A model generated the notes under the pieces. It saw only the letters and a list, made by a program, of their open reading frames with translations. It did not search any database and was not told the DNA's origin. Made by a program: the position numbers and the translations under genes. A DNA stretch of 60,703 nucleotides, the filler included, from Barthelona sp. PAP020 (lineage: Eukaryota): assembly GCA_040182905.1 (NCBI GenBank). It is 5 parts of 5 records of this genome, joined end to end, with 100 filler letters (N's around TTAATTAATTAA, not from the genome) between each part and the next. Parts side by side here need not be neighbours in the genome. Positions count along the whole stretch, not along the records: positions 12,185 to 24,263 come from JARQWU010000353.1; positions 24,364 to 36,416 come from JARQWU010000354.1; positions 36,517 to 48,577 come from JARQWU010000355.1; positions 48,678 to 60,703 come from JARQWU010000356.1; 1 more part is not named here. One strand, 5' to 3'. This document shows positions 1-60,703 of the stretch, piece after piece (positions within the stretch are counted from its first letter, which is position 1; the number at the start of each line of letters is the position of its first letter).

Positions 1-1
1 A

Positions 2-106
2 TTTATGGAAAAAATTTTGAATACCTCTGATACCAAAAAGGGTATTGTAGCCATTGTATTGTTTATTTTTACTTTGTTCCTTATATATAAAATGTTGATT
101 GGTTGA
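2..106 (+). CDS. 3' end of a tail-anchored membrane protein, possibly a Qc-type SNARE (truncated by window start)
   Basis: Manual translation FMEKILNTSDTKKGIVAIVLFIFTLFLIYKMLIG*: a hydrophobic helix immediately before TGA (104-106). Confidence 0.4.
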   Translation, partial: FMEKILNTSDTKKGIVAIVLFIFTLFLIYKMLIG

Positions 107-329
107 TTCTTGTTCTTTTTTATTCGTATTCTCTTATTAAAATGCTAATATAGTTCGGGTACATTCTGATTTATTGATTCTTATGATTATTGATGAAAAT
201 ACCTTTTTGTTTGTTTTTTGATTCTTTTTGTTGTTGAACCGGTTGCTATTGATTCCCTAAAGTTGAACATAAAAGGCAAAAAAAAACTTTTGAAAAGTGT
301 TTTTTTTCATTTTTTTAAATTTTACATCC

Positions 330-935
330 ATGATCGATTATTCTCATTTGACACAAATTCGACCAAGAACTCGAGATGAACGTACAAAAGTGTCCAACAA
401 AGAGCAGGTTGAAAAAGACCGACTTTCTAAAAGGGTTGGGAATTATTTTTCATATGAAGACCCAAGTAATATTTTAGGAACACTTCCAAATACAGCACCA
501 GGATATGCAAATGATTCTGAGCGTTTTTTTAGTGATTTTTCACAAGAACAAAAAAATGATAAAATTGAAAGACAAAAAAGAATGGAGAGAAATGTTGCTG
601 CCAGACAAATGATACGTAATGATTATGAAGAACGACAAATATCTCAAAGAGAAGATGAAATTAACCGATTTAACCAATCTTTAGAGAACAAAAGAGAAAT
701 GTTTGCTCAAAAACAATCTAAAGTGGCTTACGATGTTATTACGCATGAATATCACAATAATGATGAGGGAAAAAGATTAGCTTATGAGGATGAGAAACGA
801 AAGTATGAGACTCAAGTCAGGAGGAGGGAATTGTATGAAAGAGCTAATTCTTCTGTAAATCCAATTACCGGTGAACCTTTAGCTCAAGTTCAAGTGCCAA
901 ATAAACCAGAAAAACCAAATTGGCTCAATTTTTGA
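330..935 (+). CDS. Hypothetical charged helical protein (~201 aa) with C-terminal NPITGE motif, possibly cilia-associated
   Basis: ORF 297..935, first ATG at 330; R/E/Q-rich helix, YDVITHEY and VNPITGEP motifs. Confidence 0.6.
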   Translation: MIDYSHLTQIRPRTRDERTKVSNKEQVEKDRLSKRVGNYFSYEDPSNILGTLPNTAPGYANDSERFFSDFSQEQKNDKIERQKRMERNVAARQMIRNDYEERQISQREDEINRFNQSLENKREMFAQKQSKVAYDVITHEYHNNDEGKRLAYEDEKRKYETQVRRRELYERANSSVNPITGEPLAQVQVPNKPEKPNWLNF

Positions 936-1131
936 TTTCACTGTGTTGTACATGCTTTAAACTTCACATTTTATTTTTTTTTTTTTCTCAATAAACATTT
1001 CATTTATTTATATTTTTGTTTTTTTATTATAAATATATTTAACATTGACACCGATAAAATGATAAGACGTTGAATAAGAAAGTAACGTAAGCACTGATTT
1101 CCATTTTTTTATTTTTATTTTTCTGAGAGAT

Positions 1132-4100
1132 ATGCCGATTCCTTCAGTGAATTTTTCAGATATAAGCATAATACCTCATGAAGGAGACAGGTATTTTGAT
1201 TATTCAACGATGATTCAAGATATTTTGGTGCAATTTCCCTCAATTGGAAAAACCGAAAATATTACAGAGGAAATTAGTTTGGAAAATTTCTTTATTCTTG
1301 ATGAAAGCACGATGAAAAGCAAAAAAGCTAAGGATGAATCATTGAAAACACTTATTGATAATTTTAATGAGTTTTGGCAAAATGAATCACTTCAATCTGA
1401 GCTTTTACTTCGTGTTAAACAATTAAATTCTGTTGAAATTGGTCAAGCTACACTATACAGATTACAAAACATGGATACTGAATTTTCAAAAAAACTTGAC
1501 ATCAAGATTGAACCAGGTTGTATCAATGAGAATATTTCTGAAATGATTGAATCTGGTTTAGGATTTCTTTTGGCAGATTCATTGAATACTCAATTGATAT
1601 TAGTTGATAAATTTCCTGTGTCACTTGATAATGCTGTTCGCAATATATTGAGTATTTTGAATCAGATCAATGAGTTACCTCTTGATGATAGTGATGTTAT
1701 ATTTTTGCGTATTTTTGGCTCTTTTAGCAAATTTTTGTCAGATACTAACGTCAACAGTGTATGTAAGAAAGATTTGGTGATGTTGTTCTGTCGTTTAGCC
1801 ATTTTGACAAATAATCTATCTCTAAGATATGAGATTTGGACCACATTGAATAGTTTTGCTGAACAATCCAATGAACCTTTTATTCATGAAGAATTAGAAC
1901 TGAATGATGTGAAAATTCCGATCCCTTATGGATATTTGACGACTTTTGATCCTGTCATAATTGAAAGAAATTCAGAGAATAATGTTCTGATTAAAGTAAT
2001 CGGAAATTCAGAAAGTTACCGACTTTTGACACTTGAAGATGGAGACTATCATATTACCGACAGTATTGATTGTGAATCGACCAATATCAACGCTGTTCGT
2101 TCAAGGGTCATAGTTTTGGAAAAAGAAGAAATTGGAACCCTTTTCATGATGGGTGAAGAAGATATTCTTTGTCTTAGAAATGATGAATTTCAAAAATATA
2201 ACGTGGCAAATGAATGTTGGGAAAGTTTTAAAAATGAATTTGAAGTATGTTTGAAAGATGTTTTTAGTATCACATGTAATGGTGAGTTTGTTGTATTTAT
2301 TGATTTGAAATCGATATTTGTATGTGATATTAAGAGCAAAAAACTATTATTTACTGGAGAACATCATCGAATTTTAACAAAAAAAGATTGTAAATATGTT
2401 GAGGCATTTACCTGTGTTGGTTCTGGAATTTCATTATTTTGGAAAGATAATTTGACAACTGTTTGTTTGTTTGATTTCAAAGGAACAACTTTAATTTGTG
2501 ATACAAAAGATTTTTATCCATCACAACATCGTTATTTTGCTAGTTTGAATACAATAATATCTTCTGGAGATGATAGTATTGATTCAAAGTTTTTAATCAA
2601 TCATTTGAATAAAGTCACCACATACAACATGCAAAAGCAATATTCAACAATATTACTGGATGAATTTTATTCCATTATCTTAAAACCAAAACGTACTTTA
2701 CAAAATTTCATAAAATTCATGTTTTTTAGATATGTTTATGATAGTTCAATTCTATTTGGTTTTACTGTATCTATAATTCATGACATTGATTTTTATTGGA
2801 AATTATTAGTAGATTTAGAAAGATATGCTATCAATATTGAAAAATTTCAAATTGAATTTCTTTCATCTTTACTCATTTTACATTCTTTAATGAGTGATTT
2901 GCAAAATTCAAATCAATCTTTTTTGAATATTGGAATGAATATTGAAGATTCAACTCAATTTTTAAAACAATTATGTGAAATTTGTTTAAAAATAGGTAAT
3001 GAACAATCTAATCAAAATATTAATCAAATTTTTTTGATAATTAAGGAATTATGTATATCAGTTTTTTTGATTGTATTATTTTATATCAAAGAAGGTACTA
3101 ATTATGAAATAGAAGACACTTTAATCAAAAATTCTTTGAAAGTTATTTTTGATAAACAAAAAAAGAATGAATATATTGATTTAAAGATATTTGAAGCTTT
3201 AGGTAAAGTAGGAACAACCAAAATTGCTAATGTTTTCTTTCCTATTGATCATCTTGATAGTAAAAATGTTTATGAAATTTGTAAAAATTTTGTTTGTGAA
3301 TCTGAATCAAAAGATAAAGAAGAAGAAGAAGAAGAAGAAGAAAAAAAAGAAGAATTGAGTACGTTAAATAATTTATTTTCTTCTTTAGCATATTGTTTTG
3401 TTTTGCTAGAAAGAAATCAATTTAAAAAGGATGAATTTGAAAAGAATCAAATTCTATTAAGCAATATTTTTAATTCTACTATACATATTATAGAAATGAT
3501 AAACATTTATTTAGAAAAGGTCATTAAATTTGACTTTTTAAAATTATCTAAAAGTTTTATCAATAAAAATTTTCCTTTTTTACTACAACAAATTAATTCA
3601 ATCAATTTATTCTATTTAAATGATCTTAAAGATAAAATTGATATGAAAAAGTTTTCAAAAGTTTTATATGATTGTTTAATTCTACTAAATCAAGTAAAAT
3701 TTGACGATTTTACTGAATCCTATCCAGATATTAAAGATGGAATCCTTAAATCTGTTGATTGGGAAACACCTCATGAATATGAAAATGATATGGATGAAGA
3801 TTTTGAAGTTTCTGGATTATATACAAGTTTTGTAATAAATTTTGATTCTGAAAAATGTGCTACAGAACCTAATTATGACCATTTAATCATTTTTGTTGAT
3901 GATGAAGAAAAAGATAAATTAAGTGGTAGAAATGACTCTGATGTGTGGAAAAAAGAATATAGATATGAAGGACAACGTTTAAGATTAAAATGGCACACTG
4001 ATTCCAGTAATGTTGATTGGGGAATTAAGTTAAAGATCAACTGTTTAGGGGATTTGACGGTTATTTCCAAAATTCCTTGGATCATTGATGTAAAAAGAAT

Positions 4101-7100
4101 GATTTCTAGTTTGTTTGGTAAATTATTGGCAAATCAACTGATTGTTGGTAATGTTGAACAAGACGAGGGAATAATTCATAAATTCATAAATTCTCCTTTA
4201 TTAGTGAACGGTTTAATAAATCATGATGAATTAGCAATATCAAGTGATAATTCTAACATTGACAATAAACAAATGATTTGTCATGATCTATTTGAACATG
4301 TTGTAAAAATATATGATTATTACATATTGAATGATCCATCATTTGAAGTATTGATGGAATATGTTGATAGTAATATTCAAACTTTTGAAACTTTTAGAAT
4401 GTTGAAAAATTTGATTGAAATTATTGGAAAACCAAATGATTTGTATACTAAAGGAAAGAAACGTTGTATAATTGTTATTATTCAAATGTTTCATTTTGTA
4501 GATGCATTGTATCATTGTGTATTAGATAAATTAGTTTTTGCTGAAATAATTCATTATTTAAGAGATATGGATGAATTTGATATTGAATCATCTCATGTTT
4601 TTGAATGTATGTTAGCAATATTAAAGGATCTTACTTTGACTTTTAATAAAAATGTTGAAAGGTATCGTGAACGTTTAGAGAATCAACAAGAGATATTAAA
4701 TGGGGAAAGAATTACCAATAAAAAGATCTATAGTTATATCTTAGATGATGTTAAAGCAAAATCTGAGTTTTTGCTAAATACTGTTGTTTCACCATTTGAT
4801 TCAAATGAAATTAAAATATGTCCCCCATCACCTTCATTGAATGCAAAAAATTTAATCTCTTCTACTACTACTACTGCTACTACTACTTCTTCTTCTTCTT
4901 CTATTTCTACTCCTATTTCCAATGAAACCAAAGGTAAAATCAAAGATTTCACTAGATTTGATATGATGATTGATCGATTACGAAGTATAACTATATTGTT
5001 TTTCACTTTTGATATCACAATTGAAAAATTAAAGAATATGTTTGTGAATATCAACAATAATTATTTGAAATTATCAAATTCTTTGTTGATATTAGAAAAA
5101 ATCATTAAAAACCCTGAAATATTGACTGAAACAATGAGTAATATCATCATTGAATCCTTTTTATCAACAAAACCTATGCTAGATAAAGGTTCTAAAACAT
5201 TTTTAGATACTATCAATGAGTTCTATATCAAACCTGATGCTAGCATCATGCCAATATTTACTAATAAGTATTCAACTGAAGTATCAATGAAAGAATTTGA
5301 AAATTCATTAATGAATCTTGATTTCATTAAGATTGATGGAGGTTATACACCTCAACAAACTGTTCAATTGGAATTGTCTGAAACTCAAATTTATGATGGT
5401 ATTTTCTCCAGAATTTTACAATATTATTCTAAACCTTCTTCAATTGATAGCTTTCTATTGAGTTTATTGAAATTTTTCTTATTAAAACCTTCAAATAATG
5501 CTATTAGAACAATTATTCATTCAGACAAATATCAAATCTGTCTTGATAAATCTGTAGATGTTAAATATTCGGAATTGAAATTAAATGGTGCAATTATTGA
5601 TATTTTGGAATATTTCTCATTACAAGCAGCATCTTTAAAAGTGCTGAAACAAAGTAATGACATCTATATTAATAAACTCATTCTATTTGTTAGATATGTT
5701 TTGAATTGTAATCATAAATCTTTACTGTCTAAAGAAATGATCAAATTCATCGGAAATTATGAAAATCGAGCAGAATGGACAGTTCCTTTATTCTCAATGC
5801 CTTCACCTATTGTCATCCCAAAATTAGATGACAGAAAGAAGCATATCTTGCCATTGAAAAAACAACAACAAAATTCAACATCAGAAGAAATTGTGATTGA
5901 AAATCTCGAAATGCAGACCATAGAAACCATTGTAATTAATGCTGATGAACAAGAAACACAACTAATATTAAAAGATGTTGAATCAGATGTAGAAAATGAA
6001 GTTCCATTGCCAATTCCTCAATTGAATACCGAAACAAATGCAGAAGTAGAAATTCCTGAGTTAGATATTCCTATGTTAGAGTTACCTGATGATGTACCTG
6101 ATGAGGATGATTCAATCAAGATTACTCAGAGTTTTTCATTTGATGATGATACTAATGTTAAAGAGATTTCGGTGGAATTCGATAATGTTGATCAAGAATC
6201 TTCTCCTTTACGTATTGACAAAGTAATTTCAGCAGAAATAATGGATTTAGGTGTGGATGGTGATGTTTTACCAATTTATGAAAAGAATATTATTTCTATT
6301 CTGAACATGTTTTCTTATCAAAGTGAGCATGTAAATTTGAACGATTCTTTATATTTGATCAAATGTTGCGTTCCTTTATTGTATTTTGGAGTTCCAAGTG
6401 TACAAAAATTAGCTTTTGTTACAATTCGGAAGGAATTTAGACAATTGTGTGGTCAACAAGATGTGAAGTTTATTCAACAAAATATTGATGTTTTCAAACA
6501 GATTGTTGACTATCTACTGGATTATTCGACAGTGAGAAGCCTTTCTAAGCATGATTTAGAATTTGAAAATTCAAATGTACATCAAAGATACCTCAAATTG
6601 ATTAAAATGAAAGAGTTTTCTTTTGTTGGTTTCTATCGTGTGTGGTTTGACAATTTAAATACCTTTTCTGTTGATCTTTTAAGATTTTTAATTAATATTG
6701 AAGAAGAAGAATATTTGATCAAAGTCAATGAATATGATAGAATTATTCGTAGAAACAAAATCAGAGGAATTGATACTGTTGTCAGTAAACCGGTAAAGAA
6801 TGTTATAATGCACGAATTAATAATTGCAATTTTCCAAAATAAGATTAATAGTTTGAATAACAGATTAAAAGATGTTGTTCAAACAATAAACAATTTAATG
6901 AAGAAATTAGATGTTAATTCTGAGAATCTTCAGGAAGAAAAGCTCTTCCAATTGCTTGTTTCTTCGGAAATGTTGACGATATGTCAAATTATGGGTTTTG
7001 GTTATTTAGATTTACAAGTTGGAGATGTGATTATTGATCAAAAGAATATTGAACATTGTGTAGTATCAAACACTTTAGCAATGAAAAAGAATTATATGGT

Positions 7101-10100
7101 GAATTGTATAAGTGGTGATTCTAACAATATAAATGGGGATATTTTGATTAAACCTCATACTGTTGACGTGTTTGACATAAAATCATTTAAATTGGCTTCT
7201 AATATTCCAAAACTCTCTTGCAATGAATGGAAAAGTTTAAAGTTTGTTGAAACTTTGGAAGTATTATTAGAAAAAATTGTAGGAATTGACATTCCTTTAA
7301 CGATTAAAATTGAAGATGAAAAAAGAGAACGATTATTTTCACAAGCTTTTTATTTTTCGCTTTCTCGAATCTTTTTGCTTCGACATGCCACAGCAGAAGT
7401 ATTGTATAATGCTAGAGACCAATTAGATTTCAATATTAAGAGTCAAATCTATAAGATTATTCAAAATAATGATCTTTTGAATCCTATTCAAAATATTTAC
7501 CAATTAGCTGTACCTTTTGTTCCTAATGTATTTGATAATACTTTTGCACGTTTAGCACATTCAAGATTATCAATTTTGGAACATTTTTATGATTATCAAA
7601 ATAACCAAAATTCTGAACCTATTGTTGATGTGAATTCCATGTTAATTAATTTGGTTGATGGTTATCCAAAGAAAGATGATTTGGAATTGATTAATATGAC
7701 TCAAGATTTTTTAACTGATGATGTTTTAATTTGTTCATCATCACAAAATGTGTTTTCTCACTACTTTCATCAAAATATTATTGATTATGATTCATTTATG
7801 TTACGTTCATTCGATTTTGCACCTAAACAAAAAGTGTATGTCAGTAAAAAATTGGAACAATTGAATTTGAACGATATTTTCAGCAAGATTTTTGATATTA
7901 CTGATTTTAACAAGATTAAACCAGAATGTTTCAAAGGCATTGGATTGGCCAATTTTGTTTTAACCAACACTTTAGCATTTGATTCATTATTTGCTTTGAT
8001 ATTGGATACTTTAAGTGAATCTTTAACTGAGGCTAATAATGTTGTTGAAGAAGTGGAAAAATATGTCCAAACTCTTGATCAACTAATCAAAGCTAGCATT
8101 AATCGTTCTATTTATCTTTGTGTTGATGATGTTTCTTCAACAAAGGCTGAATTAGATGAGTTAATTCAAAAGTGTTTGAAATTTTCTCAAAACACCACAT
8201 TTTTTGATTGTTTCACTAAATGTTGTGAGGATTTCCTGGAGCATTCTCAAAAGGAAACATTAAAAATTGAAGAAACTAATCATCCTTATGATCATAACCT
8301 GGATCAGCGTAAAACAATAACTTTAGCTGATGGTGACTCAATTAGTATCACTTTTGATTCTAGATCTGCCACTGAAAATGGTGCTGATTATTTAGAAATT
8401 ACTTGTAATGGGGAAACAACTCGTCTAACAGGTGCAGCTGGATCAGATTGTTGGAAAAAAACATACCGTTTCCCCAGTAATACGATTGAAATGTATTTCC
8501 GTAGTGATTCTTCTGTAAATGATTTTGGATACATTATGTATATTTCATCATTTAATGTGGGAATACCATCGGTTGTTTCACAATACACAAATAGTTATTT
8601 GAAGAATTTGATTGAAAAATTTGGTGATGAGAAGTTTGATGTGACCAATATCAGTGAATTTGAACGAAATTTGTGGAAGCAGTATTTTGGTAAAATGTTT
8701 GGAATTATCTTAAAGGCATCACGCAGATATGATTGCATGCTGTGCAATTTCATTGAATGTTACCTTTTGTTGTTTGAAAGGGGTGTTTTATTATTTGATG
8801 TGAATGATAGTGATTTAGAAGTTGACGAATTGAGAAATATTCAACATGAAAAAATGAGTTCTCTACTTGACCAGTTTAAATATCTATCTTTGCTGAAAAA
8901 AACCGATTTCTTTGAAAACAAGGGAAAGAACGATTTGTTGAATATTTTTGCGAATAACATCCTGACAGATGGTTATGATATTTGTGAATTAATCAGTAAG
9001 ATAAGAAATACTAATGATGTTAGTAATTTAAATGAAATTGACTGGAAACCTTTGAAAGAATTTTTGTTCCCAAAATATTCAAAATCGTTATCTTTTGAAA
9101 CCCATCATAATTATCGAGATTCTTGGAGATATAAGTTGGTTGCTACTGTTAATTCACCTAATTTTTGTCAATTATTATTGTTCCATGATCCCAACAATTA
9201 TACAGAAGGATGTGATTGTTTGAAATTGTTTTGGAATGATGCCTCAATAAAACAATTCGATAAAAATTTCCCATTTTGTCATACTTTGAATGATGGAATC
9301 ATTACTCAAAATAATGAGGCCACCATCAAATTTGAAATGAATTCTGACAGTTCAACCAACTACTATGGTGTCAAATCTTTATTACAAGTTGTTCCTCATG
9401 TTTCTAATTCTGTTGAAGAGAATAATGATGAAGAAGAAATTAAAAATCCGATGTATACTGAAGAATCTTTTGAAAAAGCTAAGAACAGCATTATTATGTT
9501 AGTAAAAGACCCAAATATACTTGCTAAGATTAAAAAACTTCAAAAAAGCATTGAAAGTATTAGAGATGTTACAAATACTTTGGGTACTTATGGTGTGGAT
9601 CACAAAGTGAACGTCATGAAACGTCTTTATTTTTGTTTCAGTAACATCCGCTGTTGTTGTGAATCAGGTAACAACAGTGAAACTTTGATTGATTATTACA
9701 CTGCTATTACGAATGAACTTGACATTTCAATGATGTTGCAACAGTTGGCAGAAATTGGCCTTGACCTCGAAAGTGTACAATATTGTCTTGAAATAATTGA
9801 TTCTGTTACCCCAACCATATTAAAATTGTCTCAATGTTGTTTAGAATATAAAATCTCCCTTTATAAAAACTTCCTAGCAAAATATCAGGTTCTTAATGAC
9901 TTTTATGATGGAATGCAATTGTTCAAATCTCTTGTTTCTTCACTTAAATGTGAAAATGCTAAGCATGAAACCATTTCTTTGAAAAGACTTATTGGTCAAC
10001 CCTTATTCCCTCAAATTTATGGTTCTTCAGTATATGATTATCAAGACGATGATTTTAAACAAAAACCTAGGCTATTTAAGGTGAATTTGGTTGGTGAAAG

Positions 10101-11055
10101 CGCAATCGATGCTGGTGGACCTTTTTATGAGATTATTACCCAAATGTTTAATGAATTATTTGATGAGAAAAAAATGGACATGTTTATACCTTCACCTAAT
10201 CAATTAGCTAACCGTGGTATTGATCGTGACATGTTTGTACCCAATCCATCCTTTGTTGATGAAGGAATGTTCGTATTTTTGGGAAAATTATTGGCTTCAA
10301 TGATTATCAATTCAAATAGTGTCGGATTTCATCTCTCACAAGTGTTTTATCGCATTCTATTGGACCAAGAATTTGATATTAATTGTGTTAAACTTATTGA
10401 TGAAGCAAACTATGTATGGTTCACTCAATTGAATGAATGTAAGTTGTTAAATGGAGAATTATTAACAGCGGACAATTTTGATGCCTTTGTTCAGGATGCC
10501 ACAATGAGCGTTTTAGATATTAATGGCAATGTAGTTGAGTTTATTGTAAATGGGGCTAATATTCCTTTGACTTGGGAATTACGTGAACAATATGTGAATT
10601 TATTTATTGATAATTATTTTAAACCGTTCCGAGCACATATGGACTCAATTGCTAGAGGCTTGTTCTCAATTATTCCGAGAAATATGTTCTCAAATCTTAG
10701 AGAGTTTGAAATCCAAGAATTCATTTGTGGTAAACCAGATTTCGATGTTGATCTCCTCTTTAAGCATTCAAATAATGATTTGAGCACTCAACATACTGAA
10801 ATGTTAAAGTCAATTTTAAAAGATTTCACTCCATATCAAAGGTCTTGTTTCTTGAGATTCGTTACTGGAAGAAGCAGAATGCCTGGTAGTGGATATTTGA
10901 CTTTGACCTTCAATAGATTGGGGAATGGTGCAGTTCTTCCAACTGCGGCCACTTGTTCTTCAAAGTTTAATTTCCCAGAATACACTTCTATTGATGACGC
11001 TAGGAGATTCTTGACAGTGGCTATTGAGAATTGTATTTCAATTGAACTGGATTAA
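1132..11055 (+). CDS. Giant HECT E3 ubiquitin ligase (HERC2/HECTD-type C-terminus) with three CUB-like domains
   Basis: C-terminal FKVNLVGESAIDAGGP, FLRFVTGRSRMP, LPTAATC (catalytic Cys) and end CISIELD; three ET(P/N/H)HxY...(T/S)DSS(N/V/T)xxxG CUB-like units; 3307 aa uninterrupted. Confidence 0.92.
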   Translation: MPIPSVNFSDISIIPHEGDRYFDYSTMIQDILVQFPSIGKTENITEEISLENFFILDESTMKSKKAKDESLKTLIDNFNEFWQNESLQSELLLRVKQLNSVEIGQATLYRLQNMDTEFSKKLDIKIEPGCINENISEMIESGLGFLLADSLNTQLILVDKFPVSLDNAVRNILSILNQINELPLDDSDVIFLRIFGSFSKFLSDTNVNSVCKKDLVMLFCRLAILTNNLSLRYEIWTTLNSFAEQSNEPFIHEELELNDVKIPIPYGYLTTFDPVIIERNSENNVLIKVIGNSESYRLLTLEDGDYHITDSIDCESTNINAVRSRVIVLEKEEIGTLFMMGEEDILCLRNDEFQKYNVANECWESFKNEFEVCLKDVFSITCNGEFVVFIDLKSIFVCDIKSKKLLFTGEHHRILTKKDCKYVEAFTCVGSGISLFWKDNLTTVCLFDFKGTTLICDTKDFYPSQHRYFASLNTIISSGDDSIDSKFLINHLNKVTTYNMQKQYSTILLDEFYSIILKPKRTLQNFIKFMFFRYVYDSSILFGFTVSIIHDIDFYWKLLVDLERYAINIEKFQIEFLSSLLILHSLMSDLQNSNQSFLNIGMNIEDSTQFLKQLCEICLKIGNEQSNQNINQIFLIIKELCISVFLIVLFYIKEGTNYEIEDTLIKNSLKVIFDKQKKNEYIDLKIFEALGKVGTTKIANVFFPIDHLDSKNVYEICKNFVCESESKDKEEEEEEEEKKEELSTLNNLFSSLAYCFVLLERNQFKKDEFEKNQILLSNIFNSTIHIIEMINIYLEKVIKFDFLKLSKSFINKNFPFLLQQINSINLFYLNDLKDKIDMKKFSKVLYDCLILLNQVKFDDFTESYPDIKDGILKSVDWETPHEYENDMDEDFEVSGLYTSFVINFDSEKCATEPNYDHLIIFVDDEEKDKLSGRNDSDVWKKEYRYEGQRLRLKWHTDSSNVDWGIKLKINCLGDLTVISKIPWIIDVKRMISSLFGKLLANQLIVGNVEQDEGIIHKFINSPLLVNGLINHDELAISSDNSNIDNKQMICHDLFEHVVKIYDYYILNDPSFEVLMEYVDSNIQTFETFRMLKNLIEIIGKPNDLYTKGKKRCIIVIIQMFHFVDALYHCVLDKLVFAEIIHYLRDMDEFDIESSHVFECMLAILKDLTLTFNKNVERYRERLENQQEILNGERITNKKIYSYILDDVKAKSEFLLNTVVSPFDSNEIKICPPSPSLNAKNLISSTTTTATTTSSSSSISTPISNETKGKIKDFTRFDMMIDRLRSITILFFTFDITIEKLKNMFVNINNNYLKLSNSLLILEKIIKNPEILTETMSNIIIESFLSTKPMLDKGSKTFLDTINEFYIKPDASIMPIFTNKYSTEVSMKEFENSLMNLDFIKIDGGYTPQQTVQLELSETQIYDGIFSRILQYYSKPSSIDSFLLSLLKFFLLKPSNNAIRTIIHSDKYQICLDKSVDVKYSELKLNGAIIDILEYFSLQAASLKVLKQSNDIYINKLILFVRYVLNCNHKSLLSKEMIKFIGNYENRAEWTVPLFSMPSPIVIPKLDDRKKHILPLKKQQQNSTSEEIVIENLEMQTIETIVINADEQETQLILKDVESDVENEVPLPIPQLNTETNAEVEIPELDIPMLELPDDVPDEDDSIKITQSFSFDDDTNVKEISVEFDNVDQESSPLRIDKVISAEIMDLGVDGDVLPIYEKNIISILNMFSYQSEHVNLNDSLYLIKCCVPLLYFGVPSVQKLAFVTIRKEFRQLCGQQDVKFIQQNIDVFKQIVDYLLDYSTVRSLSKHDLEFENSNVHQRYLKLIKMKEFSFVGFYRVWFDNLNTFSVDLLRFLINIEEEEYLIKVNEYDRIIRRNKIRGIDTVVSKPVKNVIMHELIIAIFQNKINSLNNRLKDVVQTINNLMKKLDVNSENLQEEKLFQLLVSSEMLTICQIMGFGYLDLQVGDVIIDQKNIEHCVVSNTLAMKKNYMVNCISGDSNNINGDILIKPHTVDVFDIKSFKLASNIPKLSCNEWKSLKFVETLEVLLEKIVGIDIPLTIKIEDEKRERLFSQAFYFSLSRIFLLRHATAEVLYNARDQLDFNIKSQIYKIIQNNDLLNPIQNIYQLAVPFVPNVFDNTFARLAHSRLSILEHFYDYQNNQNSEPIVDVNSMLINLVDGYPKKDDLELINMTQDFLTDDVLICSSSQNVFSHYFHQNIIDYDSFMLRSFDFAPKQKVYVSKKLEQLNLNDIFSKIFDITDFNKIKPECFKGIGLANFVLTNTLAFDSLFALILDTLSESLTEANNVVEEVEKYVQTLDQLIKASINRSIYLCVDDVSSTKAELDELIQKCLKFSQNTTFFDCFTKCCEDFLEHSQKETLKIEETNHPYDHNLDQRKTITLADGDSISITFDSRSATENGADYLEITCNGETTRLTGAAGSDCWKKTYRFPSNTIEMYFRSDSSVNDFGYIMYISSFNVGIPSVVSQYTNSYLKNLIEKFGDEKFDVTNISEFERNLWKQYFGKMFGIILKASRRYDCMLCNFIECYLLLFERGVLLFDVNDSDLEVDELRNIQHEKMSSLLDQFKYLSLLKKTDFFENKGKNDLLNIFANNILTDGYDICELISKIRNTNDVSNLNEIDWKPLKEFLFPKYSKSLSFETHHNYRDSWRYKLVATVNSPNFCQLLLFHDPNNYTEGCDCLKLFWNDASIKQFDKNFPFCHTLNDGIITQNNEATIKFEMNSDSSTNYYGVKSLLQVVPHVSNSVEENNDEEEIKNPMYTEESFEKAKNSIIMLVKDPNILAKIKKLQKSIESIRDVTNTLGTYGVDHKVNVMKRLYFCFSNIRCCCESGNNSETLIDYYTAITNELDISMMLQQLAEIGLDLESVQYCLEIIDSVTPTILKLSQCCLEYKISLYKNFLAKYQVLNDFYDGMQLFKSLVSSLKCENAKHETISLKRLIGQPLFPQIYGSSVYDYQDDDFKQKPRLFKVNLVGESAIDAGGPFYEIITQMFNELFDEKKMDMFIPSPNQLANRGIDRDMFVPNPSFVDEGMFVFLGKLLASMIINSNSVGFHLSQVFYRILLDQEFDINCVKLIDEANYVWFTQLNECKLLNGELLTADNFDAFVQDATMSVLDINGNVVEFIVNGANIPLTWELREQYVNLFIDNYFKPFRAHMDSIARGLFSIIPRNMFSNLREFEIQEFICGKPDFDVDLLFKHSNNDLSTQHTEMLKSILKDFTPYQRSCFLRFVTGRSRMPGSGYLTLTFNRLGNGAVLPTAATCSSKFNFPEYTSIDDARRFLTVAIENCISIELD

Positions 11056-12004
11056 CTTTTCATTTGCTTTTCATTTTAAAATAAATGTGTTTATATGTTT
11101 TGTTTTTGTTAACTTGTAAAGATGATCCTTCATCACAAAATCAATGATAGATTTTCAGTAAATACACACTATGTGAAAAGTATTGCAAAGAGAAAGAAGA
11201 TTATCTAGTAAATAGTTTTCAATGTTGGTTTGTAATCCTTAAATCCCAATATCTAGTCAAAGGGAAGTCAAAGCCTTGGATTTTGTTCGAGAAAAGTTGG
11301 GGGAAGTTCATTTTTTGTTTAAGTTACATCAAATTGGTTAAATTATGAAACAAGTGTTTCGTTTTACACAGTAAAATTCTGAAAAGCCTCTTTTGGTGTC
11401 TTTCAACACCTGTTTTTCAATTTTTCTCTTTTTTTCTGATTGAACAAAAGAATCTTTTGCAAATTATTCAGAACATAAAAAGTTAAAAATAAATTGCTGC
11501 TGCTTTTATTTATTTCAGTTGATTTTGGTTTAAAACTTTCAATTTCAGAAACTATTATTATGAAAGAAGTTAAGGATTTAAAAAATGTTCTTGAATGAAG
11601 TAACAAGAAAAAAAAAAGGATATTGATGAGCGAATTAAGTGCACATTTTTCATTTTGAACAAACGTTTCGACTACAAATATGACAAAATAAATGAATACC
11701 ATAAGCAATTTGTAAAAACACAAAAGAACAATGATTATCCTCATTTATTACAACAACACGTAATTATCATCTTCTAACATCTTAAAAGTGTTGTTTGAAT
11801 AAGTTTCCAACACAATTGTCGATACAAATTCGAAAAAGTAAATCCATCAAACAATTAAGCATTGCATTGAAAGAAAAACCCACATTAATCTAATCAACTG
11901 TTTCATTTCATTTCGACATTTTCCGGTTCAAAATAATGGCTAAATGATTAGAAAAAGAAAGATCATCATTCAGTTATACACTTTAAATTTCTTTTTAATA
12001 CCCA

Positions 12005-12084
12005 ATGGTCTTTGAAAATAACACTACAGCAACTAAAAGAATAATTGAACCGAATGAACAACAAGATGACGCAATTTTTGTGAC
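12005..12084 (+). CDS. Possible 5' fragment of a gene truncated by the gap
   Basis: ATG at 12005, frame MVFENNTTATKRIIEPNEQQDDAIFV open to the contig end; no recognisable motif. Confidence 0.25.
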
Positions 12085-12184
12085 NNNNNNNNNNNNNNNN
12101 NNNNNNNNNNNNNNNNNNNNNNNNNNNNTTAATTAATTAANNNNNNNNNNNNNNNNNNNNNNNNNNNNNNNNNNNNNNNNNNNN
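12085..12184. other. Artificial 100-bp contig spacer
   Basis: N run with central TTAATTAATTAA (stops in all six frames). Confidence 0.97.
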
Positions 12185-12392
12185 CATAGGTGCAATTGCA
12201 AGCTTTTGAATCTTGGAAGGAAATTCAAAACCGACGGATGTTAATCCACGTAAAAGTTCATCATCTAAACCCATATCATCAAAATCCTCAATTTCCTACA
12301 TGTTAGAAAGACGCTAATTAAACTCATACCTGGTTGTAATTTGAGATGAATGTTAATTGTTGTTGTTCTGATTGTTGTTCTTGGTCAGACAT
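12185..12392 (-). CDS. eIF4A-like DEAD-box helicase, 5' fragment (exons 12392-12330 and 12295-12185)
   Basis: Spliced translation MSDQEQQSEQQQLTFISNYNQ|EIEDFDDMGLDDELLRGLTSVGFEFPSKIQKLAIAPM contains the Q-motif region; truncated by the gap and absent from the ORF track. Confidence 0.85.
12296..12329 (-). other. Spliceosomal intron, 34 nt, phase 0
   Basis: GTATGAGTTTAATTAGCGTCTTTCTAACATGTAG; CTAAC branch point 6 nt before the intron end; removal restores the frame. Confidence 0.85.
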
Positions 12393-12678
12393 TCTAAAAT
12401 AAAATAATATATTTATTTTTTCTGTGAAATCTTTGTCAATGCTTTCTTTTCAAACCAATTATTCTTTTTTCAAGGTTTCATGACAAAAATATTGGTTGAT
12501 AGAAAAATGACGAAAGTTTGGACTTTTTTCTATTCACAATCTTAATTATCATAAATCAAAAAATAAAGGCAATATAATCACTGTATGCATATTTTTGCTT
12601 GTGAATAGATAAAAAAAGAAGAAACAATAACCCGCCTTGAATTCAATTTATCTTTCATTGAATTTTCGAATAATAACG

Positions 12679-14811
12679 ATGCCATTTTCTTCTAAATCAT
12701 GTTTTGAAGGACAAAATGACTGGAGAAATATTCAGCAAGTTATTAGAACAACATTTTGTCAATTTGCTGATTTAATTCAACGACAACAAGAACAAATTCA
12801 AAGTTTAGAAAAACAATTGACAAATAAAATTGATAAAGGATTGTTTTATGATGAAATTGAAAAAAGAATGACTGAAAAGAGTGTAAAAACATTGAATTCA
12901 AAATTACAAGCGAGTATTGAAAGGTGTGTTACAAATGAAGATTTGGAATCTCGTTTAGTCACTCACAATTTAAGTTTGAATGATGAGATGAACACTATTA
13001 TCAATCGATTCAATGAACATCGTAATGAATATCAAAGTAATTTACGAGAATTAGAAGGTATTATTGAAAAAAAGTCAGATAAGGAGCCAGTAAATGTGAT
13101 GTTCGAAAGAATATTTAACACTATCAAGCAGTTGGATTCTTCTTTGAAGAAAAAGGCGGATATTTCATTTGTAAGCCGTGAACTAGAGGAAAGAGCTTGT
13201 GTAGATGATGTAAATACTGCATTGTCAACTCGAGTGACCAAAAAGCAATTAGAAGAAGCAATTTCTTCAAGAGCTTCAATTGAAAGTGTGAATGAGGCTT
13301 TATATTCAAAAGCTACAAAAGGAATGTTGATTGAGTCATTGAAAGATTGTGTAACTAGAACTGAGTTGGAGCAATCAATCAGAAATTGTATTAGTAATGA
13401 AGAGTTTAACAGATCAATGAATACAAAGCTTGATATTGTTGATTTTGAACAAAAAATTGAAGATTTACCGAAAAAAATGGTTTCTAAACAACATTTCAAT
13501 GAAATATTTGCAAATTTTGAGGAAAAGTTTGGAAAACAATTGAAAAATTTTGAAATATTTAAGAAAGATATTGCTGAATTACAGTTTGATGAACTTTTCA
13601 AAAAGTTCAATTATTTACCTGAAATGATTGATGCTGAACTGTCAAAGAAATTGGAAGATTTTTCGTTACAATTTAGTCGTCAAATAAATGATTTAGAAGC
13701 AAAGAATAGCTTGGAAATAAAGAATTTTGCTTCAAACATAAGGAGAGACACAAACAAGAAGCTATCAGAACAAACAGACAACATTTTTGGCAAAATTAAT
13801 ATGTATTTGGAGGACAAAGCGGATAATTCTGAAGTGAGCGAAGCCTTGATTCAAGCTAGAGAAGAAATTGATGCTGTTTGTGAGATGATTCGAACACTAA
13901 AAGAACAATTAAGTCATAAAATGAACAATAAAGTTGATTACAGTGAATTTGTTAGTCAATTGGAAACCAAGGTTGATATTCAAGAGTCAATGCCCTCAAA
14001 GGATCAAATTGATGAGCTGAGAAGATCAGTCGAGAAGAGAATAACTTCAGTTGACATGGAGACATTTGCTAATCAGGTATCTGAAGACATCTTCAATGTG
14101 AAGAAAAGCTTGGATCAAAAATTAGAAGCTAAGGTCAATGAACAATCAGAACAAGACATTTTGTTAAGAAAATCATTGATTAAACGTTTAGGTAATCTTG
14201 AAGAATCAATGGAAGGAAAAGTCAACATCAGAGATGTGTGTGTATTGCTTGATCAAAAGGCAAATGTTGACGATATCAATACTAGTTTGACCGTTGTAAA
14301 TGATGAATTGAATAGACGAGCCACAAATGAACTGATGGATGATTTTATGAAGAAACAAACATTGATCAATCAGTCGCTTGTTGTTGAAAATATGGTTGGT
14401 CGATGGGTTTGGAATACTGGAAGTAAAAAGCATTCAAATAGAGTTGTATGGGATGTTCAGTTAGTCAATACAAGTCCAGATAACTTTTTATGGAAATCTG
14501 GCAGATCTGCTATTGTTACTGAAATTCCAGGTTTGTATGAAATTTCTTTTGGTTTTTATTGTGAAAAGAAACCTACTGTTCAACTTTTAGTCAATGGACA
14601 ACCTATTTTAAGTGCTATAAATAATGCTTCTTATGTTGTACACCATTCTAGTGGAAGAATTGGAGATGTTTCAAGTGGTAATGAAGGTAACATTGCTGGA
14701 TTAACACTTATTGATTTCTTGGCGTTGCCCCCCAGAGCTAGAATCTCTATTGTATGTACTAGTCCTTCCAATAAACATATTGAAGGTTTCTTAGGCTTGA
14801 GAAAGTTATGA
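12679..14811 (+). CDS. Long coiled-coil protein with C-terminal C1q-like beta domain
   Basis: Repeated KAD/KVD/KAN-type helical units; C-terminal VWDVQLVNTSPDNFLW...PGLYEISFGFY...VQLLVNGQPI...GFLGLRKL; first ATG 12679. Confidence 0.75.
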   Translation: MPFSSKSCFEGQNDWRNIQQVIRTTFCQFADLIQRQQEQIQSLEKQLTNKIDKGLFYDEIEKRMTEKSVKTLNSKLQASIERCVTNEDLESRLVTHNLSLNDEMNTIINRFNEHRNEYQSNLRELEGIIEKKSDKEPVNVMFERIFNTIKQLDSSLKKKADISFVSRELEERACVDDVNTALSTRVTKKQLEEAISSRASIESVNEALYSKATKGMLIESLKDCVTRTELEQSIRNCISNEEFNRSMNTKLDIVDFEQKIEDLPKKMVSKQHFNEIFANFEEKFGKQLKNFEIFKKDIAELQFDELFKKFNYLPEMIDAELSKKLEDFSLQFSRQINDLEAKNSLEIKNFASNIRRDTNKKLSEQTDNIFGKINMYLEDKADNSEVSEALIQAREEIDAVCEMIRTLKEQLSHKMNNKVDYSEFVSQLETKVDIQESMPSKDQIDELRRSVEKRITSVDMETFANQVSEDIFNVKKSLDQKLEAKVNEQSEQDILLRKSLIKRLGNLEESMEGKVNIRDVCVLLDQKANVDDINTSLTVVNDELNRRATNELMDDFMKKQTLINQSLVVENMVGRWVWNTGSKKHSNRVVWDVQLVNTSPDNFLWKSGRSAIVTEIPGLYEISFGFYCEKKPTVQLLVNGQPILSAINNASYVVHHSSGRIGDVSSGNEGNIAGLTLIDFLALPPRARISIVCTSPSNKHIEGFLGLRKL

Positions 14812-15280
14812 TAGAAGTAAATTTGTTTAAAAAAGATCAAAAATTTATTTTTCCAATTTGTGTGAAGTTGTTTGTAATCTGCCAATTTTTTTTGGGAATT
14901 GAAACTTTCTGTTCATCCTTTTTCTCCTTTAATACAAACCTTTACAGTATCCAGTCTGAAAACTTTTTACCTTTTATTAGAGCTCTGCAAGAAATCTTGT
15001 GTAATTGGGCATATTTCAAGAGCATCGAGCCATTGGGCTCCTTTAAACAATTTTTATTACAATAGTTTCACACAACAGACAGAATATGTGTCTTCTCCTT
15101 TGCTTCTGAAGTAAAAGCGTTAAGACCGAGATGCAGAAAGGAATACTGAATCCATCAATGTAAACGTAGTTAACCTTCTATTATTATCTAATCACCTGAG
15201 GCCGGCCTCAAAGTATGAAAATATTGTAAAATGTTTCAACAAAGAAAAAATAAACAAATGAATTTTACACAATATTAACA

Positions 15281-16765
15281 CTAATCATCATCTGTTGATG
15301 AACTATTTTCATCGAATTGATCAAAGTTTCCACCATTGTGAACATTAATTTTACAAAGATCAAATACATTTTCAATAATCTTCTCAAATTCTTCTTCACT
15401 TACACACAAACCAAGACTAACCAAATACCTTTGAACTTTAACATCCAATTTTTCAACAAATGGTAAAATCAAACCACCACCATTCCAAGATTCTTTGACT
15501 AGTTCGTTTGCACATTTTTTAAAAACTTTACCAACGTTGGAAAAAGAACTTTCATTCTCATAAACCCTAATTTTGCTATCTGTACATTTTCCAACCACAA
15601 AATAATTCTCATCAACGCAATCAACACAAAGTGATGACCAATTTCCAATACCAACACCAAACCTTTGTATTATTTCTCCTGTCATGCAATTTATAAGGAG
15701 AACAGTTCCATCATCACAACAACAAACAGCATTAGTGTCATCTTGTGCAATATAAATGTCCCAAATATTACCAACATTCATTTGACGAACCTTGTCACCT
15801 GTTTCCACATTCCAAAATAAAAGTAACCCATCTTCGGCTCCAGACAAGAAGAATTTCCCATCGTGAGTAAATTTCACAGCTCGAATATCACGTCCAGCCT
15901 CATGTGCACAAAAGTTCTTAACGATTGCATAATTGTTATCCAGATCAATCATTTCAATATTGTTATCCTTTCCACACGTTAAAAGGAAATTATTAAACAA
16001 CGCAAAGCGCCATATCCAACTGGTATGGACAAAAACTTCATCAACTTTATTTCCCTGCTCATCAATAATCACGATATTTCCATTAAAATCCGCAACAATA
16101 TACTTGTCCTTGTAGTGTATGACTTCATTCAATCCGCCTTCATGGTTGTAATCCAATAAAACTTCAAAATTTTCAAGACTAACAACTATCATATGCCCAT
16201 TGTTTGAGACATAAACAAAACTTTTACAATCTTCTTTAATCCAAACCTTTCTCACATCACCATCATCAGATATAATCTCATGTAAAACATTGAAATTGTC
16301 TTGAACATCAAATACAGACATCCTACCATTGTCTTGACAAGAAATCATATAGCGGCCATCTTTTGAGCCAATTAGCGCATATAAATACCCACCAGTCATA
16401 TCAAGTTCCCTGTATGAATCTTCTTTTATTGAATTCAAACCAGAATTCAAAATTGCATCAGGATATCGAAAAAAAGACCCAATTAAAGACCTTGTTTCAG
16501 TATTTTTATGGTTGAATAAATATTTAAACGAGCTTTTCAACACATATCTTTTATCTAATAAGAAATCCAAACTTTTTTTCCAAATATTATCAATTAAAAA
16601 CTTCACTAAGGGTTGAATCTTTTGAACATTGTATTCATTGTCACCATTTACTTTTTTCAACAGCTCCAAACTTTTACTATCACTCAAAGTTTCATTACTC
16701 AGTACAGAAATGTTTAAAGCATCCCTATAATATTTTTCAACGGTTTCGTCCACTAATATTTCCAT
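15281..16765 (-). CDS. WD40-repeat protein with shared C-terminal DLxxxNxxNGGN module (divergent copy)
   Basis: WD repeats (HTSWIWRF...LLTCGKDNNI; DIRAVKFTHDGKFFLSGAEDGLLLFWN); tail RYLVSLGLCVSEEEFEKIIENVFDLCKINVHNGGNF; first ATG 16765. Confidence 0.85.
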   Translation of the reverse strand: MEILVDETVEKYYRDALNISVLSNETLSDSKSLELLKKVNGDNEYNVQKIQPLVKFLIDNIWKKSLDFLLDKRYVLKSSFKYLFNHKNTETRSLIGSFFRYPDAILNSGLNSIKEDSYRELDMTGGYLYALIGSKDGRYMISCQDNGRMSVFDVQDNFNVLHEIISDDGDVRKVWIKEDCKSFVYVSNNGHMIVVSLENFEVLLDYNHEGGLNEVIHYKDKYIVADFNGNIVIIDEQGNKVDEVFVHTSWIWRFALFNNFLLTCGKDNNIEMIDLDNNYAIVKNFCAHEAGRDIRAVKFTHDGKFFLSGAEDGLLLFWNVETGDKVRQMNVGNIWDIYIAQDDTNAVCCCDDGTVLLINCMTGEIIQRFGVGIGNWSSLCVDCVDENYFVVGKCTDSKIRVYENESSFSNVGKVFKKCANELVKESWNGGGLILPFVEKLDVKVQRYLVSLGLCVSEEEFEKIIENVFDLCKINVHNGGNFDQFDENSSSTDDD

Positions 16766-17177
16766 TTTAAAATAATTTGACAGTTGAAATGCCCTAAAAA
16801 AAAAATTCTCTGCTTCCTTTTCAGATTCAAGCACTAAATTTTTACTTTTATATTAAGCGCTTTCATTTTCTCTGTGATTAAAATCTCTTTCATGTTTTAT
16901 TCTGGTTGAAGTCTTTGTTCCTTTCAATTGAAAGAAAAAAAATCCATAAAAACAATAAACAATTGGTGATTATTTTATTGAAAATGATATTTATGAGCTT
17001 TTTAATTTTTGGCAACAATAAAAGGAAGAATGAAAGAAAATGGCGAAAATGAAGAGTATAATATTTTGGCTGTAAATAGGAAGAATTGCAAAATATTGTT
17101 GAAAGAAGGAAATTGTCCAAAAACAGCGTCTTGGAAAGAAAATGAACAAGATTTTACATTTTTTTTTTCTGTCGAAT

Positions 17178-17912
17178 ATGGATTTTAAGAGCGTTAAAAT
17201 ACCTTTCAGTTCTGCTTTAAAGAATCACAGGTCAATTAGAAATGGGTATGATGGAAAAAATCGATTTCCAATGGAATTGAGACCCATTTTTTCCAGACAA
17301 GAATATGAAGAAATTACACAGAGATTATCTGATTCAGTTGAAATTCCCAATCCATCTGGTTTGATTTGTTTTTTAGTATGTTGTATTTTTATGGTTTTTC
17401 TTGGTATTATGACAATGGCTTTGGCTATTATTTTTATTGGTGTCTTTATGATTGCTGTTAATATGGCATTGATTATTGGGGGAGTTTCTGGTATTGTGAT
17501 TGCTACCACAAAATTAAATAGTACAGACACGACTGAATTTCAAGTTATTCTTTCTCAACTGAACGGACAGTATTATGATCATAGAATAACTTTTGAAGCA
17601 ATCAACACTTTTAGTGCTGGAGATGATGGTAATTATACTGTAACCATTAAATTTCCTACCAATTTGGATCGTTCAAATAATTTCCAATCATTTAATCAAC
17701 AACGTTCAGGACAAATGATGGGAAATCAGATGGTGGGAAATCAAGTCATGGTTAATCAAATGACTGGCCCTTACAGCGAAATTCCTGTAAATCAACCTTA
17801 TCAAAACCAACCTCAGAATGGATTTGTTGATTATCAACAAAATCAAGCTTCATATTTTAATCCTGACTTTTATCAAAAATCTGATTATAATCCTTATGAT
17901 CCCAATCAATAA
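17178..17912 (+). CDS. Membrane protein with Erf4/Golgin-A7-like N-terminus, hydrophobic hairpin and Q/N/P/Y-rich tail
   Basis: FPMELRPIFSRQEYEEITQRLS resembles the Erf4 helix; ~45-aa hydrophobic segment; alternative ATG at 17142. Confidence 0.55.
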   Translation: MDFKSVKIPFSSALKNHRSIRNGYDGKNRFPMELRPIFSRQEYEEITQRLSDSVEIPNPSGLICFLVCCIFMVFLGIMTMALAIIFIGVFMIAVNMALIIGGVSGIVIATTKLNSTDTTEFQVILSQLNGQYYDHRITFEAINTFSAGDDGNYTVTIKFPTNLDRSNNFQSFNQQRSGQMMGNQMVGNQVMVNQMTGPYSEIPVNQPYQNQPQNGFVDYQQNQASYFNPDFYQKSDYNPYDPNQ

Positions 17913-18487
17913 TTTGCATATAAAATAAACAAATGTTTCAAAATTTACATTTTTTTTCCTTTGTACAAAACGTTTTAAACTTTCCAAACTTTAGAATTGA
18001 CGCCTCATTAATTATTGAATAATAGACCTTTGTCTCTATTCATATCTGAAGTTGGCAGTTCAGCGTTTCTTTCAGGAACCTTTCAGGTATAACTCTTTTA
18101 TTTCATAGACTTTCCCATGCTAGGAGGGCTGTCCTGTCCGGTGTGTGAAATTTTTGCAATACTAATTGTTCAAAAGAAACGAAAGGCTTTGATATTCTTG
18201 AAATTCTTCCAAAATGTACAAGATTTCCTGCGGTTCACTTTTAAATTGTTAAAATTTTCGAAAAGTTGATGGTAAAGTTTCGCATTTAAGGAAAAAAGAA
18301 AGGACAGGAAATTTTGATCCTGCAAAAATAATCGCATTGTAAACAACTCTGATTTTCTTTTTTTTTTTTGAAGAAAAAAGAAACTTGTCAACGACACATC
18401 TTTACAATAAAAAATCTCAAAAACATAAATGAAAGAAGAACACATGTAAAGGAAAACAATTGTGAGGAGATACGAATTTGCATGTTC

Positions 18488-19669
18488 TTAAGTTTCACTG
18501 TCATCATCATCTTCATTCATACCATCATTCTTATTGATAAAATTATGCATATTACCACCATTAATCTCGTTAACATCAATTAAATCCCAACATGAGTCAA
18601 CAATCATATCATATTCCTCTTGATTCATAAACACTCCCGCGGCTACCAACTGCCGAATGTCATTTATGTCAAACTTTAGATCAATAACACTAGCTAAAAC
18701 AAACTCTTTCTCTTTTGACAATTTCACAAGTTCGGTTTGCTGTGTCAAGTTGCATGAAACAGGGTACACTTTTAAAATGTTATTTTCACAAGTTCCACAT
18801 GCCAATTGAGTTAGATCAGGTGATATGGCAAAGGAAAACCAAGTACCATCATCATTAAAGCGAATTCTTTGAATCTCTCGATAAGTATTAACGTTATATG
18901 AAGTAATATATCCATCATCTGAGATGATGAGCAAAATAGAAGATGTTAAAAAATGAACATTCCATGCACATCCTCCCAAATGAAAAACTTGAAGAAGCGA
19001 TCCATTCTCAGTATTCCACAGTTTAACAGTATCAGCTTCATCTCCAACAGCAACAATACTTTTGGTTGGATGCAAATCCATACCCCTTACACATGCTTCT
19101 TGATTAAATGAAGAAATAACAGAAAAATTATCGATATCAATCAATTTAACAAGTTTATCATTGCTTCCACTCAAAATATATTTACCACAGCCTGAAAGTT
19201 TCAAATTTGTAATCCAACTGGAGTGAGTTTTTGATTCTAAGATAACATTTCTGTTAGTCACATCCCATTTCTTAAGATTTGCACCATAATCCCCAGAGTA
19301 CAGGTAATTTGAACAAGGAGAAAAACGAATAACACAAAAAGGATCTTCATTCCTCATAACACCTAATTTTCGAAAATCTTTAAGACTGTAAATAATAATT
19401 TGAAGATCATCAGAACATGTTGCCATCAATTCTCCGTTTGGTGAAAAAGAAATTGATGTAATACTGCCCATATGATCCATCAAAGTTCGATTCAATTCAC
19501 CTGTTTTTGCATCAATTACATGTAATTCTGCAAAACTTCCAAGCACTAAATACTCGCCATTTAGTGAATATGCACATGTATATGTGGAATCAGAAAGAAT
19601 TCCTTCAATTTCTCTAACTCCTTTTTCATCAATTTGATAATGTTGAATTTCACAAATATTTTCCTTCAT
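18488..19669 (-). CDS. WD40-repeat protein with shared C-terminal CWDLxDxNExNGGN module
   Basis: About 7 WD repeats (HMGSITSISFSPNGELMATCSDD; LKKWD; VKLWN); tail IRQLVAAGVFMNQEEYDMIVDSCWDLIDVNEINGGNM. Confidence 0.9.
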   Translation of the reverse strand: MKENICEIQHYQIDEKGVREIEGILSDSTYTCAYSLNGEYLVLGSFAELHVIDAKTGELNRTLMDHMGSITSISFSPNGELMATCSDDLQIIIYSLKDFRKLGVMRNEDPFCVIRFSPCSNYLYSGDYGANLKKWDVTNRNVILESKTHSSWITNLKLSGCGKYILSGSNDKLVKLIDIDNFSVISSFNQEACVRGMDLHPTKSIVAVGDEADTVKLWNTENGSLLQVFHLGGCAWNVHFLTSSILLIISDDGYITSYNVNTYREIQRIRFNDDGTWFSFAISPDLTQLACGTCENNILKVYPVSCNLTQQTELVKLSKEKEFVLASVIDLKFDINDIRQLVAAGVFMNQEEYDMIVDSCWDLIDVNEINGGNMHNFINKNDGMNEDDDDSET

Positions 19670-20272
19670 CAATTCTCTTCTTAAGCTCAAACACATAAAT
19701 AACTTATTGATAAAAGAAAATTCTGTTCATTTTCTCGAAAAATCTGTTCTTTTCCTTTTCTAAGCACTATTTTTTTTGATTTTCCACATTGGATTTTTGC
19801 TTTTTGACAGAATAAATGCACTTTTTTTTTGTTGAAACCATTCTTCACGGTTTTTTCTATAATTTTTTTGAAATTTTTTCACACAGTTGACAACACAATA
19901 AACTCCATCAAAATGATAAATTACCTTTTATGTGAACCAACAAATATGCAAAAAATAAGAACAACTAATTTCATCTCCTAATTACGAAAACCCTTTGGAA
20001 TTATTGCCCCTAGAATACTATGAACTAAGTTCAAGCTCAGTAATCATAAAAATGTAAAAAAGAAAAAATACTAAAAATTTTTACGGTCGAAGAATTCTCA
20101 CAAAAATTTCCACATGTGCATCTTTAACATATTTCAAGGTCATTATTTTTTTAATGCCATTATTTCTGGATAAATTCATGGATTTACATTTTTCAAAATC
20201 AGAGAAGCCAAAAAGACAATATTTTTCGAAACACATAAATATTGCACTTTGTTGTCCGTAATTTACATATTT

Positions 20273-21421
20273 TTAATCATCATTTTCACTGTATTCACAA
20301 CCAGAAAACACATGTAGATTTCCCCCAGTGGATTGGTTTATGTCAATTAAATCCCAGCAATCATCAATAATCATGCAATATTCCTCTTGATTCACCATGA
20401 TTCCTGAGCTCACAAGCTGTCTAATGACAGAAGTATTTATACCCATTGATTTAAGAACTTCAATAACATAACCACCATTCTTTGACAATTCAATAAGCTT
20501 TGAATGAACTGAAGAGTTGTATAATGGCACAATTGAATAAACTTTAATAGTATTATTGGGACATTTTCCACAGCTTAACTTCCTTTTGTCGGGTGATATT
20601 GCAAAAGAAAAATGATAATTTTCACAACCACAAAAAAACCTTTGAATCTGTTGAAAAGCATTTATGCTGTATGACGTAATGTAACCATCACCAGACATGA
20701 CAAGTAGGATGTTGGATGTTAAGAAATTAAGACGCCCACGTGGACCACATACATCAAATGTACGAATGAGGTTTGCATCATTCAGATTCCAGAGACTGAC
20801 TTCGTTTGTCCAATCAATCACAGCAATTATTGTATCTGTTGCATTAAAGTCAATATCAACAATTCTGTCTTTTCCACAAAAAGTTTGAAAGATGAAGAAA
20901 GAATCAGGGTCAATTAAATTCACCGTTTTATCAAAACTTCCACTCAAAAGATATTTCCCATTTGAAGAAGTTGTTAATTTACAAATATTACTGAAATGAA
21001 TTTTTGCTTCCAAAACAATAGTATTCTTATGTAGGTCCCATTTTTTAAGATTTCCATTCTTGTCTCCGATAAAAAGAAAATTAGAACAATGAGAAAAACA
21101 AATTGCATCAACAACTTCATCCAACAATATTTTATACGCTGAAAAATCTTTAATGTTGTATATAAATACAGACTTACCATATGAATAGGTAGCACACATA
21201 TTCCCATTTGGAGAAAATGCAATAGCAGCAACGTGAAATCTATGATCTGTTAATGTAAGAAGTGGTTCTTCAGTTTCAACATTAAATACATGCATCTTAC
21301 CAAATCCACTGCAAATTACCAACTTTGTACCATCCATTGAATATTCACAATCATAAATACTCCAAGAAATCACATCTTCAATAATCTTCTCATTTTCCTC
21401 CTGGATTTGCCAGGACAACAT
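20273..21421 (-). CDS. WD40-repeat protein with shared C-terminal module; tandem paralogue of 18488..19669
   Basis: Colinear similarity to neighbour (NLKKWD, GKYLLSGS, DGYITSY, FSFAISPD); tail IRQLVSSGIMVNQEEYCMIIDDCWDLIDINQSTGGNL. Confidence 0.9.
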   Translation of the reverse strand: MLSWQIQEENEKIIEDVISWSIYDCEYSMDGTKLVICSGFGKMHVFNVETEEPLLTLTDHRFHVAAIAFSPNGNMCATYSYGKSVFIYNIKDFSAYKILLDEVVDAICFSHCSNFLFIGDKNGNLKKWDLHKNTIVLEAKIHFSNICKLTTSSNGKYLLSGSFDKTVNLIDPDSFFIFQTFCGKDRIVDIDFNATDTIIAVIDWTNEVSLWNLNDANLIRTFDVCGPRGRLNFLTSNILLVMSGDGYITSYSINAFQQIQRFFCGCENYHFSFAISPDKRKLSCGKCPNNTIKVYSIVPLYNSSVHSKLIELSKNGGYVIEVLKSMGINTSVIRQLVSSGIMVNQEEYCMIIDDCWDLIDINQSTGGNLHVFSGCEYSENDD

Positions 21422-21660
21422 ATCATGAATCTCTTTCCAAATCGATTCTTTCCTAGTTTCAACAAGTATTGGTTTATCGTCAGGAAAAAAATATTAAATT
21501 GGGGAAATGATCCTTTTTGTAATCATTAAAAGGTGTTCACTTTTGAAAGAATTGAACAGGTTGCTGGAACATTTTGCAAAAAAATAAAGAGAAAATCGTT
21601 TTTATTCAATAGAATAACTTAAACCACATTTAATTCACAAATAAAGCAACTTATTGATGT

Positions 21661-22530
21661 TTAATATGATTCAGCATCTTCAATTTCTAATTGTACCGTG
21701 AATCCGTCAACTCCTAATTGCATTCCTTCGACTAATCGGTCTTCAAATTCTTTATGAGTAACATAATTACTCAAATGTGTGAGAACAGCCTTTTTAGCAT
21801 TCATTTTTTTGAACATTTCTTCACATTCAGTCAATGTGGGATGATTACTGTGGGGTGGAATATTGTAAAAGTCCAACACTACCATATCAACGTCCTGCAA
21901 AACTTCATAAGCATGATCCGGCAAGACTTTTATATCTGTCAAATAAGCAAGGGGTCCAACTCTAAACCCTATCACAGCACCACTTTGTCCATGTGATCCA
22001 AGAATTGTTTCAAAGGCCAAACCTGCAATAATAATTGTTGAACTTGGTTCAAATTCCCTCAAATTTAAATTGGGTGTTCCTGTATTGGCATTTTTACCCG
22101 AATTAAAACAATAGTCAAATTTTTTCAAAATATTGTTTACGTGTAAATTTGAACAATGAACATTTATACAAGGGGATTTTCCAGCCTTTTCCATCAAAAA
22201 ACACAGCAATCTCAAATCATTCATTCCAAGAATGTGATCAGCATGATCATGTGTGATAAATACACCATCACATCTTGTTATGCAATTGGTTGGATATGAA
22301 TAGCCATAATCTTCTTTGTAAGGATTTTGAAGTTGATGCATCAAATCAGGTCCAACATCAATAAGGATTGTTCTTCCATCTTCCATATTCCTTAACATTG
22401 CGCCAGGTCTTCTTCTATGATCTCTTGGATCTTCTGACCACATTTCAGGTATTCCTAACACTGGATTCAATTGTGAAGAACCAGTACCTGTCAAAATAAA
22501 TTCCCATTTTGTTTTTTTTCCGTTTGTCAT
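21661..22530 (-). CDS. Metallo-beta-lactamase-fold hydrolase, PhnP-like phosphodiesterase
   Basis: LTGTGSS, ILIDVGPD, THDHADHILG (HxHxDH), SHG...GFRVGPLAYLTD, LTHLS; first ATG 22530. Confidence 0.88.
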   Translation of the reverse strand: MTNGKKTKWEFILTGTGSSQLNPVLGIPEMWSEDPRDHRRRPGAMLRNMEDGRTILIDVGPDLMHQLQNPYKEDYGYSYPTNCITRCDGVFITHDHADHILGMNDLRLLCFLMEKAGKSPCINVHCSNLHVNNILKKFDYCFNSGKNANTGTPNLNLREFEPSSTIIIAGLAFETILGSHGQSGAVIGFRVGPLAYLTDIKVLPDHAYEVLQDVDMVVLDFYNIPPHSNHPTLTECEEMFKKMNAKKAVLTHLSNYVTHKEFEDRLVEGMQLGVDGFTVQLEIEDAESY

Positions 22531-22800
22531 AAATATAAAAATAAAAAGTACTTGATAATAAAAAAAAATATAACATAAGTACAAAACAAAAAGTTGAACA
22601 ACACCACAAATTTTCTTTTCTGGATTAGATTAATTATAAACGCACATTTAAATAGTAATTCTTAAACTTCATACATCCAATAAGTGTTTCAGAACACAAA
22701 AGAAAAATCTTCAATTCAATTTAATATTTCATCAATGGATGATTTGAGTTATTTTTAAGCTTAATCATTATATTATAGTTAAAAACACACATATTAGGAA

Positions 22801-24105
22801 ATGATATTGATTTGTTCAATTTTACGAAATTATTTATGTTTCATTCCATCTATTTTAATAACTACTTATTTAAATAATAAATCTTATAAAATGTTGTCAA
22901 ATTTTGGTTCTGTTCAGACGATCTACGTGTTATTTAATATTTTTCAATTTATTTTTTTGACCTCTTTGTCTGAAATTCATGATTTGAAGGATAATAAAAG
23001 TTTGAAGAAGTATATATTTTTTAAATATTTGACTTCATTAATTGCTGGTTTCTTTTCAGTTTTCATCATTTATTTCATTGTAAATCCGTTTTATTTTCGA
23101 TACATTGTGGTTGATTCAAAAACTTTGGATAGTCTTTTGATTAAAAAATGTTTATTTATTCGTGTTTGCTTTATTCCATTCACTTTCTTTTGTAATTTAT
23201 CCACGAGAGTTTTGCAATCACTCAATTCAATTTTTGCTTCTCTTGGAATTCGTTTAATGAATTGTAGTTTGGTTTTTTTTATCACTTTATATGATTTTGA
23301 CTTGACACAAATTTGTTATTTATTAGGTTTTGCCGATATTGCAACAAGTATTGTTGGTATTTTCATCGTGTTGTCCTTATTACAAACACATTCTGACGCT
23401 TCTTTGAGTTGTTCCAAAATTTTTACAGATTCAAATTTAGATTCTGTGCAAGACCCATTAAGGTTTAAATTTGCATCTGGCATTTTTTTTCGCTCATTTA
23501 TGACCCAAATTGTATATTTTGCTTTTGGAATTGTGTGCAATCAACATAATTGTATCGGGAATTTTCAAATATTGATGCAATATTGGTTATTTCCAGCACA
23601 TTTTACAGATGGAATGGGTGAAGGAATAATTACCAAAGTATCACAAAGTAGAGATGATTTACATACATTAAAGACTGAGTTCTTTTATTTTTTGAAGATT
23701 TTTTTCTTCTATTCATTATTCCTAGTCACTTTATTAAATTTTGTCACGTTTATTCTGGGATCTTTTGATATTAATTTTTATTTTCTCATTTTTTTCAGAA
23801 TTTTTTCGGTTGATGCTTATGCTTTTGAAGATTTTTTGGTCGGTCTTAAAATGTATCACAAAATCAATTTTGGTTTGTGTTTTGGCATTGTATTCTCTGC
23901 CATTTTTATTTTTTTTCAATTGTCTCTTTTCAAAAAAGATTTGTTGATAACATTATTTTATGGTTTCCTCATATCTGATTATATTAGAATGATTTTTGTT
24001 GTTTGTTTTATATATTTTGCTCTTCAAAAAAAGTCAAATTCAGATTACATTCCTTTAATTGATCCAATTTCAAATGTTGATTGTGATTTTCCCACAAAGT
24101 TGTAA
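22801..24105 (+). CDS. Polytopic membrane protein, divergent MATE (DinF-like) transporter
   Basis: Many hydrophobic segments; IFFRSFMTQ...NFQILMQYWLFPAHFTDGMG resembles DinF-type HQIxxQxWxFxxxxxDG. Confidence 0.55.
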   Translation: MILICSILRNYLCFIPSILITTYLNNKSYKMLSNFGSVQTIYVLFNIFQFIFLTSLSEIHDLKDNKSLKKYIFFKYLTSLIAGFFSVFIIYFIVNPFYFRYIVVDSKTLDSLLIKKCLFIRVCFIPFTFFCNLSTRVLQSLNSIFASLGIRLMNCSLVFFITLYDFDLTQICYLLGFADIATSIVGIFIVLSLLQTHSDASLSCSKIFTDSNLDSVQDPLRFKFASGIFFRSFMTQIVYFAFGIVCNQHNCIGNFQILMQYWLFPAHFTDGMGEGIITKVSQSRDDLHTLKTEFFYFLKIFFFYSLFLVTLLNFVTFILGSFDINFYFLIFFRIFSVDAYAFEDFLVGLKMYHKINFGLCFGIVFSAIFIFFQLSLFKKDLLITLFYGFLISDYIRMIFVVCFIYFALQKKSNSDYIPLIDPISNVDCDFPTKL

Positions 24106-24263
24106 ATAATTATTTATTTTTTTTTTTATATTAGCCAGTTTTTTTCAAGAAAAAAATTGCTTGCACTATTAAAAGATTCACTGTCACATATATTTGTTTC
24201 ATATTTTCTTTTTTCTTTTTTTTTTCTTTTTATGAGAGTATGTTTGAAGTAAAAAAAAAAAAA

Positions 24264-24363
24264 NNNNNNNNNNNNNNNNNNNNNNNNNNNNNNNNNNNNN
24301 NNNNNNNTTAATTAATTAANNNNNNNNNNNNNNNNNNNNNNNNNNNNNNNNNNNNNNNNNNNN
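24264..24363. other. Artificial 100-bp contig spacer
   Basis: N run with central TTAATTAATTAA. Confidence 0.97.
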
Positions 24364-24364
24364 T

Positions 24365-24478
24365 TACATGACTAAGACTTCAGATAAGGGTGCTCGTATG
24401 CTCACTCCTGCTGGTCGTAAATTCTGTGATCAAATTGCTGTTAAGGTTCAAAAACAAAGACCTGTTATTCCTTTCTAA
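24365..24478 (+). CDS. RPS19: 40S ribosomal protein S19 (eS19), 3' fragment
   Basis: YMTKTSDKGARMLTPAGRKFCDQIAVKVQKQRPVIPF* matches the eS19 C-terminal G-R-x-L-T-P-x-G-x-x-x-x-D-x-I-A motif. Confidence 0.75.
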   Translation, partial: YMTKTSDKGARMLTPAGRKFCDQIAVKVQKQRPVIPF

Positions 24479-24589
24479 TGTTGTTGTTTGGTTAATATCG
24501 GCAGATAAACGCGTTAAATATATTGTTTTTTTTTTAATTATAAATTTGGAAGTTTTTTATTTAGTTTGTCTGTGAATGAATTCAAATGA

Positions 24590-26332
24590 ATGATTAAAAA
24601 ACGATTAAAATCCACAAAAAAACATTATGAATCACAAATTCAACTTATTGAAAAGGTATTTAAAGAGTCTGAATATTTGAATGTGAATTTGGAAGATTTG
24701 AGAGAGTTTGAAAGCTTTTTACAAAGAACCGGCATTACATTAACACTTGATGATTCAGAAGAAGAAGAAGAAAATGGAAAAATCATTGATATGGATGGAT
24801 TGGGGCTTGAATTTATGGAATTAATTGACCCATCTTCTGTTAAAAAACAATATGATGAAGCTGAGAGACGATATCAGATGTTAACTAATGATTTAGTTGA
24901 AGTGATACAAAACAGTGCCAACAGTTTTTTGGAAAGCACAGATGAATTTTTGATTTTACAACAAGAATCTGTTCAAGTTAGTAATGAATTGACCAAATTG
25001 GCTGCAAACACTGCCCTTTCAATGAAAAATAGTGAAAAATGTTTGCAAATTATTGTTTTGATGAATAGATTGAATCAAAAGAAAAAAGTGTTTTTGATTG
25101 CCAGTGACATGTTACGTGTGCAAGAAGCTTTTAAAGTTGGATTTCAGTTGATCGATGTATCTTTACCTCAAGCAATAGAGGCATTTATATTATTGCCTGA
25201 TCTTTTGAAGAAAATTCGAAAATTGAAAGTTTATGAAAGTTTTGTTCAAAAGTTTGAAAAGTTGAAAGTGATGATTATCAATTCTTTGGAAAAGATAATG
25301 TTTACTGATATTAATTTGGTTATAAATTTAGCAAAAAAAGCAAATTTGCTGGAATTGTTTGCTATAAATAAATATTTACCGTATTTATGTGAAAAAATTT
25401 CAAATATTAACAATTTAATTGATATGCCTGATGTGTTAAACAATCATTTAATTGAATGTAGTTTCTTTATACAAAATTGTAAGACCAAATCAATTGTCGA
25501 GTCTTTTCTTGATACAATTGATGCTGAATTACTGTTGTTAATTTCACCTCAAGAATTGGCGAAATTAACAACAGAATCTTTTAATATTTGGTTCGAAAAA
25601 ATGCAGGCAAAATTTTTGGATTTTCCAAAACACTCGTGGATTTTCCAAAGTTCTTCAGTTCAAACACATTTAGTTTCATATATAACAAATAGTCAAAAGG
25701 TTTTAATCAAAAAATTGAATGAATGTATGTGGAAAGAAAAAAAAAAATATGAAGGATATCCTGTCACTGAAATATGTGATATTGTTTTGCATATAATTGA
25801 AGGTATCAAGGATCATGTAAGCATGAAAATTATGATTGGGTTATTTGAAACCCAATTGAAAATTTTTTTTGGTTGGTTGAATGAACAGTTCATTAGATTA
25901 TTGATTAAAGGTGAAGCTTCTAATATAATTGGTACTGTGAGATCATTGAACATAATTTTGGGAATGAATTCTTGGTTTGTTATTGAAGAAAAAGTTTCAC
26001 TTACTTTTACTTCTTTGAACAGTGTATTGCCAAATGAAGAGTATTCTTTTATGAATAAAGCTATTGATAAGTTAGGATCACTATTACCTTTGAGAATTAA
26101 ATATTATCTCACTGTATCAGAAGAAAATCCCAATTATTTTGATAATTTGACAGATGATTTGGAACGTCTATACAAAAATTTTAGAAATTTACCTGTTGAT
26201 TTATTAAATAAATGTTCTAATTCATCCTATACTCAAGTTTTGCAATCTTTTGCTTTGAATCAAGTACCGATGGATAATGGAGCAATTAATTTTTTGAATC
26301 GTTTGAAAGAGTTGTGTTTTTCCGATTTATAA
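24590..26332 (+). CDS. Helical tethering-complex-like protein (Vps54/Vps50-like N-terminus)
   Basis: 580-aa all-alpha ORF; N-terminal coiled coil LVEVIQNSANSFLESTDEFLILQQE...LQIIVL resembles GARP/EARP subunits. Confidence 0.45.
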   Translation: MIKKRLKSTKKHYESQIQLIEKVFKESEYLNVNLEDLREFESFLQRTGITLTLDDSEEEEENGKIIDMDGLGLEFMELIDPSSVKKQYDEAERRYQMLTNDLVEVIQNSANSFLESTDEFLILQQESVQVSNELTKLAANTALSMKNSEKCLQIIVLMNRLNQKKKVFLIASDMLRVQEAFKVGFQLIDVSLPQAIEAFILLPDLLKKIRKLKVYESFVQKFEKLKVMIINSLEKIMFTDINLVINLAKKANLLELFAINKYLPYLCEKISNINNLIDMPDVLNNHLIECSFFIQNCKTKSIVESFLDTIDAELLLLISPQELAKLTTESFNIWFEKMQAKFLDFPKHSWIFQSSSVQTHLVSYITNSQKVLIKKLNECMWKEKKKYEGYPVTEICDIVLHIIEGIKDHVSMKIMIGLFETQLKIFFGWLNEQFIRLLIKGEASNIIGTVRSLNIILGMNSWFVIEEKVSLTFTSLNSVLPNEEYSFMNKAIDKLGSLLPLRIKYYLTVSEENPNYFDNLTDDLERLYKNFRNLPVDLLNKCSNSSYTQVLQSFALNQVPMDNGAINFLNRLKELCFSDL

Positions 26333-26524
26333 AATTCAAAAAAAAAAAATTTTTTTTTTACCTGCATTTTATGGCGTTCATTTTGAAAAATTATTCATTC
26401 AATATTGATACTCCTAAATATACAAACATTTATCAAACAGACAAAGAATCCTTTTTATTCACTTTTTTTAATTGGAAAAATTACATTTCACAAAATTGCA
26501 AACAAAACAAAATAATTTATATAT

Positions 26525-27070
26525 TTACATTAAATTACAACATCCTCCTGTGTTTGAATCTGTTGAAGACATCAATTTCGTTAATAAATAATTGAAACTC
26601 TCCTCAATATTAATATCAACTTTAGCAGAAGATTCAAAAAAACCAATTTTTTTGGGATTAGCCAATTCTTCAGCCCAAGTTTTTTGAACTTTTCTGGTTT
26701 TTAAATCACATTTATTGCCCATCAAAACTATGGGAATATTTGTGGATTCTTTAACTTTTTGAATACTTTGAATAATTTCTTCAGCATGTTGAAAACTTAA
26801 CCAAGATTTAATTGAATAAACAACAACAAAACCATCACCATGTTGAATTAAACCTTCCCTAACCATGGAATCTTCAATTTGACCAGCAGAATCTAATATT
26901 TCAACATCAACATTTTCATTATCAATAACTAACGTCTTTTTAAAAGAATCATGAACTGTTGGAGTGTAAGATTCTGGAAATTCATTTAACACATAGCGCA
27001 TGGTAATGGCAGTTTTACCTACACCACCAAGACCCAAAACAACAATTTTGTAACTTTTCTTCTCGGTCAT
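26525..27070 (-). CDS. Ras-family small GTPase (Ras/Rap-like)
   Basis: GLGGVGKT, YTPTVHDSF, DSAGQ, NKCD, SAK and CaaX end CCNLM. Confidence 0.95.
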   Translation of the reverse strand: MTEKKSYKIVVLGLGGVGKTAITMRYVLNEFPESYTPTVHDSFKKTLVIDNENVDVEILDSAGQIEDSMVREGLIQHGDGFVVVYSIKSWLSFQHAEEIIQSIQKVKESTNIPIVLMGNKCDLKTRKVQKTWAEELANPKKIGFFESSAKVDINIEESFNYLLTKLMSSTDSNTGGCCNLM

Positions 27071-27256
27071 GAAAAAAAAAAAAATATGATGAGTTTAAAA
27101 AAAGGTGTTCTCAAAAACAAAGAATCATTGAAAGAAATTTCAATTGAAACATATCCAAAGAAACAAAAAGAATAATAAAGTAAATGTATAAATATCCTAT
27201 TATGAAAGCAAAAATTAAACAAACAAAACTTGAACATATTTACAATTCAATGACAT

Positions 27257-28606
27257 TCAAAAAAAGCCACAATCGTTCAACTGCGTTTTAAATTTTTGAA
27301 TAAATTCTTCACAAGAAAATCGATATACTGATGCTCTTGCATTCTTTCTTAAAGGTTCTAATTCATCATAATGATTCAAACAATATGCCATTTTTTCTGC
27401 ATATTCTTCTGCACTTGAAGCCAAAAAACCAGTATCTTGATCATTATATGTTGTTACAATGTCCACTTTAGGACCACCAGAATTATGAGCCAAACACAAT
27501 AAACCTGCAGCCATATATTCAACAACAACAATACCAAAATGTTCATTCCACATGGCATGAAGACCAATTTTTGCTTGATTTAAATATTCTAAAAGTTCAC
27601 TAAAAGAAACGTTCTTATGAAAAAATACAAACTTCTCAACACCCAATTCTTCAGTTTTATTGATACAATCCTCAACCAATTTCTTATCATCATCATTTCG
27701 AACATTGCCAAAAAAGTGTAATTCAAGACCTTGCTCTAAAAACTTTGGATTATCATGTAATAGTTTGGCAAAAGCTTCTATCTGCAAAGAATGATTCTTT
27801 TCTGGTCGATAAACAGCAATAGAAACTATAATATTTTTTCTGGGTCCATGCAATTTTCGCATTTGACGAACATCACAAGGAGGAAAAACCAAAGAAGAAC
27901 TTCCCCAAAGTTTATCAATATGAGTTTTGGTCCAAGTGGAATTAACCATAGTACAGGAACAAAAAAATGCCATAAATTGATACAAATAAGCAAAAAAACG
28001 ATAATACTTCAATTTTGCAAAAGCAAATAGTTTGTATCTGGTAATACCTCTTGAATTATTAACTGCTGGGGCGCGCGATTCCACAACGTCGATCATATCT
28101 GTAGAAATAGTCGGATAATGAACATATGATCCAACTTTTGAACCACCAAGAATTCTAAAAAAAGGAAAAGTAAAAGAATAACCTCCAGTATCAATAACAT
28201 GGGAACAAGGTACTCTTAATATACATTCTAATCCTACAATAATAGATCCTAAGGATTGTAAAAATAAGGTTAAAAAGGGATAATATTTCAACTCCAAAAA
28301 AGGTCTAGTTTTTAACCAAACAAATTCAACAGGCTCATTTAATTTAACTCCAAATACATTCTTTGCATTTTCCAAAATATTTTCGGAAGTCTCCATTCTT
28401 TTTCTACCAGAATAAATAACAACCTTAATTTTTCCTCTATACATATCTTGGATAGCTTTAATAGCAAAATATAAAACCCTTTCACCACCACCAGTGTCAT
28501 TCGCAAAAGGATGAAAGAAAGCAACTGTTAAACGTCTTCTCCTTAAGCGAGTTATGATAGATATTGTTATTATTGATATAATTATCGTTATAATACACCT
28601 TATCAT
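27257..28606 (-). CDS. ALG11: Alpha-1,2-mannosyltransferase ALG11
   Basis: N-terminal TM, AFFHPFANDTGGGERVL, YVHYPTISTDM, RPEKNH, MWNEHFGIVVVEYMAAG, HNSGGPKVDIV. Confidence 0.95.
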   Translation of the reverse strand: MIRCIITIIISIITISIITRLRRRRLTVAFFHPFANDTGGGERVLYFAIKAIQDMYRGKIKVVIYSGRKRMETSENILENAKNVFGVKLNEPVEFVWLKTRPFLELKYYPFLTLFLQSLGSIIVGLECILRVPCSHVIDTGGYSFTFPFFRILGGSKVGSYVHYPTISTDMIDVVESRAPAVNNSRGITRYKLFAFAKLKYYRFFAYLYQFMAFFCSCTMVNSTWTKTHIDKLWGSSSLVFPPCDVRQMRKLHGPRKNIIVSIAVYRPEKNHSLQIEAFAKLLHDNPKFLEQGLELHFFGNVRNDDDKKLVEDCINKTEELGVEKFVFFHKNVSFSELLEYLNQAKIGLHAMWNEHFGIVVVEYMAAGLLCLAHNSGGPKVDIVTTYNDQDTGFLASSAEEYAEKMAYCLNHYDELEPLRKNARASVYRFSCEEFIQKFKTQLNDCGFF

Positions 28607-28641
28607 TTTCACCAATTTGTTAAAATCAATTTTTTACCAAA

Positions 28642-28908
28642 ATGAAACTGGTTGAACACTTGCGAAAACTAATATCTGAAGAAGTTAAAATTGAACTGAA
28701 AGATAATAGTGTTGTTAAAGGTACAATTCTTGCAGTGAATGGTGAAATGAATATTCATCTTAAAAATGTACAAATTAAGTATCCAAATGAAAGTGGAGAT
28801 TCTGTTGATTCTTTAACTATTCGAGGCAGCAGTATTAGATACATATTTTTGCCAAATGATTTGGATCTGGATAGATTTTTAATTCCCAAGGCTGTAAAGC
28901 AAAAATAA
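28642..28908 (+). CDS. SMD1: Small nuclear ribonucleoprotein SmD1
   Basis: MKLVEHLRKL..EEVKIELKD...GTI..V...MNIHLKNV...IRGSSIRYIFLPNDLDLD. Confidence 0.88.
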   Translation: MKLVEHLRKLISEEVKIELKDNSVVKGTILAVNGEMNIHLKNVQIKYPNESGDSVDSLTIRGSSIRYIFLPNDLDLDRFLIPKAVKQK

Positions 28909-29132
28909 TGTTTTGAATACAGTATAAGTTTATTTTGAGGATATTTTTGAAAAACGAAATTGAGATGTCAATTGGTTCCTTTAATTTTAAAGTTTTTATT
29001 GATAAGTATCAAAGAAATATTATTTTTCAATTCTAATGATTAATTTTCCTTTTAAAATGAAAAATGAAGTCAAAAAGAATCATAAAATTTTATTTTGCTT
29101 TTTTTTTTGAAAGTTGTTCATGTATTTCTTTA

Positions 29133-31376
29133 ATGAGTAATAATGAACTGAAATTTTTATTATTTGAACAGTTTAATGATTGCATATTAGAACAAAAATC
29201 GAAAACAAATTATGACAATGTTTTATTGGACATGAATCCAATTTTTGAGTCAATTTTGAATAAGCAAAAAAGTGTATCTTATGAATTATTCTGTGTAAGA
29301 TTAATAAAAAAATTAGAAACAACATTATTAAATATTCGACCCAATAAAACTTTAATGTTGGGTCTTGATGGACCCTCAACATCAACAAAAATTCAAGAAC
29401 AGCATCAAAGATGTTTAGATGTGATGAAAGAAAAAGAATTTTTTAATTTTAATTGGAGGAGTCATGAATTGATAACCAGTCTCCATTTTATTCCTGGTAC
29501 TATTTTTATGGATAAAATAAGTCAATTTTTAAGATATTATTTTGCTGTTTTATTAAAAAGAGCCCAATATCCCACTTCCAAATTTTTTTACATTCGGGAT
29601 ATAAAAATATGTATTTCAGATAGTAGAGAGCCAGGAGAGGTCAAACATAAGTTTGTCACATGGATCAAAAATTATTCGGATATGAAAGAAAACACTTTGA
29701 TTTTCACTGGCAACTTCGAGTTCTTTTTATATTTGTTGCCATTAAATAACCGTGTTTCAATTTTTTTTGATGCTGAAATGATTCAGATTCAAACAAACAG
29801 TTGTGAATATGACGAAAATTTCTTAATTAATATGAGTGATTTTCGAAAGTTGTTGTTAACTTTTGCAACAAGAAGAACCATCAAAAATGTTGAAGAAAAC
29901 GGGAAAATGTGTCCCCAAGCTTTGGTTGATGATAACACTGTTTTCACCACAGTTGTTTGTTTATTAGCTTTGTGTCAAGGGGAATATTTTCCAAGAAACG
30001 AGAGATCTTGCAATTTTAACTTGAGTTCGTTATTACAAAAAATGAGCGAGATGTTTATACATTGTGATGATGAAAAATGGTCTCTCGGACTTATTTTGCC
30101 AGATTGGGGATTAAATACGCAATTTTTAAGTGCTTTGCTTGAAAAACTACAGTCGGAAGACCATAATATAGACAATGAAACAAATGACCACAAAGAACTT
30201 ATTTCAGATGAAAAAAAATGTGAAACATTCCTCAATATTCTATTGAGACTAATTTGGATGTATTTTGATGGAACGCCTATTTCTTATGTTCATCGCTATC
30301 CATATTCAACGTGTCCTTCAATAAGCAATTTAATATGTTATTTAAACACTCTTCCAAAAGTTGTTTATTTACCAAACACAACATCTTTATCAAAGTATCT
30401 CCTGCCTCCACCCCCTGAATTACTCTCTACATTGATATTTACGAGTAATATGGAAGGGATGTGTTTGAAACGAAACTATTGTTCGTATAATATTAAATCT
30501 CGCCATTTAGATCAGGAAGAAACCATTTTGCCTTCATTAATTGAACAAACTGACATTTTTTCCTCTCAAAAACAAAACTTTTCTTCTTGTATTATTATTT
30601 CTTATGTTGGAAAAAAACAAAATAAGGATAAAGCATGCATAGTTGAGCCTTTTGAAAGTTATCTTTTTGAAAACTTTAAAAAAGTTGATTTGAATGGCAT
30701 ATCAGTTGTGAGTTCAAATTATAACTTATCTGTTTCCTTAAAAGCGCTTGGAACACAAAAACAAAACATTTCTTTGGAAGAAATTGCAAAGAAAACAGAA
30801 TACATTCGATCTGCCGATCCTTGTATGTTGATGGATTTTGAACCAGATTCAGATTATAAACTAACAAAAAAATGTTCATTTTCAAAAGAACATTTGAAAT
30901 TTTTGGAAAATAATCAAAGATTTATTGCTCAAAAAGTTTGTTATAGCACAATGTTTGGTGAATATTTTCAAATTTATGAATATCATGATAGAAATTGGAA
31001 TTTCTCTTTGGAAACTTTCAATAGGAAATTATTTCAATCGATTAAATTCAGTTTAAAGAATAGAAAGAATTGGATTGAAAAACAAAAGCAAAAGATTAGC
31101 GAAAAAGAAAGAGTTTTAAGTCACATTCAAAATAACGTGGATCCTGTTGAAAAAAGCTGTATTTTCAATTCAAATATTGATAAGAGAGAGATTTTAAAAA
31201 ATATAATGTTTTTAACAGGTAAAACTGAACCAAATTTCAATAATTCCAATAAAAATTTCAAAAATCATTCAGTTAATGTTATTCCATACAAAAAAGAACC
31301 CACACTGGAATTTTTTATTGATACTCAACGAAAAATCAATGTTGACAATCATTCTTTTAAAAAAGAACCTTTTTAA
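29133..31376 (+). CDS. XRN-family 5'-3' exoribonuclease-like protein with degenerate active site
   Basis: DNVLLDMN, RPNKTLMLGLDG, KIQEQHQR, FIPGTIFM, ISDSREPGEVKHK, YVHRYPYSTCP follow XRN motif order; alternative ATG 29064. Confidence 0.8.
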   Translation: MSNNELKFLLFEQFNDCILEQKSKTNYDNVLLDMNPIFESILNKQKSVSYELFCVRLIKKLETTLLNIRPNKTLMLGLDGPSTSTKIQEQHQRCLDVMKEKEFFNFNWRSHELITSLHFIPGTIFMDKISQFLRYYFAVLLKRAQYPTSKFFYIRDIKICISDSREPGEVKHKFVTWIKNYSDMKENTLIFTGNFEFFLYLLPLNNRVSIFFDAEMIQIQTNSCEYDENFLINMSDFRKLLLTFATRRTIKNVEENGKMCPQALVDDNTVFTTVVCLLALCQGEYFPRNERSCNFNLSSLLQKMSEMFIHCDDEKWSLGLILPDWGLNTQFLSALLEKLQSEDHNIDNETNDHKELISDEKKCETFLNILLRLIWMYFDGTPISYVHRYPYSTCPSISNLICYLNTLPKVVYLPNTTSLSKYLLPPPPELLSTLIFTSNMEGMCLKRNYCSYNIKSRHLDQEETILPSLIEQTDIFSSQKQNFSSCIIISYVGKKQNKDKACIVEPFESYLFENFKKVDLNGISVVSSNYNLSVSLKALGTQKQNISLEEIAKKTEYIRSADPCMLMDFEPDSDYKLTKKCSFSKEHLKFLENNQRFIAQKVCYSTMFGEYFQIYEYHDRNWNFSLETFNRKLFQSIKFSLKNRKNWIEKQKQKISEKERVLSHIQNNVDPVEKSCIFNSNIDKREILKNIMFLTGKTEPNFNNSNKNFKNHSVNVIPYKKEPTLEFFIDTQRKINVDNHSFKKEPF

Positions 31377-31618
31377 CATAACAAAAAACCTTTCAGAAGA
31401 TTTGTTATGTTTATTTTATTTTTATATACATATTTATTGTCAATTGTTCCTTATAAATATTTTTCTCGTTATTTTTTTTTTTTGATTAAAAAGGTCAGCG
31501 CACTTTTATTATTTAAAAAAAAAATGGAAAGGTCAATAAAATTAAGACTGTTTCTTTATAATGTAACAAAAAAGAAAAATAGATTTTTACAATGTTTTAC
31601 ATCTGTCTTAAATAATTT

Positions 31619-31936
31619 TTAACTATTTGTAGTAGGTGCCGAAGATCCAGTTGGTTTCGCAGTGTCTGTATTACGAGAAGCAATTGCTGCAATTCGCATT
31701 TTTTCTAATTGTGATTCACGTGCAACAGCTTCACCATATGCAGTTGTCTTCAAAAAATGAGTTCTATCAACATTATCTTTCTCATCATTTTTTGTCCAAT
31801 CAGTAAAAGTAAGTTGTGATGATGTTTGATAAGTATCATCTGGATCATCCAAATATGTGGGATTAATTCGTTTCCACATTACTTTCGATGTATTAGCATG
31901 AAGTTCCTCTTGATTATCGGGAATGCGTGAGTCCAT
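31619..31936 (-). CDS. Small hypothetical protein (~105 aa)
   Basis: ORF with natural composition (MDSRIPDNQEELHANTSKVMWKRINP...), divergent from TFIIA; alternative ATG 31975. Confidence 0.6.
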   Translation of the reverse strand: MDSRIPDNQEELHANTSKVMWKRINPTYLDDPDDTYQTSSQLTFTDWTKNDEKDNVDRTHFLKTTAYGEAVARESQLEKMRIAAIASRNTDTAKPTGSSAPTTNS

Positions 31937-32090
31937 TGATAATAAAAAAAGCTTTTTCAAAAGTTTTTGTTTCATTGTTATATGTTGGTTTAATTGACCT
32001 GATAAAAAAAGAACAAGGATACTTCATTGCCAAAAATAAATCACAAAATACCCAAGTAACAGAAAAACTTTTTTTTTTTAAACACAACTT

Positions 32091-33085
32091 ATGTATGCCT
32101 CCCGAGATATATTCAAAACTACAACAGACCTTTATCAACAAATAATACATGAAACACTGGACAGAGCACAATGTCCTGATCCAACATATCCGAACAGAAG
32201 AGTTGAGTTTGAAAAAGTACATTTATTACTAATATTAATATCAAAATACTAACCTTATTTTAGAAAATCTTGCAAAAATTGATGGATAAGAATATTATAA
32301 ACAAAATACAGTTACAAACTCTTGATTCAATGTATCCTTCATTTCCCTCTGAATATTATCAGGCTACTGGCTATCATAAAATAATTTCACAACCGAATGT
32401 GATCCATACTCCATATTCACAGCAAATGTTTAATCCTTCATATCCTCTAACTCAGCAGCATTTTCAACAGCCTTATCGACAACAACCAAATTTTCCTGAA
32501 CAGCCCCAACCTTCTTTTTCTTCTTTACAAACATCATCAATTCCATATCATGCAAACGACACGATCATTAACTCTGCACAAAATTTCAAGATGTTTAATC
32601 AGCAACCAATTAGATCAATGCAAGGCAACACAAGTTTTAATAATGGCACATTTTCTGGATTTCCTCAACCTGCTGAATTTAAATTAACTTCTGAACTTCA
32701 ATCTGAGCACATGACACAAAATGCGCCCGTTACTCAAAATTTTGAAGACACTGAGTCCGAATCAGATTGGTCTGATGTTGAATTGGGTGCTGATGACAAA
32801 AAACAAAATTCCAATGTTGAAAAAACTGATCAATTGCTTGAAAACATGAATAGTAATGAATTGCAAAGCAGTGATGAAGATATTGATGTGGATGATTTGA
32901 TTAGAAACTCAAGTGACAAACGAAATTGTTTGTTTGGTGTTGACACATCTCTTTCAGCTAAAAGGCCCAGAAAGAATCGAGGCAATTGGACTATTGAATT
33001 AACAAATGCATTTATCAGATTAGAAGATGGTAGAGAAGCTTTTTTAAATCATGTTAAAGGTGATTTAAAATGTAACTTTTATTAA
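32091..33085 (+). CDS. TOA1: Transcription factor IIA large (alpha/beta) subunit; exons 32091-32216 and 32264-33085
   Basis: Exon 1 DLYQQIIHETLDRAQ spliced to KILQKLM (alpha helices); Q/P-rich and acidic linker; C-terminal RKNRGNWTIELTNAFIRLEDGREAFLNHVKGD resembles the TFIIA-beta barrel. Confidence 0.75.
32217..32263 (+). other. Spliceosomal intron, 47 nt, phase 0
   Basis: GTACAT...TACTAAC-CTTATTTTAG; removal joins ATG 32091 in frame with the 32270 ORF. Confidence 0.85.
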
Positions 33086-33327
33086 TTTTTCTTTTGTAAA
33101 TAATTTTAGTCAAGTTATTTTTTCAAAAATTAACCTCATTATTATCTCAAAACAATTTGGAATTGTCTTCATATTTCCAAAACAAACAATTTTAACTGTT
33201 AAAAATTTGTTCTTTAGATGAATTAAATCATCAACAATAGCAGGAAAATTATCATCTTTTACAAAATTAACAAAGAAATAGAAAGAAATATAAAAAAAAA
33301 TAGTTATGTTATATTTTTTCAACTTCT

Positions 33328-36084
33328 ATGTCAAATTTTGAAACGATGCAAGGTCCAAGAGCTTTATTTGCATTTTTGCCATTTGGAGGTGCAGTCAGAA
33401 TTGATGGAGATGGTATTATTAAGCAATGTCGTCCAAAGATTCATCCAACTCGAATTCAAAAGATGATTGATAATATGCCTAGGACGATATTTAATAAAAA
33501 TAAATCAACATGTTTATCATTCGCTGAAAATATGGCCGGAAAGAATTCCATCAAAGTTGGATATGAAATTAGTTCTGATTTGGTTTGGGCAGTTATTGTT
33601 GCATTATTGGAATATGAATTTAATCTTTCAAATCCAGATTTTATTGCTAAATTAAGAGAAATATTGCTTTCTGTCGATTATACTCCTCAAAGACGTTTAA
33701 GTCAGACTTTTGATGCATTTGAATCATTAGATGAAGTTGAAAAATTGTTGTTGGAAGGAAAACGTGAAGATGCTTGTCAAAAGGCTAGAGAAAAAAAATT
33801 GTATGTACACGCATTAGTCTTGGCTATGCATTTGGATAGAGACCTCTATCGTGAGGTTTTGATTGAATTTGTCAAATCGTCTTTTGCACCCGGAAGTTCA
33901 ATGCGAACACTTTATGGGTTATTAGTTGATCGGTCACTTGTTTTTGATGAAGATAATGCTCAGGGTTTGGTAACTAATTGGAGAAGCAATTTAACAATGA
34001 TAATATCAAACCGCACACCTGATGATGAAATGGTTTTAACCAGATTAGCGGACAATCTTTTCTTTAAACATGACAATATTTTAGCGGCCCATCTTTGTTA
34101 TCTGTTAGGGGATGAACAATTTGATTATTCTAACACTAAGTATCCAAAATACTCGTTGTTTGGGCACAACCCTTTCAGATACCGAATGTTTGATCTTGAA
34201 GCATATTTAATGACAGAATGCATTGAGACTGCAAAGAAACTCGGTAACACTCAACATGATTCAATGGCTTTGATACCGTTTCGACTAGCCTTCGCTCAGA
34301 TTCTATTATCGATGGGAAACATTAATGAAGCAGAACAATTATTGGATCAAGTAATTGAATTTTCTCATGCAATTGAGTATATTCCTTTTAATTTTATCGC
34401 TGTAGCACGAAAGACTAGGTTTGCTATTCAATTGAAGAAAGGCACAAAGGATAATGGTGGTCGATTTTTTTCTGGTATTAAAAGTTTCTTTGGTGGATCA
34501 AAAGGGGAACCTCTTGATGGACACGTTTCTGTGGTAAATGATAACAGTAACCGTTCTAGAGCAGTTTCAAATGTTCAAGAATTACCACCAGCACAACCAT
34601 ATTATAAGCAAACTCAAAACCAAAAAATATCCCAAAGTCCAGGTTCTCCTCAATATAATACATCACCAAACCAAGGGCCTGGAAGAACTCGTACAAAATC
34701 AAGTCATAGTTTTAGTGATAAAAGAGTCAAAGGACCCGGTTGGATCACTAGATTCGCCAGTTGGATTACCCGAGGACCTGTTTATCATCAGATGGATCTT
34801 GGTGAACCATTGGGTAATTCATTTGATAGAAGTGATTATGATGATATTCCCTTACCTCCTTCGAATATGGATTTTCCTCCTTCTAACATTGGATTGCCAC
34901 CTTGTAATATTGAATTGCCACCTTCTAACATTGGATTACCACCTTCTAATATCGGATTACCTCCTTCTAATGGACTTTCTTCTTCAAATATTGGACTTCC
35001 TCCTTCTAATAAAGATTTTGTTTTGCCTCCTTCCAACAAGGACCTGGGTTTAAGACATTCCAATTCTGATTTTGGACTTCCTCCTTCCAATACAGATTTT
35101 GGCCTGCCCCCTTCCAATAAAGAACTTGGTTTGGTGCATTCCAGTTCAGACTTTGGACTTCCTCCTTCCAATAAAGACATGTATTTACCTCCTTCTAATA
35201 CTGATTTTGATCTTCCTCCTTCTGATACAACACTTCATCTTTCAAATGCAGACTTTGGTTTTCCTCCTTCCAATAAGGATCTTGTTCACCCTCATCCCAA
35301 ATCGGATTTTGGTCTTCCTCCTTCTGATACAACCCTTCATCTATCTAATGCAGATTTCGGTTTACCTCCCTCCAATAAAGACTTTGATTTGACTTCTAAG
35401 AATACTAATTTACCGGCAATAGATGCAACCTACAACAATTTGGAAAATAAGGTTGACATTTTTGGTTCCAATCTTCCTCATCCTGTTCATTCAAGTAGCA
35501 ATAATCATCCAAATACTGATGTTTTTTCGGGTAACAGCAACGTTGGGTTACCTCATCCACATTCACAAGCTGATAAAATTACTTTTGAAAATACCCTTTT
35601 CACACCTCCGTCAAACGCTGGCTCAATGTCAACAGTTTTGAGTCAACCTGTGGAAACGGGAAATGATGAAGATTTCTTTGCAATTTTAACTGATGAAAAA
35701 CCTTCCGCAGCATCTTCCATTAGTGCTTTGCCTCTTGAACCAATACTCCCAAATTATTCAACACCACATACTGTATTTGAAACAAAAAGAGAAATTACAA
35801 ATGCACCTGTGAACCCAATTTTTTCAGCAACAGATATGCTTTCAGTCTCCACAGTAATGCCTGAGAATTTTGGTAAAATAACTGAAATACCATCGACTAC
35901 CAATGAGCCTTCATTGACAACGACAACAGCAGGTCGAAAAAGAAGAAAAAGACGTGTAGGTGGATACGTTGATACACTTACGAACAGTGGAAATTCTCCA
36001 GCTCAACCAACCTCAAACAATTCAAGTCAAAATACCTCTCCTGTTATGCCTGGTTTCCCTAGTTCAAGTGGAATGTTTTTGTGA
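33328..36084 (+). CDS. SEC16: COPII scaffold Sec16-like protein with proline-rich repeat tail
   Basis: Central domain LLLEGKREDAC..A..KLYVHALVLA...NWRSNLTMIISNRT...LADNL...AAHLCYLL; late YVDTL motif. Confidence 0.85.
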   Translation: MSNFETMQGPRALFAFLPFGGAVRIDGDGIIKQCRPKIHPTRIQKMIDNMPRTIFNKNKSTCLSFAENMAGKNSIKVGYEISSDLVWAVIVALLEYEFNLSNPDFIAKLREILLSVDYTPQRRLSQTFDAFESLDEVEKLLLEGKREDACQKAREKKLYVHALVLAMHLDRDLYREVLIEFVKSSFAPGSSMRTLYGLLVDRSLVFDEDNAQGLVTNWRSNLTMIISNRTPDDEMVLTRLADNLFFKHDNILAAHLCYLLGDEQFDYSNTKYPKYSLFGHNPFRYRMFDLEAYLMTECIETAKKLGNTQHDSMALIPFRLAFAQILLSMGNINEAEQLLDQVIEFSHAIEYIPFNFIAVARKTRFAIQLKKGTKDNGGRFFSGIKSFFGGSKGEPLDGHVSVVNDNSNRSRAVSNVQELPPAQPYYKQTQNQKISQSPGSPQYNTSPNQGPGRTRTKSSHSFSDKRVKGPGWITRFASWITRGPVYHQMDLGEPLGNSFDRSDYDDIPLPPSNMDFPPSNIGLPPCNIELPPSNIGLPPSNIGLPPSNGLSSSNIGLPPSNKDFVLPPSNKDLGLRHSNSDFGLPPSNTDFGLPPSNKELGLVHSSSDFGLPPSNKDMYLPPSNTDFDLPPSDTTLHLSNADFGFPPSNKDLVHPHPKSDFGLPPSDTTLHLSNADFGLPPSNKDFDLTSKNTNLPAIDATYNNLENKVDIFGSNLPHPVHSSSNNHPNTDVFSGNSNVGLPHPHSQADKITFENTLFTPPSNAGSMSTVLSQPVETGNDEDFFAILTDEKPSAASSISALPLEPILPNYSTPHTVFETKREITNAPVNPIFSATDMLSVSTVMPENFGKITEIPSTTNEPSLTTTTAGRKRRKRRVGGYVDTLTNSGNSPAQPTSNNSSQNTSPVMPGFPSSSGMFL
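34850..35380 (+). repeat. Coding minisatellite of GLPPSN-type units, base period 21 nt, with higher-order duplications
   Basis: Recurrent CCTCCTTC(T/C)AA; block PPSDTTLHLSNADFG occurs twice. Confidence 0.85.
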
Positions 36085-36416
36085 CTTATAAAAAATTTCT
36101 GTTTTCTTTTTTCAAAAAAATTTGCATTGTTGTGTAACGCAGCAGACATTTCATAAGAGAGCAACAACAAGAAAGTGTTTGGATGCGTTTGTGTGAGTCA
36201 AGCAAAACCCACAATATGCTAGCCTGTTTCCCTACACCAGATCAACCAGTATCAGAAATTAATCCTACAAAGTTTCAGCCTGTGACAAGAACTTTGCGGG
36301 AAAAGAGAAAAGAATGTTTTCCGGTGCAGGAAAAACTTTCCCGCCACTTTTGAACAAGTTGGAATTTCAAAATTGGAAGATGTTATCAAATTAAATCAAA
36401 ATTTTAAATATGGCAG

Positions 36417-36516
36417 NNNNNNNNNNNNNNNNNNNNNNNNNNNNNNNNNNNNNNNNNNNNTTAATTAATTAANNNNNNNNNNNNNNNNNNNNNNNNNNNN
36501 NNNNNNNNNNNNNNNN
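36417..36516. other. Artificial 100-bp contig spacer
   Basis: N run with central TTAATTAATTAA. Confidence 0.97.
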
Positions 36517-37188
36517 ATTAAAGAAACAAACTGATGCTCAAATGAATTTCCTCTCTAATGAAGTTGAAAGAGAAATTGAAAACAATGAACGTTTGACTTC
36601 TCAAAACCGTTTATTGGATCAAGAATTAGATGAAGAAGTTGAAACACATCTCAAATTCCAAGAATATCATAAGAATGAGATTGAAAATCTATCGAACAGA
36701 TTAATGAACGAACAATTGAGGCACAACGAGAATGTCAATGATTTAGAAGGTCAATTGAATAATGAAAGATACAGACATGAGCAAGAAGCTGAAAATCTCA
36801 ACAATAAGTTAGATTTAGCAAGAACCAAGTTTGATAAATTAAAGAAACAAACTGATGCTCAAATGAATTTCCTCTCTAATGAAGTTGAAAGAGAAATTGA
36901 AAACAATGAACGTTTGACTTCTCAAAACCGTTTATTGGATCAAGAATTAGATGAAGAAATTGAAACACATCTCAAATTCCAAGAATATCATAAGAATGAG
37001 ATTGAAAATCTATCGAACAGATTAATGAACGAACAATTGAGGCACAACGAGAATGTCAATGATTTAGAAGGTCAATTGAATAATGAAAGATACAGACATG
37101 AGCAAGAAGCTGAAAATCTCAACAATAAGTTAGATTTAGCAAGAACCAAGTTTGATAAATTAAAGAAACAAACTGATGCTCAAATGAA
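36517..37188 (+). repeat. Near-perfect 321-bp tandem repeat (2 units plus partial third)
   Basis: ATTAAAGAAACAAACTGATGCTCAAATGAA recurs at 36517, 36838 and 37159; one visible difference (GTT/ATT, V/I). Confidence 0.95.
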
Positions 37189-38581
37189 GGTAAGAGACCT
37201 TTCTACCAAGGATAAACATGCTATTGATGAAGAAAATGATAACAGTTTTATGGTGATGAAATATTGTGAAGAAAACAATCTCCTGAAAGATGAGATTGAG
37301 AAAGAAAGAAAATTATGCAGCGCTTTGAAGGCAGAAAACTTAAAGTTGGAAAAGCATTTTAAAATTAGTGATAGATTGGCCAGTGATTATCGTAGTATAT
37401 TTGAGTTGTGCAACAAACAGAAACAAACCATTTTTTCACTAAAAAACACTTTGCGATCTCAAGTACAGCAAACAGAAAATTCTAAAAAAATTTGTTTGGA
37501 ATGGAAGCAAAAGTATAATCTGTTGTTGAGTGAAATAGATGGATTGAAGAAGGCACCAATTTTAAGAGAAGATGATGATGATGATGATGAAGTTTATGAG
37601 GATGAAGTTTATGAGGAAGAAGAAGTTGATGAAGAAGTTGATGAAGAAGTTGATGAAGAAGAAGAAGAAGAAGAAGAAGTTTCTGTGGATGAAGATGATG
37701 ATGATGATTTTTTTAGCAAAAAAAGACTTGAACTGCTTAAAAACATTAAATTTCCAAATAAATTATCGTTCTATGTATTTCAAAATTTTTATGAAAGAGA
37801 AATCAATGAATCTTCAGCAATTTTGAATATTTTGCTAAAATATAGGGAAAATGATATTCAAGAAATAAAAAATATCTTTCTTACTTTATTTTCTAAGAAT
37901 TTTAATAATATTCAATCATCTACAAATAATCAAAGTATTGAAGATTATCCTATAAACATTGTTTTGTATGTATGTTTTGGATTTCTTATCCTTTCTAATT
38001 CAAATATTGATAATAATCAAACATTTAAATCATTTAATACCTCAGAAACTTTGGAAACTTTTGAAATTTTAGAAATTTTGGAAAACTTTTCAAAAATTTC
38101 TGATTTCAATGTACATACAAAAGATTTTGGTAAAAATGTTCTTGAATATTCAATTGTAACATTAGCAATATGTTTGAATGTTGCTGAAGAAACTTTATTT
38201 CCATATTTCTCTTTATTAGGATACAAAAAAATAAATTTGAAACAATTTTCAAGTATTTATACACAAATCAAGGAAAACTCATTCATTTTTTCCACAACAA
38301 GTTTTAAAAATTTGATAAAATTCCCAAAATTTTTCAAAATCTTATATAGCAGATTAAAACTGAAAACTACTGATAAATCAAAAAAAAATAGCTCTATTCT
38401 AACCGGCACGAATATACATTCCGCGATGAATTCGCTTTTTCCAACATTACAAAAAAGTTTTATAAAGTCGATTGGATCCTCTTTAAGAACTTTTATTGTA
38501 ACTGAATATAAAGATTATTTAAATTTAAAAATTATGGATAATCCTTTATTAATAGAAAAATTTGATACTGTAAATATGTGA
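36517..38581 (+). CDS. Coiled-coil repeat protein with acidic tract, 5'-truncated
   Basis: Frame open from contig edge; 107-aa tandem units, D/E run, unrecognised helical C-terminus. Confidence 0.75.
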
Positions 38582-38758
38582 ACTTTTATTTATTTTTTGA
38601 TTGAATTTGGATCTTTCTTTTATTATTGAAGGATAGTAAGACCCAAACAAAAAAGGAATCCTGAATAATCAAGAAAAAAATCTGAATTGCTTTATTTTAA
38701 TTGAAAATTAAATGTTTATACAAATGAAAAGAAGAAAATGGATTAAAGTTGGATAAAT

Positions 38759-39142
38759 TTAATTCTTTTGATGTTCTTCAATAACATTGGCCAGTTCTTC
38801 CAAAAAGGCCAGAAAACTTGCGGAATAATTTCCTTGAGCTGTTTGACTGAAATCCCAATCAACACAACGATGATTCATTTTATTCCAATAATCTCTTATC
38901 TTTTTCCAACGTTCCATAACAACAAAACGACTCGTTTGACCACTGTCTTTTATCTGAGCATCCAGACATGTATTCATCAAATCTACAATAACTATTCCAT
39001 TGACTAAGTCAGCAGACAAAGCGTTGGTATGATTTGTATATTTTCTTACCAATCTAAGAATTCTGACTTGATCAACAATTGATTGTTGTTTACGACTTCT
39101 GGCAATCTTTCCACTTACTGGTGAAAGAGGGGTTACATTCAT
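38759..39142 (-). CDS. Small calponin-homology-like domain protein
   Basis: ILRLVRKY...ADLVNGIVIVDLMN...MERWKKIRDYW...QGNYSASFLAFLEEL follows the CH-domain pattern; first ATG 39142. Confidence 0.55.
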   Translation of the reverse strand: MNVTPLSPVSGKIARSRKQQSIVDQVRILRLVRKYTNHTNALSADLVNGIVIVDLMNTCLDAQIKDSGQTSRFVVMERWKKIRDYWNKMNHRCVDWDFSQTAQGNYSASFLAFLEELANVIEEHQKN

Positions 39143-39497
39143 CAAAGAATAAAAACTAATATATTTTACCCAAACCAATTTAGTTCGCAATTAAAAGACT
39201 GATAAAAATGAAAACATAACAACATTTATTTTTTCTGATAAAAGTTCATAAATCCTTTGAATTGCAGTTTAATCAAGTTTTAAAGATGATGACAATTTTT
39301 AGAAATGCACAAAATTTTTTTGTTTTGTTTTTTCAAATAAAAAATATTTACAAACAACTTTTTTTGCCAAGATAAGCCTCAAAAATCTTTTTAGAGATAT
39401 TACGATAATAATAAGTTGATTTCAAAAGGCAAATAATATCAAAAAAAAATAAATTGCGTTTCAAAAAAAAAAATCGCTTTTATCCAAAATCCAAAAC

Positions 39498-40373
39498 TTA
39501 CATGTCTTTTTTAACATCTGCAATTTCAGCTAACTTCTCCATCTTCTTTGTCAATATATCCAATGCTAATTTTAAAACTGTGTTTGGAGCTAATGCACCT
39601 GTCGTTTCAATTTCAAATTCATAAATTGAAAACCCATTTTCCTTCAGCTCTGTAATTTCAACTAAATCTCTTCCTTGAGCACTACTCCACACCAAACAAT
39701 TGTCACAATAAATACATTCATCAGGATTCTTAACAACAACAGCATTTCTGTGTTTTTCAATATCAAAGACTCCTCTGGGGCAACTGGAAACCAATCCCAT
39801 GCATTCTTCTGTGGTTAGCATATCTGCTTCCATTGTTAACCGAATTAAAGGCTTTGGTTTAAAAACACACTTGGCAACAGGCGAATATTTTGCGTGTACT
39901 TTACCAATATTTAATGAAGCTTCTGCTGTAAAATCAACAGACTGTCCTTTTACTAACTTAACCAATGGAATATTATCAATAGCTGGTGCATATTGGTTAG
40001 GACATTTTAAATCTCCACTATACAATGTAACAGTATCCAACTCACAAGTATAATTTAAGCTATAATTGACAGTACACTTTTCACAACCACCAGAACATTC
40101 ACACTGACTTTTCATCTTTAACCTACCATTCGTTGAAGCATTTTCAGAATTTAATGGGATCAGACCTAATCTATGAGCCAAAAATTCGTCAACTAAAACT
40201 GAAGTATTCTGTTTAAATTCCACTAAATCAATTGCCAATGTTGGAATTTCCGCTATAATGACTCGACGAATAGCATTGGCAACCGATAAATCAACATTTT
40301 TTAAAATAAATTTTAAATATGTATCTTGTTGGTCTTCTACTTTTAATGAACTATTCGTTTGAGCACTCGACAT
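39498..40373 (-). CDS. RPB3: RNA polymerase II subunit RPB3
   Basis: ANAIRRVIIAEIPTLAID, DEFLAHRLGLIPL, Zn motif CECSGGCEKC, HAKYSPV, FEIETTGAL. Confidence 0.93.
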   Translation of the reverse strand: MSSAQTNSSLKVEDQQDTYLKFILKNVDLSVANAIRRVIIAEIPTLAIDLVEFKQNTSVLVDEFLAHRLGLIPLNSENASTNGRLKMKSQCECSGGCEKCTVNYSLNYTCELDTVTLYSGDLKCPNQYAPAIDNIPLVKLVKGQSVDFTAEASLNIGKVHAKYSPVAKCVFKPKPLIRLTMEADMLTTEECMGLVSSCPRGVFDIEKHRNAVVVKNPDECIYCDNCLVWSSAQGRDLVEITELKENGFSIYEFEIETTGALAPNTVLKLALDILTKKMEKLAEIADVKKDM

Positions 40374-40649
40374 ATTATATTTGAAGTTTGAGTTAAAAAA
40401 AAAAGTTCTTAACTTTAATTAAAATCTTTTTGAACTGTTTTGTTTGTGTTAAATTAAAATGTAAAAATCACATAAAACACCATCAATATTTATCAAAACA
40501 AAATCGAAAGTTACAAATAAAAATTACTTTCTCTTTTGTTTTTAAAAATTAGTTTTTAAATTAACCATTTATATAATGCATAAAAAAGCATAAATAACAA
40601 TAAAAAAACCATGAAAAATTCATTTATAACAAAAAACGAGTTTTTAGAA

Positions 40650-41594
40650 TTATTGATTGGTAAATTTGAAAGGCAAATAAACCAATAAAGAGAAAATAAT
40701 AACCAAAGGTTCTAACTTTAAAATATGGAAAGGAAATTCTCCTTTCATTAAAGGATTTGAAGTAGGAGGTGCTTCCAAAAGGAACATATAATTTGCACCC
40801 AACAATTTGTTTACAATAATTGTGATAAAAGCTTGAATATTCGCAAAAATAAAGAATCTCAACCAACACCATTCCGTTAAAACCAAACCCAAACCACAAA
40901 CTGAAAAAACAGCACAAGAAACAATGAAAAAATGTGCAATGAAAAAAGAAATGAAACGGAAATTGACTGATTCGACATAATTTTTGGCAGGGGTCAATAT
41001 TGCGGAACCGGCTCCTAAAACAGCCCATAAAAATAAGTATTCCGCAAACCAATGGTGATTAAAAATGTAAAAGTGAAAGGGATAAGCATAGACTAAAAAA
41101 CCACAAATGTGAAAAGGGAAATGATTTTGGCTAACAAATTTCCAACCATTTTTACCAGCTTGAAAACCTACAAGCATAGATTCATTAACTAATGCAATGT
41201 AACAAAGGATTGCCCTGTAAATATAAATCTTATCTTCTCCAAAAAGAAAGCGAAATAGACCAGAAAAAATCACCCAAGCAGCGCCAATCATCAAAGAAAT
41301 AATATGTAACCATCCATAAGCCCCACTCCAACGAATCATGTTGTCATTGTTTGAAACAGACAGTTGTCCTTCTTCAATTACACCTTTAGAATTTGATACA
41401 TCCTCAATTTCATTATCTGACAGTGGAACCACATCATCTTTCTCCATAGAGAGAATAGGTGTTCCATCACTTTCAACTTTGAGATCAACACTAATTTCTA
41501 AATCATCTTCAAAGACTTCATCAGAGTGAATGGAACCTTCAACTAATTCTTCTGAATGAATATTATTATCTTCAAAACAATATTCTTCATCCAT
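40650..41594 (-). CDS. YwaF/TMEM164-like integral membrane protein with acidic N-terminal extension
   Basis: HFPFHICG, GAGSAILTP, FFIAHFFI, NKLLGANYMFL motifs; about 7 TM segments. Confidence 0.8.
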   Translation of the reverse strand: MDEEYCFEDNNIHSEELVEGSIHSDEVFEDDLEISVDLKVESDGTPILSMEKDDVVPLSDNEIEDVSNSKGVIEEGQLSVSNNDNMIRWSGAYGWLHIISLMIGAAWVIFSGLFRFLFGEDKIYIYRAILCYIALVNESMLVGFQAGKNGWKFVSQNHFPFHICGFLVYAYPFHFYIFNHHWFAEYLFLWAVLGAGSAILTPAKNYVESVNFRFISFFIAHFFIVSCAVFSVCGLGLVLTEWCWLRFFIFANIQAFITIIVNKLLGANYMFLLEAPPTSNPLMKGEFPFHILKLEPLVIIFSLLVYLPFKFTNQ

Positions 41595-41808
41595 TATATT
41601 TTATAGGACAAAGAAAAATTATTTTGTTTTTGATCACAGTAATTTTTTTTAATTTTTGAAATTTCATGACTGATAAAACAATTGTTATTAATATCAATTA
41701 AAGTTATTCCAAAAAAAAGCACAGAAATAAATTTTTTTTTCAATTTTGATGGTTGGATTTTTCAAATAATTTTTTATTTCTTGTCTAAGAATCAATATTC
41801 ATATGAGA

Positions 41809-41915
41809 AGTCCCTCAATTCATCCTTATAGTTTTGGTTGAAATTATTTGAATGTGTTTTTTGAATCTACTTTATCCATATAAAAAATTATGTTGTTTCA
41901 CAGCTGGACCAATTT
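41809..41915 (+). repeat. Dispersed ~105-bp non-coding repeat, copy 1
   Basis: Starts AGTCCCTCAATTC, ends TGTTGTTTCACAGCTGGACCAATTT; colinear with 47804..47909. Confidence 0.8.
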
Positions 41916-42018
41916 TTCTTTATTGTACAAATATAGGGAAAAAATATTTACTTTAGCTGTTTTCATTCAGGGAAATATTTCAAAAAACAAACAAACAATT
42001 ATTTACAAAGAAATAGTA

Positions 42019-43509
42019 CTAATCATCAGCATTACTCTCGTCACTCTTTTCATCTTCCATCTCTTTATCAATGTACTGACGCATATTGCCACTATTTCTT
42101 TCATTTAAGTCGATCAAATCCCAACAAAAGTTGATGGACATGTCAAAATCTTTTTGATTCATGTAGACTCCAGCACCTACAAATTCGCGAATGATGATAC
42201 TGTTTGCCTTCATTACAACAAGTGTTGATACAAGATAACCCTCATTCTTTACCAATTCAATTAACTCAGATTTAGATAAATGCTCAAATTTTAGATCCAC
42301 AGGTTCACTATTGTCCAATTGTTGGTTTAAGTTGAGACAGCTCAAAATGCGGTATTCATTATTCATTTGCCATTCCTCATCACTTGTATATAATCTGTTG
42401 AAAAACAACAGCATATCTACACCATTTATGTTTATTTCGGGACAATCTAGAAGCATTTTGGCAATGTAAAGATGACCATAGAAACAACAAATGTATAATG
42501 GAGAAAATCCATCATTATTGCACATATTAACATCAGCTCCATGATTCAAGAGCATTTTGGCAACATCAAGATGACCTTTTTGACAGCTGATGTATAATGG
42601 AGAAACACCATTCTTTTTGCATAAATTAACATCAGCACCATTTTCCAAGAGCATTTTGGCAATATCAATATGACTATATTGACAGCTGTTGTATAATGGA
42701 GAAGCACCATTATCATCACACAAAGAAAAATCAGCTCCATGATCTAAAAGCATTTTGGCAATGTCAAGATGACCTTTTTGACAACTGATGTACAACGGAG
42801 AAGCACCATTCTTTTTACACAAATTAATTTCAACTCCATGATTCAACAACATTTCGACAACATCCAGATGACCATTTTTACAGCTGATATACAATGGAGA
42901 AGCATTATTAATATCACACAAACTAACATCAGCTCCATGATCTAAGAGCATTTTGGCAACATCAATATGACCTTTTTGACAACTGATGTACAAAGGAGAA
43001 ACATCAATATTATCACTCAAATCAACATCAACTCCATGATTCAACAACATTTCGGCAATATTAAGATGCCCATTTTGACAGCTGATATACAATGGAGAAA
43101 TACCTTCTTTATTACTCAAATCAACATCAACCCCATGATTCAGTAACATTTTAGCAACATCAAAATGACTATTTTGACAGCTGATATACAAAGGAGAAGT
43201 GCCATCTTTCATACACAAATTAACATCAGCCTCAAAATCCAACAAAAACTCAACAACGTTGATATGCCCATTGAAACAAGCTCCATACAGCGATGTCCTT
43301 CCATCCTTACCCTGTTTGTTCACATCAACGCCAGCTTTAATACAATGCTTGACAACCTCCAGATTTCCATCACATGATGCATAATACATCTTCTTTGCTT
43401 GACCATCATCTTCAAACCCATCCACTTCAAACGCATCTGGAACAAAAACTTGATCCATATTATGTTTAGCATAAGTGTCAATTTCCTCAACTGTACTATT
43501 GACAACCAT
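42019..43509 (-). CDS. Ankyrin-repeat protein (10 repeats) with shared C-terminal module
   Basis: 33-aa units SPLYISCQxGHxDxAKMLLxHGADV; tail IREFVGAGVYMNQKDFDMSINFCWDLIDLNERNSGNM. Confidence 0.93.
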   Translation of the reverse strand: MVVNSTVEEIDTYAKHNMDQVFVPDAFEVDGFEDDGQAKKMYYASCDGNLEVVKHCIKAGVDVNKQGKDGRTSLYGACFNGHINVVEFLLDFEADVNLCMKDGTSPLYISCQNSHFDVAKMLLNHGVDVDLSNKEGISPLYISCQNGHLNIAEMLLNHGVDVDLSDNIDVSPLYISCQKGHIDVAKMLLDHGADVSLCDINNASPLYISCKNGHLDVVEMLLNHGVEINLCKKNGASPLYISCQKGHLDIAKMLLDHGADFSLCDDNGASPLYNSCQYSHIDIAKMLLENGADVNLCKKNGVSPLYISCQKGHLDVAKMLLNHGADVNMCNNDGFSPLYICCFYGHLYIAKMLLDCPEININGVDMLLFFNRLYTSDEEWQMNNEYRILSCLNLNQQLDNSEPVDLKFEHLSKSELIELVKNEGYLVSTLVVMKANSIIIREFVGAGVYMNQKDFDMSINFCWDLIDLNERNSGNMRQYIDKEMEDEKSDESNADD

Positions 43510-44803
43510 TTTCTGTAAAAAAAAAGAAATAAAAAGACCAAGTGCTGATGATTTTTCTTTAAATATTTATCCCTCAATCAGTGCTTATTTTGAAGTAGCC
43601 GTTACTATAATGAAATGTGATGGTTGATTAGAATTGTTTATGGAAAACTTTTCAATGTTCTTTAATTCTTTCTTGAAATTTTCTATTTCGAATTGATACC
43701 CAATTATGTTTTCGATATTGATTTAAACATTGTGAAAATGTCACAAAATTTTGAACGTTTGTCGTGATATTGTTTATTCGAATATTTATGTCAAACGACA
43801 TTCTTCCAAATCATTTTTACCCATTTGTTGATTGATTTTGTGGTGGTGTTGATATATTTTTGATCAAGAGATTTATAAAGTGAACTTACAAAGTATTTTA
43901 CAAATGAATCAAGTCTCTTTGTTTTCTATTGAACACCCCTTTTTAATTTCTTTCATTCTGTAACAATGAATAGTTAAAAACAACTACATACAAGATTAAT
44001 ACTTTGAACATGTCTTCAATTTCCTTCACAATGAGAGTCTCCAAAGTTGGGTTTGTGTACCAACCTTCAATTGAAATAAATAAAAGCAACATCATTTATA
44101 ATTGATATTTTTTGTTCTTGCTGATTTAAACACAAAAAATTGGTACTACAAAAACAAGAATTAGACAAGATAAAAGTATAGTGAATTTCAGTCTGGGAAA
44201 ACAATAACCTAAAAACTCATTTTAAAATATTATAGTCAAAGAAATAAGTGCTTCAAATTCAATTTTGATGATCAAAAATGGAAATTTTTGTATCAGTTAA
44301 AAAACATACATCATATTTAAAAGAAGTCAACCATAAATTTCGACTGAAATCTCAGAAGAGGCAATTGGGTGAAATTCAATTGTGAAAAATGTTTTCCATC
44401 TTTACTTTAACTTATGAAAATATGAAAGTTTGAACAGATCAAAATACTCTTGAAAGCCTTCATATCAAGGCAATTCATAAAATAATAATCATTGACAATG
44501 GCAAAAATTCATCTCGTAATTCATTAAAGGTTTCCACTCTATTAACAACTCAGATCGCAAAAACAAGAGGACAAATGGTTTGAGATGTCCAATTTCTCAA
44601 ATCATTTGAGTGTTTTGGTTTCATTTCATTAGAGGATGATTGATGTTGTTTTTACATGTGAAGTGACTCTGTGGTTGAAGAACAGTTTGAAAATGTATTA
44701 AATGATGAAATGAAAATGTGTGTTAAATTTACAAGTTGCAAAACCTGAGAAGTGATGTGAAACATGTGACAACAGATGATAGTGCAAAATAGAAGGTCGG
44801 ATT

Positions 44804-46957
44804 TTACAAGTCTGAAGCAAGGAATTCTTGGATTGGGGTATTATTCGAAAAATTGTAACTACCGCTACACAACAAACGAGTTCCATCATGGTTGAGGGCC
44901 ATAGTATAAATATAAAAAGATACAGGTACTTTCTGCAACACTTGACCTGTTTCTCTTCGAATCACAGCAAATGATTTGTCAGAAGAACCAGAATAGATCA
45001 ATGAAACATCTTGGGAGAAGATAATAGAGTATATCCAATCATCATGAACCTTATACTTTCCCAGCAACTTTCTAGATTCAACATCAAATATCCTGATTGT
45101 ACCACCTTGATCACCTGTCCCCCAATAAGCACCATTAGGGGAGAAGTTGCCTGATGTGACATCGTTACCATCATGACTCCACGTGTGAAGCTCTTCATAC
45201 ATCTCCAATGAAAACAACTTTGAACATCCAACATCGCTGACAGAAGCAAAGTACTTCATATCGGGGCTGATACGTACAGATCGAACATAGTTTTCATGAG
45301 GTCGAAATTCATGCAACTTCTGTCCTTCGACCGTGTATATCACAATGAAACCATTATCCATACCAAAAGAAAGCAATTTGCCATCTGGTGAAAACCAAAC
45401 ACGCTTTACATTTGCCATGCCCCTAATCACTCTTACTGTTTTCCAAGTATCAACTTCAATAATATGAATTGCTGGACCATAACCACTAACACCCAAAAGT
45501 TTGGAGTCTGGACTAAAATTGAGACCAAGAGCCTTCAAATATTCCCCTTCATGCACAATTTCATGTGTTTCAGCGTTGTAGACTCTGAGTAATTTACTAT
45601 TATGTCCTACAACCGCAAAAAAGCGTCCATTAGGGCTGTAATCAAGGGCAAAAACCATTTTATCACGAAATTCCTCACTAAACTCAGGCCTTTCTCCAAA
45701 TCTTTCGACTGCACGAACAATTTGCTTTCTATTTTCAACATGTTGTTTTATATCATCGCGGTTCACAAGTTCATTCAACTGGTCAGTTAAATCAGTTGAA
45801 ACAAGTTGTTTTCCCTCATTGTTATTCATAAGTTCATTCAATTGGCTTGCCAAATAATTGATTTGATTTGTTAATTCTTGCTTTTTATTCATCCATTTCT
45901 CTTTTTCTTCTTTCAACTCACCGTTTTCATCAGTCAATTCTTGAACCCTTTCCACATATCCCTTTCTTTCCAAAAGCCAACTGTTCTTCTCCTCTTCTAA
46001 AGTCGCAACTTTCTTCACCAACCTCTTCTCGTCAAATCCCAACCCCTCAAAACGCTCAATCAACATCTGCAAATACTCAGTAATCTCACTGAACGTTGGC
46101 CTGGCATATGCCTCAACAGTCAAACACCTCTTGATGATTCCAAACCCAGGTATTGTGTCCAATAATTCCTTGCTATATGGAAGATGTCCTTTACCCAATT
46201 GAAAAATGACTTTCAACTCACTCAACCCTTCAAAAGGAACCAAACCAGATACTACTTGAGCCAACATTACACCAAAAGACCAGGCGTCAACAGCTGTTCC
46301 TATTATGTTCTCCTCTTCATTGGCCAACTCAGGAGCAGCATATCTCGCAGCACCCATCATAGAATTGGCGGAGCTCCTACCCGTATCACGAACAAGCCCA
46401 AAATCAGCAATTGCTGGAATATACGTCCCATCTACTCCATGTCTCAATAAAACATTGTTAGGCTTAAGATCTCTATGCATAACACCTTTCTCATGACAAA
46501 ACTCAAGCGCAGATGAAACCTGCATCATAATAACCAACTTCTCCTTCAAAGATAATTCTGGTATCATATCTTCAAGAACTGCATCACAATACTCCATAAC
46601 AACACCTTTCTTTCCATCAATCTCGGTAATTCCAAAGACTTGTCGAATAAATGGGTGATTTAGAACAATAGGAAAACATTCCTTGGTAAGTTCAACATCA
46701 GTAATATTTTCAATAAAGAATTTTATAACAACAAGCTTTTCATATCTCTTGCCAAGATGCAAAAAGCCAAAACCGCCCATTTTGAAATTAAATTTAACTA
46801 TTTCAAACTCACTTCCAGCTATATTGATGTCATTCGCTTTCAAAAAATTATCTAATTTTTCAAAAGCATCTTCGTCTGGTTCTTTAACAATTTTTCTACG
46901 TTTCTTTGCACGTTGTTCAAGTTCGTGTGACCCTTGGTTTTCCTCAAAGGTGAACAT
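44804..46957 (-). CDS. Protein kinase (TKL-like) - coiled coil - WD40 propeller protein
   Basis: MGGFG, VVIK, HRDLKPNNVLL, DFG, YAAPE, DAWSFG; E/K-rich coil; about 7 WD repeats; N-terminal RAKKRRK. Confidence 0.92.
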   Translation of the reverse strand: MFTFEENQGSHELEQRAKKRRKIVKEPDEDAFEKLDNFLKANDINIAGSEFEIVKFNFKMGGFGFLHLGKRYEKLVVIKFFIENITDVELTKECFPIVLNHPFIRQVFGITEIDGKKGVVMEYCDAVLEDMIPELSLKEKLVIMMQVSSALEFCHEKGVMHRDLKPNNVLLRHGVDGTYIPAIADFGLVRDTGRSSANSMMGAARYAAPELANEEENIIGTAVDAWSFGVMLAQVVSGLVPFEGLSELKVIFQLGKGHLPYSKELLDTIPGFGIIKRCLTVEAYARPTFSEITEYLQMLIERFEGLGFDEKRLVKKVATLEEEKNSWLLERKGYVERVQELTDENGELKEEKEKWMNKKQELTNQINYLASQLNELMNNNEGKQLVSTDLTDQLNELVNRDDIKQHVENRKQIVRAVERFGERPEFSEEFRDKMVFALDYSPNGRFFAVVGHNSKLLRVYNAETHEIVHEGEYLKALGLNFSPDSKLLGVSGYGPAIHIIEVDTWKTVRVIRGMANVKRVWFSPDGKLLSFGMDNGFIVIYTVEGQKLHEFRPHENYVRSVRISPDMKYFASVSDVGCSKLFSLEMYEELHTWSHDGNDVTSGNFSPNGAYWGTGDQGGTIRIFDVESRKLLGKYKVHDDWIYSIIFSQDVSLIYSGSSDKSFAVIRRETGQVLQKVPVSFYIYTMALNHDGTRLLCSGSYNFSNNTPIQEFLASDL

Positions 46958-47803
46958 GGAAAAAAAAAATTCAACTTGTGAAGTGCAGGGGTTTTTTTCT
47001 TGCAGAAGACCAACTTTTCAACTCCCGAAGGAATTAACCTTTGTTTGATTCGGATTAGTGATCAAATCTAATTTGATGGAAAAATTTAAAATCGAAACTT
47101 CTTTATTCTGAAGCCACGCAGCCACACTCTTGCAGTACCCTAAAGAAGTGGTGCTGAGACATCGTTGCTCCCAGTCATTCGCTGAATAAGAAGCCAGGCA
47201 GTCAAATTTCTTGGTAACTGCCGTTCTCTTTTTTTTTTAATTTTGAGAGCCGTGGAGGTTCCCTTACATCTAGTCGTTTCTTTCATGGTTTGATTATTTT
47301 CTCCCAAACCATAGAGTTGTAAAGTTCATGTTTTATTATTACAAGAAAAAAATGATGATGAAATGTTGAAATGAATTTTTTCAACTTCTATTTTAGCTTT
47401 CAATTAGATTTCAATTTATTATCCAATTCAAAAAATAGTGTGATATTTTGTTCCATATTTGTTATTTATCTTGAAAGGATTCTTTTTAAAAGAAATTTGA
47501 TTTTTGATTTCCAAACGTGGTTTTAAAACCGTGGAACTTATAAATATTAACATCATTCAAAATATGTTTTCAGAAAGTTTTTTGTTGATATTATTTCCAA
47601 GCCAAGAAGCACTGTGCGCCCAAGTTAATAAAAAAAATGGTGTTTATTTGGTTAAAGGCTTTCGAGGCCTGATTGATCTTTTGAAAACCTTTAGATTTTC
47701 GAAGGATGTTCAAATTTAAAATTTTGCTTTTACAAAAATATTAAAAAATAGGAATGAAGAATTTCTCCGAAATTCTCCTACTTGATCGTTCAAATTACAT
47801 TTC

Positions 47804-47909
47804 AGTCCCTCAATTCCCCCTGGGATTTTGACTGAAATTTGCCAGAATGAGTTTTCTGAGTTTACTTTCTTTGTAAATAAATATTGTTGTTTCACAACTG
47901 GACCAATTT
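47804..47909 (+). repeat. Dispersed ~105-bp non-coding repeat, copy 2
   Basis: AGTCCCTCAATTC...TTTTGACTGAAATTTGC...TGTTGTTTCACAACTGGACCAATTT. Confidence 0.8.
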
Positions 47910-48311
47910 ATTGGGGATATAAAGAGGTCATCAAATATCACTTCCTTTATTTGTTGTTTCTTGACCATCTTTAGGTCCAATTTTTTAAGTTACTTGGGCA
48001 TCTGAATCCACGTAAATTTTCCCCAAACCTTAGGCTAACTCGTTTCGTTATTCATTGAACAACTCATACTTCATAAATATCTAATAAAATTCCACTATTA
48101 TTTATTTATTTATTTTTTTTAGTTTAAAAATAAAAATAGTAAAATTTTTATTTTATTTGTTTATGTAAAATATATAGTTATTTTATAATTATAGTTATAT
48201 TATTATTATTTTTTTAGATATATATAGTTCTCTTTTAAAAATTAAATTTAAGTTTTTGATTTATTTTAAAGAGAATTTTCACATCGTCATCTATTCTAAA
48301 TAAATTTTTAG

Positions 48312-48384
48312 GATCTTGTAGCTCAGTTGGGAGAGTGCCTGCCTAACACGCAGGTGGTCCCGGGATCGAAACCCGGCAAGATCA
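48312..48384 (+). tRNA. tRNA-Val, anticodon AAC
   Basis: Acceptor GATCTTG/CAAGATC+A, D arm GCTC/GAGT, anticodon arm CCTGC-CTAACAC-GCAGG, T arm CCGGG-ATCGAAA-CCCGG. Confidence 0.93.
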
Positions 48385-48577
48385 TTTATGAAAAGGGTCC
48401 AAAAGGAACGAGGATCGAGTCTGTAAAATTCACTCCACAAAATTCACGTTGGACGAAAGGGCAAAATTAAAGGCTTTAATTTCACTCGACAAAATAATAA
48501 ACATTTGATAAAAGCTTTTACTGTTCAAGGTTAGAGTTTGGGTTACTTGTCACTGGTCTGTTGTGCGTAGATTGGTT

Positions 48578-48677
48578 NNNNNNNNNNNNNNNNNNNNNNN
48601 NNNNNNNNNNNNNNNNNNNNNTTAATTAATTAANNNNNNNNNNNNNNNNNNNNNNNNNNNNNNNNNNNNNNNNNNNN
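48578..48677. other. Artificial 100-bp contig spacer
   Basis: N run with central TTAATTAATTAA. Confidence 0.97.
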
Positions 48678-48679
48678 AA

Positions 48680-49831
48680 AATGGTCATGTTGATGTGGCC
48701 AAAATGCTCTTGGATCATGGCGCTGATGTTAATTTGTGTGACAATGATGGATTTTCTCCATTGCACATCAGTTGTCAAAATGGTCATCTTGATGTTACTA
48801 AAATGCTGTTAGATCATGATGCTGATGTTAGTTTGTGCGACAATGATGGATTTTCTTCATTGCACATTGGTTGTCAAAATGGTTATCTTGATATTACCAA
48901 AATGCTATTGGATCATGGGGCTGATGTTAATTTGTGTAAGAATGGTGGATTTTCTCCATTGTTTGTTAGTTGTCAATATGATCATCTTGATGTAACCAAA
49001 ATGCTCTTAGATTATGGTGCTGATGTTAATTCGTGTGATAAGTATGGCTGGTCATCATTGTACATCAGTTGTCAAAAAGGTCATCTTGATATTGCTAAAA
49101 TGTTCTTGGATCATGGCGCCAATATTGATTTGTGTGAGAATAAAGGTATTTCTTCATTGTTCATCAGTTGTCAAAAAGGTCGTCTTGATGTAGTCAAAAT
49201 GCTTTTGGATCATGGGGCTGATGTTAATTTGTGTAAGAAAAATGATACCTCTCCATTGTTTGTTTGTTGTCAAAATGGTCATCTTGATGCAGCCAAAATG
49301 CTCTTGGATCATGGAGCAGATGTTAATTTATTTAGGAATGATGGGTGTTCTCCATTCGATATGAGTTGTTACCAAGGTCATATTAACATTGCCAAAATGC
49401 TTCTGGATTGTCCTAAAATAAACATAGATTGTGTTGATATGCTGTTATTTTTCAATAAATTGCATGCAAGTGATGAGGAATGGAAAATAATGTGGTACCC
49501 AGTTTTGAGTTGTCCCAACTTGAAGAAACAATTGAAAACTGGTGAACCTGTTGATTTGAAATTTGAACATTTTTCTAAATCTGAGTTAATTGAATTGGTG
49601 AAGAATGAGGGTTATCTTATATCAACACTTGTTACAATGAAAGTAAACAGTGGCATCATTCGAGAATTTGTGAGTGCTGGAATCTACATGAATCAAAGAG
49701 ATTTTGATATGTCAATCAACTGTTGTTGGGATTTGGTTGACATTAATGAAAGAAATGGTGGCAATATGCGTCAATATATTGATGAATTGATGGAAGATGA
49801 TGAAAGTGAAGAGAGGTATGCTGATGATTAG
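48680..49831 (+). CDS. Ankyrin-repeat protein with shared C-terminal module, 5'-truncated; paralogue of 42019..43509
   Basis: Frame open from contig edge (NGHVDVAKMLL...); 7 further repeats; tail IREFVSAGIYMNQRDFDMSINCCWDLVDINERNGGNM. Confidence 0.92.
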   Translation, partial: NGHVDVAKMLLDHGADVNLCDNDGFSPLHISCQNGHLDVTKMLLDHDADVSLCDNDGFSSLHIGCQNGYLDITKMLLDHGADVNLCKNGGFSPLFVSCQYDHLDVTKMLLDYGADVNSCDKYGWSSLYISCQKGHLDIAKMFLDHGANIDLCENKGISSLFISCQKGRLDVVKMLLDHGADVNLCKKNDTSPLFVCCQNGHLDAAKMLLDHGADVNLFRNDGCSPFDMSCYQGHINIAKMLLDCPKINIDCVDMLLFFNKLHASDEEWKIMWYPVLSCPNLKKQLKTGEPVDLKFEHFSKSELIELVKNEGYLISTLVTMKVNSGIIREFVSAGIYMNQRDFDMSINCCWDLVDINERNGGNMRQYIDELMEDDESEERYADD

Positions 49832-49974
49832 TAAGGTCTGTTTTTGTGGTTCCATGTTTATCCAATGCACGTTTTGTGAATAATTCTTCTTCTTTCCTTA
49901 CATATTATAATTTGGTTGTTTTTTGATATAATCCTTGGAAAAGGTTGTCAACTGATTGAAAAAAGGAAGACAAG

Positions 49975-50060
49975 TTTTGACTGAAATTTGCTCAAAAGAG
50001 TTCTCTGAGTCCAATTTCTTCGTTCATAACAACAGTTATTTCATAATAGGATCACTTATT
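49975..50060 (+). repeat. Dispersed non-coding repeat, copy 3 (partial, more diverged)
   Basis: TTTTGACTGAAATTTGCTCAAAAGAGTTCTCTGAGT matches copy 2 at 31/36 nt and continues colinearly. Confidence 0.7.
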
Positions 50061-50611
50061 TGGTTGATTACATTCTTTATTCAAACAAGTCATGAACTTT
50101 GAATTTTCTCAAAAAAAGAGTTCAAATTTGAAGATTTTTTCTTGCAAAAATCAAAAAAAAATGTGGAACTCAAAAAAAAGTGGGAATTTTTGGTTGATAC
50201 AATGTCTTTTTCAATCAACTACAAGAGAAAGTTTCCTTATTTCTCTTTTGGTAAGATGTCAATAATCCAGGAAAAAATCAGTTCAAGATCTTTATTTTTG
50301 AATGATGGATTCCAAAAGTTGGCCAAAAATTGCCTGTTCAACTGTAGAGATATGACTTTTCTCAACAAAGCCTGCATATAAGGATTTCTACCTAGAATTT
50401 GCTCATATGAGTTATTTTTGATTTTGGTTGACATGCACTCTTTATATAAGTACATTTTCTGGTGTAAAAAAACATTGTGGTGAAAAAGTTGCATGAGCAT
50501 GAATCAAATGAAAACAATAAAAGTCTTTTGAATTTACAAATCAGCTGAACAAGTACAGATACAGAAATCATAAAATTGTGAAATATGAAAACATTCCAGA
50601 CTGACGGGATT

Positions 50612-52675
50612 TTACAAATCACATATTGTGAACTCTCTAATTGGTGCGTTTTCTTTACGACCAATAAAACCACTGCACAAAAAACGAGTTTCACAATGAT
50701 TTAAAGCCATACAACGAATTCCAAAATTCACTTGTATTTTCTGTACCACTTGACCCGTTTCTCTTAGACTTACAGCAAATGACTTATCCTCAGAACAAGA
50801 ATAGATTAATGAACTATCTTGAGAGAACATTGTAAACCATATCCAACTGTCATGAACATTATATTTTCCCAATAATTCTCCAGATTCAACATCAAATATC
50901 CTAATAATGCCACCCTGATCACCTGTTACCCAATAAAGACCATCAGGTGAGAAGTTACCTGATATAACACCTTTTCCATCATGACTCCAAATGTGAAGCT
51001 CTTCATATGACTCCAATGAAAACAACTTTGAATATCCGTCAACACCAACAAAAGCAAAATACTTCATATCAGGGCTAATATGTGTTGAGTAAACATAATC
51101 TCGTTGTTGTTTAGATTCAAACAACTTCTCTCCTTCGATAGAATATATGCCAACGTAACCATGGCTCATACCAAAGGAAAGCAATTTGCTATTTGGTGAA
51201 AACCACAGCCGTTTTACGTTACCAACCATGCCTTTAATCACTCTAATTACTTTCCAAGTATCAACCTCAATGATATGAATTGCTGGACCATTTCCACCAA
51301 CTGCCAATAGTTTGGAATCTGGACTGAAATTAAGACCAAAAGCTCCAACGTACTTGCCTTCATGTACAATTTCATGCGTTTCGGTGTTAAACACTCGAAG
51401 TAACTTCTTATTATATCCTGCAATGGCAAAAAACCGTCCATTACAGCTGTAATCAATGGCAGAAACCAGTGTATCAGGAAACTTTTGACAAAACACAGGA
51501 TTTTCTTCAAACACTTCACGTAAACAAACCATTTGCTTTGTATTTTCAACAGGGAGTTGTCTATCAGTGCTTTTCTTAAATTCATTCAATTGTTTCGTCA
51601 AATTGTCAACATGATTTGTTAATTTTTGTTTTTCACGTAACCAGATATCCTCATCAACTTTCATTTGTTTTGTTAACTTCTCAACCCTCTCTTGATATGT
51701 CTTGATCTCTTCTTTCAATACACTATTCTGCTTCACTAACCTCTTTTCGTCAAATCCCAGACCCTCAAAGCGCTCTATCAGCATCTGTAAATACTCAGTA
51801 ATCTCGCTAAATATTGGCCTTTCAAGAGGATCAACACTCAAACACTTTTTGATAATTCCAAATCCAGGTATTGTATCCAACAAATCGTTGTTATACGGAA
51901 GTTCTCCCTTTATCAATTTGACGATGACTTTTAACTCACTCAACCCTTCAAAAGGAACAAACCCAGATATAACTTCAGTCAACATAACACCAAATGACCA
52001 GGAATCAACAGCTATACCAATAATATTCTCCTCTTCATTGGCTAATTCAGGAGCAGCATATCTCGCATCACCCATCATCGAATTGGCTGAACTTCTGCTT
52101 GTGTCACGAACAAGACCAAAATCAGAAATTGCGGGTGTGTATAAACCATCAGATTCACGTCTTAATAAGACATTGTTTGGTTTCAAATCCCTATGCACAA
52201 CACCTTTTCCGTGACAAAATTCAAGGGCAGACGAAACTTGCATCATAATTACCAACTTCTCCTTCAAAGATAATTCTGATATCATTTCTTGAAGATCAGC
52301 ATCACAATACTCCATTACAACCCCTTTTTTCCCATCAATATCGGTCACTCCAAAGACTTGTCGAACAAATGGGTGATGTAAAACCATGGGAAAACACTCT
52401 CTTGTGAGTTCACCATCATCAGTCTTATGAATATGAACTTTAATAACAACATGTTTTCCTTGTCTTTTAGCGCGGTGTAAGAGCCCGAATCCACCTATTT
52501 TAAAGTTATATTCTACTATTTCAAATTCATCTCCAGGAATCTTAACATCGTTAGATTTGATAAATGCTTCTAATTTTCCAAAAAAGTCTTCATCTGTTTG
52601 TTCAATATTCTTTCTACTTTTCTTCGAATGTTGTTGTAATTCTTTTGAACCTTTGATTTCTTGAAATCTGAACAT
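50612..52675 (-). CDS. Protein kinase - coiled coil - WD40 protein; paralogue of 44804..46957
   Basis: IGGFG, VVIK, HRDLKPNNVLL, DFG, YAAPE, DSWSFG; same architecture and long near-identical blocks. Confidence 0.92.
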   Translation of the reverse strand: MFRFQEIKGSKELQQHSKKSRKNIEQTDEDFFGKLEAFIKSNDVKIPGDEFEIVEYNFKIGGFGLLHRAKRQGKHVVIKVHIHKTDDGELTRECFPMVLHHPFVRQVFGVTDIDGKKGVVMEYCDADLQEMISELSLKEKLVIMMQVSSALEFCHGKGVVHRDLKPNNVLLRRESDGLYTPAISDFGLVRDTSRSSANSMMGDARYAAPELANEEENIIGIAVDSWSFGVMLTEVISGFVPFEGLSELKVIVKLIKGELPYNNDLLDTIPGFGIIKKCLSVDPLERPIFSEITEYLQMLIERFEGLGFDEKRLVKQNSVLKEEIKTYQERVEKLTKQMKVDEDIWLREKQKLTNHVDNLTKQLNEFKKSTDRQLPVENTKQMVCLREVFEENPVFCQKFPDTLVSAIDYSCNGRFFAIAGYNKKLLRVFNTETHEIVHEGKYVGAFGLNFSPDSKLLAVGGNGPAIHIIEVDTWKVIRVIKGMVGNVKRLWFSPNSKLLSFGMSHGYVGIYSIEGEKLFESKQQRDYVYSTHISPDMKYFAFVGVDGYSKLFSLESYEELHIWSHDGKGVISGNFSPDGLYWVTGDQGGIIRIFDVESGELLGKYNVHDSWIWFTMFSQDSSLIYSCSEDKSFAVSLRETGQVVQKIQVNFGIRCMALNHCETRFLCSGFIGRKENAPIREFTICDL

Positions 52676-53065
52676 GAGTGAATATTAAAATTATGATAAA
52701 ATAAATTTACTTTCTTTTCAAATTTTTGAAATAATTGATTGGATTGGATTTAAATTAGTAAATAAACAAGAATAAGAATATTGTTTACTCATGAAGTTTT
52801 GAAAGAAAAGTTGAAGAAAGATATTTTCGAAAAAATGCCAGTGAATTTGTTGAAAAAAAAAATCTCCAATCCATTCCAACCATTACAAATCAACATAGTT
52901 CCTGGCCAAAAAAAGACGAAATGTAGAACAAACAATCTCTGCAGGAATCTTTTTGATATGAAAATCAGCGAAATTTCTTAACAATGCCAACTGTGTTTTG
53001 AGGGTTTGGATTCAAAAAAATACATCAAAAAGAAAAAAAAAGGGCAACAATAATGACTGAATTTT

Positions 53066-60703: not shown

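Follow-up and report, generated by a model that had tools for sequence, protein, structure and literature searches.

Five genes in a 60,703-nucleotide stretch of DNA (the window) from Barthelona sp. PAP020, an anaerobic metamonad flagellate, end in a common block which, judged from its sequence, is an undescribed domain of about 68 residues followed by an acidic end. This tail is carried by at least 33 genes, of which 29 encode WD40 proteins, three encode ankyrin proteins and one encodes a protein with a kinase-like region and ankyrin repeats. The tail probably docks these repeat proteins onto some common partner. More specifically, and at slightly less than an even chance, we propose a lineage-specific docking module that, much as a SOCS box does but without being one, joins repeat domains to that partner, for which a ubiquitin-ligase machine is the likeliest candidate.

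Results

The window is made of five pieces of about 12 kb, with N44-TTAATTAATTAA-N44 as the joiner between one piece and the next. The sequence-only reading of this DNA had placed five such blocks on three separate contigs. The count of contigs is correct, since the three WD40 genes (W1, W2 and W3) all lie on piece 2 (12185-24263) and the ankyrin genes (A1 and A2) lie on pieces 4 and 5. Modules were present at all five positions that it gave, and each block is the end of its open reading frame. The tail-bearing genes, their tail domains and two neighbouring genes are as follows.

15281..16765, minus strand: W1, WD40 protein of 494 aa with an extra N-terminal region of about 100 aa and a divergent tail copy
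15314..15514, minus strand: W1 tail domain, 67 aa, then a 10-residue acidic end (left-out profile E 3.8e-11)
18488..19696, minus strand: W2, WD40 protein of 402 aa with the tail
18539..18742, minus strand: W2 tail domain, 68 aa, then a 16-residue acidic end
20273..21421, minus strand: W3, WD40 protein of 382 aa with the tail, start possibly shortened
20306..20509, minus strand: W3 tail domain, 68 aa, then a 10-residue end
42019..43509, minus strand: A1, ankyrin-repeat protein of 496 aa with nine Pfam Ank stretches, a linker of about 56 aa and the tail
42073..42276, minus strand: A1 tail domain, 68 aa, then a 17-residue acidic end
44804..46957, minus strand: K1, kinase-coil-WD40 protein adjoining A1, without the tail and not a family member
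48678..49831, plus strand: A2, ankyrin-repeat protein with the tail, 5' end lost at the contig start
49574..49777, plus strand: A2 tail domain, 68 aa, the copy used for folding, then a 17-residue acidic end
50612..52675, minus strand: K2, kinase-coil-WD40 protein adjoining A2, without the tail and not a family member

W1 is identical in sequence to EukProt protein P0007. W3 is a tandem paralogue of W2 (43% identical), A1 and A2 are close paralogues (66% identical), and K2 is 65% identical to K1. Among RNA genes, Rfam detected a tRNA-Val only in the window.

The five tails represent one domain behind two kinds of repeat. All ten pairwise tail alignments scored higher than all 2000 shuffles. When the window was searched as 1193 six-frame segments, the two ankyrin tails had E values of 1.4e-25 and 3.3e-23 against a profile built from the two closest WD40 tails, and the opposite search, from an ankyrin profile to the WD40 tails, gave E 5e-21 and 1e-20. 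The WD40-linked and ankyrin-linked tails therefore align significantly. A sixth copy was not found among these segments, the next match having an E value of 0.6. Two details of the earlier description needed revision. The core spans about 67-68 residues rather than about 60, and the consensus written for the block proved only a loose fit to the divergent copy at 15281-15505; a profile built without this copy recovered it at E 3.8e-11. The description of the block as unrecognised was borne out, as no Pfam family reached its cut-off in 17 tails or 33 cores in scans whose HMMER filters remove most matches above E 0.1. The sole family that recurred in the Pfam scans, below its cut-off, is a ubiquitin-associated one, UBA_BIRC2-3.

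Searches of databases returned 35 matches to the tail, all of them EukProt proteins, and each of the 19 looked up by name belongs to Barthelona sp. PAP020, whose proteome holds 6,305 predicted proteins (PMC11316075, Table 1). The suggestion of a large family thus stands, with 29 of the 33 or more genes forming one WD40 subfamily. As for domain shuffling, transfer of the tail between WD40 and ankyrin proteins is real, but it is modest in extent: one or two events suffice, and a single transfer to the ankyrin proteins is compatible with the tree test (p-AU 0.74). None of the 33 tails is more than about 22 residues away from the C-terminus, and the tail is the extreme C-terminus on three architectures (WD40, ankyrin, and kinase-like plus ankyrin), preceded by a short linker in WD40 proteins and by about 56 residues in ankyrin proteins. 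Relatives were not found by a protein search with one tail alone (0/41 candidates), by DNA pattern scans of metagenome contigs (32 stretches), viral contigs (44 and 18 stretches) and prokaryote genome contigs (32 stretches), or by tblastn of plasmids; NCBIfam and PHROGs gave single-member matches only, at E 0.02 or worse. The reach of the finding is limited because the tail is known from one organism.

The gene neighbourhood raises the question of whether the docking partner of these repeat proteins is the lineage's own kinase signalling system. A1 and A2 each adjoin a kinase-coil-WD40 gene, and in one family member, P0040, ankyrin repeats and the tail are fused to a kinase-like region (Pfam Pkinase E 0.037). 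However, the A1/K1 and A2/K2 neighbourhoods are not independent cases, because they are one duplicated pair, both genes being about 77-80% identical at the DNA level. Furthermore, no kinase gene adjoins any of the three WD40-tail genes, and the kinase-like part of P0040 does not match K2 significantly (E 1.1). We consider this reading highly improbable.

The tail is better conserved than the repeats to which it is attached. Among 27 WD40 paralogues, mean identity is 52% in the tail and 41% in the propeller, the tail being the more similar part in 326 of 351 pairs; positions at least 96% invariant make up 11 of 69 in the tail and 12 of 274 in the propeller. Seven tail positions, several of them polar or glycine, are identical in all 33 tails. 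There is one well-conserved cysteine (C56), and a RING pattern is absent. The tail has a dN/dS of about 0.3 and is therefore under purifying selection; this ratio is no lower than that of the repeats in the same pair (0.32 versus 0.40 for A1/A2, 0.33 versus 0.35 for W2/W3). In these two pairs dN/dS exceeds 1 in no part except the 16-codon acidic end, so that diversifying 'sensors' are not demonstrated.

These selection data also bear on a different view, in which the tail has no outside partner and serves instead as a structural cap or for self-association, stabilising or dimerising the proteins that carry it, and may derive from an ankyrin repeat that has decayed. A cap would fit a dN/dS that matches that of the repeats and the many invariant residues that are G, N or D, which may often be structural. 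In addition, an hhalign comparison with ankyrin repeats from the window (15 columns, P 0.11) puts helix 3 on their outer helix and the G-hydrophobic-x-M-N turn on their GADVN turn, in register. On the other hand, no tail was matched by Pfam Ank models, and a narrow profile of 19 ankyrin repeats of the family placed none of the 33 tails beyond the 95th percentile of shuffles, leaving an ankyrin origin unsupported by that profile. A single-fold cap is also unlikely to serve both propellers and ankyrin stacks after linkers of differing length. On balance, we find the cap reading unlikely.

Modelling from a 17-row alignment predicts that the tail (A2 copy) folds as five helices in a compact unit (pLDDT 83.6, pTM 0.71), with a fourth helix of 20 residues. 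An earlier 5-row model was poor (pLDDT 62), and the fold searches used the 17-row model only. Foldseek against the PDB gave 0/89 rows at E <=0.001 (best E 1.9), and a fold search of a viral library gave 0/175. Several of the weak PDB rows were TRPV ankyrin domains at an rmsd of about 11. VIA, run over 48,161 chains, gave 0 matches at Z >=5 (best Z 3.4, rmsd 4.1, 75 aligned); its matches were mostly helical-repeat proteins, and SOCS-box, F-box, UBA and bromodomain entries were not among the matches listed (50). In a second look with VIA the best match had Z 2.2, rmsd 3.9 and 80 aligned. The outcome of these searches speaks neither for differing folds nor for a novel fold. Prediction of a complex between the tail and stand-in Skp1 or Elongin C from metagenome contigs, run without alignments, scored 0.01, with the tail's own fold uncertain there, and weighs neither for nor against binding.

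Could the tail instead contain a diverged UBA-like three-helix core that binds ubiquitin, making the family ubiquitin readers or shuttles and not ligase adaptors? Such a core would comprise helix 2, the M-G/N/K-hydrophobic turn, helix 3 and the start of helix 4. UBA_BIRC2-3, the only recurring Pfam match, was found in 4 of 15 tails (tail residues 21-62, model positions 8-49 of 53) and in 6 of the 33 cores, with E 5.7e-4 at best, and a loosened UBA turn pattern, written after the alignment had been seen, fits 15 of 17 tails. Nevertheless, all UBA_BIRC2-3 scores fall below the family cut-off (best 19.4 bits versus 27.2 in the 15-tail scan). UBA domains have an MG[FY] loop joining helices 1 and 2; it occurs in 0/17 tails, MGI and MGV being found in two. 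Moreover, predicted helix 4, with its 20 residues, is about twice as long as a usual UBA helix, and most of the invariant residues come after the best-fitting UBA part, in the GGN turn and the C-terminal half of helix 4. A ubiquitin reader is accordingly a quite unlikely reading. A bromodomain, which should match over the A and B helices and the conserved Asn, was also considered and rejected: the match to BAZ2B faded with alignment depth (E 0.51 with 5 rows, 0.85 with 17, absent with 33 cores), and the PMD motif occurs in 0/17 tails.

It is very unlikely, in our estimate, that the tail is a true but strongly diverged SOCS/VHL box (binding Elongin C) or F-box/PRANC (binding Skp1) with a lineage-specific extension. 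Patterns loosened after the data had been seen do accommodate it: of the 17 tails, 16 fit LxxL[SV][KR] in helix 1, and 16 space their hydrophobic residues in helix 3 as a Cul2 box does, with D/N/K replacing Pro. ESM Atlas, queried with the tail in its ankyrin context, returned SOCS-box clusters (0.84 and 0.82); this is no more than a lead, and it was gone when the query was the tail alone. The strict motifs tell against such a box, in agreement with the sequence-only reading, which had seen no convincing BC-box, LPxP cullin-box or F-box consensus. A Cul5 box has the motif LPxP and the first helix of an F-box is of the LPxE type; each occurs in 0/17 tails. Likewise, 0/17 tails fit the published consensus of the Cul2 box, hydrophobic-Pxx-hydrophobic-xxx-hydrophobic, and 0/17 fit that of the BC box, (S,T,P)Lxxx(C,S,A)xxx-hydrophobic (both from PMC4878042). 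Glycines break helix 1 where a BC box would continue, and helix 1 is unmatched in P0040, where the match starts at profile position 20. Finally, Pfam SOCS_box, VHL, F-box and PRANC gave 0 matches in 17 tails or 33 cores.

Discussion

We favor the docking module outlined at the outset. In this scheme, the variable WD40 or ankyrin repeats would bind differing targets, and the constant C-terminal tail would tie each repeat protein to one machine. Contact with the partner may be made by a patch of invariant residues on helices 3-5 (R35, V38, G41, W57-D58-L59, N63, G68-N69), and the acidic end may supply an extra electrostatic contact. That the partner is the ubiquitin machinery is nearly an even prospect; it is from the architecture alone that we infer a ubiquitin ligase, or an immune-like effector, as the partner. 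Several points count against the proposal: 29 of 33 members come from one WD40 subfamily, the dN/dS of the tail is no lower than that of the repeats, the strict box motifs occur in none of 17 tails, and the reports on Giardia and on elongin-based ligases cited below point the same way. As for a DCAF-like role, DCAF propellers carry a WDxR motif, which is present in the propeller of just 1 of 27 WD40 paralogues; since DCAFs without the motif exist, its scarcity merely lowers the claim for a DCAF.

A stronger form of the proposal, which we rate as rather unlikely, is that the tail would be a new substrate-receptor box with its own fold, a barthelonid invention linking a hundred or more WD40/ankyrin receptors to a ubiquitin ligase without Skp1, Elongin C, BTB or DDB1, in a branch of life whose relative Giardia would have lost SCF entirely. 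According to a cullin survey (PMC2785787), described cullin receptor adaptors are of four types only, more were predicted in excavate protists, and elongin-based ligases were judged recent in animals and fungi. Fornicata, which includes Giardia, is the sister lineage of Barthelona's, and Giardia is reported to be without Skp1 and Cullin1 (PMC7029713). Should the partner be a ligase, evolution would have arrived once more at the SOCS-box design, using another domain; otherwise the tail would still be an undescribed domain that marks a gene family of considerable size, with 33 or more members. Carried by dozens of paralogues in a compact metamonad genome, the constant box offers a direct bait for naming the machine.

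The nearest parallels are proteins in which a repeat domain precedes a constant box. ASB (ankyrin plus SOCS box) and WSB (WD40 plus SOCS box) proteins likewise carry a short helical C-terminal module after the repeats, and the SOCS box has three helices in about 40 residues (PMC3779351), whereas the Barthelona tail has about 68 residues and five predicted helices. Unlike the SOCS box, the tail also has a dispensable first helix, an acidic end and conservation centred on CWDLxDxNxxNGGNM. The VHL-box protein KLHDC10 similarly combines a repeat domain with a constant C-terminal box (PMC10591846). Of the 33 tails, six weakly match the UBA domain of BIRC2/3 (PF21290) over 42 residues, and their helix-turn-helix spacing resembles that of the UBA loop; unlike that domain, the tail has two further predicted helices. 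The Giardia ankyrin-RING family (30 sequences; PMC7029713) resembles the tail family in its expanded ankyrin proteins with a constant C-terminal ubiquitin-system module, but that module is a C3HC4 RING, and the tail is without a RING pattern. ANK-PRANC proteins of poxviruses and Orientia share the order of ankyrin repeats, non-ankyrin linker and C-terminal box, and form multi-copy families; PRANC (PF09372) is there described as a C-terminal truncated F-box (PMC4353913). In contrast to these, the tail family consists mostly of WD40 proteins and is encoded by nuclear genes of the free-living protist itself.

Results

The five linker-joined contigs of the window, about 12 kb each, are gene-dense with about 30% G+C, and carry eukaryotic genes for a HECT ligase, a Ras-family GTPase, ALG11, Sec16 and RPB3. 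EukProt contains 4 of 10 checked window proteins letter for letter, and the NUDIX protein (59604-60194) is 99% identical (194/196) to a protein of Barthelona sp. PAP020, a free-living anaerobic metamonad (PMC11316075). This barthelonid, or one very closely related to it, is therefore the most likely source of the window. Five proteins of the window had been proposed in a sequence-only reading to share one C-terminal block, and our analysis confirmed this tail in three WD40 and two ankyrin proteins:

15281..16765 (-), contig 2, WD40 protein W1
18488..19696 (-), contig 2, WD40 protein W2
20273..21421 (-), contig 2, WD40 protein W3
42019..43509 (-), contig 4, ankyrin protein A1
48678..49831 (+), contig 5, ankyrin protein A2

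All ten tail pairs scored above 2000 shuffles. The match between WD40-linked and ankyrin-linked tails was significant, as a W2+W3 profile retrieved A2 (E 1.4e-25) and A1 (E 3.3e-23); a profile built without W1, the divergent copy, still retrieved it at E 3.8e-11. The acidic end proposed earlier holds, but the core spans 67-68 residues rather than about 60; 10-17 mostly acidic residues follow it in the window's copies, and at least 5 D/E lie within the last 12 residues in 24 of 29 stored proteins. W1 also carries about 100 extra N-terminal residues (16405-16765) without a Pfam match. The frame 5′ of the W3 ATG (21421-21530, minus strand) still codes the family's N-terminal helix, and the nearest in-frame ATG further upstream runs into a stop; the W3 start may be shortened, or W3 may be decaying.

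Two profile searches of a 5.8-billion-protein collection gave 16 and 33 matches, together 35 different proteins, all from EukProt. In the 33-match search the weakest match had E 1.2e-13, with none beyond it up to E 5. Species was checked for 19 of the 34 named matches and was Barthelona sp. PAP020 in all 19; the 35th is W1 itself. Counting one isoform per Trinity gene plus the window's copies yielded 33 genes: 29 WD40, 3 ankyrin and one kinase-like/ankyrin/tail protein (P0040, 998 residues). The large family suggested earlier is thus borne out with at least 33 genes, a floor, the word search having scored 7,990 candidates and overlooked two known members in the 33-match search. For four of the five window proteins, no retrieved relative exceeded 52% identity. 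The family is likely several times bigger. Confinement of the tail to one organism is provisional; other barthelonids and Skoliomonas may be missing from the collection. One WD40 member, P0036, shares a Trinity component with ankyrin isoforms.

The tails of A1, A2 and a transcript ankyrin gene formed one supported clade (100/97 and 98 in two trees), and that of P0040 was placed elsewhere in the free tree; forcing the four ankyrin-linked tails together was not rejected (p-AU 0.74). Therefore, of the domain shuffling claimed previously, transfer stands, but its extent is modest, since one or two transfers are enough. Being unrooted, the tree gives no direction; from member numbers, our guess is a WD40 donor. 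P0040 carries ankyrin repeats and the tail together with a weak kinase-like region. Residues 1-290 of P0040 (Pfam Pkinase E 0.037; catalytic-loop and DFG positions degenerate by eye) are likely a pseudokinase.

AlphaFold2 (17 rows) predicted five helices in the A2 copy (window:49559-49813; residues 7-14, 20-26, 31-39, 46-65 and 71-82; pLDDT 83.6, pTM 0.71). R35, V38, G41, L59, N63, G68 and N69 are invariant in 33/33 tails, and C56, W57, D58, D61, G67 and M70 occur in at least 90%. The tail is least constant in helix 1; the P0040 match begins only at profile position 20. Among 27 WD40 paralogues (W1 and N-truncated P0012 left out), mean identity was 52% for the tail and 41% for the propeller, with the tail ahead of the propeller in 326 of 351 pairs. 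In two gene pairs, dN/dS was about 0.3 for the tail and about equal for the repeats; the tail is under purifying selection, with no codon-level sign in these pairs of a stronger hold than on the repeats. Between A1 and A2, dS was 0.28 in the tail (42073-42276 vs 49574-49777; 68 codons only) and 0.57-0.64 in repeats and linker, so gene conversion is possible.

Two tail-less kinase-coil-WD40 paralogues, 65% identical, each adjoin an ankyrin-tail gene; the contig 4 genes are in tandem and those of contig 5 convergent, and the neighbourhoods are one duplicated gene pair with changed orientation. Three copies of a non-coding element, about 90-110 bases long (74-76% identical; no Rfam match at gathering score), lie around these pairs:

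44804-46957 (-), kinase paralogue K1
50612-52675 (-), kinase paralogue K2
41809-41915, non-coding element
47804-47914, non-coding element
49975-50063, non-coding element

Elsewhere lie a tRNA-Val(AAC) (48312-48384) and, on contig 1, the 3307-residue HECT ligase (1132-11055), with a weak CUB match and unlinked to the tail genes. Contig 4 opens with a 351-base tandem duplication (36517-37188; 99.7% identical) repeating the N-terminus of a coiled-coil ORF (36542-38581), either an assembly artefact or a very recent event.

Discussion

The tail is most simply read as a docking module, since it is predicted to fold separately, persists behind unrelated repeat folds and is conserved more than those. 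The constant tail would then attach to one common partner, with targets bound by the repeats. That the tail instead caps the fold or self-associates appears unlikely, and a docking site for kinases is highly improbable.

LPxP is the Cul5-box motif and LPxE that of the F-box; UBA, bromodomain and WDxR motif definitions also served for comparison. The lack of known box consensus noted earlier was upheld: BC-box and Cul2-box (as published in PMC4878042), LPxP and LPxE each occur in 0/17 tails. Pfam scans (17 tails; 33 cores) gave no SOCS, VHL, F-box, PRANC, bromodomain or ankyrin match. A diverged true SOCS/F-box is thus decidedly unlikely. The ESM Atlas SOCS-box hit (0.84) appeared only with ankyrin context and was gone with the tail alone, and a bromodomain match weakened with a deeper profile. 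The one recurring Pfam signal, UBA_BIRC2-3 in 6/33 cores, lay below cut-off wherever scores were seen; a UBA-like ubiquitin reader seems quite unlikely.

Among the titles and abstract openings listed for Barthelona and barthelonids, none describes the tail family. The main text of PMC11316075 has zero mentions of WD40, ankyrin, ubiquitin or cullin, and its readable supplements none of Skp1, cullin, elongin, F-box or SOCS. The tail is a real, undescribed, lineage-expanded C-terminal domain, and a variation on an already known design.

By analogy, the common partner of the docking module may most likely, if tentatively, be ubiquitin machinery. Counting against a cullin partner, Giardia reportedly has no Skp1 or Cullin1 (PMC7029713), and elongin ligases were judged recent in animals and fungi (PMC2785787); the cullin survey that made this judgement nevertheless anticipates further types of complex among excavates. 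As a separate observation, a giant-virus MAG contig of IMG/VR bears an Elongin C-like gene (L001:343-633) that is 55% identical to L087, itself a match to Elongin C in the PDB; the gene is either viral or host contamination. The tail, a domain known from one organism, is a good bait toward a new ligase adaptor. The analogues behind the ubiquitin reading are the ASB/WSB proteins (PMC3779351), KLHDC10 (PMC10591846), ANK-PRANC proteins (PMC4353913) and the Giardia ankyrin-RING family (PMC7029713). Not members of the SOCS-box family by the features tested, the tail proteins would nevertheless work in a similar way.
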